Shown here piece by piece: positions 1 through 64,000 of a DNA stretch of 64,000 bases; position 1 is the stretch's first letter; the number at the start of each line of letters is the position of its first letter. The translations under genes and the position numbers were made by a program. The notes beneath the pieces are model-generated. The model worked only from the letters and a program-made list of their open reading frames with translations. It made no database searches and was not told the DNA's origin. The stretch is from assembly GCA_017936565.1 (NCBI GenBank), contig JAGBFG010000043.1, positions 25,473 to 89,472 of the forward strand. The letters are read 5' to 3'. Source of the DNA: Clostridia bacterium. Lineage in GTDB: Bacteria; Bacillota; Clostridia; Oscillospirales; CAG-272.

Positions 1-530
1 ATGCGGAAGCCCTCACGGATACAAGCCAACTCGTTCTCGCTCTTGATCTGGCGCAAGGAAACCATAATGTCGTTGCACATTTCAATAGATGCTTCGGGAT
101 ATGCGTCCTTCAAGCCCTCGTAGATGGGCAGGGTGCATTCAACGTAGCTTCCCAAGCCGATGCGAAGCTTCTGACCTGTTACGCCAATTGCCTTGAATAC
201 GTCGGAAAACGTATCGGGAACAAGCTCGGGGTAGGAGGGGTCAGCGGATTCGCGGAATTCCTTTAATACGAAAACCTTGTCAAGCTTGCCAAAGTCCTTC
301 GCGAAGATAGCAGACTCAGGACCGACAAGCAAGGCTGCCTGTCCGTCAGCGCTGATAGCAACGCCCGCTCTCTCAAACAAAGGCCAGAAGCCGGAGAAAT
401 ATCTTGCGTTTGCATAGTCGCTCTCGGTGGAAGCAACCAGCATAACGTCAAGCCCTCTTTCACGAATCAAAGCCGCCGCTTTCTTAATTCTTTCTTGGTA
501 TTCCCAATCAGGAATGCAAACTCTTTCCAT
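1..530 (-). CDS. M24-family metallopeptidase (Xaa-Pro aminopeptidase/creatinase-like), N-terminal part; C-terminus lies beyond the window edge
   Basis: Own reverse-strand translation from ATG (530-528): MERVCIPDWEYQERIKKAAALIRERGLDVMLVASTESDYANARYFSGFWPLFERAGV..., open to position 1. It resembles the creatinase/prolidase N-terminal domain. It is absent from the ORF track because it runs off the edge. Confidence 0.5.
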   Translation of the reverse strand, partial: MERVCIPDWEYQERIKKAAALIRERGLDVMLVASTESDYANARYFSGFWPLFERAGVAISADGQAALLVGPESAIFAKDFGKLDKVFVLKEFRESADPSYPELVPDTFSDVFKAIGVTGQKLRIGLGSYVECTLPIYEGLKDAYPEASIEMCNDIMVSLRQIKSENELACIREGFR

Positions 531-661
531 TTTTCTTCTCCTTTTTAGATATGAAAAATTTTTATTCGCATACGCGATATACTGTATTGAGTATACTACA
601 CCCTTCCCTGTTTGTATTTACATTTTTGTGAAATTTTTTTGCACAATCGTAAAAAAATTTA

Positions 662-690
662 TTGACATACACCATTTTTTGCGATACAAT
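662..690 (+). promoter_or_regulatory. sigma-A-type promoter upstream of the AraC-family gene
   Basis: TTGACA (662-667), 17-nt spacer, TACAAT (685-690), about 35 nt upstream of the start codon. Confidence 0.45.
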
Positions 691-727
691 GATAATGAGA
701 AACGACAAGTCGGAGGAAATGGGACTT

Positions 728-1588
728 ATGGATTTTGCCATTAAAAATTTATCTTACGCCTTAGAGGTGACGGGAGTGGTCAACGTTCATTTTTTTGACT
801 TTGACGAATCCTTTGCCACCACCCTTGACGGTCACCCCTTTTATGAGCTGATTTTTGTTGCCAGCGGCGCTCTTTCCATCACGGCGGAAAAATTTTCGGG
901 CTTTTTGGAAAAGGATATGCTTTTAATTCATTCTCCCAATGAAAAGCACGCCTTGCAGGCGGCAGGGAAAGCCCCCTCGGTCATTATCATCGGGTTTACC
1001 TATGAGGGAGAAAGCCTTTCTCCCTTTTCCCGTCCTGTCAAGCTGAGAGAGGGGGAAATCAAAAAGCTTGCGGAAATTGTGAAGGAAGCAAGAAACGTTT
1101 TCGCGCCGCCTCACAACATTCCCACGCACAATATGAAAAAAAACCGAAACCAGCCCTACGGCGCTGAGCAGCTGCTGAAAATTCTCATTGAATATTTCTT
1201 AATTTCTCTGCAACGGGATTACGGTCCTGACCGTCCGCAAAGCGATGGGGTGAAGCATACCTTTTCGGTGTATGAAATAGTCGAATACCTGAAAACAAAA
1301 TACAAGGAAAAAATCACCTTGAACGAGCTTGCTTTTCTGTTTGGCACAAACCGCACCACGCTCTGCCGCGAGTTCAAAGAGGCGACAGGAAAAACCGTTG
1401 CCGATTTTGTTGCGGAGAAGCGCTTGGAGGAGGCGAAAAGGCGCATCGTTACCACCTCTGCCACCTTCACGGAAATTTCCGCTGCCCTGCATTTTGACAG
1501 CATTCACTATTTTACGCGCTTTTTCAAGAAAAAAACAGGGCTCACTCCCAAGGAGTACCGCCGAAAGAACGCGCAAGGAGCGTCATAA
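728..1588 (+). CDS. AraC-family transcriptional regulator (cupin-like N-domain plus C-terminal HTH)
   Basis: ORF 662..1588. The C-terminus (LNELAFLFGTNRTTLCREFKEATGKTVADFVAEKRLEEAKRRI...LHFDSIHYFTRFFKKKTGLTPKEYRR) is the classic AraC double HTH. ATG at 728 is preferred because GGAGG (712-716) lies 11 nt upstream; ATG 719 is an alternative. Confidence 0.85.
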   Translation: MDFAIKNLSYALEVTGVVNVHFFDFDESFATTLDGHPFYELIFVASGALSITAEKFSGFLEKDMLLIHSPNEKHALQAAGKAPSVIIIGFTYEGESLSPFSRPVKLREGEIKKLAEIVKEARNVFAPPHNIPTHNMKKNRNQPYGAEQLLKILIEYFLISLQRDYGPDRPQSDGVKHTFSVYEIVEYLKTKYKEKITLNELAFLFGTNRTTLCREFKEATGKTVADFVAEKRLEEAKRRIVTTSATFTEISAALHFDSIHYFTRFFKKKTGLTPKEYRRKNAQGAS

Positions 1589-1644
1589 GGGAAAAGCCCC
1601 TTCCCTTTCCCGCAAAAAGTCTTGCAAAACAGGGCTTTTTTACC

Positions 1645-1691
1645 TTGACTTTTGCTTTTTCGGTGCTATAATAGCCTTGTAAAGCAAGGCT
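1645..1691 (+). promoter_or_regulatory. sigma-A-type promoter with an abutting perfect palindrome, upstream of the MATE gene
   Basis: TTGACT (1645-1650), 16-nt spacer, TGc-TATAAT (1664-1672). It is followed immediately by AGCCTTG-taaag-CAAGGCT (1673-1691). Confidence 0.45.
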
Positions 1692-1763
1692 TTTCTCACA
1701 AAGCAATTTTTCGTGCACACTGAAAGCGGTATCGCGTCAGCCGTCAGAAAGGAACGCTCACAA

Positions 1764-3197
1764 ATGGCAAGCTACGTTCGCGCAAAAAAAGAAGTGGATA
1801 TGTTAAACGGGCCCCTGCTTGGCCGTCTTATCCGCTTTTCCATTCCCCTCATTCTTTCGGGCATTTTACAGCTTTTATACAACGCGGCAGATATCATCAT
1901 CGTGGGACAGTTTGAGGGCGTCAACGCCGTAGGGGCGGTGGGGGCGACCACGTCCTTGAACGCGCTTTTTACCAATTTAGCAATCAGCATCTCCGCGGGC
2001 ACCAGTATGTGCCTTTCCGCGCAGCTGGGTGCCAAAAATCGCAGAGCCGCCTTTGAATACGTACACACCGCTATTATAACGGCGCTGGTTCTTGGCGTTG
2101 GCATTGGCTCTATCGGCTTTTTCTTGTCCCGCACGATGCTGGTTTGGACCAACACGGACGCCGCTATTTTGTCCGACGCGACTCTCTACTTAAAAATTTG
2201 CTTTTGCGGTATGCCCGCTAATTTGCTGTATAATTATGCCGCCGCCATTATCCGCAACAACGGCGACACGAAAAGCCCCTTGATTTATCTTTCCATATCG
2301 GGACTTCTGAACGTCGGCTTGAACATTCTCTTGGTTGCCGCCTTTCATATGGGTGTCGCGGGGGTTGCCGTGGCGACGGTTTCTTCCCAAGCTCTCTCTG
2401 CCCTTCTTTGTCTTTTTCATTTGCACCGACTGCCGAAGGAGCATCCCTGTCATTTGTTTTTCAACAAAATTCGCTTTTATAACAACAAATTCATTCAGAT
2501 GCTTAAAGCGGGCATCCCTATTGCCTTAAACGGCTTGGCATTCAGTATTGCCAACGTGACCATTTATTCCAACGTAAATGCGTTTGGCGTTGCCGCAACC
2601 GCGGGCTCTGCCGCATCCTCGAGCGTGGAGGGCTTTACCTATATCGCTATGAACGCCGTGGGGCAGGCGACCCTTATCTTCGTCGGTCAGAACCGAGGCG
2701 CGGAAAACTGGGAGCGCGTCAAGCGGGTTGTTTCCATCAGCAGCATTCTCGTTGTGATTACGGGCGTTGTGATGGCGGTGGTCACCTTTCTTTTTCGCGA
2801 GCCGCTTTTGCTTGCGTATCTGGGAGAGGAGGGTGATGCGCTTTCCTTCGGGGTCAGCCGTATGATTTGCGTTTTGCTTCCTTATTTCCTCTGCGGACTG
2901 ATGGAGGTCTTCGTTTCAGGCTCTCGCGGTATGGGATATTCCTTCTGGCCTATGGTAATTACCGTTTCCTCCGTGTTTGGCTTCCGTATGCTTTGGATAG
3001 CGCTGGCTCTGCCGCCGCTCTATGCCCTTATCCCTGACCCCTTCGCGCAATTCAGGCTTTTGTTTCTTGCCTTCCCGATTTCCTGGCTTATCGCCTGCTT
3101 GCCCCAATGTCTTTATTTTTCTTTCGTTTACCGCCGCACCAAAAAGGCTCTGTCCAAAGAGCTTGCGGAACAAAAAAGTTCTTTGAGCAATTTTTGA
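1764..3197 (+). CDS. MATE-family multidrug/oligosaccharidyl-lipid efflux transporter
   Basis: ORF 1713..3197 encodes a roughly 12-TM protein. The N-terminus (LLGRLIRFSIPLILSGILQLLYNAADIIIVGQF) and the mid repeat (FIQMLKAGIPIALNGLAFSIAN) are typical of MatE repeats. ATG 1764 follows AAAGGA. Confidence 0.85.
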   Translation: MASYVRAKKEVDMLNGPLLGRLIRFSIPLILSGILQLLYNAADIIIVGQFEGVNAVGAVGATTSLNALFTNLAISISAGTSMCLSAQLGAKNRRAAFEYVHTAIITALVLGVGIGSIGFFLSRTMLVWTNTDAAILSDATLYLKICFCGMPANLLYNYAAAIIRNNGDTKSPLIYLSISGLLNVGLNILLVAAFHMGVAGVAVATVSSQALSALLCLFHLHRLPKEHPCHLFFNKIRFYNNKFIQMLKAGIPIALNGLAFSIANVTIYSNVNAFGVAATAGSAASSSVEGFTYIAMNAVGQATLIFVGQNRGAENWERVKRVVSISSILVVITGVVMAVVTFLFREPLLLAYLGEEGDALSFGVSRMICVLLPYFLCGLMEVFVSGSRGMGYSFWPMVITVSSVFGFRMLWIALALPPLYALIPDPFAQFRLLFLAFPISWLIACLPQCLYFSFVYRRTKKALSKELAEQKSSLSNF

Positions 3198-3214
3198 AAA
3201 AGGATTTTTCTGCT

Positions 3215-4024
3215 ATGTCTTCTTATATGAATATGAACTTTCATACCCACACGGTCTACTGTGACGGAAAAAACACCCCTGCCGAATTGGTGGAAGAGGC
3301 TATTGCCAAGGGCTTTACCGCTCTTGGCTTTTCCGGGCACGCCTATACCCCGATGGACCTGCGCTACTGTATGTCGGAAAAGGGGACAGAGGAATACCGT
3401 GAGGAGATTTTTCGCTTGAAGGACGCCTATAAGGGGCAAATTGACATATACTGCGGCTTGGAAATGGACTATTTTTCAGAAACCGACACCAATGGTTACG
3501 ATTTTCTGATAGGCTCTGTGCATTATCTTTACAAGGACGGCGAATACCATTCCATTGACGGCGGCGTGTCTTATTTTGAGCATCTTTTCTCCTTGTACAA
3601 GGGGGACGGATACGCCTTGGCAGAGGATTATTACCGACTGCTTGGCGAGGTTGTTGACAAAACGAAGGCGGATATTGTCGGGCATTTTGATTTGGTGGAA
3701 AAATTCAACAAGGATAGCCGCTATTTCTCCGCTTCCCATCCCCGTTATGAAAGGGCAAGCCTTGATGCCCTTTCCGTTTTGCTGAAAACGGGCTGTATTT
3801 TTGAAATCAACACGGGAGCGCTTTCCCGCGGCTATTCTGCTCTTTACCCCTCAAAAGCGCTTGTTTGTAAGATGGCAGAAGCAGGAGCAAGGCTCATTCT
3901 TTCCTCTGATTGTCACCAAAAGGAAAATCTGGATTTTGCCTTTTCTTCGGTGAAGGAGCTGCCATACTTCCCCGCCATAGAAGGCTGCTTGCTCACTTCC
4001 AGCCCCTTTCCGACAAAAAAATAA
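3215..4024 (+). CDS. PHP-family histidinol-phosphatase-like hydrolase (HisJ/HisK type)
   Basis: The protein starts MSSYMNMNFHTHTVYCDGKNTPAELVEEAIAKGFTALGFSGH, with the H-x-H PHP motif and later GHFDL and SSDCH motifs. The upstream in-frame extension overlaps the MATE gene and was discarded. Confidence 0.75.
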   Translation: MSSYMNMNFHTHTVYCDGKNTPAELVEEAIAKGFTALGFSGHAYTPMDLRYCMSEKGTEEYREEIFRLKDAYKGQIDIYCGLEMDYFSETDTNGYDFLIGSVHYLYKDGEYHSIDGGVSYFEHLFSLYKGDGYALAEDYYRLLGEVVDKTKADIVGHFDLVEKFNKDSRYFSASHPRYERASLDALSVLLKTGCIFEINTGALSRGYSALYPSKALVCKMAEAGARLILSSDCHQKENLDFAFSSVKELPYFPAIEGCLLTSSPFPTKK

Positions 4025-4031
4025 AGAAAGA

Positions 4032-4061
4032 CGGTTATGTATTGCCATAACCGCCTTTTTT
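4032..4061 (+). terminator. rho-independent terminator after the PHP gene
   Basis: CGGTTATG (4032-4039), 6-nt loop, CATAACCG (4046-4053), then a T6 tract. Confidence 0.6.
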
Positions 4062-4253
4062 GTTAAGAATATGAAAAGACCGTTAAACCCATTTTCCCCC
4101 TGCCTACAAGAGCGATGCGCGTGGGAAAAGCGGACGCACAAAATTTTATGTTTTTTCGCTTTTCCCCTTTACTTTTTTGGCTTTTTTTGTTATAATGAAA
4201 GGGTAGTTTTTGCTTTGCGACTCGCCAAGCAACGGAAAGGAAAGGAAAAACCT

Positions 4254-4976
4254 ATGCGGCTTGACAAATTTCTCTCCTCGTCGGGCATTTGCTCGCGAAA
4301 AGAAGCCATAAAGCTCACCTTGAAGGGCGCTTTGACGGTGAACGGGAAAACGGTGAAGCGCTCGGACGTTGCTATTTCTCCCGAATGCGATACGGTGTGC
4401 CTAAACGGCGAGCCTATTCGCTACGAGGAATTTGTCTACATTATGCTGAACAAGCCCGAGGGGTACATCAGCGCCACTGAGGACGGAAATTTGCCCGTTG
4501 TCACCTCTCTTTTGTCCGAAGCATTGCAAAGAAGAGGCGTTTTCCCCTGCGGAAGACTCGACAAGGACACCGTGGGACTGATGATTTTAACGGATGACGG
4601 CGCCTTATCTCACGCCCTGCTTTCTCCCAAAAGGCACGTGGCAAAAATATATGGATTTACGCTTTCCTCTCCTTTACCGAAGGGGGCAGAGAAGCGCTTT
4701 GCCCAAGGCGTTCCCTTAAAGGACGGGATTTGCAAAAGCGCAAGGCTCTGTCTTTCCGAGGACAGGCTGTCGGGTGAAATTGTTTTGACCGAGGGAAAAT
4801 ATCACCAAATCAAGAGAATGATGCAAACAGAGGGCAGTGAGGTTGTCTTTTTGGAAAGGCGCGCCTTTGGGGGCATTCCCTTGGATACGGCGCTTGGGCG
4901 AGGAGAGTGGCGTCCCTTAACACAGGAAGAGGTCACTATACTGAAAAACGCACCCGCTAAAAATAAGGATTTATAA
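4254..4976 (+). CDS. rRNA pseudouridine synthase, RsuA/RluB family (S4 domain plus PsuS catalytic domain)
   Basis: MRLDKFLSSSGICSRKEAIKLTLKGALTVNGK is an S4 domain, and GRLDKDTVGLMILTDDG is the catalytic Asp motif. ATG 4254 follows a GGAAAGGAAAGGA tract. Confidence 0.8.
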   Translation: MRLDKFLSSSGICSRKEAIKLTLKGALTVNGKTVKRSDVAISPECDTVCLNGEPIRYEEFVYIMLNKPEGYISATEDGNLPVVTSLLSEALQRRGVFPCGRLDKDTVGLMILTDDGALSHALLSPKRHVAKIYGFTLSSPLPKGAEKRFAQGVPLKDGICKSARLCLSEDRLSGEIVLTEGKYHQIKRMMQTEGSEVVFLERRAFGGIPLDTALGRGEWRPLTQEEVTILKNAPAKNKDL

Positions 4977-4992
4977 AAGAAAGGTTTTTTAT

Positions 4993-7152
4993 ATGAATAT
5001 CATTGAAATTTTAGCGCAAGAATTAAATTGGGACAAGGAACAAATCCAAAAGACAGTGGAGATGCTCGACGAGGGGAATACCGTTCCCTTTATCGCCCGC
5101 TACCGTAAGGAAGTAACAGGTAGTATGAGCGATGAAATGCTGCGTAAATTAGAGGACAGGCTCACCTATCTTCGCCATTTGGACGAGCGCAGAGAGGAAA
5201 TCTCCGCTTCCATTACCGCCCAAGAGAAAATGACGCCCGAGCTTGCCGCCGCTATTGAAAAGGCGACAACACTGGTAGAGCTTGAGGACTTATATCTTCC
5301 CTACCGTCCCAAGAGAAAGACCCGTGCTTCCGTGGCAAGAGAAAAGGGGCTTGAGCCGCTTGCCGCCTTGTTTATGGAGCAAAAAGATGATTACGGCGCC
5401 ACCGTTGAGGAATTGGCAACCGCTTATGTTGACACGGAAAAGGGAGTTGAGGATGCCGCTTCTGCCATTGCGGGTGCCAAGGATATTATTGCCGAGGACA
5501 TTTCCGACACGGCGGATTACCGCAAGATGCTGCGCGCTTATATCACCGAGAACGGCTCCTTAACCGCCAAGGCTGCCAAGGAAGAGGATTCTGTTTATGC
5601 CGATTATTATGACTTCTCCGAGCCTATTTCCAAAATTCGTCCGCACCGCGTTCTTGCCATCAACCGCGGCGAAAAGGAAGGCTTCTTGAAGGTCGCCCTG
5701 TCACTCAACACGGAAGAGGCGATAAACAAGCTTTGCTCCTTGGTTATTCAAAACCCCTCATCCCCCGTTGCTTCCCTTCTGACCGAGGTGGTAACCGACA
5801 GCTACGAGCGCCTGATTTTCCCCGCTATTGAGCGCGAAATCCGCAACACCCTCTTTGACGATGCCGCCGAGGGCGCTTTGTCCGTCTTTTCCGAAAACCT
5901 GAAAAATCTGCTTCTCATCGCTCCTGTAAAGGGCAAGACAGTACTTGGCTTTGACCCCGGATACGCGCACGGCTGCAAATTAGCTGTCGTGGACAAGACG
6001 GGCAAATACCTCTATTCTACCGTGATTTATCCCACCAAGCCCAGAGAGAATATTGTCGGTGCTACCAAGATTTTGGAAGAGCTGGTGCGCAAATACGGCG
6101 TGGAAATCATCGCCATCGGCAACGGTACTGCCTCTCGCGAGAGTGAGAAATTCGTTGCGGATTTCATTCACGAAAAGGGCTTGAAGGTTTCTTATACCAT
6201 CGTATCCGAGTCGGGCGCTTCTGTTTACTCCGCAACGCCCTTAGCAGCAGAGGAATTTCCTGACTTGGACGTAAACGAGCGCAGCGCCGTTTCCATTGCC
6301 CGCCGTCTGCAAGACCCCTTGGCAGAGCTGGTTAAGGTAGACCCGAAGGCAATCGGCGTCGGTCAATATCAGCACGATATGAACCCCAAGCGTCTGTCTG
6401 AAACCTTGGGCGGCGTTGTAGAGGACTGCGTAAACAGCGTCGGTGTTGACGTCAATACCGCATCCTATTCCTTGCTCTCCTATATTTCGGGCATCAACAA
6501 GACCATTGCCAAAAACATTGTGGCTTACCGTGAGGAAAACGGCGAATTTACAAAAAGAGCGCAAATTCTCAAGGTGCCCAAGCTCGGCGCGAAGGCGTAT
6601 GAGCAATGCGCAGGCTTCTTGCGTGTTTCGGGCTCGGATGAAATTCTGGACAACACGGGCGTTCACCCCGAGTCCTATCCCGTAGCCACCGCGCTTCTCT
6701 CCCGCTACGGCTATACTGAGGAAGACGTGCGCAAGAATAACCTTTCTCTTCTGCGCACCAAAACCGAAAAGGAAGGTTTTGGCAAGGTTGCCGCTGCCTT
6801 AGACTGTGGCGAGCCTACCCTGCTTGACATCATTGGGGAGCTTGAAAAGCCCGGGCGCGACAGCCGCGATGACGCCCCCGCCCCTATTTTGCGCACGGAC
6901 GTGCTTGAAATGAAGGACTTGCAGCCCGATATGATTTTGAAGGGAACGGTTCGGAACGTTGTCGATTTTGGCGCTTTCGTAGACATCGGTGTTCACGAGG
7001 ACGGTCTGCTTCACGTTTCTGAAATGTCTGACCGCTTTGTCAAGCGCCCCGCGGATATTTTGGCGGTTGGCGACGTGATTGAGGTGCGCATCAAGAGCGT
7101 GGATTTAGCGCGCAAGAGAATTTCTCTGACCCGCAAGGGAATGGGTAACTAA
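4993..7152 (+). CDS. tex: Tex-like transcription accessory protein (YqgF/RuvX-like, HhH and C-terminal S1 domains)
   Basis: 719 aa. The N-terminus (VPFIARYRKEVTGSMSDEMLRKLEDRLTYLRHLDERR) and C-terminal S1 domain (GTVRNVVDFGAFVDIGVHEDGLLHVSEM) are diagnostic for Tex. Confidence 0.9.
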   Translation: MNIIEILAQELNWDKEQIQKTVEMLDEGNTVPFIARYRKEVTGSMSDEMLRKLEDRLTYLRHLDERREEISASITAQEKMTPELAAAIEKATTLVELEDLYLPYRPKRKTRASVAREKGLEPLAALFMEQKDDYGATVEELATAYVDTEKGVEDAASAIAGAKDIIAEDISDTADYRKMLRAYITENGSLTAKAAKEEDSVYADYYDFSEPISKIRPHRVLAINRGEKEGFLKVALSLNTEEAINKLCSLVIQNPSSPVASLLTEVVTDSYERLIFPAIEREIRNTLFDDAAEGALSVFSENLKNLLLIAPVKGKTVLGFDPGYAHGCKLAVVDKTGKYLYSTVIYPTKPRENIVGATKILEELVRKYGVEIIAIGNGTASRESEKFVADFIHEKGLKVSYTIVSESGASVYSATPLAAEEFPDLDVNERSAVSIARRLQDPLAELVKVDPKAIGVGQYQHDMNPKRLSETLGGVVEDCVNSVGVDVNTASYSLLSYISGINKTIAKNIVAYREENGEFTKRAQILKVPKLGAKAYEQCAGFLRVSGSDEILDNTGVHPESYPVATALLSRYGYTEEDVRKNNLSLLRTKTEKEGFGKVAAALDCGEPTLLDIIGELEKPGRDSRDDAPAPILRTDVLEMKDLQPDMILKGTVRNVVDFGAFVDIGVHEDGLLHVSEMSDRFVKRPADILAVGDVIEVRIKSVDLARKRISLTRKGMGN

Positions 7153-7353
7153 TTCTAATTTATTAGAAAGAAAAGCAGGCGCATTTGTTCTTTTTTCGTG
7201 AGAATTGGCGCGATTTTGTGCAAATGTACCAAAAGTGACAGATGTTTTTTGGGAAAAAGAACTCTTTTCAAATGGCTCCTTTTCTGCTATAATAGTATCG
7301 TTAAAAAATCGGTATCTTTCAGATACCTTAAAATTCAGGAGGTTCATTTTATT

Positions 7354-8487
7354 ATGGCAAGTCTTTCTTTGAAGCACATTTTCAAAAAATACCCCGGTGG
7401 CGTGACTGCTGTTTCCGACTTCAACTTGGAAATTAAGGACAAGGAATTTTTGGTTTTCGTTGGTCCTTCCGGATGCGGTAAATCTACCACTCTCCGTATG
7501 ATCGCAGGTCTTGAAGAAATCACCGAGGGTGAGCTCTTCATTGGTGACAACCTGGTAAACGACGTCGCTCCTAAGGATCGCGATATCGCCATGGTGTTCC
7601 AGAACTACGCCTTGTATCCTCATATGACCGTGTTTGAAAACATGGCATTCGGCTTGAAGCTTCGCAAGGTTTCAAAGGAAGAAATCAAGCGCCGCGTGGA
7701 AGAAGCCGCTAAGATTTTGGACATCAACCATCTGCTTGACCGTAAGCCGAAGGCTTTGTCCGGCGGTCAGAAGCAGCGTGTTGCTTTGGGTCGTGCTATC
7801 GTTCGTGATCCCAAGGTATTCTTGCTTGACGAGCCTCTTTCCAACCTTGACGCTAAGCTCCGTGCTTCCATGAGAACCGAGCTTACCAAAATTCACAAGA
7901 GAGTGGGTACTACCTTTATCTACGTAACCCACGACCAGACAGAAGCTATGACCATGGCAACCCGTATCGTTGTTATGAAGGACGGCTTGATTCAACAGGT
8001 TGACACGCCTCAGAATCTGTATGACCTTCCCTGCAACCTCTTCGTTGCCGGCTTTATCGGTACGCCTCAGATGAACTTTGTCACGGGCGCTTTGGTACAA
8101 AAGGGCGAGGATTTGCACATCGAATTCGGCAACACCTCTATCAAGCTTCCCGCCGACAAGGCTTCCAACCCCGCTCTTAAAGAGTATATCGGTCAGGACG
8201 TTGTAATGGGTATCCGTCCCGAGCATATCCACGACGAGCCTATGTATATCGCCAATATGCCCGACAGCCTGATGGAAGCAACCGTTGACGTAACCGAGCT
8301 TATGGGCGCTGAAATTTACTTGTATCTGGCATTTGAAGGACAGGACGACGCCACCAACGGCAAGACCATCATCGCCCGTGTTTCTTCCCGCTCTCAATCC
8401 CGCGCAGGCGATCAGATCAAGGTTGCTATCGACGCTGAGAGAATTCACATTTTTGATAAAGACACCGAAAGATGCATTGTTCACTAA
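7354..8487 (+). CDS. Sugar ABC transporter ATP-binding protein (MsmK/MalK/UgpC type)
   Basis: Walker [10 protein letters not shown], signature LSGGQKQRV, Walker [12 protein letters not shown] and a MalK-like C-terminal TOBE-type domain. ATG 7354 lies 11 nt after AGGAGG (7337-7342). Confidence 0.85.
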
Positions 8488-8557
8488 TGCCTTCGGCATA
8501 GGGGGCATCGCTTAAAGCAGACGGAAAACGCCGTATGACAAGTATGCCCTTGGTACT

Positions 8558-8597
8558 GAAAAGCGGCTTCATTTTTGAAGTCGCTTTTCTTCTTTGC
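8558..8597 (+). terminator. rho-independent terminator after the ABC ATPase gene
   Basis: GAAAAGCGGCTTCA (8558-8571), TTTT loop, TGAAGTCGCTTTTC (8576-8589; one G-U pair), followed by a T-rich tail. Confidence 0.55.
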
Positions 8598-8655
8598 TAT
8601 GCGCAATCCTTGTATGCATTTCTCACGCTATATCTATTTGAAAAGGAGAAAAGCC

Positions 8656-9357
8656 ATGCCCTTGTATCGCTTTGCTGATTTTGTGTTTGACATACAACCG
8701 CGCTACGACTATACGCTTTTTCTGTGTAAGGACTATGAGGTGAAGGATGGGGTGCCCGATTTCGTAATCAAAGCCACAGAGGAAGAGTGCCAAGCTGAAA
8801 AGCAAAGGGCGCTTAGCGCCGTTTCCTCGGGATATTGCGAGGGAATGGTGATATACCGCAAAATCTGCAACGCCGTTGCCGCCTTTGATACAATGCTTTT
8901 GCACGGCGCAACCGTCAAGGTAGCGGGAAAGGCATATGCCTTTTGCGCGCCGAGCGGTACGGGAAAAACCACGCACATTCATTTGTGGAAGCTCTGCTAC
9001 AAGGACAAGGTGACCGTTCTGAACGGCGACAAGCCGCTTTTGCGCAAAAAGGGCGATACCTTCTTTGCCTATGGCACGCCCTGGTGCGGCAAGGAAGGCT
9101 GGAACACAAACGACTCCGCGCCCCTTTCCGCCATTTGTTTTTTGGAACGGGCAAAAACGAACAGCATACGCCGTCTTTCCAAGGAAGAGGCGCTTATGCG
9201 CATTTTTGAGCAGCTGCTTAAGCCCTCGCATATAGCGGGAGTAGAGGCGCTTCTTTCCATGACGGACGCGCTTTTGTCCTATGTACCTATGTATCTGCTT
9301 TCTTGCGATATTTCAGAGGAAGCGGCGGCTCTTTCGTTTGAAACGATGACAAAATAA
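8656..9357 (+). CDS. HPr-kinase-like P-loop protein (HprK C-terminal-domain-related putative kinase)
   Basis: LLHGATVKVAGKAYAFCAPSGTGKTTH resembles the HprK motif HG-x-hydrophobic-G-x-G-hydrophobic-x-G-x-SG-x-GKS/T. ATG 8656 follows AAAGGAG. It sits next to a PqqD-family gene, as in some RiPP clusters. Confidence 0.55.
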   Translation: MPLYRFADFVFDIQPRYDYTLFLCKDYEVKDGVPDFVIKATEEECQAEKQRALSAVSSGYCEGMVIYRKICNAVAAFDTMLLHGATVKVAGKAYAFCAPSGTGKTTHIHLWKLCYKDKVTVLNGDKPLLRKKGDTFFAYGTPWCGKEGWNTNDSAPLSAICFLERAKTNSIRRLSKEEALMRIFEQLLKPSHIAGVEALLSMTDALLSYVPMYLLSCDISEEAAALSFETMTK

Positions 9358-9423
9358 TAGAGTCAACTCTTATAATACAAGCCGTCGCAGGTGTTTTTGC
9401 GATCAGGCGGAAAGGAATATACT

Positions 9424-9690
9424 ATGAAGATTAAGGACGGATTTATGCTGCGGGACGTAGCGGGCTTTTCTTTGGTGGTGCCCATCAATGCCGAGGCGTC
9501 CTTTCAAGGAATGATGCGCCTGAACGGTACGGGAAAATTCCTTTGGCAGCAGTTAGAAAAGGAAGCCGATGAGGTAGCTCTTGTCAGCGCGCTCTGTGAA
9601 AGCTACGATATAGACGAAGCCGCTGCCAAAGAGGACGTTGCCGCGTTTCTCTTGCGGCTTGACTCTCTCGGTGTTCTTGAAAAACAATGA
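9424..9690 (+). CDS. PqqD-family protein (RiPP recognition element-like)
   Basis: 88 aa. MKIKDGFMLRDVAGFSLVVP...LNGTGKFLWQQLEKEADEVALVSALCESYDIDEAAAKEDVAAFLLRLDSLGVL has the typical PqqD/RRE length and pattern. Confidence 0.7.
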   Translation: MKIKDGFMLRDVAGFSLVVPINAEASFQGMMRLNGTGKFLWQQLEKEADEVALVSALCESYDIDEAAAKEDVAAFLLRLDSLGVLEKQ

Positions 9691-9762
9691 TTTTGCTTTC
9701 TTTGGGCTGTCGCTTTGATAGCCCTTTTATAAACCTGTAAGAACGGTAAAAGGAGAAAAACA

Positions 9763-11550
9763 ATGAAAATTTCAAATGACATTTTGTATATTGGCGTAAA
9801 CGACCATAAGGTCGACCTGTTTGAAGGGCAATACAAGGTTCCAAACGGTATGTCCTACAATTCTTACGTTATTTTAGACGAAAAGGTAGCGGTCTTAGAC
9901 ACGGTGGATATCTCCTTCACGCACGAATGGCTTGACAACCTGCAAGCCGCCCTGAATGGCAGAACGCCCGACTATCTGGTAGTACAGCATATGGAGCCCG
10001 ACCACTCTGCCAACATCGGCAGCTTTTTGAAATTCTACCCCGATGCTACCGTTGTGGCAACGGAAAAGGCCTTCAAAATGATAGAGCAGTTTTTCGGCAA
10101 GGGCTTTGCGCCTAAGCGTGTGTTTGCCGAAAACGGCAGCACCCTCTCTCTTGGCGCTCACACGCTCACATTTTTGCACGCGCCAATGGTGCATTGGCCT
10201 GAGGTAATGGTCAGCTACGATAGCAAGGACAAGGTTTTGTTCTCCGCGGACGGATTTGGCAAATTCGGTGCTCTTGACGTAAAAGAGGATTGGAAGGACG
10301 AGGCGCGCCGTTATTATATCGGCATCGTGGGAAAATACGGCGCTCAGGTGCAAGGTCTGCTCAAAAAGGCGGCTGAGCTTGATATTGCCGCCATTTGCCC
10401 TCTTCACGGTCCTGTTTTGCAAGAGAACCTGAGCTATTATATTGGGCTTTACCAGACTTGGTCCTCGTATACACCCGAGGACGAAGGCATCTTTATAGCA
10501 TACACCTCGGTTTACGGTAATACCAAAAAGGCAGTCGAGGATTTGGCTGAAAAATGCAAGAGCAAGGGCGCAAACGTCGTTCTTTGCGATTTGTCAAGAG
10601 AAGACCTTTCCTCTGCTGTCGCAAATGCGTTCCGTTACAGCAAGCTGGTCTTGGCAACCACCACCTATAATGCCGACATCTTCCCCTTTATGCGCCACTT
10701 CATTGAGCATTTAACCGAGCGCAATTTCCAAAACAGAACGGTGGCGTTTATAGAGAATGGCTCTTGGGCGCCTATGGCGGCAAAGACGATGAAGGCAATG
10801 CTGCAAAACGCCAAAAAGCTCACCGTAGCGGAGCCAACGGTTACCATTCACTCCGCCTCAAATGAAGAGACGGGAAAGCAATTAGAGGCGCTTGCAAACG
10901 ACCTTTGCCGTGAATATCTGGCGCAGAGGGACGAAACCGCAAACAAAAACGATCGGACTGCTCTTTTCAAGATTGGATACGGACTGTACGTGGTCACCTC
11001 AAACGACGGCAAAAAGGACAACGGCTTAATCGTCAATACCATCACCCAGGTGACAAACACCCCCAACCGCGTTGCCGTCACCATCAACAAGAGCAACTAT
11101 TCTCACCACGTCATTATGCAAACGGGGAAAATGAACGTCAACTGTCTTTCCGTGGACGCGCCCTTTGCCGTATTTGAGGTCTTTGGCTTCCAAAGCGGTA
11201 GAAACACGGACAAATTCAAGAACTGCGACGTTCTGCGCTCGGATAACGGGCTTGTCTTCCTTCCCAAGCACATCAACGCCTTTATGTCCTTAAAGGTAGA
11301 GCAGTACGTGGATTTGGATACCCACGGTATGTTTATCTGCCAGATAACCGAGGCGCGCGTCATTTCCGATGCGGAAACGATGACCTACTCCTATTATCAA
11401 AGTAACGTGAAGCCGAAGCCCCAAACCGAGGGTAAGAAGGGCTACGTTTGCAAAATTTGCGGCTATATTTACGAGGGCGAGGAATTGCCCGATGACTTTG
11501 TTTGCCCCTTGTGCAAGCACGGAGCTTCGGATTTCGAGCCTATCGTATAA
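9763..11550 (+). CDS. Multidomain flavodiiron protein: metallo-beta-lactamase-like diiron domain, flavodoxin domain, flavin-reductase-like domain and C-terminal rubredoxin
   Basis: HMEPDHSAN (the H-x-E-x-D-H diiron motif), a flavodoxin-like segment ([20 protein letters not shown]), a flavin-reductase-like segment ([24 protein letters not shown]), and rubredoxin CKICGYIY...CPLCKHG. Confidence 0.85.
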
Positions 11551-11565
11551 TCGTAAAGGAGCGTT

Positions 11566-12366
11566 ATGAATAACGATTTTGACGAGCTTTTTCGCTATGA
11601 CGGCTGCGCTTCCTGCGGGTATAAGGCAGACACGCACCAAGGAAAAATGGACGTTTCCCGTGTCATCGACAGGCTTGACGCAACCTTGAACAGCGGCGAC
11701 ATAGAAGAGGCTGAAAGATTGCTTTGCCATTGGCAAAGGGAGGCCCTGTATCTGCAAGACAAGCGGGCAGAGCTTTCCATTGTCAACGAGCAAATCGGGC
11801 TCTATCGCAGAATGGGTGACAAGGAAAAAGGCTTGACGGCAGTAGAAAGAGCGCTTTCTCTCATTGCCGCCTTGGATATGGAAGAAACCGTTTCGGCGGC
11901 AACCGTACTGCTTAACGCCGCCACCACCTTAAAGGCCTTTGGCAAGGCAGAGGAAGCAGAACCTCTTTATCACAAAACGCTTGCGGTATATGAAGCCTCT
12001 CTTGCGAAGGACGACCCTCTTTTCGGGGGCTTCTATAACAATTACGGTCTTTGCCTTGCCGACTTAAACCGCAAGGAAGAGGCAGAAAAGGCTTTCTTTT
12101 CCGCTTTGGCTATTATGGAAGGAAAGAAAAAGGGGCTCTTGGAGGCAGGGGTTACCTACGTCAACTTAGCCCACCTATATGAGCTTTGGAAGGACGAGCA
12201 AATCCATCCTTGCCTGATGAAGGCAAAGGCACTTCTGCTTTCTTCGTCCATTCCAAGAGACGGCTTCTATGCCTTTAACGTGGATAAATGCATTCCCTCT
12301 TTCCTCTATTACGGGCTGACCGAAGAGGCAGAGCTGCTGAAAAGGGAAAGAAACTCTTGTAAATAA
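11566..12366 (+). CDS. Tetratricopeptide-repeat protein
   Basis: Repeated TPR-like helices (AEPLYHKTLAVYEASLAKDDPLFGGFYNNYGLCLADLNRKEEAEKAFFSALAI). Function unknown. Confidence 0.6.
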   Translation: MNNDFDELFRYDGCASCGYKADTHQGKMDVSRVIDRLDATLNSGDIEEAERLLCHWQREALYLQDKRAELSIVNEQIGLYRRMGDKEKGLTAVERALSLIAALDMEETVSAATVLLNAATTLKAFGKAEEAEPLYHKTLAVYEASLAKDDPLFGGFYNNYGLCLADLNRKEEAEKAFFSALAIMEGKKKGLLEAGVTYVNLAHLYELWKDEQIHPCLMKAKALLLSSSIPRDGFYAFNVDKCIPSFLYYGLTEEAELLKRERNSCK

Positions 12367-12432
12367 CAGTTTACCTTTTAAGGCAATACGCTTCTTTTAA
12401 CACAACTACAAAAACACCAAGGAGGGCGACAG

Positions 12433-13377
12433 ATGAAAGGGCTTGCTCTTGCCCGCTCCTATTACGAGAGCTTTGGCAAGGAAATGCTGGAAAAGAGCTT
12501 TCCCGACGAGCTTTCCCGCATTGCCGTCGGTCTTGTCGGCGAGGGCTCGGAGTGCAGCGGGTTTGACGACACGTTATCCCAAGACCACGATTTTGAGCCG
12601 GGCTTTTGCCTTTGGATATCGAGGCAGGACTATGAAAAATTCGGCTTTCCCTTAGAGCGCGCGTACGCTAAGCTCCCCAAGGAGTTTATGGGCTTCTCCC
12701 GCTCCCGTCTTGCCCCCGCGGGAAGTCGCCGACACGGCGTTCTGATACAACAGGATTTCTATACGCGCTTTTTGGGGCAGCCAACCCCGCCCGACTCTCT
12801 TGTCGGGTGGCTCTACACCCCTTCTTTTGCCCTCTTCGCCGCCACGAACGGCGAGGTCTGGCGGGACGATATGGGCAGTTTTACAGCGGTGCGCGATGTC
12901 TTAAAAAGGGGATATCCCTTGGACGTACGCAAGAAAAAATTAGCGGCGCACACCCTTTCTATGACGCAAGCGGGGCTTTATAACTATCCCCGTCTTTTGA
13001 AGCGAGGCGAAAGGGGCGCCGCACAGCTTGCCGTTTTCACCTTCGTCAAGCACGCGATTTCCGCTATTTACTTGCTTAACAACGCCTACGAGCCCTTCTA
13101 CAAGTGGGCGTATCGCGGTATGCGGTCCTTGCCCCTTCTTTCAGAATGGGAAGACACGCTCTCGGGGCTTTGCGAGCTTGATAATTCCGAAAAAAACGCC
13201 AAAAGCAAAATGGAAATTATCGAGCTTCTTTGCGACACCTTATCCGAGGTTCTGGTCAAGGAACAGTATTCGGACGCGCCCACAATCTCTCTTGCCGACC
13301 ACGCGTATACCGTTTACAACAGCATCAAGGACAACGCCCTGCGAAAAATGCACATTTTAGAGGGAATTGACACATAA
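12433..13377 (+). CDS. DUF4037-like protein with N-terminal minimal nucleotidyltransferase-fold motif
   Basis: VGLVGEGSECSGFDDTLSQDHDFEPGFCLW resembles the G-S...D-x-D pattern of Pol-beta-type NTases and my memory of DUF4037 proteins. RBS AAGGAGG lies upstream. Confidence 0.55.
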   Translation: MKGLALARSYYESFGKEMLEKSFPDELSRIAVGLVGEGSECSGFDDTLSQDHDFEPGFCLWISRQDYEKFGFPLERAYAKLPKEFMGFSRSRLAPAGSRRHGVLIQQDFYTRFLGQPTPPDSLVGWLYTPSFALFAATNGEVWRDDMGSFTAVRDVLKRGYPLDVRKKKLAAHTLSMTQAGLYNYPRLLKRGERGAAQLAVFTFVKHAISAIYLLNNAYEPFYKWAYRGMRSLPLLSEWEDTLSGLCELDNSEKNAKSKMEIIELLCDTLSEVLVKEQYSDAPTISLADHAYTVYNSIKDNALRKMHILEGIDT

Positions 13378-13656
13378 CTGGCGCAAATCCGTAGCGCTCA
13401 GACCAAAAAGAAGAGAAAAACGCATTTGGTGTATTTTTCTCTTTTTTTCTTTTTTGCCCAAAAGGCAAAGGAGCGAGGTCATCTCCCACTTTCTTTTCTT
13501 CGCTTTTTCACATACTTTTTTCCAAATTGTCGCACAATAAGTGATAATTCCCTTGATTTTTTCAATAAAGTATGATATCATATATACTGTATGAGTATAT
13601 ATAAAATTAAAGAAAATAGATAAATCGACAACGTAATTATCTTGGAGGAAAATCCC

Positions 13657-14376
13657 GTGCTTGACACCAAAATTATGGTCGTGACCAACAAACCCTACCC
13701 TATGCCCGCGGACAAGATGTATATGCCTGTATTAGTGGGCAAGCAAAAAACGGTTCCCGAGGGCTTTATACAAGACAACAGTGGCGAAAACATTGCGGAA
13801 AAGAACCCCTTTTTCTGTGAGCTGACCGCCCTTTATTTTGCTTGGAAAAACATGGACGCTGACGCTATTGGGCTTTTCCATTACAGGCGCTATTTACGCG
13901 GCAAGGCTTCTTTTGTCGCAAACGGCAAAAAAAAGCGCATCTTATCCCAAGAGGAAGTGGAAAGACTGCTTGCCCAAAGCGACCTTATTCTTCCCAAGCG
14001 CCGCAACTACTACATTGAAACCCTGTATTCCCATTATGAGCACACGATGTACGTGGAGCCGTTGGAGGAAACAGGTCGCATCATTGAGGAGCTTTGCCCT
14101 CTCTATTCTCCCGCCTTTGAGCGCTTGAAAATCCGCAAAAGCGCCCATATGTTCAATATGATGGTGGCAAAAAAAGAGGTGCTTGACGGCTATTGCGCCT
14201 GGCTCTTCCCCATTTTGTTCGAGCTTGAAAAGCGCACCGATTTAACGAAGTATACCGCCTTTCACGCCAGATTTTTCGGGCGCGTCAGCGAATTGCTTTT
14301 AGACGTATATATAGAAACAAATCATGTTTCCTATACAGAGGCTCCTCTGGAAAATATAGAACGCGTCAACTGGTGA
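13657..14376 (+). CDS. DUF4422-family putative glycosyltransferase (WbbI-like, possible galactofuranosyltransferase)
   Basis: VVTNKPYPMP...GLFHYRRYL pattern. GTG 13657 lies 8 nt after GGAGG (13644-13648); the ORF track starts at TTG 13642. The WbbI link is from memory. Confidence 0.6.
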   Translation: MLDTKIMVVTNKPYPMPADKMYMPVLVGKQKTVPEGFIQDNSGENIAEKNPFFCELTALYFAWKNMDADAIGLFHYRRYLRGKASFVANGKKKRILSQEEVERLLAQSDLILPKRRNYYIETLYSHYEHTMYVEPLEETGRIIEELCPLYSPAFERLKIRKSAHMFNMMVAKKEVLDGYCAWLFPILFELEKRTDLTKYTAFHARFFGRVSELLLDVYIETNHVSYTEAPLENIERVNW

Positions 14377-14422
14377 AAAAAGGGCACCGCCTTTTTGAAA
14401 GCCAAGTTTAAGAAGGAGAAAT

Positions 14423-15691
14423 ATGGAAAAAGTTTTTAAGTTTAAGGGCTTTGCCTTGCTTGATGGGGCTGTTCCTTGGATTGTGGCTGTTTACTGTATG
14501 ATAGAGGTTTTTCTGGCAGCGGCTTTGCCCTCTGCTTTTCTCGAAAGCCTGTTGCGCATAGCAAAATTCGCCATCTTTTTCCTGTTTTTGTGTCATGTAA
14601 CGGTGGATATGGTGAAGGGATACTTCCCCTTCAAGAAATCCAATCTTTTATTCCTTGCCTTTTTTATTCTTGGACTTTGTATTTACTTTGGCGCCAGCAA
14701 TATCGGGCTGTACTTTGTGCTCATCCCTCTCTTGCTCGTTGTTTTGCGCGACAGAGATTTCCGTGACATCACCAAAAAAACGTCGCTTTTGGTGGGCATT
14801 GCGCTTTTGACGGTTATTCTTCTCTCCTTGGTGGGCGTGCTTCCCAACGAGGTTTTTTCAACAAGAGGTGAAACCGAGCGCTATACCCTTGGCTTTACCT
14901 ATGCCACTCTTTCGCAAACCATTGTGATGTTTGTGAGCCTGACCTTGAATTTTTCATACCGCGAAAAAACGCCCTATTGGCTTTTGGCGCTTGAGGTTGC
15001 CGTCTCGGTTTTCGTCTATATCTATACCGACACCAGAACAGGCTTTTTCCTGACGCTTGTCATCGTGATATTTACGCTTTTTGCCAAATGGCGCCGCTTT
15101 CTTCCCTTCCAAAAGACGCTTTCCCTGTCCTTCTTGCAAAAGCCCGCTTTTTACAACACGCTTTGCTTTTTCCCGCTTTTGCTGTTCGTGGGCTTTGGCA
15201 TTTTAACCATTCTGTATCAGAACGAGGTGCCCCTTGCCATTTCAGCAAACCGCTTTATGAGCAACCGCCTTTTGTATACGGCAAGGGCGTTTGCCGAGCA
15301 GCCCCTTACTCTTTTTGGGGAAATGATTGACTGGTATATTCCCACTGAAACGATTTTTAGTGAGCTTCCTATCGAAGAAATCGTCGAAAAGGAGTATATG
15401 GGAGTGGACTCTGCCTATTATTACTACCTTTTCAAAACAGGGGTGGTCGGTTTTCTGATGGTGATGACCTATGATATTTTAGCCTGCCGACACGCCTTAA
15501 AGGAAAAAGACTCTTGGCTGATATTTGCCCTTTTTATTTGTCTGATGGACGGGCTTTTGGAGTCCTACCTCTGTGACATCCGCTACAACGTATTTGTGCT
15601 TTGCTTGGCATATATGGCAAAAGGACGCGGCGCACCCTTGACGGGCAAGCTGTGTCGCCAAAACAAAAAGGAGAGAGACTGTGAACAATAA
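14423..15691 (+). CDS. O-antigen/EPS polymerase-like polytopic membrane protein (Wzy-type)
   Basis: About 10-12 predicted TM helices with one larger loop, located in a polysaccharide cluster. RBS AAGGAG precedes the ATG. There is no catalytic motif I can verify. Confidence 0.5.
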   Translation: MEKVFKFKGFALLDGAVPWIVAVYCMIEVFLAAALPSAFLESLLRIAKFAIFFLFLCHVTVDMVKGYFPFKKSNLLFLAFFILGLCIYFGASNIGLYFVLIPLLLVVLRDRDFRDITKKTSLLVGIALLTVILLSLVGVLPNEVFSTRGETERYTLGFTYATLSQTIVMFVSLTLNFSYREKTPYWLLALEVAVSVFVYIYTDTRTGFFLTLVIVIFTLFAKWRRFLPFQKTLSLSFLQKPAFYNTLCFFPLLLFVGFGILTILYQNEVPLAISANRFMSNRLLYTARAFAEQPLTLFGEMIDWYIPTETIFSELPIEEIVEKEYMGVDSAYYYYLFKTGVVGFLMVMTYDILACRHALKEKDSWLIFALFICLMDGLLESYLCDIRYNVFVLCLAYMAKGRGAPLTGKLCRQNKKERDCEQ

Positions 15692-17714
15692 ACCTGTTTT
15701 TGCCGTTGTGGTGACCTACAACCGCAAAGAGCTTTTGCGCGAGAGCGTTGAAGCGTTACTCGCCATTCAAAACGACGCCTTGCGCATTTTAGTGGTAGAT
15801 AATGCCTCAACCGACGGGACCAAGGAGCATATTGCCGATTTGCTTTCTCTTCCCTCTGTTTTGTACGAAAACACAGGTGAAAATTTAGGGGGAGCCGGCG
15901 GCTTTTCCTATGGCATACGGCGCGCGGTGGAGCTTGGCGCTTATTATATATGGCTGATGGATGACGACTGCGTTGTATCGTCCTCGGCGCTTGACGGCTT
16001 TCTGCGCTTTGCCGAAAAGGTAAACGATGACTTTGGCTTTTTGTCGGGCGTGATACACTGGACGGATGGCAGCATTTGCAAAATGAATATACAGCGCACC
16101 ACCCTTTCCAAGGAAATCAGCGATTTTTCCAAGACCCAGCGGGTGAAGCTCGCTTCCTTCGTTTCCTTCTTTATCACGACAAAAACCGTAGAGGAGATGG
16201 GGCTTCCCTACCGTGACTTTTTCATTTGGGGAGATGACTGGGAATATACATCCCGCATTTCCGCCGTCAAGCCCTGCTATATGGTAGCTGACAGCTTGGC
16301 TGTTCACAAATCCAAAAACAACATTGGAGCAGACATTGTGTCCGACACGGGCGACAGACTTGACCGCTATTTTTACGCCTATCGCAACGAGGGCTTTTTC
16401 TACTACAACGAGGGCTTTAAGGGCAAGCTTTACTTTACAGCCAAGAAGCTGTTTCACCGCTTGAAAATCCTTTTTTCCAAAACCCCGATGAAAAAGGAAA
16501 AGCTGGCTATTTTGCGCAAGGGCGCAAAAGCGGCAAAGCATTTTTCGCCTAAAAAAGAATACGTGTTTTGCAAGGATACCAAGGTCCGCGTGCTTGAATT
16601 TTTCGGCGAACCCCTTTCTTACGGCGGGCAGGAAGCCTTTATTCTGAATATGGCACGCAATTTTGAGGACAAACAGTTAGACTACACCTTTGCCACCCCC
16701 TTTGGAGCGGACAACGCCGCCCTTCTTTCCTTGATAGAGCAAAGAGACTACGGGCTTATTCATCTGGACTATGCGTTTGACACCCCCTTGCGTAAGATTT
16801 ACACCAAGCGGGGCTTGAAAAAGATACTTGAAAAGCACGATTTTGATGTCATTCACATTCATTCGGGCAGTCTGTATACGCTTTTGCACGCGGCAAAAAT
16901 CGCCAAGAAGAAGGGGATCAAGCGCGTGCTTGTGCATTCGCACGCCGCGGGCGGCTCTTCTTCCTTCAAATACCGCTTGATAAAAGCCGATGCGAACAGG
17001 CGTATAGAGAAATACGTTGACGGATTTTTAGCCTGCTCCGAGGTTGCGGCAGAAAGAAAATATCCCCCTGCCGTTATAGAGAAAAAGCAGTTTGCCGTTA
17101 TCAACAACGGAATTGATGGCGCCCTTTACACCTTTACGGAAGAAAAGCGGCAAGCGATGAGAGACGCTCTCGGTCTTTCCGACAAATTGGCTATTTGTCA
17201 CATCGGGCGCTTTGCTCCCGAAAAAAATCACGCCTTTCTGATAGAGGTCGCAAAAATTCTGGCAGAGAAAACCCGCCACTTCCGCCTGCTGTTGGTGGGC
17301 GAGGGAGAAGGAAAGGCCGAAATGGAAGCGCGCAGCTCCTCTTACGGTCTTTCGGACGTTGTGTCGTTCTTAGGACGGCGCGACGACGTTGCCGACATCT
17401 TAATGGCAAGCGATGTGTTTGTGCTTCCCTCTTTGTTTGAGGGCTTGCCCGTTTCGGCTGTCGAGGCACAAGCCACGGGGCTTCCCACGCTTTGCGCCGA
17501 CACCGTTACCCCTGAGGTTAATTTTTCCGATTTGTTTACCTTTCTTCCCATTGAAAGCCCTGCTTTGTGGGCAGAGGCGATTTTGCAAGTGAAAAAGCCG
17601 AGCTTCCCCAGAGAAAGCTATGCGGCGTCCTTAAAGAACGCGCACTTTGACGCAAAGGAATCGGCAAGCCTTTTAGAAAAAATTTATTTGACAGGACAAA
17701 TACACTATGAGTGA
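15681..17714 (+). CDS. Bifunctional glycosyltransferase: N-terminal GT2 domain fused to C-terminal GT4/GT1-type domain
   Basis: N-terminus FAVVVTYNRKELLRESVEALL...LVVDNASTDGT...WLMDDDC (GT2 DxD). C-terminus GRFAPEKNHAFLIEV...LPSLFEGLPVSAVEAQATGLP (the E-x7-E GT4 motif). Confidence 0.75.
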   Translation: MNNKPVFAVVVTYNRKELLRESVEALLAIQNDALRILVVDNASTDGTKEHIADLLSLPSVLYENTGENLGGAGGFSYGIRRAVELGAYYIWLMDDDCVVSSSALDGFLRFAEKVNDDFGFLSGVIHWTDGSICKMNIQRTTLSKEISDFSKTQRVKLASFVSFFITTKTVEEMGLPYRDFFIWGDDWEYTSRISAVKPCYMVADSLAVHKSKNNIGADIVSDTGDRLDRYFYAYRNEGFFYYNEGFKGKLYFTAKKLFHRLKILFSKTPMKKEKLAILRKGAKAAKHFSPKKEYVFCKDTKVRVLEFFGEPLSYGGQEAFILNMARNFEDKQLDYTFATPFGADNAALLSLIEQRDYGLIHLDYAFDTPLRKIYTKRGLKKILEKHDFDVIHIHSGSLYTLLHAAKIAKKKGIKRVLVHSHAAGGSSSFKYRLIKADANRRIEKYVDGFLACSEVAAERKYPPAVIEKKQFAVINNGIDGALYTFTEEKRQAMRDALGLSDKLAICHIGRFAPEKNHAFLIEVAKILAEKTRHFRLLLVGEGEGKAEMEARSSSYGLSDVVSFLGRRDDVADILMASDVFVLPSLFEGLPVSAVEAQATGLPTLCADTVTPEVNFSDLFTFLPIESPALWAEAILQVKKPSFPRESYAASLKNAHFDAKESASLLEKIYLTGQIHYE

Positions 17715-18702
17715 AAAAATTTTAAGCGTCAGCGTTGCTTCCTATAACCTTGGCGAGATGATTTTGGAATGTCTTTCCTCTTTCTGTCAGCCCCAGGTAA
17801 TAGACAAGCTTGAAATCCTTGTCACTGACGATGGAAGCCGCGACAACACCCCTGACCTTGCGGAGCAATTTGCTTCTCGCTTTCCTTCTTCCATTAAGGT
17901 CATTCGCAAGCAAAACGAGGGCCCCGGCTCTACCGTCAACAGCGGTATTGCAAATGCGACAGGCAAATATTTTCGTATGGTAGACGGAGATGACTGGGTG
18001 AAGGAGCAAACCCTTGCTTCCTTTATTTCCTTTTTAGAGACGACTGACGCTGACCTTGTTGTATCGGATTATGACATATTCGACAACAGCGAAAAAAAGG
18101 TCATTTCCACCGAGCGCGCTTCTATTGCGCCTGCCTTGACGCATTCCTTTGAGGACGTTTTTTCTCAAATCCCCTACCAAATGCACGCGCTTACCTATAA
18201 GACGGCGTTTTTCAAGAAAGCAGAGACGCTTGACAACTGCTTTTACACAGATACGGAATATACCCTCTTTCCCATTCCCTTTGTGCAAACAGTAGCGTAT
18301 TTTGACAAGACCGTTTATATGTACCGTGTCGCGCAGGCGACCCAAAGCGTCAACCCTGCCAGTATGCGCAAGAACCTTGCCCAGCATGACCGCGTATTGA
18401 AACGGCTTTTGTCCTTATATGAAAGCCAAAAAGACACCTTGTCCCACGGGCAGCGGCATTTTATGGCAAAGCGCATTGCCACTATGGCAGACGTGCAGCT
18501 TGGCGTTTTGCTGACCTTTGAAAAATCCAAGGAAGGCAAGCAGAGGATTAAAGACTTTTTTGCCTTTGTCAAAGAGGCAAGCCAAGATGTTTACGCCTAT
18601 TTCAAGACAGGAAAAAAATGCAAGCTTTTGCTTTTCTCGTCCTTTCTTCTTTATCCCCAAGTACGCAGGATGTACTTGAAGGTTATTGGAGAACGCCCGT
18701 AA
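17707..18702 (+). CDS. GT2-family glycosyltransferase
   Basis: LSVSVASYNLGEMILECLSS...ILVTDDGSRDNT...RMVDGDDW (DxD). It overlaps the preceding gene by 8 nt. Confidence 0.8.
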   Translation: MSEKILSVSVASYNLGEMILECLSSFCQPQVIDKLEILVTDDGSRDNTPDLAEQFASRFPSSIKVIRKQNEGPGSTVNSGIANATGKYFRMVDGDDWVKEQTLASFISFLETTDADLVVSDYDIFDNSEKKVISTERASIAPALTHSFEDVFSQIPYQMHALTYKTAFFKKAETLDNCFYTDTEYTLFPIPFVQTVAYFDKTVYMYRVAQATQSVNPASMRKNLAQHDRVLKRLLSLYESQKDTLSHGQRHFMAKRIATMADVQLGVLLTFEKSKEGKQRIKDFFAFVKEASQDVYAYFKTGKKCKLLLFSSFLLYPQVRRMYLKVIGERP

Positions 18703-18735
18703 ATATCCCATACAATTCAAAAGGAGCTTATCATT

Positions 18736-19845
18736 ATGAAGTACGATTATTTAATTGTCGGAGCGGGGCTGTACGGCGCCGTCTGCGCCCATGAGCTGAC
18801 CAAAAGGGGCAAGCGCTGTCTTGTTGTGGAAAAAAGAAACCACATCGGCGGCAACATCTACACGAAGGAAATAGAGGGCATCAACGTGCATATGTACGGC
18901 GCTCACATTTTCCACACCTCTGACAAAAAGATTTGGGAATATATCAATCAGTTTGCGGAGTTTAACCATTATATCAACGCGCCTGTTGCCCGTTATCACG
19001 ACGAGCTTTACAATCTTCCCTTCAATATGAACACCTTTACAAAGCTTTGGCCTGACGTGTTTACGCCCGAGGATGCCAAGCGCCGCATTGAGAAGGAAAG
19101 AGAAATGGGCTTTTGCGCGCACCCCTCTAACCTAAAAGAGCAGGCTATCTCCTTGGTCGGTGAGACCATTTATAAAAAGCTGATTGAGGGCTATACTGAA
19201 AAGCAATGGGGCAAAAAATGCGAGGAGCTGCCCGCCTTTATCATCAAGCGCCTGCCTGTGCGCTTTACCTTTGACAACAACTATTTCAATGACCGCTATC
19301 AAGGCATTCCCATTGGCGGTTATACGCAGATTATCGCCAAAATGTTAGAAGGGTCGGATGTTTTGACGGAATACGACTATTTCGAGCATAGGGACGAGTT
19401 AAAGACCTTGGCGGAGCACACCATTTACACAGGACCGATTGACCGCTTCTACGATTTTGCGTTTGGAGCGCTTGAATACAGAAGCGTCCGTTTTGAAACG
19501 GAGATCTTGGATATGGAATCCTATCAAGGTAACGCCGTTGTCAACTACACCGCCGCCGAGGTGCCGTATACCCGCATTATCGAGCATAAGCATTTTGAAT
19601 TCGGCACACAGCCGAAAACGGTTATCAGCCGCGAGTATTCTTCCAAGTGGACACTGGAAGACGAGCCCTATTACCCTCTCAACGATGCTAAAAACACCAT
19701 GCTTTATGATAAATATAAAGCAAAAGCAGACGCTGAACCCAACGTTACCTTTGGAGGAAGACTCGGCGCTTACAAATACTACGATATGCACGTGGTCATC
19801 GCCGAGGCACTAAAAACGGTGGCAGGGCTTACAAATGAAGATTAA
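18736..19845 (+). CDS. glf: UDP-galactopyranose mutase
   Basis: MKYDYLIVGAGLYGAVCAHELTKRGKRCLVVEKRNHIGGNIYT...GAHIFHT...GRLGAYKYYDMH is a textbook Glf signature. Confidence 0.92.
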   Translation: MKYDYLIVGAGLYGAVCAHELTKRGKRCLVVEKRNHIGGNIYTKEIEGINVHMYGAHIFHTSDKKIWEYINQFAEFNHYINAPVARYHDELYNLPFNMNTFTKLWPDVFTPEDAKRRIEKEREMGFCAHPSNLKEQAISLVGETIYKKLIEGYTEKQWGKKCEELPAFIIKRLPVRFTFDNNYFNDRYQGIPIGGYTQIIAKMLEGSDVLTEYDYFEHRDELKTLAEHTIYTGPIDRFYDFAFGALEYRSVRFETEILDMESYQGNAVVNYTAAEVPYTRIIEHKHFEFGTQPKTVISREYSSKWTLEDEPYYPLNDAKNTMLYDKYKAKADAEPNVTFGGRLGAYKYYDMHVVIAEALKTVAGLTNED

Positions 19846-21304
19846 AAGCACAAAGCTTAATTATATTTATCATCTGTCTTATCAGATTTTACTGATTATC
19901 CTGCCTATTGTCACAGCACCCTACGTTTCCCGTGTGCTGTTGCCCGAGGGCGTTGGCGATTACAGCCTCGCTTTTTCCTTTATCACCTATTTCACCCTTT
20001 TTGCTTCCTTGGGCTTTACCTATTACGCCCAAAGGGAGATTGCCAAATGGCAGGACAATCCCCTTATGCAGACCCGTGTTTTTTGGGAGATCATTCTTTG
20101 TCGGCTTATCCCTGTTTTTGTAAGCCTTCTTTTGAATAATGTACTGATTTATTTGGATCTGTACGGTGAAATTACGCCGCTGATGAGGCTTTTGAACATC
20201 AACATCATTTCCATCGCCTTTGATATTGTTTTCTTTTTTCAAGGGAATGAGGATTTCGGCAAAACGACCCTTGTGAATATAACGGTAAAGCTCTTGGGCG
20301 TTGCGGGTATTTTCATTTTTGTGAAGACACCCGATGACGTTTGGCTTTATACCCTGCTCAATTCCTTGGTTTTGATTGTGAGTAACCTTTCTCTTTGGTT
20401 TTTTGCCCTGCCGCATTTGCGCCGTCCCAAGGATGACAACGGCAAGAGAATGCCCTTGCACTTACATCCCTTCGCGCATTTGTGGCCTTCCTTTCGCCTG
20501 TTCGTGCCAAACATCGCCATCAGCCTTTACACCATTTTAGATAAAACCCTCATCGGTGTTATTACGGCAGACTCTGCCCAGAACGGTTATTATGAGGAAG
20601 CGGAAAAAATCGTGAAGTGCGCGATGCCCGTTGTCACTGCCTTGGGTACTGTTATGATTCCCCGCAATTCCAGAGAAGCCGCCATTGGCAATATGGAAGC
20701 GGTGAAGAAAAACATTTACCAATCCTCGCACTTTGTCTTTTTCTTGGGGCTTCCCATCACGGTGGGCTTTGTTTTAGTGGCGAGCAACCTGATTCCTTGG
20801 TTTTTGGGAGATGCCTATGAGGAAAGCATTTATCTGTTGCAGCTATTTGCTCCCCTGACTCTCATCATCGGGTTAAGCAACCTCTTTGGCTTGCAATATT
20901 TAATTCCCTGCAAAAAGGATAAGCTGTTTACAGCCGCCATTTTGGCGGGAGCTATCACCAACCTCGTCTTAAACATTCCATTCATCACCTGGTATCAGGC
21001 AAGAGGCGCTGTGTTTGCCTCTCTGATTTCCGAGAGTGTCGTCACTCTGACTATGCTTTTCTTTGTTCGCAAGGAGCTTTCTTGCTTCCAAACATTCAAA
21101 TCTGTCGTAAAGCCTTTTCTTGCCTGCGCTTTGATGTTTGCCGCTTGCTATCCCCTCTCCAAAGCCTTGCCCTCTTCCATTCTGAACACCTTGATTTTGG
21201 TGGGAGTAGGCGTTTTGGTCTACGGGGTATCCGTGCTTCTTTTGCGCGACTCTCTGGCTTGGGGAATTTTGCGCAAGGTAAAGGAAAAGCTGTCAAGAAA
21301 ATAA
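19835..21304 (+). CDS. wzx: Polysaccharide flippase (Wzx, MOP superfamily)
   Basis: 489 aa, about 12-14 TM helices, PST-family pattern (YQILLIILPIVTAPYVSRVLLPEGVGDYS). It overlaps glf by 11 nt. Confidence 0.8.
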   Translation: MKIKSTKLNYIYHLSYQILLIILPIVTAPYVSRVLLPEGVGDYSLAFSFITYFTLFASLGFTYYAQREIAKWQDNPLMQTRVFWEIILCRLIPVFVSLLLNNVLIYLDLYGEITPLMRLLNINIISIAFDIVFFFQGNEDFGKTTLVNITVKLLGVAGIFIFVKTPDDVWLYTLLNSLVLIVSNLSLWFFALPHLRRPKDDNGKRMPLHLHPFAHLWPSFRLFVPNIAISLYTILDKTLIGVITADSAQNGYYEEAEKIVKCAMPVVTALGTVMIPRNSREAAIGNMEAVKKNIYQSSHFVFFLGLPITVGFVLVASNLIPWFLGDAYEESIYLLQLFAPLTLIIGLSNLFGLQYLIPCKKDKLFTAAILAGAITNLVLNIPFITWYQARGAVFASLISESVVTLTMLFFVRKELSCFQTFKSVVKPFLACALMFAACYPLSKALPSSILNTLILVGVGVLVYGVSVLLLRDSLAWGILRKVKEKLSRK

Positions 21305-21348
21305 AGACGGTCTATACGGATAAATAAAAACAGAAGGGAGAAAGCGCC

Positions 21349-22230
21349 GTGTTCGGCTATGTAAAACCGATGGAAAGCGAGCTTTTAGTTCGCGAATATG
21401 AATTATACCGCTCGGTATATTGCGGCGTTTGCCGCTCCTTACGCAAGGAAACGGGCTTTTTCTCTTCTCTCTTTTTGTCGTATGACGCCGCCTTTTTAGC
21501 GGTTTGCCGTATGCTTTTGGGGGAAAACGCCCTGTCCTGCAAAAAGAAGGCGTGCATCGTTCATCCCTTCAAAAAAAGGAGCTGCTTGGTTGGCAACCCC
21601 GAAATTTCCTATGCCGCAAGGGTATACGCGGTGCTTTCCTACGAAAAGCTGCGTGACACCTTAAAGGACGGCAATTTCTTCAAAAAATGCTTCGCGCTTT
21701 TCTGGCTCCCTTATTTTCGCCTTGCCAAAAAAAGAGCAAGGCTACCTGCACTTTCTCAAAAAATCAGATTTCATTTAGACAATCTTGCCGCTCTTGAAAA
21801 AGAAAAAACCGCCTCTGTGGATATGCCTGCCGAGGAATTTGGGCTTTTGCTGGCTGCCATATTCAAGGAAGGGATAACGGAAAAGTGGCAAGGACTGTAT
21901 GAGGACATCGGCTTCCGTTTGGGGCGATACATTTATATCGCTGACGCCGCCGAGGACCGAAAAGAGGACAAAAGGACAAAAAGCTACAACCCTTTTATTC
22001 TTTTATACGGAGAAAACTGTCTTTCCCCCTCGATAAACGAAAACATACGCTCTGCCTTGTTTTTGGAATTAAAGCAGCTTGCCGAATATATAGAGCAGCT
22101 ACCCTTTGAAAACAAAACCGCCGCCGAGCATATTATAAAAAACACCATTTATTTAGGTCTGCCCAATAAAATTCGTTTTCTTGACGACGACCTACAAGAA
22201 AGAGGAACCCCAGATGAACAATCCCTATAA
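21349..22230 (+). CDS. DUF5685-like conserved hypothetical protein
   Basis: N-terminus [30 protein letters not shown] matches my memory of the DUF5685 family. GTG start. Function unknown. Confidence 0.5.
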
Positions 22231-22822
22231 GGTACTTGGTATCTCTGCTGACGCAACCGATACCGAGGTAAAAAACGCCTATCGCGCCTTGGCAAGAAAA
22301 TATCATCCCGATAACTACACCGCCGACAATCCCTTGGCTGATCTTGCCACCGAAAAAATGAAGGAAATCAACGAGGCATACGACCAGATTATGAAGGAGC
22401 GCGCCGCCTCTTCCTCGTCCTCTTCTCATAATGGGCAAGGCGCTACAACCTATGCCAACATCCGTCAGATGCTGAACGCCCGCCGTTTCCGAGAGGCTGC
22501 CGCCGCCCTTTCCGCCATTCCCGTGGAAGACCGTGTGGCAGATTGGCATTACTTGCAGAGCATCGTTCTGATGCAGCGCGGCTTTGTCAACGATGCCGCA
22601 AGAGAGCTTGAAATTGCCTGCACGATGGAGCCCGGCAATCAGGAATACCAGGAAGCCAAAAGAATGTTCAACCAAAGCGCCCAGGGCTTTGGGGCAGGCT
22701 CGCCTTACGGTCAGACCGTCTACCACCAAAGAAGAAGCGACGGATGCGATTTGTGCTTTGGTCTTTTGTGGGCTGACTGCTGCTGCGAATGCTTGGGCGG
22801 CGACTTGATTTCCTGCTGCTAA
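22214..22822 (+). CDS. J-domain (DnaJ-like) protein with Cys-rich C-terminal tail
   Basis: [33 protein letters not shown] (HPD motif), a TPR-like middle, and C-terminus [28 protein letters not shown] 22214 overlaps the upstream gene by 17 nt. Confidence 0.8.
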
Positions 22823-22867
22823 GCCTGCTTTTCGCCGATTATAAAGCCTATCGTTTTCGGAGCTGTT

Positions 22868-23392
22868 ATGAAAAATACAAAAAAAATCACCCTTTGCGCT
22901 ATGCTTGCCGCCTTTTCCGTGGTGCTGCTTGCCATTGGCGCTCTGTTTCAGATGCTCGACTTGTCTATGGCGGTTATCGCCTCGCTTCCCGTTCTTTTCG
23001 CGCATTTGGAGCTGCGCCGCCCGTATCCGTGGCTTTTGTTTATTGTAACTTCCGTTCTTTCGCTTCTTTTGGTAACGCCAAAGACCGCGCCGCTTTTGTA
23101 TGCGGTGTTTTTCGGCTTTTATCCCATCCTAAAAACAGGGCTTGAAGCCCTGCCAAGAGCCATAGAATGGATCTTTAAGCTCCTTCTTTGCCAAGGGGCA
23201 TTTTGGATATATTTTCTTTTAAGTGCATATGTTTTTATGTTCCCTGAGGCGCTTATGCCTTCCGAATGGCTTTTCTGGGCGGTGTACGCCTTGGTACTTC
23301 TCGCCTTTGTTTTATATGATTTTGCCGTTTCGCGCATTATATCCTTTTATGCGTTTCGCCTGCGTCCCCGCTTGACTAAGTTTTTGAAATGA
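22868..23392 (+). CDS. Small polytopic membrane protein of unknown function
   Basis: 174 aa with about 5 hydrophobic helices (ITLCAMLAAFSVVLLAIGALF...). No recognisable motif. Confidence 0.5.
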   Translation: MKNTKKITLCAMLAAFSVVLLAIGALFQMLDLSMAVIASLPVLFAHLELRRPYPWLLFIVTSVLSLLLVTPKTAPLLYAVFFGFYPILKTGLEALPRAIEWIFKLLLCQGAFWIYFLLSAYVFMFPEALMPSEWLFWAVYALVLLAFVLYDFAVSRIISFYAFRLRPRLTKFLK

Positions 23393-23408
23393 GAGGTCCT
23401 CAACATAT

Positions 23409-24746
23409 ATGAAAATAGGATTTATTTCCCTCGGTTGCTCTAAAAACCTTGTGGATACCGAGGTAATGCTACACCGTTTGGCAGAAGCGGGGTATGAAAT
23501 CACCCCCGATGAAACCGATGCCGATATTTTGGTTATCAACACCTGCGGCTTTATTGAGTCCGCAAAGCAAGAGTCCATTGACACCATTTTGGAAATGGCA
23601 GAATTAAAGAAGGAAGGGCATTTGCGCGCCATTCTTTGCACGGGCTGCTTAGCCGAGCGATACCGCGAGGAAATCCTCGCGCAGCTGTCTGAGGTGGATG
23701 GACTGCTCGGCGTTGGCTCGCTTTCCGAGATTGTAAGCACGGTTCAAAGGCTTGAAGAGGGCGAGAAGCGCGTTTGCGCCTTTTTAGATAAGGAGAGCTC
23801 CGCTTTGGGCGGTGACCGCGTGCTGACAACGCCAAGCTACACCGCCTACTTAAAGGTGGGCGAGGGGTGCGACAACCGCTGTACTTACTGCGCTATTCCG
23901 CTTATTCGCGGGCGTTTCCGTTCCCGTACCATAGAGGACGTTGTCGCGGAGGCGAAGGATTTGGAAGCGCTTGGCGTCAAGGAATTAAACCTGATTGCCC
24001 AGGATACCACCAGATACGGTCTTGATATTTACGGCGAATATGCCTTAGCAAGGCTTGTCAAGGCAATCTGTAAGGAAACGACCATTCCTTGGATTCGTCT
24101 TCTCTATTGCTATCCCGATAAAATCACCGATGAGCTGATTGAAGAGCTGAAAAGTAACCCTCGTCTTGTCAAATATATGGATATTCCTATTCAGCATTAT
24201 TCGGACACGATTCTGAGTGCTATGAACAGACACGGCGGCTCCCAAACCATAGAGGACGCGGTGCGCCGCTTACGTCAGGGTGTTCCCGGCATCACCCTGC
24301 GGACAACGGCAATGGTGGGCTTTCCCGGTGAGAGCGAGGAGGATTTTGAGGCCCTTTGCGCCTTTGTCAAGCAAGCGCGGTTTGACCGCTTTGGCGCCTT
24401 CACCTTCTCTGCTGAGGAGGATACCCCTGCCGCCCTGATGGACGGGCAGATAGACGAGCAAACGAAGCAAGACCGCTATGACACCTTAATGGAGCTTCAA
24501 TTAGACGTTTCCTATGCCCTGCAAAAAGAAAAAATAGGACAAGTGATAGAGGTGCTGTGCGAGGGGTTTGACGACGTGGCAGAAACCTATTACGGGCGCT
24601 CACAGGCAGACGCTCCCGACATTGACGGGAAAATTTATTTTTCCTCTTCCGAAAAGCTGCAAGCAGGCTGCTTTGTCTTGGTAAAAATCACCGAGGCGTT
24701 AGACTATGATTTAATTGGTGTTGCCGTGAAAGGCAAGGAGGCGTAA
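23409..24746 (+). CDS. rimO: Ribosomal protein S12 methylthiotransferase
   Basis: MKIGFISLGCSKNLVDTEVML (UPF0004 domain), radical-SAM CDNRCTYC, and a C-terminal TRAM domain. 445 aa. Confidence 0.9.
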   Translation: MKIGFISLGCSKNLVDTEVMLHRLAEAGYEITPDETDADILVINTCGFIESAKQESIDTILEMAELKKEGHLRAILCTGCLAERYREEILAQLSEVDGLLGVGSLSEIVSTVQRLEEGEKRVCAFLDKESSALGGDRVLTTPSYTAYLKVGEGCDNRCTYCAIPLIRGRFRSRTIEDVVAEAKDLEALGVKELNLIAQDTTRYGLDIYGEYALARLVKAICKETTIPWIRLLYCYPDKITDELIEELKSNPRLVKYMDIPIQHYSDTILSAMNRHGGSQTIEDAVRRLRQGVPGITLRTTAMVGFPGESEEDFEALCAFVKQARFDRFGAFTFSAEEDTPAALMDGQIDEQTKQDRYDTLMELQLDVSYALQKEKIGQVIEVLCEGFDDVAETYYGRSQADAPDIDGKIYFSSSEKLQAGCFVLVKITEALDYDLIGVAVKGKEA

Positions 24747-24748
24747 CG

Positions 24749-25342
24749 ATGAAAAAATCTTCTATGAATCTGCCCAACATTCTCTCTATTATTCGCGTAA
24801 TACTCGTTCCCTTCTTTATAGCGGCGCTTCTTTTGATGCAGGACATTCCTTACTGGGGGCGTATTGTACCAACCCTTATTTTTGCCCTTGCTTCCTTCAC
24901 CGACTTTTTAGATGGCAAAATCGCCCGTAAATACAATTTGATAACCGATTTCGGCAAATTCATTGACCCCTTGGCAGACAAATTTATGGTGTTCGGCGCT
25001 TTGATTGCGCTTTTGGTTACAGACACTGACATCGCGCCTGTGTTGGTTTGGGTTTCGGCTATCATTATGCTTCGGGAGCTCGCCGTTACGTCCTTGCGCT
25101 TGGTGGTGGCAGGTAAAAGCGGAACGGTGGTTGCCGCTTCCTTCTTTGGCAAAATGAAGACCGTTTCTCAGATAATCGGGTTTATTCTTATCTTTATGGA
25201 CCCTGTTATCTGCTCCCTTCTCTCTCTTTCGCAAAACCGCTTGATTTCCTATATTGCTATGGGTATTATGACGCTGACAACCGTCTTCTCGGGGCTTGAC
25301 TACGCACGCGCGCTCGCTCCTATGATTGATACCAACAAATAA
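24749..25342 (+). CDS. pgsA: CDP-diacylglycerol--glycerol-3-phosphate 3-phosphatidyltransferase
   Basis: NLPNILSIIRVILVP...DFLDGKIARKYNLITDFGKFIDPLADK (CDP-alcohol phosphatidyltransferase motif D-G-x2-A-R-x8-G-x3-D-x3-D). Confidence 0.88.
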   Translation: MKKSSMNLPNILSIIRVILVPFFIAALLLMQDIPYWGRIVPTLIFALASFTDFLDGKIARKYNLITDFGKFIDPLADKFMVFGALIALLVTDTDIAPVLVWVSAIIMLRELAVTSLRLVVAGKSGTVVAASFFGKMKTVSQIIGFILIFMDPVICSLLSLSQNRLISYIAMGIMTLTTVFSGLDYARALAPMIDTNK

Positions 25343-25446
25343 GCAAAGAATTGTTTACATTAAACACGGCATAAGGCTTGCCGTCAAAAAAGGCACTTAC
25401 GATGCACAAAAATGTGTGTCGCAGGTGCCTTTTATTTTATCTTTTT

Positions 25447-26226
25447 TTACAGAAACAGACAAAAGAGAAAGGGGAAAACCAAAGCGGGAATGAGGTTCGC
25501 CACGCGCACCCTTGTGCATCCCAGCATATTAAGACCAATCGCCGCTATCATCAAGCCGCCAACGCAGGTCATTTCGTTCATCGCAGGCATAGCGGAAAGC
25601 AGGGTGCTTACCTCTTGGGCGTTCCCTATATGAGAAGCAACAGCCCTTCCCACAAAAAAAGCCCCACCGCTGAGCAACCCCTGATACAAAAGAACAGGTA
25701 ACGCCGCGAAGGAAACCCCTATACCCAGAGAAGAAGCCAAAACAAAGCCTGTAATGCCGTCCAAAACAGCCTTGGCGATTAAAACCTGATGGTCGCCAAA
25801 AAGCCCTGCCCGCAGGGAGCCGATAATGGACATAGCGCCAACACAAAACACAACCGTGGCGGTAACCAAGCCCTCGGCAAAGCGGGTTTCTCTTCCCTCT
25901 TTGCTCTTTGACGAGGTTAGCTTTCTCTGCAAAAAGCTCCCAAAGGCTTGCATTTTTCCCTCAATATCAATCCATTCTCCCAAGGCAGCGCCAAGAGCCA
26001 TCGACAAAATGGGAATTAAAATGTGATACGAGGAAAGCCCCTCGGTTTTGCTATACACCGTTGCGTACTCTATGACGTCGGAAAAGCCCAAATACACCAC
26101 ACAAAGCCCCACCGCCTGCAAGACGGATTTACGGATACGCTCAGGAATGCCCTTGTGCAAAAGCGCACCAAGGAGCCCGCCCACGACCACGGTGGCAAAG
26201 TTAATGATACTGCCAAGCAAAAACAT
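25447..26226 (-). CDS. DUF554-family membrane protein
   Basis: MFLLGSIINFATVVVGGLLGALLHKGIPERIRKSVLQAVGLCVVYLG is typical of DUF554. ATG 26226 was chosen because GAAGGAA precedes it; the longer ORF track start (26430) is unsupported. Confidence 0.7.
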   Translation of the reverse strand: MFLLGSIINFATVVVGGLLGALLHKGIPERIRKSVLQAVGLCVVYLGFSDVIEYATVYSKTEGLSSYHILIPILSMALGAALGEWIDIEGKMQAFGSFLQRKLTSSKSKEGRETRFAEGLVTATVVFCVGAMSIIGSLRAGLFGDHQVLIAKAVLDGITGFVLASSLGIGVSFAALPVLLYQGLLSGGAFFVGRAVASHIGNAQEVSTLLSAMPAMNEMTCVGGLMIAAIGLNMLGCTRVRVANLIPALVFPFLFCLFL

Positions 26227-26257
26227 TGTTTGTTCCTTCTTCATTGAATGTGCCTTT

Positions 26258-26286
26258 ATTGTAGCACATCTCTTTGCCTTTTGCAA
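26258..26286 (-). promoter_or_regulatory. sigma-A-type promoter of the DUF554 gene (sets the left limit of the phage-like element)
   Basis: On the minus strand: TTGCAA (26286-26281), 17-nt spacer, TGc-TACAAT (-10 at 26263-26258). Confidence 0.45.
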
Positions 26287-26423
26287 GAGCCAAATGCCGT
26301 TTTTAACCTCGCGCAGGGCTAAAAAAAGGGGAAAAACCGTGACCCCCTTCCCTGTTTCTTTTATCGTACAATAATAGACGGGCAAGGGCGTTGCCCACAC
26401 ACGAAGGAAGAAAGGAAAGCCAA

Positions 26424-26807
26424 ATGCCAATAAGCGAGCTTACACGAGAGCAGGTCCTCTCGCTTTCCAAAAAAATGATGCATTATTTTGAAACGGCGGG
26501 ATGCGAGGGCAGCGAATTTAAGGAAGGACTCCCATCCTTTGTTCGCTTTGCACACCGCGAGGGGCTGACAGTCAAGGGCATTTTGGCACTACGGGAAAGG
26601 GACGAGGTATTTCGTGACTGTTATGCCGAATGCGAAGAAATCTTGAAGGACAGAATCACCGACGGGGCTTTATATAAAAGGTTGGATTCCTCTTTTGCGA
26701 AATTTTTGCTTGCGGCACGGTACGGATACACCGACAAGGAAGAGGGTGAGGAAGAGGGCGGCTTCTCTTTGACGGTGACTGTGAAGGAGCCAAATACTTG
26801 CTCTTAA
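26424..26807 (+). CDS. Phage terminase small subunit (putative)
   Basis: 127 aa located directly upstream of, and overlapping, terL. LPSFVRFAHREGLTVKGILALRERDEVFRDCYAECEEILKDRITDGALYKRLDSSFAKFLLAARYGY resembles HTH-type small terminases. Confidence 0.6.
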   Translation: MPISELTREQVLSLSKKMMHYFETAGCEGSEFKEGLPSFVRFAHREGLTVKGILALRERDEVFRDCYAECEEILKDRITDGALYKRLDSSFAKFLLAARYGYTDKEEGEEEGGFSLTVTVKEPNTCS

Positions 26808-28168
26808 AGGATATGGAGCTTTCCGTCACCAAGCGACAATATGAATTTCTCACAGCCAATGCCACAGAGGTTTTGTTTGGTGGGGCGGCAGGCGGCGGAA
26901 AATCATACGGTCAGCTGGTAGACGCCTTTGTTTACGCCTTGCGTTACCCTTCTTCCAAACAGTTGATTTTGCGGCGCACCTATGCCGAGCTTGAAAAATC
27001 GCTTATACGCGTTTCCTTAGGGCTGTTCCCGCAAACCATTTACCGCTACAATTCTTCCTCTCACACGGGCAAATTCAAAAACGGAAGCGTAATTGACTTT
27101 GGGTATTGCGCGGTGGAAAACGATGTTTTCCAATACCAATCCGCTGAATATGACGTCATTCGCTTTGATGAGCTGACGCATTTCACGGAATTTCAATACC
27201 TATATCTTATTTCGCGCTTGCGGGGCGCCAACGGCTATCCCAAGCAGGTCAAATCCTCTACCAACCCCGGGGGCATTGGGCATATGTGGGTAAAGGAACG
27301 GTTTATTGATCCTTCCCCGCCCAACACCGTTTTTTCCGACGGAAAGAACTCCCGTATCTTTCTGCCCTCCCGCATTGATGACAACTTGTTTTTGATGGAA
27401 GGGGACCCTGACTACAAAAAGCGGCTTTCCGAATTGCCCGAAACACAAAAAAAGGCGTTGCTTTATGGAGATTGGAACATTTTTGAGGGACAGTATTTTC
27501 CCGAATTTTCCCAAGAGCTTCATATCTGCGAGCCCTTTCCCATTCCGCCCGAATGGCGCCGTTACAGAACCTTGGATTACGGACTTGACAGACTCGCTTG
27601 TTTATGGGTGGCTATTGCACCAAACGAAGACGTTTATGTCTATAAGGAGCTTTGTGAGTCAAATTTGATTATATCCGAGGCGGCAAGCGCTATTTTAAAG
27701 CGAAACGGAGATGATAAGGTTTACGCAACCTTAGCGCCCCCCGATTTATGGAGCCGTTCCCAAGAAACCGGAAAAAGCAAGGCTATTCTGTTTGCGGAAA
27801 ACGGCGTTCCCTTCACCCGTTCCGGCAACAACCGCGAGGCCGGTTGGCTTGCCTTGAAGGAATTGCTTAAAATTCGTGAAGACGGAACACCGCGCCTTCG
27901 CATTTTCAGACAATGCCGAGAGCTTTGCCGATGCTTGCCCTTGCTCCAAATCAACCCCGACGCACCCACCGACACCCTAACCGAACCCCACGCCATTACC
28001 CACGCGCCCGACGCTTTGCGCGGCTTTGCCATCACCTTCACCCATCCCGCCAGGGTGGAAGAGACAAAAAAGCGCATTCCTTGGACCCAGGATATGTGGC
28101 AGGATTATATGCGGGCATCGGAAGAGGAAAAGCGTTACTTGAAACAAAAATACGGAGAACCATTATGA
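26798..28168 (+). CDS. Phage terminase large subunit
   Basis: Walker A FGGAAGGGKS, Walker B VIRFDELTHF, STNPGG coupling motif, and a C-terminal nuclease-like half. TTG 26798 lies 8 nt after GAAGGAG; ATG 26813 is an alternative. Confidence 0.88.
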   Translation: MLLKDMELSVTKRQYEFLTANATEVLFGGAAGGGKSYGQLVDAFVYALRYPSSKQLILRRTYAELEKSLIRVSLGLFPQTIYRYNSSSHTGKFKNGSVIDFGYCAVENDVFQYQSAEYDVIRFDELTHFTEFQYLYLISRLRGANGYPKQVKSSTNPGGIGHMWVKERFIDPSPPNTVFSDGKNSRIFLPSRIDDNLFLMEGDPDYKKRLSELPETQKKALLYGDWNIFEGQYFPEFSQELHICEPFPIPPEWRRYRTLDYGLDRLACLWVAIAPNEDVYVYKELCESNLIISEAASAILKRNGDDKVYATLAPPDLWSRSQETGKSKAILFAENGVPFTRSGNNREAGWLALKELLKIREDGTPRLRIFRQCRELCRCLPLLQINPDAPTDTLTEPHAITHAPDALRGFAITFTHPARVEETKKRIPWTQDMWQDYMRASEEEKRYLKQKYGEPL

Positions 28169-29970
28169 ATCTTTCTCACATTTGCGACAGACTTTCCTTT
28201 TTTCAGGAGTTATATCGCAAAAACCGCAACCGACAAGCCGAGCTTTTTAACCGCTTTGAAAGGTACTTGGCGCAATACAAAGGGGATAAGGAAATAGACC
28301 GTTCAAGTGAAGCAGCATCGGTTGTGCGCAACATTACCTATGAGCTGGTGGAATCTCAGGTTTCCACCCAAATTCCCGCGCCCTGCGCCCAAGCCAAGCA
28401 CTACACGGAGCAAAATGACCGCAACGCCAAGGCGATTGAGCGCCTTTGCACCCAGCTTCGCGACGAGCTGCCCTTTGAAAAGCTAAACGACCAGGACGAG
28501 CGCTATACCTACATATACGGCGGAAGCGTTTGGCTGGCGGAATGGGACAACACCCTTCTTTACCGAGGGGTAACGGGCGGGGTTCGCGTTTCCTGCTTGA
28601 ACCCCTTGGACTTTGTTCCCGAGGCGGGCGTTTATGAAATTGAGGATATGGAATACTGCTTTTTGCGGTTTTCCACCACAAAAAACGCCATTATCCGCCG
28701 CTTTGCCCTTCCCGAGAGCGAAATACCCCTTCTTTCTGCTGAGGGGAACGAGGACGACATTGTGGAAATGATCGTTTGCTTTTGGAAGGACGACGAAGGT
28801 CATATTTGTCAGTTTATTTACAGCGGAGACGCGGTGCTTTCAGACGTTGAGGACTATTACGCGCGCAAAACGCAGGTTTGCAAGAGGTGCGGCAAGAAGC
28901 GCTTGCTCTGCCATTGCGACACCCCCTCTCTTATTTGGGCTTCCGAGGAAGAAGAAATTTTGACCGAGGACATTCATTTAGAGGACGGGCGTGTCATTCC
29001 TGCCCTTTCCCCTGTGATAAAGGACGGGTTTTGCGAAGAGACCTTGGCCCCCACGCGCCTGCCGTATTACAGACCCCACCGCTTCCCCATCGTTATCCGC
29101 AAAAACACATCAGAGGAAAAATCGCTTTTCGGGCAATCCGACTGCGAATTTATCCGCCCTCAGCAACAGCAAATCAACAAGATTGAAACCCGTATCCTGC
29201 AAAAGCTGATGCGCTCCGGTATCACCCCCATTTTGCCGGATGACGCGGAGCTGACCTTGGATAATTCTGTTTTTGGGCAAGTTATTAAGCTACGCACAGG
29301 AGATGAAAAGGAGCGGTACGGCGTCTTAGACACAACCCCGAGCATTGCTCAGGACATTCAGCAATCCGAGCGTCTGTACGAGCACGCAAAGCGCATTCTC
29401 GGCATCACCGACACCTATCTCGGTATGTCGGACTCCACCGCGCAGTCAGGCTTTGCCAAGCAAATTCAAGTGGAGCAGGCGGCGGGAAGACTGGACTCCA
29501 AGCGCAAAATGAAGCAGGCGGCTTACGCGGATTTGGACCGCATTCTTTTTGAATTTTACTTAGCCTATGCCGATGAGCCTCGTCCTCTTTCCTATCGGGA
29601 TGCCTTTGGCAAGCCCCATCACACCGCCTTTTCCCGTTACGACTTTTTGATTTATGACACGGAAAGCGACACGTATACCTATGACGACGGCTTTTTGTTC
29701 TCGGTAGACCAAAACGGTGCTATCGAGCAACAACGCGATGCGCTTTGGCAGAAGAACTTAGAAAATCTGCAAGCGGGAACCCTTGGCGACCCTGCCGACC
29801 CTGCCACGCTTCTTCACTATTGGCAATGTCAGGAGCGCGCGCACTATCCTTACGCGCGAGAAAACGTGGAGTATTTTCAAGCCTTAACAGAAAAAGAGCA
29901 AGCCCCCTTGCCCCAAGATGCACCAGCACCGCCCGAAAGGAGCCCTGAAACAAATGCCAAAAAAACTTGA
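28165..29970 (+). CDS. Phage portal protein (putative)
   Basis: 601 aa immediately after terL with an ATGA start/stop overlap. Size and position fit a portal. The in-frame extension back to 27913 lies inside terL and was discarded. Confidence 0.7.
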   Translation: MNLSHICDRLSFFQELYRKNRNRQAELFNRFERYLAQYKGDKEIDRSSEAASVVRNITYELVESQVSTQIPAPCAQAKHYTEQNDRNAKAIERLCTQLRDELPFEKLNDQDERYTYIYGGSVWLAEWDNTLLYRGVTGGVRVSCLNPLDFVPEAGVYEIEDMEYCFLRFSTTKNAIIRRFALPESEIPLLSAEGNEDDIVEMIVCFWKDDEGHICQFIYSGDAVLSDVEDYYARKTQVCKRCGKKRLLCHCDTPSLIWASEEEEILTEDIHLEDGRVIPALSPVIKDGFCEETLAPTRLPYYRPHRFPIVIRKNTSEEKSLFGQSDCEFIRPQQQQINKIETRILQKLMRSGITPILPDDAELTLDNSVFGQVIKLRTGDEKERYGVLDTTPSIAQDIQQSERLYEHAKRILGITDTYLGMSDSTAQSGFAKQIQVEQAAGRLDSKRKMKQAAYADLDRILFEFYLAYADEPRPLSYRDAFGKPHHTAFSRYDFLIYDTESDTYTYDDGFLFSVDQNGAIEQQRDALWQKNLENLQAGTLGDPADPATLLHYWQCQERAHYPYARENVEYFQALTEKEQAPLPQDAPAPPERSPETNAKKT

Positions 29971-30631
29971 AGATTTTATCAAACAATACTTAGCCAACAA
30001 AAAAATCGAGGACTATGAAGGCTGGGTCAGCCAATACGGGCAAGACACAGCAAAGACCTACAAGCAAGCCCTTGCCGATGCTGATAGCCGCTACGCCGAG
30101 GCGCAGGCAACACACGGCACAAAGGCCGCCGCCCTGCTTTCCCGCGGTATGACGGGAAGCGGATACAGCGATTATCTTTCGGGGCTTGCCTACACCGAGC
30201 GCCAGAAGGAGCGACTGACGGCAACGGAAAAGAAAAGCCAGGCGGACGCCGACAACAAAAAGAACTATGCCCTTTACACACAAGGGCTGACGGCGGAGGC
30301 GGAAAAGGCCTTTGCCGAAAAGGAAGCCCGCCTTTCTTCCGCCTTTTCCGCTCTGCTCAAACAAGAGGTAGAGACGGTTGAGGGCGCAAAAGCCTTTTTA
30401 ACAGCCAACGGTATCGAAGAGGAGCTTGCCGAGAAGATCGCGCAAGGAAGCGTGGATATCATTCGCAATTCCTCGGGCAAAAAGAAGGAAGTGCTCGAAT
30501 ACGTGTTGGGAAAATATATGCCCTACGAGTACGCCTATCAATACGCCATAGCCTGCGGGCTTTCCGAAAAGCTGGCTGAGGAGGTCGCGCGCGCCGCACA
30601 GAGCATGCGTAATTCCGTTTGGGACAGCTAA
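29954..30631 (+). CDS. Phage head-module protein of unknown function (helical, Ala/Glu/Lys-rich)
   Basis: 225 aa from ATG 29954, overlapping the portal end by 17 nt. No motif recognised. Confidence 0.45.
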   Translation: MPKKLEDFIKQYLANKKIEDYEGWVSQYGQDTAKTYKQALADADSRYAEAQATHGTKAAALLSRGMTGSGYSDYLSGLAYTERQKERLTATEKKSQADADNKKNYALYTQGLTAEAEKAFAEKEARLSSAFSALLKQEVETVEGAKAFLTANGIEEELAEKIAQGSVDIIRNSSGKKKEVLEYVLGKYMPYEYAYQYAIACGLSEKLAEEVARAAQSMRNSVWDS

Positions 30632-30649
30632 ACTTTTCATAATCAAAAG

Positions 30650-30675
30650 AAAGGAAGCCTTCGCAAGACGAGGGC
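30650..30675 (+). promoter_or_regulatory. SD-adjacent hairpin motif, copy 1
   Basis: AAAGGAA followed by GCCTTCG-caaga-CGAGGGC (7 bp including one G-U pair), then 13 nt to ATG 30689. Confidence 0.5.
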
Positions 30676-30688
30676 TACGGTCACAGCA

Positions 30689-30829
30689 ATGAAGAAACAC
30701 AACCTACCCCATAACCCCTATGCCACCAACAGCATCAACCCCATTCAAGCGCCCCACAAAGCAGAAAAAGAGCCTGCTTCCACGGTGAAGAAGGGGAATG
30801 ATTTGCGTATCAGACCCAACAGCAAATAA
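30689..30829 (+). CDS. Small basic/Pro-rich ORF (46 aa), hypothetical
   Basis: Own translation: MKKHNLPHNPYATNSINPIQAPHKAEKEPASTVKKGNDLRIRPNSK. It is below the ORF-track size cutoff, fills an otherwise empty 230-nt gap, and is preceded by the hairpin motif. Confidence 0.35.
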   Translation: MKKHNLPHNPYATNSINPIQAPHKAEKEPASTVKKGNDLRIRPNSK

Positions 30830-30862
30830 TCGCGTCAAAAAAAGCAAAGGAGAGCAAACGCA

Positions 30863-31360
30863 ATGATAGAACAAGAAAACAACCCCGTTTTGACAGAAGA
30901 AGCGCCGCCGTCACACTCCCAAGAGGAGCACACAGAAGAGCCAAGGGAACAAACGCTTGAAGACGAGCCTTCTGTTGACTCCCCCTTGGAGCAAGCACCC
31001 GAGGAGGAAGAAGCGCCTGCGGTGGATTATGCCCGTTTAGCCGAGGAAGACTTGAAGGAAATCAAATCCTTAGACAGCTCCTATGCCCATTTGCGTCATT
31101 TGGGAGAGCTTCCCAATGCCCGCCGCTTTGCTGCTTTGCGTGATTTGGGGCTTTCTGTCAAGGAGGCGCTGGCTGCCTCGCATCCCCATTTCACAAAGGA
31201 AAACGGAAAGGCGCATCTGCGCCCAAGCCTTGAAAAGGGCGCCGTTTCCCCTTTGGGTGTCCTCTCTTCCGAAGAAATGCGCCACGCGAAGGAGCTTTTT
31301 TCGGATTTGAACGATGGCGAAATACAGGCGCTTTACCGCCGCGTAAAACCAAGATATTAA
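30863..31360 (+). CDS. Scaffolding-like protein (acidic N-terminus, helical C-terminus), putative
   Basis: 165 aa with a strongly acidic N-terminal third (EEAPPSHSQEEHTEEPREQTLEDEPSVDSPLEQAPEEEEAP). Located between the portal and capsid genes. Confidence 0.45.
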   Translation: MIEQENNPVLTEEAPPSHSQEEHTEEPREQTLEDEPSVDSPLEQAPEEEEAPAVDYARLAEEDLKEIKSLDSSYAHLRHLGELPNARRFAALRDLGLSVKEALAASHPHFTKENGKAHLRPSLEKGAVSPLGVLSSEEMRHAKELFSDLNDGEIQALYRRVKPRY

Positions 31361-31384
31361 TTTTAATCAGGAAAGGATTTTTCT

Positions 31385-31798
31385 ATGCTCACACTTAAAA
31401 GAATTCTAAACCGCGCAGTCAATGTTCCCGAGCCGCAAAGACTCTCTCTTTCTGCCGAAGCGACAGTAGAGGAGGGCGCCCCCTTTGCCTTAAAGGACGG
31501 TGTTCTGACGGCTATGAAAGACAACACGGATTTCATTCCCCAATTCGTTTCTTACAGAAAGGAAGCCGCCAAAAAGACGGTTCTGGCATATCCCGTCAAC
31601 GAGGATATGGTTTTTGAAATTCCCCTCTCTGACGCTCCTGCCTCGATGATCGAGGGAAAGGAATATCTCTTGTCGGAGGACGGCTTGTCCTTAACCGCCA
31701 CCGCTGCTTCCGGCAGCTACAGAGGCGCCTTGCTTTTCGACCTTGCAGGTGCAGAACAAGCAACGGACAAGGTCCTTATTCGTTTTCCCCGCGCATAA
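31385..31798 (+). CDS. Head-module protein of unknown function (possible decoration or accessory head protein)
   Basis: 137 aa directly upstream of the capsid candidate. The call rests on position only. Confidence 0.35.
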   Translation: MLTLKRILNRAVNVPEPQRLSLSAEATVEEGAPFALKDGVLTAMKDNTDFIPQFVSYRKEAAKKTVLAYPVNEDMVFEIPLSDAPASMIEGKEYLLSEDGLSLTATAASGSYRGALLFDLAGAEQATDKVLIRFPRA

Positions 31799-31826
31799 TT
31801 AGAAACCAAGAAAGGATTTTTATACT

Positions 31827-32888
31827 ATGTCTATTATTTATTCTGAAAACAGCGGTCTTAACAATGCCGCCGTCGGAAAATTAGAAACCCCCTTAAAAAT
31901 GGTCATTGAGCACGAAAGCGATTTGCAGACCAAAAGAGGCGGTATTTGTGACTGGCTTTTCAACATTGAGCGCTCCACCAAATTCGGTGAGACGGTTGTA
32001 GGTCAAAATGAATTCGGTATTTTTGCCGCCACCGAAGAAGGCGCGGGCGCTGAAAATGACGAAATCCGCGAAACCTACCGCAAATTCATCGAGCACATCC
32101 AGTTTATGAAGGAGTTTACCATCACCGCGCAAATGATGGAGGACGCCAACTACGGCGTTGCCGCGGATGCCAAGCGCCGCGCAGAAAACTTCACCCGCGC
32201 TTACTACAAGACAATGCACAAGATTTGCGAATACGCCTTGGCAAACGGAACCGCATCCCAAGGACATTTTGCCAAAGCGGTTTTGGACTTGACCTCTCCT
32301 GACGGACTTCCCCTGTTCCATTCCGCGCACAAGTGGGGCGCGGGCGACAAGGTCGGCACGCAAAGCAACTACTTCTACGGCAATATCTTCAAGACGGGCG
32401 ATGGGGACGCAAGAGCCTATTCCACAGCCGCGTTTGAAGAAGCCTTGAACGAGCTTTCTTCCAAAATCCGCAATATGAAGGATGAAAACGGAGATATTCT
32501 CGGCTACACCGCTGACACCATTATTCTCCCCGGTAACCGCCCTGCCGCTGAGGCTGTGGCTAAAAAGGTTTGTGGGTCTGAGGGTGCTTTGGGTAACGGC
32601 TACAACGACATCAACCTGCAATGCGGTAACTGGAATATCGTGGTTATGCCCGACTGGCAGACCTCAGATGACCGCTGTATGATTATGTCCTCGGAGGCAA
32701 ACAAAAATCTTTGCGGCAATATGTTCTTTAACCGTGTGCCCTTAACCGTTTCCAACTGGGTGGACAACCATACGGGCAACTACATCTGGAATGGCAGATG
32801 CCGTTTCGGTGTTGGCTTTGGCTCTTACAAGCACATTTTGCTCGCCGTGGATTCCACATCCGCTCTTGCTGACGGAACGGCAATGTAA
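31827..32888 (+). CDS. Major capsid protein (putative)
   Basis: 353 aa with a strong RBS (GAAAGGA), located after the scaffold-like gene. Size and position fit an HK97-fold coat protein. No protease gene is nearby. Confidence 0.6.
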   Translation: MSIIYSENSGLNNAAVGKLETPLKMVIEHESDLQTKRGGICDWLFNIERSTKFGETVVGQNEFGIFAATEEGAGAENDEIRETYRKFIEHIQFMKEFTITAQMMEDANYGVAADAKRRAENFTRAYYKTMHKICEYALANGTASQGHFAKAVLDLTSPDGLPLFHSAHKWGAGDKVGTQSNYFYGNIFKTGDGDARAYSTAAFEEALNELSSKIRNMKDENGDILGYTADTIILPGNRPAAEAVAKKVCGSEGALGNGYNDINLQCGNWNIVVMPDWQTSDDRCMIMSSEANKNLCGNMFFNRVPLTVSNWVDNHTGNYIWNGRCRFGVGFGSYKHILLAVDSTSALADGTAM

Positions 32889-32908
32889 TACACCTTTAAG
32901 GAGACAGT

Positions 32909-33481
32909 ATGACAGGAAAAGAACTGATGGAGATTGTCGCCCAAATGGGCTTTGCCAAAACTCTGGACGATAATGAACCATATTTTTATCAAATGACAAG
33001 TCTTTCCCTTTTGCAAATTTCCCGCCATTTTCCATTGGTTAAAACCATCACCGTAGAGCACAAGGACGGCGCGGAGTATTACACCGAATACGACGTGGGT
33101 GCTTTGTGTGACGATTTCCGTTCTTTTCCCGAAAAGCCCTTGCGACTTGGCAGCTTGCTCTTGCAGGAGGGGCGCGACTTCCTGATTGAGGGAAGCCGCG
33201 TCCGTCTTGCTCTCGGGCACGAGGGAAATCTGGAAATCCGATATTGTCGCCGTCCTTGCAAGGTAAACGCCGATACACTCCACAAGGAATTAGACATTTC
33301 ACCCGAGGCATTGCATTTGCTCCCCTTGCTCGTATCCTCTTATCTTTGGGCAGACGAGCGGGCAGAGCTTGCCTCTCATTATCTTGCCTTGTTCCGCTCC
33401 GAGCTGAGCGAGGCAAAGAAGGAGCGTTTTGCCCATCAAATGGCAAGCTATCATTGCGGAAACGGATGGGATAAGGGATGA
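32909..33481 (+). CDS. Putative head-tail adaptor-position protein
   Basis: 190 aa with RBS AAGGAG. It lies between the capsid gene and the 978-aa protein (the position of gp4/gp11-type adaptors in P22/T7-like modules). It overlaps the next gene by 4 nt. Confidence 0.35.
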   Translation: MTGKELMEIVAQMGFAKTLDDNEPYFYQMTSLSLLQISRHFPLVKTITVEHKDGAEYYTEYDVGALCDDFRSFPEKPLRLGSLLLQEGRDFLIEGSRVRLALGHEGNLEIRYCRRPCKVNADTLHKELDISPEALHLLPLLVSSYLWADERAELASHYLALFRSELSEAKKERFAHQMASYHCGNGWDKG

Positions 33482-36414
33482 AAAACAACAGTCAAAGCAC
33501 CGTTTACGCCAGCCATCTTTCCCGCTTTCGCGGCGTTGACTTTTCCTTGGATGATATTTCTCTTTCCCCCAATCGCTTTTGCAACCTGAAAAACATGTGG
33601 AAGGATTGGCAGAGCAACGATGGGCTTGCCGTGGAAACCTTCCCCGGATACCGCCTGTTCGGCTTTTTCGGGGACAAGGTTTTCGGTATCTACTCCCAAA
33701 AAACAGGCGGGGTGGAATATTTGATTATTCACGCGGGGAACAAGCTATACCGCTTTCCCGCCGCCTTGCGCCATCAGCCAAACGCGATAAAGGACTTAGA
33801 GCCTATCTGTGCCAAGCTCCCCGCGCAAGAGGGCTGCGGCTTTCAGTCGGGCGACTTTTTATATCTGCTCACAGGCGGGCAGCTATACCGCATTGACAAC
33901 CAAGGGGCTTGTCTTAGCCTTTTAGAAGAAAATGAGCTGCCCTACGTTCCTATCGCCTTTTATAACGGCGCTCACTACGAGCAGCGCAACCTGCTGACAA
34001 ACGAGGTCAGAGAGGTTTCAACGGCGGAAAGCTTAGAAGAAAAGCAGCCCGCCGAATACGACAGCCTTGTATTTGTTCCTTTGCCTGCATCCCCCGGTTG
34101 CTGTGCCGTCAAGGCGGGAAAGCCCTCATCCCTTCCCCTCTCTCTGACTATTCCCTCTTCTGCGGAAATAGACGGGGAAACCTACACGGTAACAGGCATC
34201 GCGGGGGGCGGCTTTTGCGGCTTTTCCAACCTTTTTTCGGTGACCTTGCCCGACACCATCACGGAAATCGGAGCATACGCGTTTGCCGAGTGTATTTCAC
34301 TTACCGAGGTGCACCTTCCCTCTTCCTTGCAATACATCTGGCATCACGCCTTTTGGGGCTGTGTTCTTTTGCACACCGTTTCTTTAAATGAGGGCTTGAT
34401 TTCCGTGGGCGAGGCGGCGTTTGGGCAGGCTGAGTGCATTCGTTACGTATACTACCCCAAGGACCAAGAGTCGTATTCCGCCATCTCCTTTTTTGAAGGC
34501 TCATCTCCCTTTCCCGCCTCTGCCCAAATCTGCTTAGAGGCAGAAGCGCCCATCAGACAAAAGAAGCTTTTGCTCGCTCCCGTATACACCCCTGCCTTAC
34601 GCATCAACCGCGTGCTTTTGGGAGAAGAAGAGATTACAGCCGAAGGAAGCGCGGTATACGGCACACACGCTTCCTATACCTACCAAAAGCAAGACGGCTA
34701 TATCCAATCCGTTTGCGTCTTTGTGGCAGACGATACCGTTTTGGCGGGAAGAGCCGTTACACTTCAATTAGAAGCATCCCCCACGCAGTTCAACTCTCCC
34801 TTGGGCTTCAAGGCGTTTGGGGAAAGCGCGCAGTCCCTGTCAGGCAAGGATGCCGTCTTGGGCTGTCAAGCGGTTGGGGAATACGACGGGCGCATTTTCT
34901 TCACAGGAAACCCTAAGCTTCCCAACACCGTCTTTTTCTCTTCGCCCGATGAAACAGGCTATAACAACCCCCTTTACATAGGCAACCTCAATTATTTCAA
35001 CGATGGACTTTCTTCCGTTCCGAACCGCGCGCTTTTGGGCACGGGTGATATGCTGATGGTTATGAAGGAGGAAGGTGCGGGCAGAGGGGGCATTTTCTAT
35101 CACACCGCCGAGAGCACCTCTCATTCGTTTGCCCCCCGTATCTACCCTGCGGTATCGGGGCTTGCGGGAATGGGAACGGTATCGGGGGCGCTCAACTTCC
35201 GAGATGACCCCGTTTTTCTCACCAAAAACGGTCTTTTTGCCGTAGAGCGTCAGGCGGTCAATTTAGAACGCAGCCTTTGCCCTCGCTCCTCTAACGTGAA
35301 TTTGAAGCTGTGCCGCGAGGATTTGTCCTCTGCCAAAATGGCGGTATTTGAAGGATATCTGTGCATTTTAACCAAGGGCAATGTCTATCTTGCCGACAGC
35401 CGCGAAACCTTCCGCCACCCTAAGGGAAGCACCGAATACGAATGGTATTTTTTAACGGGTATAGGACACTATCAGGACGACAAGCCCCTGTACCGTTACG
35501 CCGAAACGCTACCCGCTTCCGCTGAAAAGGAAAGCATATTTATTTCTCCGAAAAGCGGACAAGTGGTCGAAGGCGAGGTATATTCCCTTATGGGAGAAAC
35601 GGGCGAGATGCTCTATTACGTTCAAGAAAACGGGCAGCGCTATGGCGTTGACACCGATGGCGAAAGAACGGGCGGCGTCTTTTTTCCTGCCACTACCCTG
35701 TGCGTCGGGGAGGACACCTTGTATTTTGCCACGGAAAGCGGCGCTATCGGTTGCTTTAACACAGACAAACGGGGAAAGGCTCTGTACCGCACAAAGCCAA
35801 GTCCTCTTTTTTACCAAAAGGACAGTGCCTATTTCCCTCTTGCTTCCGTTTCTGAAATACACAGCGAGGATGAGCTGCAAACGATGCCTCTCTTTGCCCT
35901 TGAAAATGGCACCTACACAGAAATGGGAACCTTCCCCGTTTACCAAAACGGCAATCTTGTTTCCCTTGCGGAAGAAATAGAAGAAGGGCGACAAGGACGC
36001 ATCCCCGCTTATTACTACACCTATGCTTTTCACCGCTTTCCATCGGGCTGCGCCACCGCTAAGGACAACGGTGGAATGCCGCATTTAAGAAAAAACACCC
36101 TGCCGGGCACCGTTGCGCTACGCTTGAAGCTATTTGCGCCCACCCATTTTTCCGTGGACGTTTCTACCGACAGAAGCCCTTGGCACAGGGTTGAGGAATG
36201 CAGAACGGACGCTGCCGATTTAAGTGACGCGGACTTCTCTGCCTTCTCCTTTGACGCGGGTAGTGCCGTCACCCTTCCTATAAGAGAAAAGGAACGGCGC
36301 TGGTGCGAAAAGCAATACGCCTTTTTTGATGAGGTTTTCCGCTCTCCCTTTGGCATTTATGGGCTGTCTTACAGCCATCAGCCCGCAGGAAAGCTGCAAG
36401 CGCCGTTCTCATAA
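33478..36414 (+). CDS. Large virion-associated protein (nozzle/tail position) with embedded BspA-type leucine-rich repeats
   Basis: 978 aa. Residues encoded at about 34140-34470 read VTLPDTITEIGAYAFAECISLTEVHLPSSLQYIWHHAFWGCVLLHTVSLNEGLISVGEAAFGQ, the LRR_5/BspA-like repeat pattern. Confidence 0.55.
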   Translation: MKNNSQSTVYASHLSRFRGVDFSLDDISLSPNRFCNLKNMWKDWQSNDGLAVETFPGYRLFGFFGDKVFGIYSQKTGGVEYLIIHAGNKLYRFPAALRHQPNAIKDLEPICAKLPAQEGCGFQSGDFLYLLTGGQLYRIDNQGACLSLLEENELPYVPIAFYNGAHYEQRNLLTNEVREVSTAESLEEKQPAEYDSLVFVPLPASPGCCAVKAGKPSSLPLSLTIPSSAEIDGETYTVTGIAGGGFCGFSNLFSVTLPDTITEIGAYAFAECISLTEVHLPSSLQYIWHHAFWGCVLLHTVSLNEGLISVGEAAFGQAECIRYVYYPKDQESYSAISFFEGSSPFPASAQICLEAEAPIRQKKLLLAPVYTPALRINRVLLGEEEITAEGSAVYGTHASYTYQKQDGYIQSVCVFVADDTVLAGRAVTLQLEASPTQFNSPLGFKAFGESAQSLSGKDAVLGCQAVGEYDGRIFFTGNPKLPNTVFFSSPDETGYNNPLYIGNLNYFNDGLSSVPNRALLGTGDMLMVMKEEGAGRGGIFYHTAESTSHSFAPRIYPAVSGLAGMGTVSGALNFRDDPVFLTKNGLFAVERQAVNLERSLCPRSSNVNLKLCREDLSSAKMAVFEGYLCILTKGNVYLADSRETFRHPKGSTEYEWYFLTGIGHYQDDKPLYRYAETLPASAEKESIFISPKSGQVVEGEVYSLMGETGEMLYYVQENGQRYGVDTDGERTGGVFFPATTLCVGEDTLYFATESGAIGCFNTDKRGKALYRTKPSPLFYQKDSAYFPLASVSEIHSEDELQTMPLFALENGTYTEMGTFPVYQNGNLVSLAEEIEEGRQGRIPAYYYTYAFHRFPSGCATAKDNGGMPHLRKNTLPGTVALRLKLFAPTHFSVDVSTDRSPWHRVEECRTDAADLSDADFSAFSFDAGSAVTLPIREKERRWCEKQYAFFDEVFRSPFGIYGLSYSHQPAGKLQAPFS

Positions 36415-36443
36415 GCGCAGCCTTATCTCTTATATTCCATCAG

Positions 36444-36469
36444 AAAGGATGCTTTTGCAAAGCGAAAGC
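36444..36469 (+). promoter_or_regulatory. SD-adjacent hairpin motif, copy 4
   Basis: AAAGGAT followed by GCTTTTGC-aaa-GCGAAAGC (8 bp, one G-U pair), then 10 nt to ATG 36480. Confidence 0.5.
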
Positions 36470-36479
36470 CATAGAATAT

Positions 36480-37559
36480 ATGATATCCAAAATTCTCAAT
36501 ACCGAAATACAAGAAAACGCGGTTTCTTCCCTGGCGAGTCGCCCCTCTTCCCCCTCTCTTTACGGTGGGAATATGCTATCCGCCAAGGAATTGCGCGCAG
36601 CCTTTGACAAGCTGCCCCTGCTTTTAGCCTCGCGCTTTAACAGCCTTTTGGATGCGCTTGGGCTTTACACGGATGAAACCACCTGCGAGCGCCTCGCGGC
36701 GCTCGTTGCCACGGAGCTTTTTGAAGGACACTCCTTGGCGGATTTGTTTGCCGACATTTCCTCAGGGCGCTTTTCCTCTTATCTTTCCATAAACGGCGAA
36801 CAGTCCTTAACTGAAATTCTTTCCCTTTGTCAAGAGGAAATAACATCTCTGGGCGAGGCAGTTGACACGCTGACACACTCTGATGAAGCCTTCTTTAAGG
36901 AGCTTCAAGAGCAAAAAAAGGCGCTTGCCGACCAAACGCAAAAGCAAGCGAATGACGACCAAGAGAGAAAAGCCGACATCTTATCCCTTGACACCAAAAC
37001 GCAAAACGCACTTTCTGCCTTGCGGAATGATGTAAAAACGACCTTCCGTATTTCTGAGCTTCCATCCGACGATTATGCCAAGGTATACCGCTTGGAATAT
37101 AAGGACGAAACAAGCTATTCGCCCGTTTTACATTCGGTAGACATCAACATTCCCAAGGATTTGGTTGTAAAGAGCGGCGAGCTTTGTTATGCCGTAAAGG
37201 ATGGCGTTCCCGTTGCCTCTTATCAAAAGGGCGAGGCATATATTGATTTGACTCTTTCCACCGCCGACAGCCAGCACATTTATATTCGTGTGGGAGATTT
37301 GGTGAAGACCACCATTTTGTATACCGAGGGCAGTGGGGATATGATAACGGAAATCACGGCTGTGGGAAATTCCTTGACGCTGCACAGGGGTCTTTCCTCT
37401 GCCACCTTTGCCAAGGCCGAAGAGGTAAAGGCTTTGCAAACGGCGCTTGCCGATATTCCCCCGCACGTCCTGACGGATGAAGCAACGGGCAAGGTCTACC
37501 GTTATTCCTTGGCTATACAAAACGGAAAGCCCGGGCTTCTTATCACCGAAAAGGTATGA
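36480..37559 (+). CDS. Fibre-like structural protein with central coiled coil (putative)
   Basis: 359 aa. It has a central heptad-rich segment (EAFFKELQEQKKALADQTQKQANDDQERKADILSLDTKTQNALSALRNDV) and a beta-rich C-terminus. It lies in the tail-fibre position. Confidence 0.45.
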   Translation: MISKILNTEIQENAVSSLASRPSSPSLYGGNMLSAKELRAAFDKLPLLLASRFNSLLDALGLYTDETTCERLAALVATELFEGHSLADLFADISSGRFSSYLSINGEQSLTEILSLCQEEITSLGEAVDTLTHSDEAFFKELQEQKKALADQTQKQANDDQERKADILSLDTKTQNALSALRNDVKTTFRISELPSDDYAKVYRLEYKDETSYSPVLHSVDINIPKDLVVKSGELCYAVKDGVPVASYQKGEAYIDLTLSTADSQHIYIRVGDLVKTTILYTEGSGDMITEITAVGNSLTLHRGLSSATFAKAEEVKALQTALADIPPHVLTDEATGKVYRYSLAIQNGKPGLLITEKV

Positions 37560-37613
37560 GTACAGTGCCTCTTTTACGTCGGCTTTACCACATTTAACAG
37601 AAAGGATTACAAA

Positions 37614-38780
37614 ATGTCAACCTTTATTAACCTTTTATCCGACAGCACCTTTGCCGAAAAGATGGACACGCAAAACGCGCTTCTATCCGTCTTGGCAAGG
37701 TCGGATACCTTCAAATTTGAATCCTGGGCACAGCTGCAAGGCTTGGTGCGCTCAGGTCTTGCCTCTAAAATACTGTCCATTGGCGACCAATTTGTTTGCC
37801 AGAAGGAAGGGGAAGCCATCGCTTGGGACGTTATCGGAATTGACTGCGAAACGATTGACGCCAACGTTTTCCGCCACTCCATTACCTTACAGCTGCACAA
37901 TCCCATCGGTTTTCTGATTCACACCTTAACACAGGCTCTGTATTATTGCGAAAAAGCCTTGCCCGCGGGCACCTATCATTTTTATCTTTACAATTATTTG
38001 ACTCCGTCCGAGTCCGATTTATCCCAGGGCGTCAACCAATACTATTCCTTCACGCTGACAAAGTCTGTTCCCGCCAAGGGGCATATTCTTTTTCCAATGG
38101 GGATAACCAGCACCGCCCTCTCCACAAAGATATCCACCTATGATAGCGTCACATCCACCGAAGCCATTGAAACGGTTTCCGTGAAGCAGGGACAGGAAGG
38201 AACGCTTTTGCCCTCCGACAAGATTGCTTGCGCGGAAAAAATACGCTACGGCTACAACTCTTATAAGAATTCCCAAATCAGAACCTTTCTGAACAGCAAC
38301 TACGCCGCAGGCAGTATTTTCAGAAAAGGAGTTACAAACTTCGAGCATTTTGCCAGCTGGCCCTTCCCGAACAACGGCTTTATGTACGGTATGGACGAAG
38401 ACTTTTTAGCGGTTCTTTACCCTGTAAAAAAGAAGACGAAAACCAATACCGTCATGTCTGACGGAAGCTACGAAGTCACCGAGGATATCTTCTTTTTACC
38501 CTCGGCAAGCGAGGTCTTTGGTACACCGATTGAGGGTGAAGAAGGAGAAGGGGCGCCTTATCCCTATTATTCCTCCTTCTGCACCTCGCCGGAGCCTCAT
38601 GACCTTCCCGACAAGGGACGCACCAAATATAAAAAGGACGGCTCCGTTGCCTCTTGGATGCTGCGTACCGCGGTTTCCGATACCGTACACTATTGCAAAA
38701 TAATTGGCGCGAAGGGCAACGTCCCAAACAACCCCGCCAGCTTCTCGGCAAACATCGCCCCTCTTTGCGTCATTGCCTGA
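37614..38780 (+). CDS. Putative receptor-binding/fibre protein with DUF6273-like C-terminal region
   Basis: 388 aa. IFFLPSASEVFG...YPYYS...SWMLRTAV...NIAPLCVIA resembles the FLLS...WWLRS...RPA pattern I recall for DUF6273. Confidence 0.45.
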   Translation: MSTFINLLSDSTFAEKMDTQNALLSVLARSDTFKFESWAQLQGLVRSGLASKILSIGDQFVCQKEGEAIAWDVIGIDCETIDANVFRHSITLQLHNPIGFLIHTLTQALYYCEKALPAGTYHFYLYNYLTPSESDLSQGVNQYYSFTLTKSVPAKGHILFPMGITSTALSTKISTYDSVTSTEAIETVSVKQGQEGTLLPSDKIACAEKIRYGYNSYKNSQIRTFLNSNYAAGSIFRKGVTNFEHFASWPFPNNGFMYGMDEDFLAVLYPVKKKTKTNTVMSDGSYEVTEDIFFLPSASEVFGTPIEGEEGEGAPYPYYSSFCTSPEPHDLPDKGRTKYKKDGSVASWMLRTAVSDTVHYCKIIGAKGNVPNNPASFSANIAPLCVIA

Positions 38781-38799
38781 ACGGCAGAAAGGAAATTTT

Positions 38800-38958
38800 A
38801 TGTTTATTTATAAAAACATTCACCAAGCCTTGCAGGAGGAACGGCAAAAAAGCGCCGCTCTTTTAGCAAGACAAAAGCAAATACAAGCCGACATGGATTA
38901 TATCGCTATGATGACCGATGTTTCTCTTGACGGGGAGGAAAGCTATGACGAAATTTGA
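38800..38958 (+). CDS. Small phage protein (52 aa), hypothetical
   Basis: MFIYKNIHQALQEERQKSAALLARQKQIQADMDYIAMMTDVSLDGEESYDEI. ATG 38800 follows AAAGGAAA, and the gene overlaps XkdX by 14 nt. Confidence 0.4.
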   Translation: MFIYKNIHQALQEERQKSAALLARQKQIQADMDYIAMMTDVSLDGEESYDEI

Positions 38959-39085
38959 AAAAATCCGCGCCTATTATCTGGCGGGGCTTTGGTCTTACGG
39001 ACGTTTGAAGGACGCCGTATTAAAAAAATGGCTCACGCAAGAAGAGATGGAAAGCCTCGTCAAGGAAAAGGAAGCGATGCAATGA
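38945..39085 (+). CDS. XkdX-family phage protein
   Basis: Own translation (46 aa, below the track cutoff): MTKFEKIRAYYLAGLWSYGRLKDAVLKKWLTQEEMESLVKEKEAMQ. The IRxYYxxGLW...V.KxWLTxEE pattern matches XkdX, and there is an ATGA overlap with the next gene. Confidence 0.6.
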   Translation: MTKFEKIRAYYLAGLWSYGRLKDAVLKKWLTQEEMESLVKEKEAMQ

Positions 39086-39465
39086 AAATAGAAATATTGG
39101 ACGGCTTTGCCTTTTTCGCCGAGCAAAAGGAAAAAAAGGGGGCTTTCTATCTGACTCTTCCTAAGGAAGCCAAGGTGTTTCTGAACGGGCGAGCACTCGC
39201 GAACGAGCCCTTGCGCTTTTACCGCCTCTTCCCCACCGATTTAAGAGAAGGGGAAAACACCCTATCCCTTTACATAGAGGGTGCAAGCATTCCCTGTCAA
39301 GGACTTTTGCGCCATAACGAGCAAGTGACCCCCTTTGCCTTTCCGACGGAAAAGCTCCTGCTTGCCCTGCTTCACCGCCAAATAGACCAAGAAAAGCGGC
39401 AAAAGAAGCTCGAAGATGCACATCAAGCCTTGCAAAAGGAGATGCGCGGCGCCACCTTGTTTTAA
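39082..39465 (+). CDS. Phage protein of unknown function (127 aa)
   Basis: MKIEILDGFAFFAEQKEKKGAFYLTLPKEAKVFLNGRALANEPL.... Translationally coupled to XkdX, with a helical basic C-terminus. Confidence 0.5.
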   Translation: MKIEILDGFAFFAEQKEKKGAFYLTLPKEAKVFLNGRALANEPLRFYRLFPTDLREGENTLSLYIEGASIPCQGLLRHNEQVTPFAFPTEKLLLALLHRQIDQEKRQKKLEDAHQALQKEMRGATLF

Positions 39466-39536
39466 GGGAAAAACAAAAAGATATCTTTTTCTTCCCTTCT
39501 CTGTTTTCTTTGGGCACAGATGCCCGTAATATCAAG

Positions 39537-39562
39537 AAAGGAAGCCTTCGCGATGCGAATGC
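39537..39562 (+). promoter_or_regulatory. SD-adjacent hairpin motif, copy 2
   Basis: AAAGGAA followed by GCCTTCGC-gat-GCGAATGC (8 positions, one C-T mismatch), then 13 nt to ATG 39576. Confidence 0.5.
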
Positions 39563-39575
39563 TACGGTTATATAT

Positions 39576-40199
39576 ATGAAACGAATATTATGCTTGCTGT
39601 TTTTGTTATCCCTCATCCTTGGCGCTTTGTGTCTGACGGTGAACGCGCAAGAGCCGCCCTTGCCTGCATCAGAGGAGCAAGAGCCTCTTGCCGAATCAGC
39701 CACCGCCACCACCGAGGAAAAAAGGGTTTTTACCAACGCCATTGGTGACTTTCTACGCGAAAACGCCGAAAAAATCTTTTGTGCCTTGGCGTGTATTGCC
39801 TCGCTGATTCCCGGTTTTCTCTATAAAACAGGGCTTTTGCCCTTGCTTCGCTCCGCCCTCTCTGCCCTCTCGGACAGCGCCAACAAGGCTGGCAAAAAGA
39901 CGGAAGAATTTTCCGCCAATGCCGAAGAAAAATTGGCGTCATTACAGCAAGGAGCTTCGGCGGTTTTACAGGTTTCGGAGAATACCGTTGCCCTTTTACA
40001 GGAAGCCGAAGAGCGCTTAGCCGCATTAGAGGAAGCCTTGGCGCAAAACTTGAAGGAAAAGCAAAAAACCACCGCCGCCTTACAAACGGAAACGGAGCTT
40101 TTGTTCCGTATGCTTCAATGCGCCAATCTGCCGCAAGCCCAGAAGGATGCGATGTCTTCAAGCTTCTTTGCTCTGCAACAAACCTTAAAAGAAGAATAA
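39576..40199 (+). CDS. Signal-peptide-bearing single-pass membrane protein with cytoplasmic coiled coil, unknown function
   Basis: MKRILCLLFLLSLILGALCLTVNA|QE (signal-peptide-like), an acidic linker, a TM helix (IFCALACIASLIPGFLY), then a heptad-rich Ala/Glu/Leu tail. Confidence 0.55.
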   Translation: MKRILCLLFLLSLILGALCLTVNAQEPPLPASEEQEPLAESATATTEEKRVFTNAIGDFLRENAEKIFCALACIASLIPGFLYKTGLLPLLRSALSALSDSANKAGKKTEEFSANAEEKLASLQQGASAVLQVSENTVALLQEAEERLAALEEALAQNLKEKQKTTAALQTETELLFRMLQCANLPQAQKDAMSSSFFALQQTLKEE

Positions 40200-40242
40200 C
40201 GCCAAGAGGCAGCTTTTCTCTTTGGCGGAAGAAAGGATTTTT

Positions 40243-40584
40243 ATGGTCATTTTTTTTCGCATAGCAGGCTTTGCTCTTTGCACCCTTCCTGCTGTCATTT
40301 CATCCCTTGAACATTTCCCCCTTTGGCTTTCCGACAGAGCAAGCACCCTTTCTATTTTCGGACTCTTGGTCTTGCTTTTGGCGGTATTGCCCTTTTGGAA
40401 AGCCATAAAGCATTGGCTGAAAAGCCCGTCTGCTTGGATGCTTTGGTTTTTACTTTGGCTTTTTCTGTCGCTGTTCCGCCAAATCATTGACGGGCTGATT
40501 GCCGTATCCTTTGTGGCGTTTCCGTTCAGTATGCTTGGCGCGCTTTGCTTCTATTTGGCAAAACGGTACCAAAATCGAAAATAA
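40243..40584 (+). CDS. Small 4-TM membrane protein, unknown function (holin-position)
   Basis: 113 aa from ATG 40243 (RBS GAAAGGA) with four hydrophobic helices and a basic C-terminus (KRYQNRK). Confidence 0.5.
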   Translation: MVIFFRIAGFALCTLPAVISSLEHFPLWLSDRASTLSIFGLLVLLLAVLPFWKAIKHWLKSPSAWMLWFLLWLFLSLFRQIIDGLIAVSFVAFPFSMLGALCFYLAKRYQNRK

Positions 40585-40589
40585 AAGCA

Positions 40590-40633
40590 GGGCGCAAGAA
40601 GGAGAGCTGCCTTTTCCCTTGCGCCTGTTTTTT
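40590..40633 (+). terminator. Terminator-like hairpin between the two membrane-protein genes
   Basis: GGCGCAAG (40591-40598) pairs with CTTGCGCC (40618-40625), followed by TGTTTTTT. The loop is long, about 19 nt. Confidence 0.45.
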
Positions 40634-40646
40634 ATGAATCTGCAAA

Positions 40647-40672
40647 AAAGGAAGCCTTTGCGGTGCAAAGGC
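40647..40672 (+). promoter_or_regulatory. SD-adjacent hairpin motif, copy 3
   Basis: AAAGGAA followed by GCCTTTGC-ggt-GCAAAGGC (perfect 8 bp), then 11 nt to ATG 40684. Confidence 0.5.
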
Positions 40673-40683
40673 GTGGTTTTAAT

Positions 40684-41610
40684 ATGTCATCTTTTTTCCC
40701 CGAATCCGTTCAAGACGGCAAAAGCAATCTCAAAAGCGTGCTTTCTCATTTGGGTGTTCTCTCTGCCACCGTCACGCTTCTTGCCGTCTCCGCCTTGTTT
40801 TTTACCGATATTTCTCTTTTCTTCCAAGCATCCTTGGAATTTTCCCTGCATTTTCTTTTGCTTCTCTTCGCTTCCTACGTGATGTATTTTTCTTTGAGCG
40901 AAACGGGAGCTGAGCAGGCGAAAAAGGAGAAAGAATATGAGCTTGTCTTACAAAGAACCAATAAAAACCGTCTTCGCTTTCGGGAAGAGGGGACAATGGC
41001 TTCATTAAGCGCGTTTTGTGACAGCGTCAGCGAAAGAGAAACCCAAAACAAACGCAAAGCGCTTCTTTCCGCCTTTTGCCTTACCGAAGAGGACTTGGGT
41101 GCCTACGGTCCTTCCAATCCCCCCGCCGCCCTTTCCTCTCTGCAAAAAAGGGGTTTACGGAAGGTCGCGCGCATGCGCGCTGTTCGCATCACCCCGCCTA
41201 TGCTCCTGTTTACAAGAGAAGGGGGCGGATACACCGCCCCCTTGGCAAACGCCCCCGCCGTTTCTAAAATACGGCGCTTTCTGCCCTATTTATTCGCTTC
41301 TGCCTTCACCGCTTTTTTCTCAGTTTCGGTTATTTGCCAAATCATTTTCGAGCCAAGCCCTGCTTTGCTCTTGGGATACTTTTGCAAAATCTTCACCCTG
41401 GTCTTTAACGGTATCAAGGGATACAGAGCAGGCTATTGCAATATCAGCAAGGATACCGTTTCGTATCTTTCCGAGCAAAACGACCTGCTTGACGAGTATT
41501 TCAAGGACTTTTTGCCCTTCTTTTCGCCAAAAGCAAATGAGCCTGTGACGGATTTTATAGCGCAGGGCACCGAAGACGGAGCAGAATATAAAGAACAGTT
41601 GTCATTATAA
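40684..41610 (+). CDS. Membrane protein (2 N-terminal plus 2 C-terminal TM helices around a ~130-aa soluble domain), unknown function
   Basis: 308 aa from ATG 40684. The in-frame GTG 40663 lies inside the hairpin. It converges on the SDR gene and overlaps it by 6 nt. Confidence 0.5.
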   Translation: MSSFFPESVQDGKSNLKSVLSHLGVLSATVTLLAVSALFFTDISLFFQASLEFSLHFLLLLFASYVMYFSLSETGAEQAKKEKEYELVLQRTNKNRLRFREEGTMASLSAFCDSVSERETQNKRKALLSAFCLTEEDLGAYGPSNPPAALSSLQKRGLRKVARMRAVRITPPMLLFTREGGGYTAPLANAPAVSKIRRFLPYLFASAFTAFFSVSVICQIIFEPSPALLLGYFCKIFTLVFNGIKGYRAGYCNISKDTVSYLSEQNDLLDEYFKDFLPFFSPKANEPVTDFIAQGTEDGAEYKEQLSL

Positions 41611-42369
41611 TACCGTTTTCAACCAGAGCCAAGTCAAGAGACGGTCAGGCAACAGCTTGAACATCATATGCTGCAATTTTGTATACCAGTTTGTCACCGC
41701 CAGCAATTTTCCCCGTCTTGCGCGGGAAAGACCGTAGGCAACTACCCGTTTTGCCTTTAACAGGGGCTTGGGGTTTTTGGGATAAAGTGCCCCGGGTGTC
41801 GTTTGCGCGTTTTCCAAGAACTCCGTTTCCACCCAACCGGGACAAAAGCAGGTGACGGATATGCCCAAGGGCTTCACCTCTGCCCGAAGACCCTTGGCGT
41901 AATGTAGCACAAACGCCTTGGATGCGGCATATACGTTAAAATGGGGCAGGGGCGTGAAGCAAGATCCTGAGCCGATTTCTATAATATGCCCGCCCTTCTC
42001 CATATAAGGAATGGTGGCGTGCGTGATGAGAACGGTTGCCTTGCTGTTCAAATCTATCATACGGGAAACGTCCGTTTCGCTTATGTGCGCATAGTCGCCG
42101 AATTTGCCAAAGCCCGCCCCATTGACAAGGTAAACCACCTGCAAGCGATGCTCCTTCAAATAATCGGCATAGACCCTTACCGACTCTTCCTCACACAAGT
42201 CCAAGGGGAGAATATCCGCCTCTTTTAGCTCCTCTGCCAATTCCTCTAACCGCTCGCGGCGTCGGGCAATCAAAAGAAAATGATCCGCCTCGCCCCTTTG
42301 CTTGATCTGACGTGCAAACTCCCGCCCGATGCCCGAGGACGCTCCTGTAATAATGGCTGTTCTTTTCAT
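41605..42369 (-). CDS. Short-chain dehydrogenase/reductase (SDR) family oxidoreductase
   Basis: TAIITGASSGIGREFA (TGxxxGxG), NGAG, and YAASKAFVLHYAKGL (YxxxK). Confidence 0.85.
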   Translation of the reverse strand: MKRTAIITGASSGIGREFARQIKQRGEADHFLLIARRRERLEELAEELKEADILPLDLCEEESVRVYADYLKEHRLQVVYLVNGAGFGKFGDYAHISETDVSRMIDLNSKATVLITHATIPYMEKGGHIIEIGSGSCFTPLPHFNVYAASKAFVLHYAKGLRAEVKPLGISVTCFCPGWVETEFLENAQTTPGALYPKNPKPLLKAKRVVAYGLSRARRGKLLAVTNWYTKLQHMMFKLLPDRLLTWLWLKTVL

Positions 42370-42446
42370 CGTGTTTTTATCCCAAGCCTTTCTTTGTTTT
42401 TATACCCTTTGTGTAAACATATCTTTCCATAAAAGCAACCGCCCTT

Positions 42447-43064
42447 TTACCGCACGCGACTTTGAAAGGCAACGGCTTTTCCGATGATGCGCACCTCTTC
42501 CAAATCCGCGCCGATATACACCAAGGGCTCGTATGCGTTGTTTTCGGGAAGCAATATCAGCTTTTGCTTGTCGGGATAGTAATATACCCGTTTGAGCGTT
42601 GCCTCATCCCCAATGATCACCGCGCCAATTTCACCGTTTTCCAAGCTGTTCTGCGCGTGAATAAACACAATATCGCCGTCAAAAATCCGCGCCCCTGTCA
42701 TACTGTCCCCGCGAGCGCGCAGACAGAAGTCAGCATCCTCTATGCCGTCAGCCTCTGCATAATGCCCCCATTCCTCTTGGGCATAAATGGGCTCTCCGCA
42801 GGCGATTTCTCCAATCATCGGCAAACGGCGGTGGCGAACCTTAAAGGTTCCCGGCGCTTCCTCATTGTCCCAACCGTAAAGCAGGGCAGGAGAAATATGC
42901 AGGGCAGAGGCGATTTTTTCGACCTTTTCGTGTGGGATATTTTCAATTTTCCCATTTTCATAGCGGAAAACCGTTTGCCGACTGACCCCCAGCATTTGTC
43001 CGAGCTCTTCCATACTCAAGCCCTGCTGTGTGCGAAATTTGGCGATATTTTTTCCAATAGACAT
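42447..43064 (-). CDS. Phage CI/LexA-like repressor: XRE-type HTH plus S24 self-cleaving peptidase domain
   Basis: IAKFRTQQGLSMEELGQMLGVSRQTVFRYENGK (HTH_3), EIAC-GEP (Cys-Gly cleavage-site-like, as in UmuD), GDSM (Ser nucleophile) and LKRV (Lys). ATG 43064 follows GGGAGAAGGG. Confidence 0.85.
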   Translation of the reverse strand: MSIGKNIAKFRTQQGLSMEELGQMLGVSRQTVFRYENGKIENIPHEKVEKIASALHISPALLYGWDNEEAPGTFKVRHRRLPMIGEIACGEPIYAQEEWGHYAEADGIEDADFCLRARGDSMTGARIFDGDIVFIHAQNSLENGEIGAVIIGDEATLKRVYYYPDKQKLILLPENNAYEPLVYIGADLEEVRIIGKAVAFQSRVR

Positions 43065-43181
43065 ACCCTTCTCCCTTCCCTTTCCAAACAAAAAAACACC
43101 ATCTGACTTAGATTTCAAATCGCTTTTTTCTCTTGATTTCTTCCGAGTTTTCTCTCTTTGCGTCAGCGCTTTTTCGTCTTA

Positions 43182-43200
43182 TGTTGCATTTTTCGCAACA
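43182..43200. promoter_or_regulatory. Operator-like palindrome O1 (tGTTGC-N7-GCAACa)
   Basis: Perfect 6-bp arms with a 7-nt spacer. It lies about +12 to +30 relative to the leftward promoter. Confidence 0.45.
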
Positions 43201-43218
43201 TTCTCTCTTTTTTTCTCT

Positions 43219-43247
43219 ATTGTAACACATTTCGACATATTATGCAA
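43219..43247 (-). promoter_or_regulatory. Leftward sigma-A-type promoter (repressor gene)
   Basis: Minus strand: TTGCAT (43247-43242), 17-nt spacer, TGt-TACAAT (-10 at 43224-43219). Confidence 0.5.
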
Positions 43248-43273
43248 CACTTTTTTGAAAAAAATTTTAATTT

Positions 43274-43307
43274 GTTACTTGACAAGCAACAAAAAGTGTG
43301 ATATAGT
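43274..43307 (+). promoter_or_regulatory. Rightward sigma-A-type promoter overlapped by operator-like palindrome O2 (GTTAC-N7-GCAAC)
   Basis: TTGACA (43279-43284), 17-nt spacer, TGa-TATAGT (43299-43307). GTTAC (43274-43278)/GCAAC (43286-43290) brackets the -35 element. Confidence 0.5.
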
Positions 43308-43417
43308 ATAGATGAAGAAAAGAAAAAGACATTTGACGCCCCGCAAATTGTCGTTTCCATTTTCTTTTTCGGTTTTTTTATCCATGAAACAGGAAAAACC
43401 GTTTTATTTTTTCTTTC

Positions 43418-43440
43418 GTTGTTGCATTATACGCAACAAC
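43418..43440. promoter_or_regulatory. Palindrome O3 (GTTGTTGC-N7-GCAACAAC) in the rightward leader
   Basis: Perfect 8-bp arms with a 7-nt spacer and the same core as O1/O2. It could act as a DNA operator or as an RNA hairpin. Confidence 0.4.
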
Positions 43441-43518
43441 CCTGTAAATTATGCGCGGAAAAGTCTTTCCGACGCAAGCTGTTTTGCCACAGGACAAAGC
43501 AGCTGCCATACAAAAAAC

Positions 43519-43531
43519 GTTGCTCTGCAAC
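43519..43531. promoter_or_regulatory. Short palindrome GTTGC-TCT-GCAAC just upstream of the RBS of the 101-aa gene
   Basis: Same half-sites as O1-O3 but with a 3-nt spacer. It lies 5 nt before GGAG (43537-43540). Confidence 0.35.
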
Positions 43532-43546
43532 AGAATGGAGTTTTTT

Positions 43547-43852
43547 ATGATGTACATACAAACCGTTTCCGAGGCCACCCCCTTTTTGCTTCGCGCCCCT
43601 TATGAAATAAGGCAAGAGCTTTCTTCCTTGGAGGAATGCGTCAAGGATGCCAAGGAGAAGCTTTCCCGTCTTTATGCCGTCAAGGAAGAGTTAGAGGAAT
43701 TTGCCCTGCCCGAAGAGGTAGTGGAGCTGGTGGAAACAGAGCTTTTGGAGAGAATTGAGACCGTGCGCGAGGAAATCGACGAAATGGCATCAGATGCCTA
43801 CGCCTTATCCGAGGAATTGGAAGAAACGGTATATCTTCTCTATCAGAGATAA
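43547..43852 (+). CDS. Highly acidic helical protein (101 aa), unknown function
   Basis: MMYIQTVSEATPFLLRAPYEIRQELSSLEECVKDAKEKLSRLYAVKEELEEFALPEEVVELVETELLERIETVREEIDEMASDAYALSEELEETVYLLYQR. ATG 43547 follows GGAG. It is the first gene of the rightward transcript. Confidence 0.5.
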   Translation: MMYIQTVSEATPFLLRAPYEIRQELSSLEECVKDAKEKLSRLYAVKEELEEFALPEEVVELVETELLERIETVREEIDEMASDAYALSEELEETVYLLYQR

Positions 43853-43870
43853 TCCATTAATAGATCAGCT

Positions 43871-43937
43871 AACGGACACAACGGACAACAAAAACAGCAC
43901 AATGAGGCTTTTGATGCGGTATCTTTTGATGCGGTAT
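43871..43937. repeat. Iteron-like short tandem direct repeats
   Basis: AACGGACAC/AACGGACAAC (43871-43889) and a perfect 15-nt tandem CTTTTGATGCGGTAT x2 (43908-43922, 43923-43937), with a degenerate third unit following. Confidence 0.7.
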
Positions 43938-44044
43938 CCTTTTATCCGACACCTTTGCCTTCTCCCCCTTTTTTTCTGTTTTATGCCAAGACATCCCGTT
44001 TTGTCGTAACCGCACCCCGAAACCAAACGAAAGGAAGACTCTCT

Positions 44045-44365
44045 ATGGAAAAAAACCTTCTTTTGCCTCCCTCTGTCAGTCACACGGTACGGGCAATGTG
44101 TGAGGACTATGACCGTCGGGCAGAGGAAATTCACCGCGGCAAGCTCCCCGCAGCAACCCTTGGTCACTATATGATGCTCAACGCCGCCATTGACGAAGCC
44201 TTGAAGAGCTGCTGTGAGGAAGGTGTCTGCGAGCAAATCCGACGCGACATCGCCACGCAAACAGGTCACCGCTTTACACAGCTATATTATCTCTCTCCCG
44301 GTACATACAAGGACAGAAAGCGCAAGGGAAAATACGCCATCGCAAAGGCTTTGCACCTTTTATAA
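44045..44365 (+). CDS. Small Cys-containing basic-tailed protein (106 aa), possible regulator
   Basis: MEKNLLLPPSVSHTVRAMCEDYDRRAEEIHRGKLPAATLGHYMMLNAAIDEALKSCCEEGVCEQIRRDIA...YKDRKRKGKYAIAKALHLL. RBS GAAAGGAAG. Any regulatory role is inference from size and position. Confidence 0.45.
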   Translation: MEKNLLLPPSVSHTVRAMCEDYDRRAEEIHRGKLPAATLGHYMMLNAAIDEALKSCCEEGVCEQIRRDIATQTGHRFTQLYYLSPGTYKDRKRKGKYAIAKALHLL

Positions 44366-44380
44366 AAAAATAAGAAAAAA

Positions 44381-44418
44381 GGCTATAACAGCGACAAGCG
44401 CTTTTATAGCCTTTTGGT
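44381..44418. terminator. Bidirectional terminator shared by the 106-aa gene and ileS
   Basis: GGCTATAA (44381-44388) pairs with TTATAGCC (44404-44411), flanked by A-runs on the left and T-runs on the right. Confidence 0.5.
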
Positions 44419-44434
44419 TTGAAATCAGGACAAA

Positions 44435-47400
44435 TCAGGAAACCTTGGAAACGGAGATAACGGCGTTTTCACCGTTGATGTTCCATTCCTTGCCGCCCTC
44501 GACAGACTCTGTTAAAATATCGTTTGCCAAGACGATGCGGCAGATTTCTTCCTTGTTGTCGGTGGCAATCTTCGCCAGGCGCGCGTTGCCCGCAATGGAA
44601 ACGATAATGCGGTCTGTCACCTCAAAGCCGCTGTCCTTTCTCATCGTTTGAATTTTGCTGACAAGCTCGTTGACAAAGCCCTCTTCTATGAGCGCATCTG
44701 TCAGGTTGGTATCCAAAACAACGGTAACGCCGCCGTTTTCAGCAACGGCAAAGCCTTCCTTCTTTTGCATATCAATCAAAAGGTCTTCCTTGGTAAGCTC
44801 GGCTGTGATAGAGGAAAGCGCAAGCTTCAAAACGCCGTTTTCATTCAATTCATCCATAGCGGCGTTGCCGTCAAGCAAGGAGAGCGCCGTTTTGATTTCA
44901 CCAAGCTGCTTGCCGTATTTCGGACCGACTGTTTTCAGCTGCGGCTTGAAGGTGTAGGTGGTGAACTCTCGCATAGAATCGGTAAAGAGAACCTCTTTCA
45001 CGTTCAGCTCCTTGCAAATGATATCGCAGAAGAAGGAAGAAAGAGCGGAAGAGGACTTCACGTACATCTTACCGATAGGCTGACGGTTCTTGATAACGGC
45101 GGCGTTTCTGGCGCTTCTGCCCAATACCACGATATCCAAAACCTCTGCCATATTTTGCTCCAAGGCGCTATCAATATAAGCGGCATCGGACACAGGGAAA
45201 TCGCAAAGATGCACGCTTACAGGCGCGTTTTTATCCACAGAAACCACTAAATTCCGATAAATATCCTCTGCCAGGAAGGGCACCAGGGGAGCGGAAATTT
45301 TAGCCAAAGTCACAAGAGCGGTATACAGCGTCATATAGGCGTTGATCTTATCCTGTGTCATATCCTTGCCCCAGTAGCGCTCACGGCTGCAACGGACATA
45401 CCAGTTGGACATTTCGTCCACAAAGCCATCCAGCACGCGGGTGGCTTCGGGAATTTGGTAATTTTCCAAGCACTTGTCTACCTGCCCGACCACCGTATGC
45501 AAGCGAGAGAGCAGCCATTTGTCCATCACGGAAAGCGTGTTATGGGACAGGGTGTATTCCATAGGATTGAAATTGTCGATGTTGGCATAGAGAACAAAGA
45601 AGGCATAGGTATTAAAGAAGGTGCCCATAAACTTTCTTTGCCCTTCGACCACCGCCTCGCCCGAGAAACGGTTGGGCAGCCAGGGGGCGCTGTTGGAATA
45701 GAAATACCAACGCACCGCATCCGCGCCAAACTCCTCCAAGGCTTCAAAGGGGTCAACGGCGTTGCCCTTGGATTTAGACATTTTTTGCCCGTCCTTATCC
45801 AAAACGTGTCCCAAGACCAAGACGTTTTTATAGGGGGCTTTATCAAAGATCAGGGTGGAGATTGCCATTAAGGAATAGAACCAGCCGCGCGTTTGGTCAA
45901 CGCCCTCGGAAATCCAATCCGCAGGGAAATGGCTCTCAAAGATTTCTTTGTTTTCAAAGGGATAATGCCATTGGGCAAAGGGCATAGAGCCCGAGTCAAA
46001 CCAGCAGTCAATTACCTCAGGCACACGGGTCATTTCGCCACCGCAATCAGGGCAGCGCAAGCGCACCTCGTCAATATAGGGACGGTGCAATTCAACGCTC
46101 TCGATAGGCTCCGTAGCCATTTCCTTCAACTCGGCAACAGAGCCGATAGCGTGGCGCTTGCCGCAGGAGCATTCCCAAATATTCAAGGGCGTTCCCCAAT
46201 AACGGTTACGGGAAATTCCCCAGTCCTGCACGTTTTCAAGCCAGTCACCAAAGCGCCCCTTGCCGATGTTTTCGGGCATCCAACGAACTGTATTATTGTT
46301 TTCAATCAGCCTTTCGCGCACCGAGCTCATACGGATAAACCAAGAGTCGCGGGCGTAATAAATCAAGGGGGTATTGCAACGCCAACAATGAGGATATTCG
46401 TGCTCAAATTTAGGAGCGTCAAACAGCTTGCCCTCTTTTTCAAGGTCGGAAAGAATAGGCATATCCGCCGCCTTGACAAACAGACCTGCATAGGGGGTTT
46501 CGGCGGTCATATTGCCCTTGCCGTCTACAAACTGTACAAAGGGCAGATCGTAATTTCTGCCGACGCGCGCGTCATCCTCACCGAAAGCAGGCGCGATATG
46601 AACGACACCCGTACCGTCTGACATCGTGACATAGGTGTCAACGGTAATGAAATGCGCCTTTTTCTTTTGCTTTGCCGCAGAATCCCCGGCGCAAGCGAAG
46701 AGAGGCTCATATTCCTTGCCCTCTAAGGTCTTGCCCGCAAAGGTCTCTAAAATTTCATAGGGCTCGTCCTCGCCCTTCAATACGGCAGGCACCAACGCCT
46801 TAGCCATATAATACACCAAGCCGTCTACCTTGTATAACACCTTGCAGTATTCTTCCTCAGGATGCACGCAAAGCGCCACGTTTGAGGGCAGAGTCCAAGG
46901 GGTCGTCGTCCAAACCAGAACGAAAGCGTCCTCGTCTTTCAGGCGGAAGCGGACAACCGCCGAGCGCTCCTTGACCGTTTTATAGCCTTGCGCTACCTCG
47001 TGGCTGGACAGGGGCGTTCCACAGCGAGGGCAATAAGGAACAATCTTGAAGCCCTTATACAAAAGCCCCTTATCGTAAATTTTCTTCAATGCCCACCATT
47101 CCGACTCAATAAAGGAATCGTGATAGGTGACGTAGGGTGCCTTCATATCTGCCCAGAAGCCGACACGGGCAGAAAAGTCTTCCCACATTTCCTTGTATTT
47201 CCAAACGCTTTCCTTGCACTTGTCAATAAAGGGAGAGAGCCCGTATGCCTCAATTTGCTCCTTGCCGTCAAGCCCGAGCTGCTTTTCCACTTCAAGCTCT
47301 ACGGGAAGCCCGTGGGTATCCCAGCCCGCCTTACGGGTCACGTGATATCCCTTCATTGTGCGGTAACGGGGAATCATATCCTTAATAACACGGGTCAGCA

Positions 47401-47578
47401 CGTGCCCGATATGAGGCTTTCCGTTTGCCGTGGGGGGACCGTCGTAGAAGGTGAACTCCTCTTTTCCTTCCCGCAGAGCAAGGCTCTTGCCGAACACGTC
47501 CTCTTTCTTCCAGAAGGAAAGGGTTTTCGCTTCGCGTTCTTTGAAATTCAAATTGGACGAAACCTTTTCAAAAATCAT
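44435..47578 (-). CDS. ileS: Isoleucine--tRNA ligase
   Basis: FYDGPPTANGKPHIGHVLTRVIKD (HIGH) and KMSKSKGN (KMSKS). 1047 aa from ATG 47578. The upstream in-frame extension is the T-box leader, not coding. Confidence 0.95.
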   Translation of the reverse strand: MIFEKVSSNLNFKEREAKTLSFWKKEDVFGKSLALREGKEEFTFYDGPPTANGKPHIGHVLTRVIKDMIPRYRTMKGYHVTRKAGWDTHGLPVELEVEKQLGLDGKEQIEAYGLSPFIDKCKESVWKYKEMWEDFSARVGFWADMKAPYVTYHDSFIESEWWALKKIYDKGLLYKGFKIVPYCPRCGTPLSSHEVAQGYKTVKERSAVVRFRLKDEDAFVLVWTTTPWTLPSNVALCVHPEEEYCKVLYKVDGLVYYMAKALVPAVLKGEDEPYEILETFAGKTLEGKEYEPLFACAGDSAAKQKKKAHFITVDTYVTMSDGTGVVHIAPAFGEDDARVGRNYDLPFVQFVDGKGNMTAETPYAGLFVKAADMPILSDLEKEGKLFDAPKFEHEYPHCWRCNTPLIYYARDSWFIRMSSVRERLIENNNTVRWMPENIGKGRFGDWLENVQDWGISRNRYWGTPLNIWECSCGKRHAIGSVAELKEMATEPIESVELHRPYIDEVRLRCPDCGGEMTRVPEVIDCWFDSGSMPFAQWHYPFENKEIFESHFPADWISEGVDQTRGWFYSLMAISTLIFDKAPYKNVLVLGHVLDKDGQKMSKSKGNAVDPFEALEEFGADAVRWYFYSNSAPWLPNRFSGEAVVEGQRKFMGTFFNTYAFFVLYANIDNFNPMEYTLSHNTLSVMDKWLLSRLHTVVGQVDKCLENYQIPEATRVLDGFVDEMSNWYVRCSRERYWGKDMTQDKINAYMTLYTALVTLAKISAPLVPFLAEDIYRNLVVSVDKNAPVSVHLCDFPVSDAAYIDSALEQNMAEVLDIVVLGRSARNAAVIKNRQPIGKMYVKSSSALSSFFCDIICKELNVKEVLFTDSMREFTTYTFKPQLKTVGPKYGKQLGEIKTALSLLDGNAAMDELNENGVLKLALSSITAELTKEDLLIDMQKKEGFAVAENGGVTVVLDTNLTDALIEEGFVNELVSKIQTMRKDSGFEVTDRIIVSIAGNARLAKIATDNKEEICRIVLANDILTESVEGGKEWNINGENAVISVSKVS

Positions 47579-47589
47579 TTTTATCTGAT

Positions 47590-47880
47590 CCTTTCTGCGC
47601 TTTGCGCCTGTTCTCAAAATAAAAAGGCTTTGCCTTGTATACACGCTTGTATGCACGCTTGTATGCACAAGGCAAAGCCACCGCTTTATAACCACCTGTC
47701 ACATACTGTCATATGCCGTCCCTTCACGGTGGACCTCCGTTGCGCCTTACTCTGTTGGGGCGCACAGCTCGAAAGTGATTTTCAGACTATATACTCCCCC
47801 ATCGGCTCACACCATACCCGACTCGCTTTGGGCTTTCCATAGACCTACTCTCTTTGTCATCGCCTTTGCTTTTATCAAAA
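47590..47880 (-). promoter_or_regulatory. T-box leader (tRNA-Ile-responsive riboswitch) with terminator
   Basis: Minus strand: GCGATGAcaaAGAGAGTAG (stem I GA/AGAGA motifs) and GAAAATCA (candidate AUC specifier at 47779-47777). A GGTGG-containing T-box region follows, then terminator GGCTTTGCCTTGT (47679-47667)/ACAAGGCAAAGCC (47638-47626) plus a T-run. Confidence 0.8.
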
Positions 47881-47883
47881 AAG

Positions 47884-47912
47884 AGTATACCATAAAGCAT
47901 ACAATTTGTCAA
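47884..47912 (-). promoter_or_regulatory. sigma-A-type promoter of the ileS T-box leader
   Basis: Minus strand: TTGACA (47912-47907), 17-nt spacer, TGg-TATACT (-10 at 47889-47884). Confidence 0.5.
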
Positions 47913-47940
47913 GAGAAAAAACATTTATGGGGCGCTTCTC

Positions 47941-49278
47941 TTATTTCTTTTCCTCTACCACCGAAACCTCTTCTATCCCGTAGTACAGGCAAAGGGCTAC
48001 CGCTTCCTCGGAAAGCCGCTCTCCGCAAAGAGCGATGGGCACAGCAGGGGGGCAGGAAACGGTTGCGGATGCTAAAATTCTTCCCGCCGCCGCGGTAATT
48101 GGCACGCGCTCCGTTTTGGCAAGCATCGCCGCCGCTAAGGAAAGCTCGGGGCTTTTCAAGGATGCGCACGGGGGCTTTTCTTCAATCGGCGCCCTTTTAG
48201 GCAGGGAAAGCAGCGCCGCCATCGCTCTTGCCATATCTCTTTTCTGGGTAGAGGGCGAGAGCATCAAAACCAGATACTCTCTATCGGCAAACTCGGCGTA
48301 CACACCCTTTTTCTCCAAAGCCTTGGCAAGCATCTCTCCCGTATATCCGTAATCCTTGGCATACAGGGTGATTTTGCAAGGCTCTCCCTGTAAAACGGTA
48401 TAGCCGCCAAGTGTCAATCTTTCTTTACATTCCTTTGCCAAAGCCACTGCCTTCGCCACATCTGCGCGCCCCTTCTCTTCAAGGTAGGCGTTTGCCATAT
48501 CCAAGGATTGCAAAATCAAATAAGAAGGGCTTGTGGTGGCAAAGAAGGCAAGCGCCCTCTCTGCGTTCTCCGCAAAAAAGTCGGGTGCCACGTTGGCAAT
48601 ATGAAAATATCCGCCCCCCGTCAATACGGGAAGGGTCTTATGGGCAGAGTCCACCACCAAATCCGCCCCCAAATCCAAGGGATGCAGAGAACGGAACAGA
48701 AATTTGAGGTAGGCGCCGTGGGCATTATCCACGCAAAGCAGGCAACCGTACCGATGGCATAGGTCAGCAAGAGTGCCAACGTCCGCCATATTCCCAAGAT
48801 AATCGGGAGAGGTAATGTAGAGTGCCAAGGGCGCTACCTCTTTAATAGCCCTTTCCCACTCGTCAAGAGAAAGAGTAGAAGAAAGAAGCTCCTTTTGCGA
48901 GGAAAGCCAATGAACAGGCAAATCGAGCAGGCCAGCGGCGTTCATAAAGCTTTTATGCGCGTTTCTTGCCGCCAAAATCACGGGTTTTCTTTCCTCTCTT
49001 GCGGCGTACTGCTTCAAAAGCAGAAGCATCGCGCGAATAGAAAGCGAGGAGCCCTCGGTAGAATAGAGCGTTTTATGGGAACCAAAAAGGCGGGTGGCGT
49101 TTTTCTGGCTTTCGGCGATGATGCCCGTGCCGTGATAGAGAACATCCGCTCCCGTAATCTCTGTAATATCCCGTGCCTCAACCCCCAAGGTGCCCTTGCC
49201 CTTGTGCCCCGGCATATGTAGGCGCGCAGGACGCTTCTTGGCGTATGCCCTTACAAAATCACAGATGGGTGTATTCAT
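47941..49278 (-). CDS. PLP-dependent Orn/Lys/Arg decarboxylase-family protein
   Basis: MNTPICDFVRAYAKKRPARLHMPGHKG is typical of the N-terminus of this family, and DSAHKTLP is the PLP-Lys motif. ATG 49278 follows GAGG. Confidence 0.75.
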   Translation of the reverse strand: MNTPICDFVRAYAKKRPARLHMPGHKGKGTLGVEARDITEITGADVLYHGTGIIAESQKNATRLFGSHKTLYSTEGSSLSIRAMLLLLKQYAAREERKPVILAARNAHKSFMNAAGLLDLPVHWLSSQKELLSSTLSLDEWERAIKEVAPLALYITSPDYLGNMADVGTLADLCHRYGCLLCVDNAHGAYLKFLFRSLHPLDLGADLVVDSAHKTLPVLTGGGYFHIANVAPDFFAENAERALAFFATTSPSYLILQSLDMANAYLEEKGRADVAKAVALAKECKERLTLGGYTVLQGEPCKITLYAKDYGYTGEMLAKALEKKGVYAEFADREYLVLMLSPSTQKRDMARAMAALLSLPKRAPIEEKPPCASLKSPELSLAAAMLAKTERVPITAAAGRILASATVSCPPAVPIALCGERLSEEAVALCLYYGIEEVSVVEEKK

Positions 49279-49289
49279 ATTTTTCCGCC

Positions 49290-50669
49290 TCACGACTCAA
49301 ACGCCTTCGCCACTTCTACGTAAATGGCGCACTCCATACGCTTGCGGAACAGCTCGCACCCGGGCTCATACACGCCCAAAACGCTGCCGGTTGCGTGATA
49401 GGCGTTGGCGGCGCAGCCGCCCGAGCAATAAAGCTTTGCCCAGCAATTTTTACATTCCTCGTGGGCATAGACGTTGCATTGCTTAAATTCGTTCTGCCTT
49501 GCGGTATTTTGCACCCCATCGTACACGTTGCCAAGCTTGAAGGATTCATCTCCCACAAACTGATGGCAAGGGTAAAGGTCCCCCCAAGGCGTCACCGCCA
49601 TATATTCCGTTCCCGAGCCGCAGCCCGAAATGCGTTTATAGATACAAGGGCCGCCCGTCAGGTCTATCATATAATGGTAGAACGTAAAGGGTCTTCCCTC
49701 TTTACGACGCGCAAGCATCAGATCCGCCAATTCCTCATACTGCTTTTTCACCAGAACAATATCCTCATCCGTCAAGGCAGAAGGGTCATTGGGCGCGCAC
49801 ACAACGGGCTCCATACTAAGCTCGGTAAAGCCAAGGTCAAGCATTTGCTTGATATCCTCTAAAAAATCGGGGTTTGCGTGGGTAAACGTGCCGCGCATAT
49901 AGTAGCCTTTACCGCCGCGCGCCTCGACAAAGCGCTGAAACTTCGGCACGATTTTTTCCCAGCTACCCTTGCCTGAAAAGTCAACGCGAAATCTGTCGTG
50001 CACTTCTTTTCTGCCGTCAAGGCTCAACACCACGTTGCTCATTTCACGGTTGGAAAATTCGATGACCTCGTCATCGATCAGCATACCGTTCGTGGTCAGG
50101 GTGAAACGAAACTCCTTGCCCGTTTCCTTTTCCCGTTCTCTGGCATACGCCACCAAGCGCTTCACCACGTCCCAGTTCATCAGGGGCTCGCCCCCGAAGA
50201 AATCCACCTCTAAATGACGGCGCGTTCCTGAATTCTCAATTAAAAAATCCAGCGCCCGCTTGCCTGTTTCATAAGACATCAAGCCTCTCTCTCCGCTATA
50301 TCTGCCTTGACTTGCAAAGCAATACGAGCAGTTCAAGTTGCAGGTATGCGCCACGTGAAGACACAGCGCCTTCACCACATTAGAGGTTTTTTCTTTCAGC
50401 TTGTTTGCCATAGGCTTGAAAGTGTCCTCTGCAAAAAGCCTGCCCGTCTTTTCCAAAGCGGCAACCTCACCGTAGCATTCCGCCACGTCTTTTTCCTCAA
50501 TGCCCTTGCTCTCTTTATATTTTTCGGTCAGGATAGAGATAACTTCCTCTTTGCTGTGCGTCTTGAAAAGGGCGATGATGTCGTATGCCACCTCGTCCAC
50601 AACGTGAATGGCGCCTGAAAACACATCAATAACGATGTTATATCCGCCCTGCTTATACTGATGTACCAT
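49290..50669 (-). CDS. scfB: Radical SAM/SPASM thioether-forming SCIFF peptide maturase
   Basis: CNLNCSYCF (CxxxCxxC) and C-terminal SPASM cysteines (CGSGTEYMAVTPWGDLYPCHQF...CKNCWAKLYCSGGCAANA). It lies immediately downstream of a SCIFF peptide gene. Confidence 0.9.
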   Translation of the reverse strand: MVHQYKQGGYNIVIDVFSGAIHVVDEVAYDIIALFKTHSKEEVISILTEKYKESKGIEEKDVAECYGEVAALEKTGRLFAEDTFKPMANKLKEKTSNVVKALCLHVAHTCNLNCSYCFASQGRYSGERGLMSYETGKRALDFLIENSGTRRHLEVDFFGGEPLMNWDVVKRLVAYAREREKETGKEFRFTLTTNGMLIDDEVIEFSNREMSNVVLSLDGRKEVHDRFRVDFSGKGSWEKIVPKFQRFVEARGGKGYYMRGTFTHANPDFLEDIKQMLDLGFTELSMEPVVCAPNDPSALTDEDIVLVKKQYEELADLMLARRKEGRPFTFYHYMIDLTGGPCIYKRISGCGSGTEYMAVTPWGDLYPCHQFVGDESFKLGNVYDGVQNTARQNEFKQCNVYAHEECKNCWAKLYCSGGCAANAYHATGSVLGVYEPGCELFRKRMECAIYVEVAKAFES

Positions 50670-50770
50670 ATGTATGACCTGTCCTTCGCGCCAGCGAAGG
50701 CTCCCTTTCTTCTTGGGTTTTTGCTCCTACTGTGCAAAAGCGCCACCATAATGGCGGCGCTTTTGTCTAA

Positions 50771-50917
50771 TCACTTGTTTTCGTTCTCGCACTTCTGGTT
50801 TGCGATACCGCAGCTCGTTTTGCAGGCAGACTGGCAAGAGGTCTGGCATTCGCCGCATCCGCCGTTCTTTGCGCTTTCGCAAAGGTTACGAGTTTCTAAT
50901 GTTTTGATATGCTCCAT
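50771..50917 (-). CDS. scfA: SCIFF (six-cysteines-in-forty-five) ribosomal peptide precursor
   Basis: Own translation (48 aa, below the track cutoff): MEHIKTLETRNLCESAKNGGCGECQTSCQSACKTSCGIANQKCENENK. It contains the hallmark GGCGECQTSCQSACKTSC. RBS AAGGAGAG. Confidence 0.9.
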   Translation of the reverse strand: MEHIKTLETRNLCESAKNGGCGECQTSCQSACKTSCGIANQKCENENK

Positions 50918-50950
50918 TGTTTTCTCTCCTTGGAAAGATTGTTTTTCTCA

Positions 50951-50979
50951 TTATAGCACAGAAGAAAAGAAAAGTCAAT
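50951..50979 (-). promoter_or_regulatory. Strong sigma-A-type promoter of scfA
   Basis: Minus strand: TTGACT (50979-50974), 17-nt spacer, TGc-TATAAT (-10 at 50956-50951). Confidence 0.55.
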
Positions 50980-51018
50980 ACCGCGCTATCCTTTTTTGCG
51001 ATTTTGTCTTGTATTTTT

Positions 51019-51047
51019 TTGCATACTGTGTTATAATTCACTATAAT
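51019..51047 (+). promoter_or_regulatory. sigma-A-type promoter of proBAC
   Basis: TTGCAT (51019-51024), 17-nt spacer, TATAAT (51042-51047). Confidence 0.5.
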
Positions 51048-51099
51048 AAAGATTATTTTCTTTTTCAGAATGCCGTTTTATCGGCAAAAGGGAGATTGT

Positions 51100-51873
51100 A
51101 TGAGAATTGTAGTAAAAATCGGCACCTCCACCTTAACGCATCCGAGCGGCTGTCTCAATATTCGCAGCACCGAGCTGCTTTGCAAGGTTTTGAGCGATTT
51201 GAAAAACAAGGGAAACAATATTATTATCGTAAGCTCTGGCGCTATCGGTATGGGCGTTGGCAAGCTTTCCCTGCGAGAAAAGCCCGCCGATATTCCCACA
51301 AAGCAGGCATCTGCCGCCGTTGGGCAATGCGAGCTGATGTATACATATGACAAAATGTTCTCGGAATATAACCATACCATCGCCCAGATTTTGATTACGG
51401 GAGATGACTTTTCTCACGAGGACAGACACCGCAATTTTGCCAACACGATGGAAAGACTGTTGGATTTCGGGGTGCTTCCCATCATCAACGAGAACGACTC
51501 TATCGCCACCGATGAAATCAAGGTGGGCGACAATGACACCCTCTCCGCTCTCGTTGCCAAAAGCATTAAGGCTGACCTTTTGGTTATCCTCTCCGACATT
51601 GACGGGCTTTACGACAAGGACCCTCACAAGGAAGCCTCTGCCCGCCTCATTGACGTGGTGGAAGAGCTGACGCCCGACATTATGGCGCTGGGCGAGGGCG
51701 CAGGCTCTGCCTTAGGAACAGGCGGTATGAAAACGAAGCTTGACGCCGCTAAAATCTGTACGGAAGCCGGGTGTGATATGTCAATAGTCAACGGTCAAAA
51801 TCCCGAGCTTTTGTATGATGTTATCGAAGGAAAAAGAGTGGGGACGCGCTTTTGCGCCAAAAAGCCCCTATAA
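51100..51873 (+). CDS. proB: Glutamate 5-kinase (short form without PUA domain)
   Basis: MRIVVKIGTSTLTHPSGCLNI...IIIVSSGAIGMG...INENDSIATDEIKVGDNDTLSALVA. 257 aa. Confidence 0.9.
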   Translation: MRIVVKIGTSTLTHPSGCLNIRSTELLCKVLSDLKNKGNNIIIVSSGAIGMGVGKLSLREKPADIPTKQASAAVGQCELMYTYDKMFSEYNHTIAQILITGDDFSHEDRHRNFANTMERLLDFGVLPIINENDSIATDEIKVGDNDTLSALVAKSIKADLLVILSDIDGLYDKDPHKEASARLIDVVEELTPDIMALGEGAGSALGTGGMKTKLDAAKICTEAGCDMSIVNGQNPELLYDVIEGKRVGTRFCAKKPL

Positions 51874-51907
51874 GCCATCCCGAAATTTTGATAAAAGGAA
51901 TAAAGCT

Positions 51908-53158
51908 ATGATTTTTTCGTTATTAAAGCGCGCCAAGGCGTGCGTGACCGAGGCTGCTTGCTTGACAGAAGCGGCGCGGAACAAGGCTTTGCTTTCTATG
52001 GCAGAGCATTTGGTTCTGCACACCCAAGATATTCTGGAAGCCAACGCCAAGGATATGGAAAAGGCAACCCACCTTTCTCTCGTGATGAAGGACAGGCTTG
52101 CGCTGAACGCCTGGCGGATTGAAGCGATGGCAGAGGGGATAAGACAAGTCGCCTCTCTTTCTGATCCCTTAGGAAAGGTGCTTGACCGCCGCCTTCACGC
52201 AAACGGAATGAAAATTCAAAAAATCACCGTTCCCTTTGGGGTTGTGGCGGTGATTTTTGAGAGCCGCCCCAACGTTTCGGCAGATACTGCCGCGTTGACG
52301 GTGAAAAGCGGCAACGTTTGTATACTGCGCGGTGGAAAGGACAGTCTTTGCTCCTGCGAGGCGATTGTCCTTGCGTTAAGAGAAGGCTTAAAAAAGGCGG
52401 GCGTTCCAGAGGACCTTGTGCAGCTCGTGAAGGACCCCACCCACGAAAGCGCCGGCGTTCTTATGACCGCCAAGGAGTACGTGGACCTTTTAATTCCCCG
52501 TGGGGGAAAGGGACTGATTAAGGCTTGCGTGGAAAACGCCACCGTTCCCTGCATTGAAACGGGAACGGGTATTTGCCATATTTATGTAGACAGCACCGCC
52601 GATTTTGACAAGGCGCTTGCCATTATCAAGAACGCCAAGACCAGCCGCCCTTCCGTTTGCAACGCAGCAGAGGTTTGTCTTGTAAGCCAAGATATTGCCC
52701 CCGCCTTTTTACCTCTTCTGCGTAAGGCGCTGGTGGATGATCGCTTGGCAGAGGGGCAAAAGCCCGTCGAGCTTCGTCTTTGCCCCTTGTCCTTGGCTTA
52801 CACAGAGGGAAAAGCGGCAGGCGAAGAGGATTTTGACACTGAGTTTTTAGACTACATTTTAGCCGTCAAGATTGTCAAGGACGTAAAGGACGCCCTTACC
52901 CATATCTCTCTTCACTCCACCCATCACAGCGATGCCATTATAACCGAAGCAGAGGAAAACGCAAGGCTCTTTATCGCCTCGGTGGATAGCGCGGCGGTGT
53001 ATGTCAATGCTTCTACCCGTTTTACCGACGGGGGAGAATTTGGCAACGGCGCGGAGATAGGCATTTCCACGCAAAAGCTGCACGCAAGAGGTCCTATGGG
53101 CATCGGCGAATTGACTACCTACAAATACGTCATAGAGGGAACAGGACAGATACGTTAA
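51908..53158 (+). CDS. proA: Glutamate-5-semialdehyde dehydrogenase (gamma-glutamyl phosphate reductase)
   Basis: FESRPNV...ILRGGKDS...SRPSVCNAAE (catalytic Cys)...HSTHHSDAIIT...NASTRFTDGGEFG. Confidence 0.9.
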   Translation: MIFSLLKRAKACVTEAACLTEAARNKALLSMAEHLVLHTQDILEANAKDMEKATHLSLVMKDRLALNAWRIEAMAEGIRQVASLSDPLGKVLDRRLHANGMKIQKITVPFGVVAVIFESRPNVSADTAALTVKSGNVCILRGGKDSLCSCEAIVLALREGLKKAGVPEDLVQLVKDPTHESAGVLMTAKEYVDLLIPRGGKGLIKACVENATVPCIETGTGICHIYVDSTADFDKALAIIKNAKTSRPSVCNAAEVCLVSQDIAPAFLPLLRKALVDDRLAEGQKPVELRLCPLSLAYTEGKAAGEEDFDTEFLDYILAVKIVKDVKDALTHISLHSTHHSDAIITEAEENARLFIASVDSAAVYVNASTRFTDGGEFGNGAEIGISTQKLHARGPMGIGELTTYKYVIEGTGQIR

Positions 53159-53193
53159 GCCTACCCTTTTGCTTAAAAGAAAGGATTTCAAAT

Positions 53194-54006
53194 ATGGATA
53201 AACGGATATATAAGGTCGGCTTTGTTGGCTGTGGTAATATGGGGGGCGTTTTGCTTCGCCGTGTCATTGAGAACATCGGTGCTGAGCATACTGCCATCTG
53301 CGAGCCTATGCCCGAAAAGGCGCAAGCCTTTGTAGATATGGGGGCTGACGCTCTTTCCTTGACGGAATTGGCAAGCCACTCTGAAATCATTTTTCTGGCG
53401 GTCAAGCCCCAAGTTCTTCCCGCGGTATTGACCGATATGAAGGACGCTCTTGCCCAAAATCCCACTGCCCTTCTGGTCACCATGGCGGCAGGCGTTGATA
53501 TTGCCAAAGTCGCTTCTTTGGTAAAGAGCGAGCATTCTATCATCCGCATTATGCCGAACCTACCCGCCTCTGTTGGCAAGGGCGTCATTTTGTACTGCAC
53601 GAATGAGAAAACCACCCAAGCGGAAAAGGCTCTTTTTCTGTCGCTTTTGCAGGGGGCAGGTCTTTTGGATGCTATTTCCGAAGAGGATATTGACGCGGCA
53701 AGCGTGGTTTCGGGATGCGGTCCTGCCTTTGTGTACCGCTTTGCCGAGGCGTTTGTCAAGGCAGCCGTTGCCTGCGGCGTGGAAGAGGAAAAGGCGCTCC
53801 TTTATGTAAAGCATACTTTACTTGGCGCTGCGAGCGTGATGTGTCAAACCCAGACGCCGCTTTCCTCGTTGGTAGACGCGGTTTGCAGCCCCAAGGGCAC
53901 CACCATTGAAGGCATTGACAAGCTAAACGCCCTTGATGTTGACGCCTTGCTGAAAGAAACCCTGCAAGCTTCCTATGCACGCACCTTAGAATTAAAGAAG
54001 GGGTAA
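53194..54006 (+). CDS. proC: Pyrroline-5-carboxylate reductase
   Basis: VGFVGCGNMGGVL (NADP fold)...IFLAVKPQV...RIMPNLPASVGKG...CSPKGTTIEG. Confidence 0.88.
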   Translation: MDKRIYKVGFVGCGNMGGVLLRRVIENIGAEHTAICEPMPEKAQAFVDMGADALSLTELASHSEIIFLAVKPQVLPAVLTDMKDALAQNPTALLVTMAAGVDIAKVASLVKSEHSIIRIMPNLPASVGKGVILYCTNEKTTQAEKALFLSLLQGAGLLDAISEEDIDAASVVSGCGPAFVYRFAEAFVKAAVACGVEEEKALLYVKHTLLGAASVMCQTQTPLSSLVDAVCSPKGTTIEGIDKLNALDVDALLKETLQASYARTLELKKG

Positions 54007-54011
54007 GAAGA

Positions 54012-54803
54012 ATGACAACGCGCAAAATTGGCATAAACACCGACTTTATCGGACAGGAAATTTCTTTTGAAGAGGGCTACCGCGCGGTAAAGGAAGCGGG
54101 GTTTGAGGCTGTTTTTGTCTGCGATTTCATAGAAGAAACAACCGAGCGGCACATTGTAGCGGCAAAGGCAGAGGGGCTTTGCTTTGACACTCTACACGCC
54201 GATTGGGCTACCATCAACAATATGTGGAGCGAGGGCGACGAGGGCGAGCGCTTTTTGGAGAAAATGAAGGCAACCGTTGCCCTTTGCACCAAGCACCATA
54301 TTCCCACCGTCATCGTTCATTTGAGCAGCGGGGAAAATCCGCCCCACGTCAATGAGAAGGGCGCCTCTCGCTTTCACATGCTTGTTGCCGAAGCCGCAAG
54401 CAAGGGCGTGAAAATCGCCTTTGAAAACCAAAGAAAGCTTGACCATCTCGCCTATTTTATGGAATACTATCGCCAAAGCGAAACGGTGGGCTTTTGTTGG
54501 GATACGGGGCACGAGTCCTGCTTCACGATGGGAAAAATAGATTTTATGTCCTTATACGGTGAGAGGCTATGCGCCTTGCATATACACGACAACAACAAGA
54601 TATATAACGACGACGCGCACCTCATTCCCTTTGACGCACAAATTGACTTTTCCCGTGTCGCGCAAAAAATCAGGGAGTCAGGCTACGAGGGAACCCTGAT
54701 GTTAGAGCTGAAAAGGCACGCCTACGCGCACCTTTCCGTAAAGGATTTTCTGCGCCGCGCCTATCTTGCGGCCGCCAAGCTGCGCAACATGATTGACGGC
54801 TGA
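54012..54803 (+). CDS. Sugar phosphate isomerase/epimerase (xylose-isomerase-like TIM barrel)
   Basis: VIVHLSSG...IAFENQ...GFCWDTGHE...LHIHDN...LELK pattern of the AP endonuclease 2/xylose isomerase-like family. Confidence 0.7.
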   Translation: MTTRKIGINTDFIGQEISFEEGYRAVKEAGFEAVFVCDFIEETTERHIVAAKAEGLCFDTLHADWATINNMWSEGDEGERFLEKMKATVALCTKHHIPTVIVHLSSGENPPHVNEKGASRFHMLVAEAASKGVKIAFENQRKLDHLAYFMEYYRQSETVGFCWDTGHESCFTMGKIDFMSLYGERLCALHIHDNNKIYNDDAHLIPFDAQIDFSRVAQKIRESGYEGTLMLELKRHAYAHLSVKDFLRRAYLAAAKLRNMIDG

Positions 54804-54839
54804 TAAGAAAGCAAACAATTCTTTATACTTATAGAAAAA

Positions 54840-54876
54840 GGCTATCTCAAATTGCAAATTGAGGTAGCCTTTTTTG
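54840..54876 (+). terminator. rho-independent terminator
   Basis: GGCTATCTCAA (54840-54850) pairs with TTGAGGTAGCC (54859-54869; one G-U pair), followed by T6. Confidence 0.55.
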
Positions 54877-55075
54877 ATGAGCGTCAAATCTGACAGCCCC
54901 AAGGGGATAGGCAGATTTAGGCGAGATCAAAAAGCCCGATTGTAATTAATGGAGAGTTTCGTAGAAAATCCTCCTTAAAAACAGAAGAAAGCCTCCCTTT
55001 TGGAGAGGCTTATCTTGGATAAACAAATATTACTTTCTCGGGCTTTTTGGTGTCGGCAAATCTGACAACCCCTTT

Positions 55076-56272
55076 TTATACGCGGTCAATCTTAGCCTTT
55101 ACACGATAAGTCTTATCTAACGCCAAAAGCTCTCTTTCCACACGGGAAAGGATGTCCTCATTGCTGTCCTTAACCTCAAAGGGAACGGCAATGTCGAACA
55201 AGAGGTTGGAATGGGTCGGTCCCTGCACCAAACGGAAATCGTGAATGGTGATAGAGGGGTGAATGGCAGAAACCATCAGAGAAATTTTTTCCTTCAAGTC
55301 GTCCACCGATTTATCGCCTATCACAATGGGGTCCATATGGATGGTGGCTTGAATTTGCCATTCGTCAAGGAGTTCTTGCTCAATATTATCAATCATATCG
55401 TGCATTAAGTACACATCTTCCTTGCCGTCCACCTCGATATGCAAGGAAGCGACAACGGTTCCCGCACCATACTGATGAATACACAGGTCGTGTATACCGT
55501 AGACACCCTCATAGGAATGCACGGTGTTGATGATATTGTTGACAATTTCCTTATCGGGCGCTTTTCCCAAAATATCGTCCCAGGTTTCTCGCAAAATACG
55601 CACGCCCGCGACAAAGATAAAGAGGGAAACAAAAATACCGATCAAGCCATCAAGACTAAACGGCAGGTCAACAAAATATTCCACCACAGCCGCCACCAAC
55701 ACAACGGTGGTACAAAGAGCGTCGGAAAGGCTGTCAACCGCCGTCGCCCGCATCACAGACGAACCAATACGCTTGCCTATTTTCCGATTGAGCAGAGAAA
55801 GCCACAGCTTCACAAAAACAGAAACGCCAAGAACGATGGCGGTTATCAGAGAAAAGGCGGTTTCTTTAACTTTTTCTGCCTCGAAGATGGAAACGCAAAG
55901 CGTGCTTGCCGAGGTTTTCAGTAGCTCCACGCCAAGCATCAAAATCAAAAATGCCATAATCATTCCCGACACGTATTCCATACGCGCGTGGCCAAAGGGA
56001 TGGTCTCTGTCCGCAGGCTTCGCGGCGATGCGAAAGCTCACCAGGGAAACAAGGCAAGAGCCCGCATCCGACAAGTTGTTAAAGGCGTCCGCCTGGATAG
56101 AAACCAAGCCACTGGCAAGCCCCACCAAGAGCTTTCCCGCCGCCAACAAAAAGTTTAAGATAATGCCAATCACGCTAACCAGCATTCCGTAGGCACGGCG
56201 CACCCTTTTGTCCGCAATATCCTCATACCGAGGCACAAATTTACGCAACAAAAACTGTATCAAAAAAGTCAC
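55076..56272 (-). CDS. Cation diffusion facilitator (CDF) family metal efflux transporter
   Basis: Six TM helices with SIQADAFNNLSDAGS and the HxxxD-type motif (LSDALCT). The C-terminal cytoplasmic domain reads IHDLCIHQYGAGTVVASLHIEV. Confidence 0.85.
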   Translation of the reverse strand: MTFLIQFLLRKFVPRYEDIADKRVRRAYGMLVSVIGIILNFLLAAGKLLVGLASGLVSIQADAFNNLSDAGSCLVSLVSFRIAAKPADRDHPFGHARMEYVSGMIMAFLILMLGVELLKTSASTLCVSIFEAEKVKETAFSLITAIVLGVSVFVKLWLSLLNRKIGKRIGSSVMRATAVDSLSDALCTTVVLVAAVVEYFVDLPFSLDGLIGIFVSLFIFVAGVRILRETWDDILGKAPDKEIVNNIINTVHSYEGVYGIHDLCIHQYGAGTVVASLHIEVDGKEDVYLMHDMIDNIEQELLDEWQIQATIHMDPIVIGDKSVDDLKEKISLMVSAIHPSITIHDFRLVQGPTHSNLLFDIAVPFEVKDSNEDILSRVERELLALDKTYRVKAKIDRV

Positions 56273-56290
56273 CTCTTTATTCTTACAAAA

Positions 56291-56914
56291 TCATTTTGGG
56301 ACACGAGAACGCGGCGTACCCTTTAAGAAGGAGGAGATGTGCTTATATATCAAAAATGCCAAAAGGGTGTTGAGCATCCCCTTTGCAAATGTAAAAGGCA
56401 GATTAAAAACAAATAAGGATTTCAAAATGCTATCCACCGAGGGAAGCAATGCCTGATAAGCGCCGAGTATGGCTTCTTCGGGCATAAAATTATAATAAAT
56501 CGGGTACATCACGTAATAATTGGTCAAAACAGAAACCAACGCCATTGCCAGTGCCCCTGCCGTTGCTCCTATTAAAGCGCCCTTTCTTGTACGGAAGAAG
56601 TGATAGACCGCTCCTGCCGTTGCCACAAAGATGGAGCTGAGCAAAAAGTTAGACAATTCGCCGACACCGCCCGTGGTGGTAACCAAAAGATGCACCACGT
56701 TTTTAATCAAAACGACCAGAACGCCCCACAGCGGTCCTAAACCAAAGGAAGCAATAAGCGCAGGCAGGTCAGAAAAGTCCATCTCGATAAAAGAAGGAAT
56801 TAAAAAAGGAATGGGAAACTGCAAAAACATCATCAGAACAGATGAAACGGCAGAAAGCATAGCGGTCATAACAAGGCGGCGTGTTCTGCCCTTTAAGGTA
56901 TACTTCTCGTTCAA
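56291..56914 (-). CDS. ribU: ECF-transporter S component, riboflavin-type (RibU-like)
   Basis: RRLVMTAMLSAVSSVLMMFLQFPIPFLIPSFIEMDFSDLPALIASFGLGPLWG is typical of ECF S components. An FMN riboswitch lies directly upstream. Confidence 0.75.
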   Translation of the reverse strand: MNEKYTLKGRTRRLVMTAMLSAVSSVLMMFLQFPIPFLIPSFIEMDFSDLPALIASFGLGPLWGVLVVLIKNVVHLLVTTTGGVGELSNFLLSSIFVATAGAVYHFFRTRKGALIGATAGALAMALVSVLTNYYVMYPIYYNFMPEEAILGAYQALLPSVDSILKSLFVFNLPFTFAKGMLNTLLAFLIYKHISSFLKGTPRSRVPK

Positions 56915-56943
56915 GATTATTCTCCCTCATATATTAAAAATAA

Positions 56944-57105
56944 AATCCCCGCAGTAATATACTACGGGGATTTTTCAACCTTTGCTACTTCGCTCTTTTC
57001 ACATCCGGACTTTACCGTCGGTATAGGAGTTTCACCTATTCAACCGCAAACGCGGCTCACGGACTTTACCGTCGGTATGGAATTGCACCAATCCCCAAAG
57101 AAGCG
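56944..57105 (-). promoter_or_regulatory. FMN riboswitch (RFN element) with terminator
   Basis: Minus strand: GGGGATTGGTGCAATTCCATACCGACGGTAAAGTCCGTGAGC...GGTGAAACTCCTATACCGACGGTAAAGTCCGGATGTGAAAAGAG matches conserved RFN cores. A terminator hairpin at 56947-56969 is followed by a U-tract. Confidence 0.85.
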
Positions 57106-57121
57106 ATTAAAGTAATTTTAA

Positions 57122-58324
57122 TTAAGCCTTGATCTCGGCAACAACGCCGGAACCAACGGTTCTGCCACCTTCACGGATAGCGAAGCGCAGACCCTGCTCA
57201 ATAGCAATAGGAGTGATAAGATCAACGGTCATATCAACGTTGTCACCGGGACGGCACATTTCAACGCCTTCGGGAAGGCTGATGGTTCCGGTAACGTCGG
57301 TGGTTCTGAAATAGAACTGAGGTCTGTAACCGGAGAAGAAGGGCTTTTGACGGCCACCCTCTTTTTCAGTCAAAACGTAAACCTGACCAACGAACTTGGT
57401 GTGGGGGTTGATAGAGCCGGGCTTGCAAAGAACCTGACCTCTTTCGATTTCGTTCTTCTGAATACCGCGGAGCAAAGCACCGATGTTGTCACCAGCCTCG
57501 GCATAGTCCATCATCTTGTGGAACATTTCGATACCGGTAATAACGGTCTGCTTCTTCTCTTCGGAAAGACCAACGATTTCAACGGTCTCGGACATTTTAA
57601 CAACGCCTCTCTCAACACGACCGGTAGCAACGGTATCACGTCCGGAGATGGAGAATACGTCCTCAACAGGCATAAGGAAGGGAGAATCCTCGTTACGAGC
57701 GGGGGTAGGAATATAGGAGTCAACAGCATCCATCAATTCCTTGATAGGAGCGTACTCAGGAGCGCTTGCATCTCTGTTAGCGGACTCAAGAGCAGCACGA
57801 GCAGAGCCACGAACGATCGGAATATCGTCGCCGGGGAAATCGTACTCGCTGAGGAGCTCACGGATTTCCATTTCAACGAGGTCGAGCAACTCTTCGTCAG
57901 CGATGTCGCACTTGTTGATGAAAACTACGATAGCAGGAACGCCAACCTGGCGAGCGAGCAATACGTGCTCACGGGTCTGCTGGAGAGGACCGTCAGTACC
58001 TGCAACAACCAAGATAGCGCCGTCCATCTGAGCAGCACCGGTGATCATGTTTTTAACATAGTCAGCGTGTCCGGGGCAGTCAACGTGCGCATAGTGACGG
58101 TTAGCGGTCTCATACTCTACGTGACGGGTGTTGATCGTGATACCACGAGCTCTCTCTTCGGGAGCGTTGTCGATCTGGTCATATGCCAAGAACTCGATGC
58201 CTTCGTTGTCCAAGGAAAGGAACTTGGTGATAGCAGCGGTAAGAGTGGTCTTACCGTGGTCAACGTGACCAATGGTACCGATATTTACATGGGGTTTGGT
58301 TCTTTCGAATTTAGCCTTTGCCAT
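57122..58324 (-). CDS. tuf: Elongation factor Tu
   Basis: [33 protein letters not shown].... 400 aa. Confidence 0.97.
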
Positions 58325-58378
58325 TTTGAAAATCTCCTTTTAAATAATTTTTTTATTATATTTTTTTGATAACTGAAT

Positions 58379-60511
58379 TTAGGAATTGCGCGCGCGCTTT
58401 TTGATAATTTCTTCCTGAATGTTGCGAGGTACCTCTGCAAAGTGGCTGGGTTCCATAGAATACAAGCCACGGCCCTGCGTCTTAGAACGAAGAGCGGTTG
58501 CGTAACCGAACATTTCAGCAAGAGGAACGGTGCTGTTGATCTGCTGAGCACCCGTCAAGGCATCCATACCCTCGATTTGTCCGCGGCGAGAGTTGATGTC
58601 ACCGATAACGTCCCCCATATAATCCTCGGGAACGATAACGGTTACACGCATCATAGGCTCGGTCAAAACGGGATCTGCTTTACGCATAGCCTCTTTGAAT
58701 GCCATAGAGCCGGCAATCTTAAATGCCATTTCAGAAGAGTCAACCTCGTGGTAAGAACCATCATAGAGGGTAACCTTTACGTCAACGACATTGTAGCCTG
58801 CAAGTACACCGCACTGCATAGCGCCTTGAATACCGGCATCAACCGCAGGGATATATTCCTTGGGAATAGCACCGCCTGTAACAGCGTTGATGAACTCGTA
58901 TCCCTTTCCGGGCTCGTTGGGCTCAATGGTGATCTTAACATGACCGTATTGACCCTTACCGCCGGACTGACGGGCATACTTGGTATCCTGGTCAACCTTC
59001 TTGCGAATGGTTTCCTTATAGGCAACCTGAGGAGCGCCAACGTTGGCCTCTACCTTAAATTCGCGCAAAAGTCTGTCAACGATAATTTCAAGGTGTAACT
59101 CACCCATACCTGCAATAATGGTCTGACCGGTGTCATCATCGGTGTAGGTGCGGAAGGTGGGATCTTCCTCTGCAAGCTTTGCAAGAGCAATGCCCATCTT
59201 TTCCTGACCTGCCTTGGTTTTAGGCTCGATGGCAACACGGATAACAGGCTCGGGGAATTCCATGGATTCCAGAATAACGGGGTTCTTCTCATCGCAGAAG
59301 GTGTCACCCGTCGTGGTGTACTTCACACCAACAACAGCGGCAATATCGCCGCAGAAGCAGGTGTCAATATCCGTTCTGTCGTTGGAGTGCATTTGAAGAA
59401 TACGACCAAAGCGCTCTTCCTTACCCTTGGTGGAGTTGTAAACAGCAGTTCCCTTATCCACGAAGCCGGAGTATACACGGAAGAAGCAAAGCTTACCAAC
59501 ATAGGGGTCGGTTGCGATCTTAAATGCCAACGCGGAGAAGGGTTGGTCGTCTCCTGCACGGCGCTCTACCTCTTCCTCGGAGTCAACACTCACGCCCTTG
59601 ATAGCGGGAATGTCCAAGGGAGAAGGCATATAATAAACAATGTTGTCCAAGAGCTTCTGGACACCCTTGTTTTTGTACGATGTTCCGCAGCAAACGGGAA
59701 CGATCATATTGGCGATTGTAGCCTTACGCAGAGCCTCGCGGATTTCATCGATGGTGATTTCCTCGCCGCCGAAGAACTTGTCCAAAAGGACGTCGTCCGT
59801 CTCTACAATAGACTCAATCATCTTATCGTGATATTCCTGCGCCATTTCCATCATGTCGGCAGGGATATCCTCTACACGCATGTCTTTACCAAGGTCGTCA
59901 TAATAAACATCGGCTTTCATTTCTACCAGGTCAATGATGCCGCGGAAGGAGCTTTCCACTCCGATGGGGAGCTGAATCGGCACTGCGTTTGCGTGCAATC
60001 TTTCCTTCATCATACGAACAACGCGGAAGAAATCCGCACCCGTAATGTCCATCTTATTGACATAAGCCATACGGGGAACCTGATACTTATTAGCCTGACG
60101 CCATACGGTTTCCGTCTGAGGCTCAACGCCGCCCTTTGCGCAAAGCACGGTTACAGAACCGTCAAGCACACGAAGGGAGCGCTCTACCTCAACGGTAAAG
60201 TCTACGTGTCCGGGCGTATCAATAATGTTGATACGGTGTTTGTTTGCTTTTACCTTTTCCGGATCGTTGTGATACTCGGAAAGTGCCCAATAGCAAGTGG
60301 TAGCGGCAGAGGTAATGGTAATACCGCGCTCCTGCTCCTGTACCATCCAGTCCATTGTTGCGGCACCGTCGTGCGTTTCACCGATACGGTGGGTCTTACC
60401 CGTATAAAACAAGATACGCTCGGTGGTTGTTGTTTTTCCGGCATCGATGTGAGCCATGATACCGATGTTACGCGTTCTTTCGAGAGAAACCTCTCTTGAA
60501 CCAAGTGGCAT
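58379..60511 (-). CDS. fusA: Elongation factor G
   Basis: [25 protein letters not shown]...DTPGHVDFT.... 710 aa. Confidence 0.97.
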
Positions 60512-60541
60512 AATCTTTTTCTCCTTGTTTTATTGGGTAAA

Positions 60542-61012
60542 TTAGAATTTGTAGTGAGCAAATGCTTTGTTTGCCTCTGCCATACGGTGCGTTTCTTCCT
60601 TCTTCTTGAAGGCTCCGCCCATTCCGGCTTTTGCATCCAAAATCTCTGCTGCCAATCTTTCAGCCATGGTTCTTTCACCACGGTTTCTGGAAGCGGCGGT
60701 CAACCAACGCAAACCTAATGTCTGACGTCTTTCCGCACGAACCTCCATAGGTACTTGGTAGTTAGATCCGCCGATACGGCGAGCCTTAACTTCCAAAACC
60801 GGCATTACATTTTCAAGAGCCGCCTGGAATACTTCCAGCGGATTCTGACCTGCCTTTGCTTCAACCGTTGCAAATGCGTCATATACAATTTTTTGGGCAA
60901 CGCCCTTTTTGCCGTCCAACATAATGTTGTTGATGAGCTTTGTAACCAATTTGGAATGGTACATAGGATCCGGCAAAACGTCTCTCTTGGAAATTTGACC
61001 TCTTCTTGGCAC
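60542..61012 (-). CDS. rpsG: 30S ribosomal protein S7
   Basis: (M)[49 protein letters not shown] 61012 lies 8 nt after AAGGAGG. The longer track ORF start is inside the RBS. Confidence 0.95.
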
Positions 61013-61148
61013 TGTACTTCCCTCCTTCATTAAAATTATGATATCACAGGTACTCGAAGAAATGTCTTCGTTAGCGCTCGTCGGTGGGTTGATAAATAAA
61101 CATTTATAAATTCAACAAGCTTTGACGACACACTGTTTGATAGACAGA

Positions 61149-61565
61149 TTACTTTTTCTTGGGGCGCTTGGCACCGTATTTGGAACGGCCCTGCATACGA
61201 TTTGCAACTCCCTGCGCATCCAAGGTTCCGCGGATGATGTGATAACGGCATCCGGGCAAGTCACGAACACGTCCGCCGCGAATCAAAACGACGCTGTGCT
61301 CTTGCAAGTTGTGGCCAATACCGGGAATATAGGTTGTACATTCCAAGCCATTGGTCAAACGAACTCTGGCAATTTTACGAAGTGCGGAGTTCGGCTTCTT
61401 GGGGGTGGTCGTTGTCACTTTCGTGCAAACGCCTCTTTTCTGCGGCGCGTGATGATGCGTGGTAACATTGTTCAACGCGTTGAGCCCCTGTTGAAGCACA
61501 GGCGCTTTGGACTTATAAGTCGATTTAGCACGCCCTTGCTTGACAAGTTGGTTAAAGGTTGGCAT
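61149..61565 (-). CDS. rpsL: 30S ribosomal protein S12
   Basis: [25 protein letters not shown]...[19 protein letters not shown]...[20 protein letters not shown] 61565 follows AAAGGAGG. Confidence 0.96.
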
Positions 61566-61694
61566 TTTTTTCCTCCTTTGCTGAATTTTCAAATGTCTAT
61601 TTACGCCCCGCTCGGTTGATAGCGAAGCATAACAGGAATGGACTTTCACGAGACTTTACAGTCAACTTCGTTGAAATCCATACTCCGACAAGGT

Positions 61695-61724
61695 ATTATA
61701 CCACTCAATTCTTCGATTTGTCAA
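61695..61724 (-). promoter_or_regulatory. sigma-A-type promoter of the str operon
   Basis: Minus strand: TTGACA (61724-61719), 18-nt spacer, TGg-TATAAT (-10 at 61700-61695). Confidence 0.45.
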
Positions 61725-61784
61725 GCGGCATAGCAGTTTTTTTGGTTTGTTCAAAAAAAGTTTTCAAAAAAGTCATTTTTTATG

Positions 61785-63356
61785 TCACGGTATTTCCGTT
61801 AAAGTGGAGAAAAGGCAGGAAATTCCCTCGTTTTCCCACGCGCCGAGAATCGTTTTTCCCTCTTCATTTACAAGCAGGGGCGTCAATTCCCTTGCCGAGA
61901 GAGTGTATCGCGCAAAGGGCGCGCGACACGAGAATAGAGGCGCGCCGTTTTCCGTCAAAAGACAAAAGCTCGGCTCTTCCTTTACCGTAATCACCGTGTC
62001 CTTCACGCGGTATTCGCCTGCCCTTTCCACCGAAACGGGCCACCCGATTTGGTCCTTCGGGCGCGGAAGCGTCAGCACCGCCGTTTGCGCGATGCTTGTT
62101 TTACCCTGCGCGTAGAGATACAAGGAAAGCCTATATACCGTCGGCTTCTCTGCCTTCGGGAAAAAGAAGGTGGGAAAGGGCGCCTGCGTGCAAAAGTCAG
62201 CGGTAACCTCTTTGACGGTCATGCCCTCTCGCTCTAACACGTAATGCGCCGTGCCGCCCTTCACCTTGGGCGACTGCCAAAGAGGAAACCGATGCTCCCC
62301 TTCATCTGAAATCAAATAGCAGGACTTGGAAAAGCCCACCTCCTGTCTTGTCGCGAGAAACGCAAGACGGCTTCCTTCCTGCATAGAGGAAGGAAAGAGC
62401 AGAAAAGAGGCATCGGACGAGGCGTGAAATTCCGTCAGCAAGGCGCTGTATAAGTCTTTTGTCCAAGCGGGAGCTTCTTGCCTTATGCCTTTTCCAAAAA
62501 GGCAGGGCATGTCGGTATAGAAAAGGCTATCCTTTTCCTGTTCAAGCAGTAAAAAGCCCAAGGGCGACTCTAAATAATCCAAAAGGGCGCGAAGCCCGTC
62601 TGAGAGGAGCTCTCTTTTGGCATATGCTTCCTTGCTCAAAAGAAAAACGAGAGAAAGCAAGGAAGGATGGCGCTCACGGTAGGCAGCCGCCTTCTCTGCT
62701 AAAAGCAAAAGGTGGGAAAAGGCGTTTTCCTCGTCTTCTCCCTCTGGCAGCGTCACCCAAACGCCCATACCCATTCTGTCACAGGCAGACAAAAAGGCTT
62801 CGCTGATGCTTTCTGGTGGGCAAGCCAGAAGAGAAACGCCCGCTCTTTGAAGCTCGCCTAGGGATGTCTCGGGTAAAGCGGGACAAAGCAAACCCACAAG
62901 CGAAAGAGGGTGACCGTTTTGACACAGTATATATCCCCTGTTTGTCTTTCTTTTAGTGTAAGAGGAAAAGCCGCAGAAAATTTCCCGTTTGTCCTCTAAT
63001 GCGCCCGTTTGACGCAAAAGCAGAATTTCCGCACTGTGCATAACGGGAGAAGAAATTTGCCACGCGCCCTTCCTTTCGGCAGGGAAAGAGAGGCTGACCT
63101 TGGCTTTTCCGTTTTCATCGAAGCTGCCGTATGTCACCTTCTCCTTGTTATCCAAGCGGACGCAAAGGGAAAAACGGGCGGTTACCTTTCCCGAAAGGCA
63201 CACCTCTACGACCCACGCTTTCCTTTTGGAATAAAAGCGGGTTTTCTCTATTTTGCTCTCAGCATACGGGAAAGAGGTCTTGCGGATGGTTTCCTTCCCT
63301 GATGCTCCCTCTGTATGTGCAACGTCATTCATATTTATGACCATATCTTCACTCAT
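61785..63356 (-). CDS. Hypothetical protein, weakly glycoside-hydrolase-family-2-like
   Basis: 523 aa. The segment GYILCQNGHPLSLVGLLCP...LQRAGVSLLACPPESISEAFLSACDRMGMGVWVTLPEGE is reminiscent of the GH2 sandwich-to-TIM-barrel junction. I could not locate the catalytic Glu motifs. Confidence 0.3.
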   Translation of the reverse strand: MSEDMVINMNDVAHTEGASGKETIRKTSFPYAESKIEKTRFYSKRKAWVVEVCLSGKVTARFSLCVRLDNKEKVTYGSFDENGKAKVSLSFPAERKGAWQISSPVMHSAEILLLRQTGALEDKREIFCGFSSYTKRKTNRGYILCQNGHPLSLVGLLCPALPETSLGELQRAGVSLLACPPESISEAFLSACDRMGMGVWVTLPEGEDEENAFSHLLLLAEKAAAYRERHPSLLSLVFLLSKEAYAKRELLSDGLRALLDYLESPLGFLLLEQEKDSLFYTDMPCLFGKGIRQEAPAWTKDLYSALLTEFHASSDASFLLFPSSMQEGSRLAFLATRQEVGFSKSCYLISDEGEHRFPLWQSPKVKGGTAHYVLEREGMTVKEVTADFCTQAPFPTFFFPKAEKPTVYRLSLYLYAQGKTSIAQTAVLTLPRPKDQIGWPVSVERAGEYRVKDTVITVKEEPSFCLLTENGAPLFSCRAPFARYTLSARELTPLLVNEEGKTILGAWENEGISCLFSTLTEIP

Positions 63357-64000
63357 TATATAGCGTCGAGCTCTTCCATAGAATATATATATAAATCCGC
63401 CGTCTGCTTCATTTTGTCAACAAAGCCCGCGCCAGACGAATCAAACACACCAACGGTGTACATTCCCGCTTCCTTTGCGGTGGCGATGGCGTGAATATTG
63501 TCATCCAGGAAGACTACGTCCTTGGTGGTCGCTTGCATTCTTTTGGCAGCCTCTATATAAATTTCGGGGTTTGCCTTTGTCAATCCGAAATCCTCCGAGC
63601 TCCAAACCTCGTCAAACAAATCGAACACACCCTCTCTCTTCAAGCAAGGGTCAAGCATTCTGTGTGGGCTCGCCGTTAAGACGTATAACCGACAGCCCTG
63701 CTCCTTTAAGCGATACAGGGCATCCTTCACGCCCGTCTTTAAGGAAATAACGTCCCTGTATTGCGGCAGGGCAACCCTATCGGCTTGCTCTATCATTTCC
63801 TCTCTGGTCATAGTAACGCCAAGCACGTCGATAAAATAGTCCATCGTTCCCCCGTCCCCCAGGGGCGTGATGATTTCAATGATATTATCGGGGTATTTTA
63901 CCCCTGCCGTTTGCAGAATTTCCAGCATTTTTCCCGACCAGCAGGGCATAGAATCCACCAGCGTTCCGTCAAAGTCAAATAAATAGAGCTTGCGTGTCAT
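63356..64000 (-). CDS. HAD-superfamily hydrolase (phosphatase)
   Basis: MTRKLYLFDFDGTLVDS (DxDGT motif I)...LTAS...FLDDNIHAIATAKEAGM (motif IV). The start codon is at the last bases of the window, and the gene overlaps the downstream gene start by 1 nt. Confidence 0.8.
   Translation of the reverse strand: MTRKLYLFDFDGTLVDSMPCWSGKMLEILQTAGVKYPDNIIEIITPLGDGGTMDYFIDVLGVTMTREEMIEQADRVALPQYRDVISLKTGVKDALYRLKEQGCRLYVLTASPHRMLDPCLKREGVFDLFDEVWSSEDFGLTKANPEIYIEAAKRMQATTKDVVFLDDNIHAIATAKEAGMYTVGVFDSSGAGFVDKMKQTADLYIYSMEELDAI

Follow-up and report, generated by a model that had tools for sequence, protein, structure and literature searches.

A short-tailed, phage-derived particle locus, putatively of gene transfer agent (GTA) type, in chromosomes of uncultured gut Clostridia

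The analysed window, a 64-kb stretch of a Clostridia genome, contains a single plus-strand operon that encodes the parts of a small phage-like particle (Table 1). The element spans 26.3–41.6 kb of the window (~15.3 kb), and its conserved unit ends at position 41610, where synteny with the closest relatives (L001-3) stops. The preliminary description of this DNA was right about the particle operon and drew the locus too long, at 18 kb. A minus-strand SDR gene (41605-42369), which is a host gene and not part of the element, separates the operon from the XRE/S24 repressor gene, and its stop overlaps the stop of the last operon gene. The earlier assignments of terS, terL, portal, acidic protein, capsid, adaptor, nozzle, and two fibre-like proteins are confirmed, and the ATGA-type overlaps are present at the terL/portal, adaptor/nozzle, and XkdX/next gene junctions.

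Table 1 Features of the particle operon and of the neighbouring XRE/S24 switch (window coordinates).
Feature	Position	Strand	Basis or remark
Operon upstream control region	26315..26423	+	Boxes and ribosome-binding site before terS
terS, small terminase subunit, 127 aa	26424..26807	+	phrog_3064 E 2e-7; GP3_package weak
terL, large terminase subunit, 456 aa	26798..28168	+	Terminase_6N E 1e-10; phrog_979 E 7e-47
Portal protein, 601 aa	28165..29970	+	phrog_156 E 5e-35
Helical-repeat protein, 225 aa, head-associated position	29954..30631	+	Kept in 49 loci
Acidic scaffold-like protein, 165 aa	30863..31360	+	35 D+E residues of 165
137-aa conserved protein, just 5' of capsid gene	31385..31798	+	phrog_24113 E 4e-7; 43 loci
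Major capsid protein, 353 aa, HK97 fold	31827..32888	+	AF2 model
Head-to-tail adaptor, SU10 type, 190 aa	32909..33481	+	Pfam SU10_adaptor at family level
Tail nozzle, 978 aa	33478..36414	+	AF2 model and Foldseek
Fibre-like protein, 359 aa	36480..37559	+	Conserved N-terminal anchor of ~110-135 aa, rest variable
Second fibre / receptor-binding candidate, 388 aa	37614..38780	+	DUF6273 E 7.5e-12; phrog_19280 E 2e-28
Small 52-aa protein	38800..38958	+	Called gene; found only in L001-3
XkdX-like protein, 46 aa	38945..39085	+	Weak Phage_XkdX match (Pfam, precomputed annotation)
127-aa protein	39082..39465	+	Called gene; homologues in L001-3 and L006
229-aa protein: signal/transmembrane segment, second hydrophobic segment, long coiled coil	39510..40199	+	Hydropathy
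120-aa protein, four transmembrane segments	40222..40584	+	Hydropathy; conserved
308-aa membrane protein, final gene of conserved unit	40684..41610	+	Hydropathy; 50 loci
XRE-HTH / S24 self-cleaving repressor, 205 aa	42447..43064	-	Peptidase_S24 E 3e-25; HTH_3 E 2e-13; phrog_4 E 2e-41
Palindrome pair GTTGCA-N5-CGCAAC, exact	43183-43199 and 43421-43437	.	Flank promoter 43279-43307
106-aa protein, small uncharacterised family, candidate regulator	44045..44365	+	Possibly associated

The packaging and head genes occupy the first part of the operon. TerS lies directly 5' of terL in 48 loci, and terL, with the Walker A motif GGAAGGGKS in its translation, is 64–88% identical across species. By eye, the N-terminus of terS appears to be an ordinary helix-turn-helix, so packaging may be sequence-specific. 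In 65 loci, the gene of the acidic 165-aa protein directly precedes the capsid gene region, a position that suggests a scaffold role; the 225-aa protein has no informative profile (Pfam, PHROGs) or PDB match, and the 137-aa protein no PDB match. The capsid model matches HK97-fold capsids of phages and of RcGTA (6tb9), capsid homologues carry PF25209 (Phage_capsid_4), and capsid identity is 68–88% across at least 123 species. SU10_adaptor is matched by 18 of 30 members of the 190-aa protein family (best E 3.8e-8).

The 978-aa protein, placed earlier in the nozzle position by gene order, was modelled with a pLDDT of 89 and a pTM of 0.80, and its best Foldseek matches in the PDB are all podophage nozzles (E 5e-19 to 1e-10), including those of A4, Kp9, SU10, T7 (gp12), and P22 (gp10). 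It holds an inserted BspA-type leucine-rich-repeat (LRR) domain at about residues 237–338, and LRR_5 was found in all 29 nozzle homologues tested. In the first fibre, the N-terminal part alone is conserved across most loci, and the DUF6273 fibre is limited to the closest relatives. As a correction to the preliminary description, the XkdX-like gene is the 46-aa ORF at 38945-39085. The operon closes with three conserved membrane proteins not described previously, the first of which keeps the same position in 51 loci; the second, of 120 aa, is holin-like by size and position only and matches no holin family in Pfam or PHROGs. An adaptor and a nozzle together with the lack of tube, tape-measure, and sheath genes support a short-tailed particle.

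As the preliminary description had stated, genes for integration, replication, the tail tube, and lysis enzymes are missing: Pfam and PHROGs gave no match to an integrase, replication protein, tube, tape-measure, sheath, protease, or endolysin, or to any contractile or puncturing apparatus. All other genes of the window are host core genes, with no mobility, replication, or lysis-enzyme gene among them, and there are neither flanking direct repeats of at least 12 nt nor att-like repeats. The element has no means to replicate, excise, or integrate, and the window contains no endolysin that could account for particle release.

Each locus carries one conserved, unusual predicted promoter 5' of terS. 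Here, the control region contains a conserved box AGGGCTAAAAAAAG (26315-26328), a GACCCCC box (26341-26347), and a -10-like TACAAT (26367-26372). The layout GGGTCAAAAAAA ... CCC-N6-AGT ... TACAAT recurs upstream of terS in L001-4, 6, 9, and 19, and other lineages have a related rTACyyy box with TAnAAT. The XRE/S24 protein reported at the right end is confirmed as such by its S24 and HTH_3 matches and by GDSM and KR motifs visible in the translation, yet its tie to the operon is loose. Homologues adjoin the element in L036, L041, L085, and L074 and are not beside it in L001-L003 or most other species. The exact palindromes flank a sigma-70-like promoter on the plus strand, the strongest in the region, and have no further exact copies in the window; the operators are sited solely at the switch's own promoter and are absent from that of terS. 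In L036, L041, and L085, the right end of the element carries a homologue of the 106-aa protein (40–44% identical) next to the XRE gene. Among 1.84 billion representatives, this protein family comprises only 126 clusters, and Pfam has no entry for it. The bidirectional terminator common to ileS, previously ascribed to the locus, follows the 44045-44365 gene and not the structural operon. The switch is possibly associated with the particle genes.

At least 123 genomes of uncultured gut Clostridia, each representing a species, carry the element in conserved form. Capsid homologues number 1758, and the 120 best of them, 78–88% identical, lie on bacterial contigs of up to 358 kb; isolated phages include no close relative. 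The element sits at the same site, directly 3' of an ABC-F gene, in at least 25 species, is followed by a DinG-like helicase gene in 17, and is flanked by housekeeping genes.

Its genes have changed with their surroundings. Pairwise identities of element proteins correlate with those of the flanking ABC-F protein (r 0.78–0.83), and in the closest pair, L031/L032, dS is 0.44 for ABC-F against 0.35 for terL, 0.46 for portal, 0.34 for capsid, and 0.46 for nozzle, with dN/dS of 0.02–0.11. Between the window and L001-3, dN/dS is 0.06–0.33 for every element gene, although such ratios are rough in most comparisons because synonymous sites are saturated. GC, GC3, and codon usage are host-like (RSCU r 0.94). 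Judged by these comparisons, the element diverged in step with the surrounding chromosome. Intact frames, host-matched synonymous divergence, low dN/dS, and host codon usage argue against decay, satellite status, or recent phage integration, and they support a particle locus, putatively of GTA type, that is inherited vertically and under selection. The domesticated status suggested earlier is borne out by the species range, intact frames, housekeeping flanks, and dN/dS far below 1.

The closest precedent is FpGTA, a podovirus-like GTA of Faecalibacterium prausnitzii, for which particles with 8.4–8.9 kb host DNA fragments have been demonstrated (Borodovich et al., Nat Commun 2026; preprint 2024; PMC12946183), whereas particles of the present element are predicted from its genes. 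A short-tailed GTA in Firmicutes, described as unusual in the preliminary description, therefore has a counterpart. Both are podovirus-type loci in gut Clostridia chromosomes that lack replication and integration genes and are near-ubiquitous in their host clade; both have the order terS, terL, portal, head proteins, capsid, adaptor, nozzle, a likeness at the level of gene order. The element nozzle also matches P22 gp10 (8eap), a structure cited by the FpGTA authors (PMC12946183). The two differ in their capsids: that of FpGTA is annotated as N4-gp56 family and preceded by a Prp-like gene, whereas the element capsid has Phage_capsid_4 / Mu gpT-like relatives and does not match the N4-gp56 NCBIfam model, and the element profile search gave no Prp-like match. 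FpGTA is divided between a 10.5-kb operon and, far from it, a 5.5-kb operon for fibre, holin, and endolysin, whereas the element carries its fibres within the 15-kb operon, followed by three membrane proteins and no endolysin, and its nozzle has the conserved LRR domain.

RcGTA of Alphaproteobacteria is likewise a vertically inherited structural cluster under purifying selection that lacks replication and integration genes and probably needs functions encoded elsewhere. The element has these head-to-tail cluster traits in common with it, but RcGTA has a long non-contractile tail, unrelated sequence, and a host of another phylum, and no counterpart of its CtrA/GafA regulation was identified. 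Among phages, relatives are the Bacillus podophages PK1 and Pascal (Pagevirus), HTVC023P-type pelagiphages, and gut Caudoviricetes contigs of 41–45 kb. They have the module order capsid, SU10-type adaptor, tail proteins, with matches of about 35–41% for terL and about 25% for capsid, and a Pascal virion protein aligns with the nozzle at an hhalign probability of 97%. However, identity of these relatives to the element is low, and the PK1, Pascal, and pelagiphage genomes measure about 40–60 kb; the PK1 genome includes genes for a recombinase, a repressor, and replication, and Pascal and the contig fragment L107 each encode a holin, L107 also a GH25 hydrolase.

We consider it fairly probable that the locus is a chromosomally fixed, vertically inherited short-tailed phage remnant, selected by its hosts for complete podovirus-like particles of GTA type. 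A domesticated locus with another use, either PBSX-like DNA-packaging killer particles (bacteriocins) or a device for adhesion or delivery built on the LRR nozzle, would fit the conservation evidence equally, and the FpGTA authors leave the same alternative open (PMC12946183). Like PBSX/skin, the element belongs to a Firmicutes host, encodes DNA-packaging particles and an XkdX homologue, and lies near an Xre-type repressor gene. PBSX, however, builds a contractile tail (sheath, tube, tape measure, baseplate) and also encodes a holin, an endolysin, and a sigma-like late activator of its own; Pfam and PHROGs detected none of these in the element. Moreover, few genes are as tightly constrained as terS, terL, and portal (dN/dS 0.04–0.16), which indicates that DNA packaging itself is selected, and with no contractile or puncturing apparatus encoded we regard such a use as unlikely. 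Packaging from a specific pac site by a locked-in prophage remnant, with mostly adjacent chromosome rather than random DNA being mobilised as in lateral transduction, is improbable: the conventional look of terS, the fixed chromosomal site in many species, and the temperate lifestyle of PK1, the closest isolated terL relative, with its recombinase and repressor, speak for it, but a mere remnant is not expected to persist over family-level divergence.

A still-mobile small phage or capsid-forming satellite, drawing replication, integration, and lysis from a helper, is decidedly improbable. Three metagenome bins each hold a pair of loci, for which paralogy, transfer, or contamination of the bin could be responsible; gene order in the subclade L015, L016, and L025 is permuted as if a circle had integrated at another point; and twelve IMG/VR contigs, mostly short fragments, carry the element. 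Against this stand the near-absence from viral collections that these twelve represent, the lack of integrase, primase, and att repeats in the window, the absence of integrases among the first 25 families listed per flank in a census of 80 loci, a complete tail of its own, unlike capsid-forming satellites, synonymous divergence equal to that of the flanking host gene, and the shared site. A decaying, functionless fragment, suggested by the many missing phage modules, is scarcely credible, since frames are uninterrupted at 59 of 60 loci for terL, 59 of 60 for portal, and 78 of 79 for capsid despite saturated synonymous sites, dN/dS is 0.02–0.33, and capsid and terL are on average better conserved than the adjoining ABC-F housekeeping protein.

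If the locus is a host-selected GTA-type element, induction in a subpopulation would lead the terminase to fill heads with any DNA it engages, mostly that of the host. In this genome and a few other lineages, the LexA-like XRE/S24 repressor probably represses a small adjoining operon, and the 106-aa protein encoded there may act as an activator of the terS promoter, which is the weakest step. Particles would be released by lysis through the terminal membrane proteins and a wall hydrolase encoded elsewhere, and the fibres and LRR-bearing nozzle would bind related cells, into which the DNA would be delivered. The locus would thereby join the GTA-type elements, whose discovery in gut bacteria is recent.

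The particle locus, on a contig of 231 kb, consists of a single unbroken array of + strand genes, with a divergent DUF554 gene to its left and a convergent SDR gene to its right. The preliminary description of a compact short-tailed-phage-like locus holds for the gene content, and its boundaries are corrected here to 26.3-41.6 kb. A tblastn comparison of all window proteins with 80 related loci revealed a conserved core running from terS through the last membrane protein. The three closest genomes (L001-L003) have the left flank in common with the window and carry a thioredoxin reductase gene directly after the last operon gene, a position that the window fills with the SDR gene, the XRE/S24 gene, two small genes, and ileS. 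Because of this core and the differing right flank, we set the length of the element at about 15.3 kb. The SDR gene is a host gene whose stop overlaps that of the last operon gene. The ATGA overlaps and the bidirectional terminator before ileS were present on checking.

Features of the particle locus and its right-hand surroundings, in window positions
Feature	Position	Strand	Basis or remark
terS promoter-like element	26315-26372		
terS	26424-26807	+	phrog_3064
terL	26798-28168	+	Terminase_6N; phrog_979 E 7e-47; Walker A GGAAGGGKS
Portal	28165-29970	+	phrog_156 E 5e-35
225-aa helical protein	29954-30631	+	without informative match
Acidic 165-aa scaffold-like protein	30863-31360	+	35 D+E
137-aa protein	31385-31798	+	
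Capsid	31827-32888	+	structure model matches HK97-fold capsids
Adaptor, 190 aa	32909-33481	+	Pfam SU10_adaptor at family level
Nozzle, 978 aa	33478-36414	+	structure model versus PDB
First fibre-like protein	36480-37559	+	
Second fibre-like protein	37614-38780	+	DUF6273
Three small proteins	38800-39465	+	XkdX-like one at 38945-39085
Three membrane proteins	39510-41610	+	
SDR	41605-42369	-	
XRE/S24 repressor	42447-43064	-	LexA-like, self-cleaving
Left palindrome	43183-43199		probable operator
Strongest sigma-70-like promoter	43279-43307		
Right palindrome	43421-43437		probable operator
Second small gene	44045-44365	+	106 aa, candidate regulator
SCIFF peptide and maturase	49290-50917	-	
523-aa ORF	61785-63356	-	

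Elsewhere in the 64-kb window the genes are ordinary ones of the host, among them those for Tex, glycosyltransferases, DnaJ, a MiaB-like enzyme, pgsA, ileS, SCIFF and its maturase, proA/B/C, EF-Tu, EF-G, and S7. The SCIFF peptide gene and that of its radical-SAM/SPASM maturase lie downstream of ileS and form a typical Clostridia marker. Well-annotated core genes also surround a 523-aa ORF with no Pfam match at E 1e-5.

The modeled capsid protein (pLDDT 76) matches HK97-fold capsids, including those of SU10, HRP29, and RcGTA. Sequence profiles give a solid SU10-type assignment of the adaptor at the family level, where Pfam SU10_adaptor is matched by 18 of 30 homologues (best E 3.8e-8); the window protein alone matches it weakly (E 0.008). 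The model of the 978-aa protein, built from 52 homologues (pLDDT 89, pTM 0.80), has best PDB matches that are all tail nozzles of short-tailed phages (E 5e-19 to 3e-8), namely those of cyanophage A4, Kp9, LME-1, SU10, T7 (gp12), HRP29, P22 (gp10), and Sf6 (gp8). A library of viral models returned 'tail tubular protein B' and 'P22 gp10' for the same model. The nozzle was revealed by structure comparison only: aligning the nozzle and adaptor profiles with T7 gp12 and gp11 by hhalign gave nothing, and PDB sequences, searched with profiles of the nozzle, adaptor, 137-aa, and 225-aa families, gave LRR or meaningless matches only. NCBIfam searches with the main window proteins had no match except a LexA-like one for the repressor. 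The nozzle contains an inserted leucine-rich-repeat domain of the BspA type at residues about 237-338, and all 29 homologues tested carry it; a few more distant nozzle homologues (P0426-P0428, P0431) lack the insertion.

An adaptor and a nozzle are thus encoded without tail tube, tape measure, or sheath, the short-tailed, podovirus-type arrangement. Searches of all 20 ORFs against Pfam and PHROGs gave no match to a tail tube, tape measure, sheath, baseplate, or prohead protease, nor to an integrase, replication protein, or peptidoglycan hydrolase, and no att-like flanking repeats were found at the element.

The capsid protein has 1758 homologues; the best 120 clusters, at 78-88% identity, are located on bacterial contigs of up to 358 kb. 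A scan with one genome per species located the element in 123 genomes, all from uncultured Clostridia of ruminant, deer, yak, and human guts. Only 12 IMG/VR contigs contain it, mostly short fragments, and isolated phages are distant relatives only (terL up to 41%, capsid about 25%). Reading frames are uninterrupted in nearly every locus (59/60 for terL, 59/60 for the portal, and 78/79 for the capsid). In at least 25 species the element sits directly downstream of one and the same gene for an ABC-F ATPase, which in turn follows an amino-acid ABC transporter, and in 17 species a DinG-like helicase follows it. Our flank census of 138 distinct ORF clusters gave housekeeping families, with no integrase among the first 25 families listed in each census (Pfam, PHROGs); a rare integrase at a single locus could thus still have escaped it.

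Sequence divergence follows the same pattern in element and host. Among the 25 species sharing the ABC-F site, pairwise identity of terL, portal, and nozzle tracks that of the ABC-F protein (r 0.78-0.83), and the mean identities of terL (75%) and capsid (80%) exceed that of ABC-F (69%). For the least diverged pair, dS is alike in flank and element (ABC-F 0.44, terL 0.35, portal 0.46, capsid 0.34, nozzle 0.46), with a dN/dS of 0.02-0.11. Between the window and L001-3, each element gene has a dN/dS of 0.06-0.33; the host genes at its flanks give similar values, and dS is saturated in the two sets alike. The element equals its host in GC, GC3, and codon usage. The distribution, intact frames, flanks, and divergence and selection data fit long vertical co-inheritance under selection, and the same data contradict decay, recent integration, and satellite behaviour.

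Random host DNA in phage-like capsids has been described for several gut Clostridia lineages, with the responsible genes known only for Faecalibacterium (PMC12946183). There, the podovirus-like gene transfer agent (GTA) FpGTA forms 40-nm particles containing 8.4-8.9 kb of host DNA; its 10.5-kb operon encodes terS, terL, a portal, a Prp-like gene, an N4-gp56-type capsid, an adaptor, a nozzle, and a TolA-like protein, and a second, distant operon of 5.5 kb carries fibre and lysis genes (PMC12946183). The window element is like FpGTA in logic and module order, with a podovirus adaptor and nozzle after the capsid gene. In keeping with a GTA, it is a chromosomal cluster of structural and packaging genes without replication, excision, or integration genes of its own, vertically inherited and under purifying selection (dN/dS 0.02-0.33 overall). 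By the operational definition of a GTA, its particles would in addition contain essentially random DNA of the host rather than favour the element, their heads would have less capacity than the locus that encodes them, and host regulators would control expression. The annotated features nevertheless diverge. The FpGTA capsid belongs to the N4-gp56 family (RCH50849.1 annotation), whereas the window capsid has no NCBIfam match at E up to 0.1 and its relatives carry PF25209 and PF10124. The window element has no Prp-like gene: the three ORFs between portal and capsid have no Pfam match, and the 137-aa ORF has none in NCBIfam either. Finally, FpGTA is split into two operons, whereas the window element is one locus. 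Because the capsid is not N4-gp56, a Prp-like gene is missing, and the genes form one locus, we classify the element as a GTA-like domesticated podophage set apart from the FpGTA family by annotated features. A literature search retrieved no description of such an element besides the FpGTA paper.

The suggestion that the locus is GTA-like or domesticated is supported in all but its regulatory part, and function as a putative gene transfer agent is its best explanation, one we consider fairly probable. The main rival is that the particles serve a purpose other than transfer, PBSX-like or otherwise. PBSX-like defective prophages possess a contractile tail and their own holin-endolysin cassette; neither is matched in the window, where only a weak XkdX resemblance points their way, and a PBSX-type contractile particle is rejected. 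An intact temperate prophage would have integrase, immunity, and replication modules, a lysis cassette, and att repeats next to its structural genes (compare phage PK1 and contig L107); this reading is rejected, as no integrase, replication genes, lysis cassette, or att repeats accompany the structural genes in the window. A capsid-forming satellite of the cf-PICI type would have an integrase, a replication initiator or primase, and att sites but no tail; the window element is the opposite, with a complete tail and no integrase, replication initiator, primase, or att sites, and the satellite is likewise rejected, the first 25 families of each flank census showing no integrase either. A decaying remnant is dismissed on the intact frames and the dN/dS range.

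A sister family shares this compact gene order over about 10.8 kb (L093, MT836833.1, 1-10829; L094; MT836592.1), comprising terL, portal, 277-aa and 126-aa proteins, capsid, a 198-aa adaptor-sized protein, a 621-aa nozzle-like protein, and two more genes. It comes from human faecal virome scaffolds and from Oscillospiraceae, Ruthenibacterium, Gemmiger, and Allofournierella contigs of up to 332 kb, and phage contigs of 41-45 kb share its capsid family. Judged by these sequences, it may be a second GTA-like family. Following the sister capsid family toward FpGTA led to the same four taxa and to no Faecalibacterium, and no Faecalibacterium protein was among the cluster members examined.

Variation was also observed within the element's own family. 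Three metagenome bins hold two different copies each (L011+L037, L043+L049, L021+L077), for which paralogy, transfer, or bin contamination are possible causes. A subclade (L015, L016, L025; also L037, L043, L072) has a permuted gene order, in which the genes from scaffold and capsid onward to the membrane proteins come first, followed by terS-terL-portal; L043 has no terminase genes on either side.

The window encodes no wall hydrolase. In phage relatives of the sister capsid family, the tail genes are followed by those for a GH25 hydrolase and a holin, and the three terminal membrane proteins occupy that position in all lineages other than L066 and L070, which lack them. L066 has a Phage_holin_5_2 holin (14993-15244, E 1.3e-8) where the membrane proteins otherwise sit, next to a 198-aa protein with no family match, and L070 has an ORF homologous to this holin at the same position (about 16990-17244). 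The three membrane proteins may form a module for release, or they may be ejection proteins. The 229-aa coiled-coil protein may be analogous to the 'TolA-like' protein that is abundant in FpGTA particles and encoded at the end of operon I (PMC12946183).

Upstream of terS, every locus carries a single conserved promoter-like element, in a region kept across species while the surrounding sequence varies (L014-L080). In the ABC-F group the promoter reads ATACTTACA-N17-TATAAT and occurs in 19 loci, once per locus and nowhere else in the locus. In the window's group and others, a GGGTCAAAAAAA box is followed by (G)TACCC/GACCCCC, which lies about 20 nt before TAnAAT, and a related GTACCC/GACCCCC box is present in other lineages. 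The -35 region is strongly conserved and not sigma-70-like, which suggests that a dedicated activator or sigma factor serves this promoter.

To the right of the element, the XRE/S24 protein carries S24 catalytic motifs, and its gene faces the region's strongest sigma-70-like promoter, which is predicted to drive two small genes at 43547-44365. Two exact 17-bp palindromes, GTTGCA-N5-CGCAAC, bracket this promoter and have no other copies in the window. These probable operators are not present at the terS promoter, and the SOS-type switch proposed earlier for the locus is a tentative candidate for control of the operon. An 11-mer occurs both upstream of terS and in the repressor region, a coincidence close to the chance level: the expectation was 0.08 when intergenic regions were compared and about 0.4 for wider windows at the edges. 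The second small gene encodes a 106-aa protein of a small uncharacterised family with no Pfam assignment, for which a metagenome scan returned one short locus. L036, L041, and L085 carry the same divergent pair of XRE and 106-aa genes at the element's right end, and in L036 a DUF6291 protein (17119-17661 (-), E 7e-17) is encoded between the two homologues, suggesting that the pair is left over from the early region of the ancestral phage. The pair may still gate the operon in some lineages; because neither L001-3 nor the ABC-F group has it next to the element, a regulatory link to the operon is only tentative.

With less assurance than we attach to the function itself, we propose that the element could stem from an ancient podophage domestication separate from that of FpGTA, yielding a GTA family vertically inherited in a family-level clade that comprises at least 123 species of uncultured Clostridia from the guts of herbivores and humans. 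Distinctive of this family would be the dedicated promoter type and the LRR-bearing nozzle, and a three-membrane-protein release or ejection module would replace the ancestral holin-endolysin cassette. GTA-like packaging has been reported in other Clostridia lineages, where the genes were not found (PMC12946183); if the separate domestication is true, the element could be the genetic basis of some of the GTA-like packaging seen in gut viromes. In bacteria that still resist cultivation, the locus offers a concrete and widely conserved candidate for another GTA-type system. If active, it would provide a second, independent example of the taming of a short-tailed phage, capsid and nozzle would serve as marker genes for such elements in metagenomes, with the warning that they may be misfiled as prophages, and gene transfer agents would count as a general trait of gut Clostridia, no longer as a curiosity.

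Follow-up and report, generated by a model that had tools for sequence, protein, structure and literature searches.

Stem-loops in the start regions of five genes

In the window, i.e., the whole 64-kb stretch of DNA that was analysed, and its flanks (together about 78 kb), which belong to a gut Clostridia genome, five copies of a short stem-loop were identified, four of them in a phage-like cluster and one upstream of a host gene. Every copy is located immediately 3′ of (G)AAAGGA, a start codon follows after 10-13 nt, and all five are in sense orientation relative to the downstream gene. (G)AAAGGA is the standard Shine-Dalgarno (SD) sequence in this genome, which bears out the sequence-only reading that this tract serves as ribosome-binding site elsewhere in it. 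The copies are composed as follows:

Copy 1: 30649..30691, plus strand, start region of a conserved 46-aa gene (30689-30829)
Copy 1, SD: plus strand, GAAAGGAA at 30649-30656 with AAAGGA at 30650-30655
Copy 1, stem-loop: 30657-30675, plus strand, GCCTTCG-caaga-CGAGGGC, 7 bp including one U·G
Copy 1, 3′ part: plus strand, TAC, GG at 30679-30680, 8 nt, ATG at 30689
Copy 4: 36443..36482, plus strand, start region of g359 (36480-37559)
Copy 4, SD: plus strand, GAAAGGA at 36443-36449 (AAAGGA at 36444-36449), then T
Copy 4, stem-loop: 36451-36469, plus strand, GCTTTTGC-aaa-GCGAAAGC, 8 bp including one U·G, then 10 nt and ATG at 36480
Copy 2: 39536..39578, plus strand, start region of g207 (39576-40199), which encodes a signal-peptide protein
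Copy 2, SD: plus strand, GAAAGGAA at 39536-39543 with AAAGGA at 39537-39542
Copy 2, stem-loop: 39544-39562, plus strand, GCCTTCGC-gat-GCGAATGC, with the mismatch C39546·T39560
Copy 2, 3′ part: plus strand, TAC, GG at 39566-39567, 8 nt, ATG at 39576
Copy 3: 40646..40686, plus strand, start region of g308 (40684-41610), which encodes a membrane protein
Copy 3, SD: plus strand, AAAAGGAA at 40646-40653 with AAAGGA at 40647-40652
Copy 3, stem-loop: 40654-40672, plus strand, GCCTTTGC-ggt-GCAAAGGC, perfect 8 bp
Copy 3, 3′ part: plus strand, GT, GG at 40675-40676, 7 nt, ATG at 40684
Copy 5: 50667..50709, minus strand, start region of the host gene for the SCIFF radical-SAM maturase (50669-49290)
Copy 5, SD: minus strand, GAAAGGGA at 50709-50702 with AAAGGGA at 50708-50702
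Copy 5, stem-loop: 50700-50683, minus strand, CCTTCGC-tggc-GCGAAGG, 7 bp, G50701·A50682 unpaired
Copy 5, 3′ part: minus strand, CA, GG at 50679-50678, 8 nt, ATG at 50669

Copies 1-4, the four hairpins between AAAGGA and ATG reported by the sequence-only reading, are present at these coordinates. Their restriction to the phage-like cluster, with no copy outside 30.6-40.7 kb, is contradicted by copy 5, and a phage-specific identity of the stem-loop is ruled out by this copy before the host SCIFF maturase gene. The gene behind copy 5 shows the Pfam domains Radical_SAM/SPASM, and its homologues carry the name SCIFF peptide maturase. The start codons of the genes behind copies 1-4 match the N-termini of the orthologues in related loci.

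The family consensus is GCCUUYGC, a loop of 3-5 nt and GCRAAGGC, followed by 2-3 nt and usually GG. The stems are conserved, the loops (3-6 nt) vary in sequence between members, and AAAGG is unchanged in all nine family members. A covariance-model search scored the five copies at 37.8-45.1 bits (copy 1, 42.6; copy 2, 45.1; copy 3, 42.1; copy 4, 41; copy 5, 37.8) and the next best match at 19.8 bits. The 15-mer AAAGGAAGCCTTCGC has two exact occurrences and two others that differ at a single position; allowing up to three mismatches, 14 matches were found with 4.4 expected, a number reached by none of 100 shuffles. The motif is far above chance level, and the stem-loops form a discrete family which is specific to this lineage. 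The Rfam scan gave no match for the stem-loop.

The proteins encoded downstream of family members have no common function: one is a small phage protein, one belongs to a fibre module, one is secreted, one is located in the membrane, and the others are the SCIFF maturase and a PHP phosphoesterase. The earlier suggestion of a binding site for a late-gene regulator is disfavoured, as a host gene is also served and the loops vary while the stems are conserved.

No further copy was found in the 14 kb added past the window ends, and the covariance model matched nothing in 1.5 Mb of related loci besides the g359 site of L001-L003. A family member is located upstream of the PHP-family gene in L251, and others, with different flanks and before unrelated genes, were found in the runs X5, X7, and X10 of other gut metagenomes. 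At three of the four loci in these runs an ATG follows 5-12 nt past the matched part; the 3′ flank of the fourth (X5, copy-2-like) is unreadable. Apart from this flank, the members found are linked to start codons and do not resemble a REP-like repeat lacking such a link.

Folding and covariation

RNAfold predicted the hairpin as minimum-energy or centroid structure in all copies (-8.5 to -13 kcal/mol), leaving the SD and the AUG unpaired in each of them, and RNAalifold predicted the same 8 consensus pairs. The top pair of copy 1 (-12 to -13 kcal/mol) would be C·A, so that its stem comprises 7 bp and its loop 5 nt; an extra closing pair, A30656-T30676, is optional. The predicted fold of copy 2 is weak (-8.5 kcal/mol, z-score -0.1).

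Across nine related sequences with four double-change cells, 95.8% of the stem cells are paired and three of the eight stem pairs show changes on both sides. Only 1 of 500 shuffles matched the observed pairing and double changes, and in slid controls only 34-50% of the cells were paired. The claim that pairing is kept by compensatory changes holds as far as these double changes go, among them C-G to U-A in L001-L003, and fails for the C·U mismatch of copy 2 (C39546/T39560) and the C·A top pair of copy 1.

All four wobbles are 5′U·3′G in the sense orientation and would turn into C·A mismatches on the opposite strand, which argues for an action in the sense RNA. These mismatches weaken an explanation in which the opposite strand forms terminators, its GC-rich hairpin and the pyrimidines complementary to the SD (TTCCTTTCTTTT) blocking transcription that enters the cluster from convergent host genes. 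The minus strand of copy 3 (hairpin and TTCCTTTTTT) was indeed flagged as terminator-like by the scan, an SDR gene is convergent with g308 with no terminator between them, and the g978/g359 junction of L004, L013, and L019 comprises an A-tract and a strong hairpin, good terminators when read antisense. However, the U-tracts are broken by C, there is no convergent transcription at copy 5, and the orientation of the copies tracks the downstream gene, with a position fixed relative to the ATG. Antisense termination is therefore most improbable.

Transcription context

Three hairpins are located upstream of copies:

39464..39509, plus strand, weak A/T-rich hairpin with a T-rich tail, after the g127 stop codon (39463-39465) and upstream of copy 2
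40588..40633, plus strand, terminator-like hairpin read from the sequence, CAGGGCGCAAG...CTTGCGCCTG then T6
50736..50760, minus strand, hairpin GCGCCGCCAttatGGTGGCGC then TTTT, between the SCIFF peptide gene (50917-50771) and copy 5

The first is not among the terminator-scan calls. The second closes the g207-g113 unit and ends 13 nt upstream of the copy 3 SD. The third is a putative attenuator or terminator between the SCIFF precursor and maturase genes, and an equivalent hairpin is found there in the orthologous SCIFF operons L334-L338. Copies 1 and 4 are intra-operon, in gaps of 57-65 nt, with no upstream terminator. In public gene calls, g207 starts at TTG 39510, in a reading frame that crosses the copy 2 hairpin.

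In Firmicutes, mRNAs can be stabilised by 5′-proximal SD sequences or stem-loops, as in the cryIIIA STAB-SD and the aprE leader. Similar to the STAB-SD and 5′ stem-loop stabilisers of Bacillus, the hairpin beside a ribosome-bound SD at the transcript 5′ end could block 5′-to-3′ decay. The A/T-rich hexamers CATAAT, TAATAT, TATGAA, and TATATT 5-8 nt upstream of copies 1-4, which had been taken as -10-like elements, would fit this proposal, as would the position of copies 2 and 3 behind terminator-like hairpins, which requires a new promoter or read-through. However, the promoter scan called no sigma-70-type promoter at any copy site, the four with a hexamer included, and no -35 element fits; its position at copy 3 is taken up by the terminator stem, so that there is no space for one. 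The hexamer is also missing at copy 5 and at the orthologous hairpins of L001-L003, both copy 1 and copy 4 are situated within operons, and the hairpin is located 3′ of the SD rather than at the extreme 5′ end. Neither the -10-like hexamers nor a stabiliser behind a promoter could be upheld, and we regard stabilisation as very unlikely. With no promoter called and no fitting -35, the stem-loop is also ruled out as a promoter element itself.

Orthologous start regions

In about 90 related loci, the orthologous genes show a plain SD, 7-9 nt and ATG, and four of the five sites are hairpin-free in relatives. Orthologues of the 46-aa gene (L001-L006 and about 40 other loci) have GAAAGGAA, 6-8 nt and ATG, those of g207 an ordinary SD and ATG, and the g308 site in L001-L003 reads AGGAGG-TT(T/C)T-ATG. 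In the SCIFF-maturase orthologues (78-81% identity), the terminator hairpin is followed by an ordinary SD, 5-7 nt and ATG. The g359 site (copy 4) is the only one shared with relatives, and only with the three closest, L001-L003, which have AAAGGAG, a hairpin of 9-11 bp with C-G to U-A double changes, 8-10 nt and ATG. Since relatives have a plain SD and ATG at four of the five sites, the stem-loops were added secondarily at the boundary of SD and spacer. By this comparison, they are lineage-specific insertions directly 3′ of the SD.

As to their origin, a mobile or copy-paste palindrome of about 23-24 nt (the hairpin and a 3′ tail ending in GG), REP- or MITE-like, is possible, if doubtful. It would insert right after the GG(A/AA) of an SD and survive only where it can be folded out of the ribosome-binding site. 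Four genes have filled sites here and empty ones in relatives, and at least 85% identical copies occur at non-orthologous loci, before unrelated genes and in other metagenomes. The 5′ flank of copy 1, AAAAGAAAGGAA, recurs unchanged in L004 and L006, whose sites are empty, which shows the SD to be native and the insert to begin directly behind it. Removing about 22 nt from copies 1, 2, 3, and 5 restores GAAAGGA joined to GGT, 7-8 nt and ATG. REP/BIME elements show this pattern of conserved stems and free loops, and no SD-hairpin-ATG arrangement built on an unrelated stem was found in the 1.5 Mb of related loci, which favours common descent over convergence. On the other hand, the copies are few. 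About 78 kb contain five, and no more were found at about 85% identity or above in the metagenome runs of this genome except the cross-match of copies 1 and 2. They have a single orientation relative to the gene, none is located 3′ of a gene or otherwise intergenic, a clear target-site duplication is absent, and no transposase gene was annotated in the 78 kb. No family member was found in IMG/VR, and the loops differ wholly between the copies, which are thus not recent. A mobile origin is compatible with the reading as a split ribosome-binding site, given below.

Possible role in translation initiation

The distance between SD and AUG is 30-33 nt in the linear sequence and 11-14 nt with the stem-loop removed. 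To our knowledge, ribosome-binding sites split by a hairpin are known chiefly from two genes of phage T4. The spacing is reduced from 27 to 11 nt in gene 25 and from 22 to 5 nt in gene 38, where mutations which destabilise the stem reduce translation in both cases (PMC3014915). By analogy with these genes, with a hairpin between SD and AUG that shortens the spacing, its folding-out being predicted here, we read the stem-loops as looped-out hairpins in split ribosome-binding sites, inserted secondarily and kept paired (probability about 0.5). The stem-loop would act at the mRNA level and, when folded, remove 18-21 of the 30-33 nt, and over the residual path of 11-14 nt the upstream SD could still position the 30S subunit. 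Purifying selection would maintain the pairing, because an unfolded insert of 20 nt would break the ribosome-binding site; selection against the unfolded insert alone could account for the compensatory changes without a regulatory role. For the genes concerned, in which translation has to be initiated de novo behind a gap or terminator, the overall effect is probably permissive or mildly down-tuning.

The 3′ arms themselves are SD-like (GAAGG, AAAGG, GAGGG, GGAGG) and lie 9-14 nt before the AUG. A translational operator is thus conceivable, in which the purine-rich 3′ arm is the true SD, masked by a 5′ arm that resembles an anti-SD (CCUUC) and opened by temperature, a helicase, a protein or a small RNA to switch the gene on, with AAAGGA as ribosome standby site. 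The distance is near-canonical in L001-L003 and L251, where GG is 9-11 nt away, and the 3′ arm and spacer of L003 (GAAGGCGACGAACTATG) align with the sequence that is the actual SD in L013 and L004 (GAAAGGAGAACTATG). The folding energies of -8.5 to -13 kcal/mol are within the range of switchable hairpins, and the affected genes follow gaps or terminators and so need de novo initiation. We nevertheless hold an operator to be unlikely. The 3′ arms of copies 2 (GAATG) and 4 (GAAAG) have no GG core, whereas the upstream AAAGG is invariant, and copies 1, 3, and 5 have a long distance of 12-14 nt. The genes share no function, and as the loops are unconserved in sequence and length, a loop-reading protein is unlikely; the variable spacing excludes a dimeric DNA-binding protein of fixed spacing.

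The reading as a looped-out hairpin does not explain the conservation of the stem sequence beyond pairing, the landing of every copy at an SD, or the location of all five copies at most 20 kb apart. The looped-out distance of 11-14 nt (counted from GGA) also exceeds the ordinary spacing in the window, which is 5-12 nt with a median of about 8 (22 start regions). In copies 1, 2, 3, and 5, GG(T) is located 7-8 nt upstream of the ATG and could be the SD core that is actually used.

Hairpins between the Shine-Dalgarno sequence and the start codon

Five copies of a stem-loop were found between a Shine-Dalgarno (SD) sequence and an ATG start codon. Four of them are located on the plus strand in a phage-like gene cluster, upstream of g46, coding for 46 amino acids (copy 1), g207 (copy 2), g308 (copy 3) and g359 (copy 4), and the positions which a sequence-only reading had given for them agree exactly with the sequence. 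Their common layout is (G)AAAGGA and a single A or T, next a 7-8 bp stem capped by a loop of 3-5 nt, and finally 10-13 nt up to the ATG. The same reading had described a motif of four copies confined to the phage-like cluster. This does not hold, as a fifth copy lies on the minus strand before a host gene; the hairpin family is not restricted to phage genes. The elements of copy 5 were read in the sequence as follows:

50708-50702, minus strand, SD sequence AAAGGGA
50700-50683, minus strand, stem-loop
50669, minus strand, ATG start codon

The ATGs behind copies 1-4 are true starts, as orthologous proteins from dozens of related loci have matching N-termini, and the 46-aa ORF behind copy 1 is kept at 40-65% identity among such loci. 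The ordinary ribosome-binding site (RBS) of the genome consists of GAAAGGA followed by 5-12 nt, with a median of about 8 nt (22 start regions). The distance from GGA to ATG amounts to 30-33 nt in all five copies, compared with 5-12 nt at ordinary start regions of the window, which places the linear SD-AUG distance well past the functional range, and the hairpin begins 0-1 nt behind the SD. Neither AGGA nor GGAG was found 4-13 nt before the ATG of any copy, though copies 1, 2, 3, and 5 carry GG(T) 7-8 nt upstream of it. This GG at positions -10/-9 may contribute to initiation; in cofolding, a generic 16S tail pairs with both halves around the hairpin, with a gain of only about 1 kcal/mol. When about 22 nt are removed from these four copies, GAAAGGA|GGT, 7-8 nt and ATG remain, which is a perfect RBS.

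Two exact occurrences of the string AAAGGAAGCCTTCGC and two more with a single mismatch were found. With three mismatches allowed, 14 matches were counted against 4.4 expected, a number reached by no shuffle, so that the repeat is not due to chance. No SNPs were found in the hairpins among assemblies of the same strain.

Folding, covariation, and a possible split ribosome-binding site

Each of the five start regions is predicted by RNAfold to form the hairpin in its minimum-energy or centroid structure (-8.5 to -13 kcal/mol) and to leave SD and AUG unpaired, and RNAalifold recovered the hairpin with the identical eight pairs from a nine-member alignment. In this alignment 95.8% of the cells are paired, whereas slid-partner controls reach 34-50%. 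Three pairs are changed on both sides (C-G to U-A, U-A to C-G), and one out of 500 column shuffles was as good as the real alignment. Covariation is present among the family members, but the earlier statement that the copies differ in stem positions and keep the pairing is not fully right, as the stem of copy 2 contains a C·U mismatch.

The stem sequence is conserved (GCCTTYGC), and the loops vary freely, both in their sequence and in their length (3-6 nt). The binding site of a regulator, one of the functions previously put forward, fits poorly with the hairpins, because their loops and arm spacing vary. A LexA/Cheo box or other dimeric operator was rejected due to the varying spacer length and a sequence unlike GAAC-N4-GTTC, and an RNase III site due to the stem of 7-8 bp only.

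All four wobbles are 5′U·3′G; on the opposite strand they would read C·A. This orientation is modest evidence for the sense strand being the constrained one. The wobbles also bear on antisense termination, by which the hairpins would act on the opposite strand. Copy 3 and, weakly, copy 2 were indeed flagged as terminator-like on the minus strand, and good antisense terminators are present at the g359 junction of the related loci L004, L013, and L019, but the four wobbles favor the sense strand, the U-tracts are interrupted by C, and copy 5 speaks against this explanation.

We infer, by analogy with split ribosome-binding sites of phage T4, that the hairpin would loop out 18-21 nt and shorten the SD-AUG distance from 30-33 to 11-14 nt, so that the invariant upstream SD would still work. 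In the predicted folds a stable hairpin restores the distance, and the residual 11-14 nt lie at the long end of the functional range; this spacing above the usual one is a weak point of the looped-out reading. The natural double changes in three pairs are compatible with the mutational pattern of a split site. After an insertion at this place, selection for continued translation of the gene would keep the stem paired. Since such selection is enough for compensatory changes, covariation alone is no sign of a regulatory role, and caution is advisable, as compensatory changes in a hairpin can come from selection that keeps an insertion harmless.

A sequestered-SD or standby switch is suggested by the SD-like 3′ arms of the hairpins. 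In the MS2 coat gene, tisB and RNA thermometers, which are examples of ribosome standby sites and of hairpins that sequester an SD, a functional SD or AUG lies inside the structure; in Bacillus mRNAs, which also have 5′ stem-loop stabilizers, the SD of STAB-SD is far from any start codon. The copies resemble these systems in their unpaired SD-like tract beside a stable hairpin and in the purine-rich, SD-like 3′ arm. Unlike there, the strong SD is free with an invariant upstream AAAGG, and the arm is not consistently SD-like, as GG is missing from it in two copies.

A promoter combined with a 5′-terminal stabilizer stem had been proposed on the basis of -10-like hexamers in front of the copies. 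Such a hexamer is absent at copy 5 and in the closest relatives L001-L003, there is no -35, and a promoter scan called no sigma-70 -35/-10 pair at the sites.

Gene context of the hairpins

The phage-like cluster (26424-41610, plus strand) encodes a small and a large terminase (terS, terL), a portal protein, a major capsid protein, an adaptor-like protein, a 978-aa BspA-LRR protein, a DUF6273 fiber-like protein, an XkdX-like protein and several unknown proteins. Synteny of the cluster is kept in at least 80 species-level MAGs of Eubacteriales/Oscillospiraceae, which come from the guts of animals and humans (loci L001-L092, 123 tblastn hits). In these gut Clostridia MAGs its capsid protein is 68-88% identical, the neighbors just 25-60%. 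No integrase or replication genes were seen in the cluster, and no cultured phage was more than 27% identical. The cluster is possibly a small prophage or a satellite, or else a GTA/PBSX-like element. In three related loci (L015, L016, L025) terS-terL-portal is located downstream of g113, a circular permutation which implies a unit of about 15-16 kb. The genes flanking the cluster vary between loci, except in L001-L003. A pac site was rejected, as the copies are distant from terS and one of them precedes a host gene, and N4-type hairpin promoters were rejected, as no virion RNA polymerase is present and the motif also occurs at host genes.

Each of the five hairpin genes comes after a gap and is not translationally coupled to the preceding gene. 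The gaps are 57 and 65 nt long before copies 1 and 4, and about 100 nt, with terminator-like hairpins inside, before copies 2, 3, and 5.

Copy 5 precedes the gene of a radical-SAM/SPASM enzyme, whose homologs are annotated as SCIFF peptide maturase. Upstream of it are a gene for a 48-aa six-cysteine peptide and then an attenuator hairpin. This SCIFF operon is a host operon and is composed of the following features:

50975-47941, minus strand, complete SCIFF operon, with promoter TTGACT-17-TATAAT
50917-50771, minus strand, 48-aa peptide gene
50760-50736, minus strand, attenuator hairpin
50669-49290, minus strand, radical-SAM maturase
49293-47941, minus strand, PLP-dependent decarboxylase

The gene order is the same in the related loci L334-L338. 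Between the phage-like cluster and the SCIFF operon lie an SDR gene, a LexA-like repressor and ileS. g308 (plus strand) and the SDR gene (minus strand) converge with a 6-nt overlap (41605-41610) and without a terminator between them. Beyond the SDR gene, a LexA/CI-like S24 repressor is encoded at 43118-42447 on the minus strand, and a strong promoter divergent from it (TTGACA-17-TATAGT, 43279-43307, plus strand) is located ahead of small ORFs.

Filled and empty sites in related genomes

The hairpins are of secondary origin. None of the related loci has a hairpin at the junctions of g46, g207, and g308; all of them show an ordinary SD, 4-9 nt and ATG there, as in AAAAGAAAGGAA-ACCGTT-ATG of L004 and TAGGAGG-TTTT-ATG of L002. 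This includes L001-L003, which share 88% capsid identity with the window and have the same upstream host genes. Orthologs of the SCIFF maturase (78-81% identity) likewise have a plain SD and ATG, e.g., AGAAAGG-TACAGCT-ATG in L334. On its 5′ side copy 1 is flanked by AAAAGAAAGGAA, the very sequence of the empty sites in L004 and L006, which indicates that the SD is native and that the insert starts right after it.

The g359 junction is the only site at which relatives have a hairpin at the orthologous position. In L001-L003 it consists of AAAGGAG, a hairpin of 9-11 bp, 8-10 nt and ATG. In the next clade (L004, L013, L019), the g978/g359 junction has an A-tract followed by a strong hairpin with perfect pairing (-16 to -22 kcal/mol) and then by a normal SD, and 54 of the 64 loci classified are without a strong hairpin there. 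By parsimony, the g359 copy is older, and the other four were added in the lineage of the window. The junction hairpins of the next clade are located at:

about 14570-14610, L004
about 7640-7680, L013
about 14560-14600, L019

Their 5′ arm begins with GAGG and pairs with CCTC, and the antisense strand reads as a good intrinsic terminator of hairpin and T-run.

Extent of the family and its possible spread

A covariance model was built from nine members with 8 pairs. It recovers a discrete family: the five copies of the window score 37.8-45.1 bits, far above the next match (19.8 bits). No copy was found in the 14 kb beyond the window ends covered by same-strain assemblies, and over 1.5 Mb of related loci the model returned the g359 site of L001-L003 alone. 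A generic search of the same 1.5 Mb for SD, hairpin and ATG with any stem gave noise apart from this family. The Rfam scan found nothing at the hairpins, neither at the gathering threshold nor at E <= 10; its sole match in the window is an FMN riboswitch (56989-57107, minus strand, 102 bits) upstream of an ECF-transporter-type gene (56914-56291).

Metagenomes were scanned with the pattern AAAGGAAGCCNNNGCN{3,5}GCNNNGGC. The matches listed are mostly chance, in GC-rich coding DNA and ordinary bidirectional terminators; among these 82, the middle triplets are complementary in 19, and one is a family member. This locus, L251, reads GGAGAAAGGAA-GCCTTTGC-ttg-GCGGAGGC-9 nt-ATG and lies ahead of a PHP-family gene. 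In IMG/VR, the hairpin-only pattern gave 80 matches, all unrelated, mostly Ala-Phe-Ala coding sequence and none with AAAGGA upstream, and the pattern including the SD gave one match in coding DNA and no family member. RNA-seq runs were searched as well, and none of them contained the locus.

Three or four further loci, which share at least 85% identity with one of copies 1-3 along 33-36 nt, were found in the runs X5, X7, and X10, with unrelated flanks. In the three loci with a readable 3′ flank, an ATG follows 5-12 nt past the matched part (...GTGGTTT|TAAACATCATG, ...GCGTGG|GATAATTTTATG, ...CTACGG|GGACACATATG); the fourth is a copy-2-like contig in X5 with an unread flank. The comparison of public contigs with the element detects only ungapped copies about 80-85% alike and missed even the links of copies 3 and 5 to copies 1 and 2. 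In the metagenome runs of the genome itself (X1, X2), the sole cross-match was that of copy 1 with copy 2, so the element is not a high-copy, near-identical repeat. X5 and X7 (from another study, P2) also contain pieces of the phage-like cluster (window positions 29900-41700) at >=99% identity, a contig joint from 41661 to 38804 with a 31-nt filler in both runs and, at low coverage, no contig over the 61-nt stretch at the SCIFF site.

As to the origin of the hairpins, a small mobile or copy-paste element aimed at the boundary of SD and spacer is compatible with the looped-out mechanism. It accounts for filled and empty sites, for similar copies ahead of unrelated genes in other genomes, and for the conserved stems. 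Against it stand the low copy number, the single orientation and the lack of a clear target duplication, and no transposase (RAYT/Y1 or other) was found among the genes annotated in 78 kb. The flanking GG...GG is only suggestive of termini or a target-site duplication. The GG after the hairpin may be the 3′ half of a split SD, the end of the element, or a 2-bp flanking repeat; all three readings stand, because GG also belongs to the part common to the external copies and no relative was found with a major-capsid-protein identity between 88% and about 100%.

A more specific version appears rather unlikely to us, namely that a palindrome of about 23 nt spreads specifically to the SD/spacer boundary, either by insertion behind the GG of the SD or through copying of a start-region cassette, and survives by folding out of the RBS. 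The product would be AAAGGA-(stem-loop)-GGU, a hairpin-interrupted SD with both halves complementary to the 16S rRNA tail. If true, the hairpins would represent a class of repeats, selfish or regulatory, that target the start regions of translation and could retune the translation of phage and host genes alike.

Comparison with known systems

Split sites have been described for the T4 genes 38 and 25 (Nivinskas et al., 1999; Malys and Nivinskas, 2009; reviewed in PMC3014915). Their linear SD-AUG distances of 22 and 27 nt are reduced by a hairpin to 5 and 11 nt, and destabilization of the stem lowers translation (PMC3014915). As in T4, SD and AUG of the copies are too distant linearly and have a stable hairpin between them, with a predicted distance-restoring role, and the arrangement arose late within a clade and is absent from relatives. 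Unlike the single, gene-specific structures of this E. coli phage, the hairpins form one sequence family at no fewer than five unrelated genes, including host genes and other genomes, the organism is a Firmicute, and the hairpin begins 0-1 nt past the SD. The known part would be a split site like that of genes 25 and 38, and the new part probably its occurrence as one sequence family at at least five unrelated phage-like and host genes of a Firmicute.

The SAS of Cluster K mycobacteriophages is an asymmetric sequence of 13 bp (GGGATAGGAGCCC) located 3-7 bp ahead of start codons, present in the phages and not in the host; some copies have an inverted-repeat extension upstream (ESAS), for which the authors saw little support as an RNA hairpin, and a translational function is presumed (PMC3203893). 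The likeness consists in a short repeat which holds or abuts the SD ahead of the start codon in some of the genes, always oriented the same way. Here, in contrast, the hairpin is downstream of the SD and shows covariation. Membership was ruled out by the different sequence and geometry and by the presence at host genes.

The hairpins share features with repeats of the REP/MITE type: they are short, GC-rich palindromes in which the stems are conserved and the loops vary, copies occur at non-orthologous loci, and presence differs at orthologous sites (g46, g207, g308, and the SCIFF maturase being empty in relatives). REP/BIME/MITE-like palindromes reach tens to hundreds of copies; they are found in either orientation, for the most part on the 3′ side of genes or between two genes that converge, and are linked to RAYT or other transposases. 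The family differs by its low copy number, with five copies in about 78 kb and none further at >= about 85% identity in the genome's own runs, where diverged copies are missed, and by its strict location within translation start regions, always in sense. L251 and the five window copies all point in the sense direction, with 9-13 nt left to the ATG. This positional link to start codons is kept, contrary to the REP-like repeat unlinked to them against which the sequence-only reading had set its motif.

If the looped-out reading is true, the family is a multi-copy natural example, in a Firmicute, of a split site known from two T4 genes, and it would show which load of structure between SD and AUG is tolerated by a Gram-positive ribosome. 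The same genes with and without insert across related genomes provide a built-in comparison. Spread by targeted insertion would be an unusual niche for a small repeat.

Consequences for gene annotation

Putative hairpin-split ribosome-binding sites mislead gene callers, with one gene omitted and another mis-started at this locus. In the public gene calls of the identical strain (L093), the conserved 46-aa gene after copy 1 (30689-30829) is missing, and g207 is begun at TTG 39510 and runs through the hairpin (to 39576). In addition, g113 is begun there at TTG 40222, despite ATG 40243 with a canonical SD upstream.
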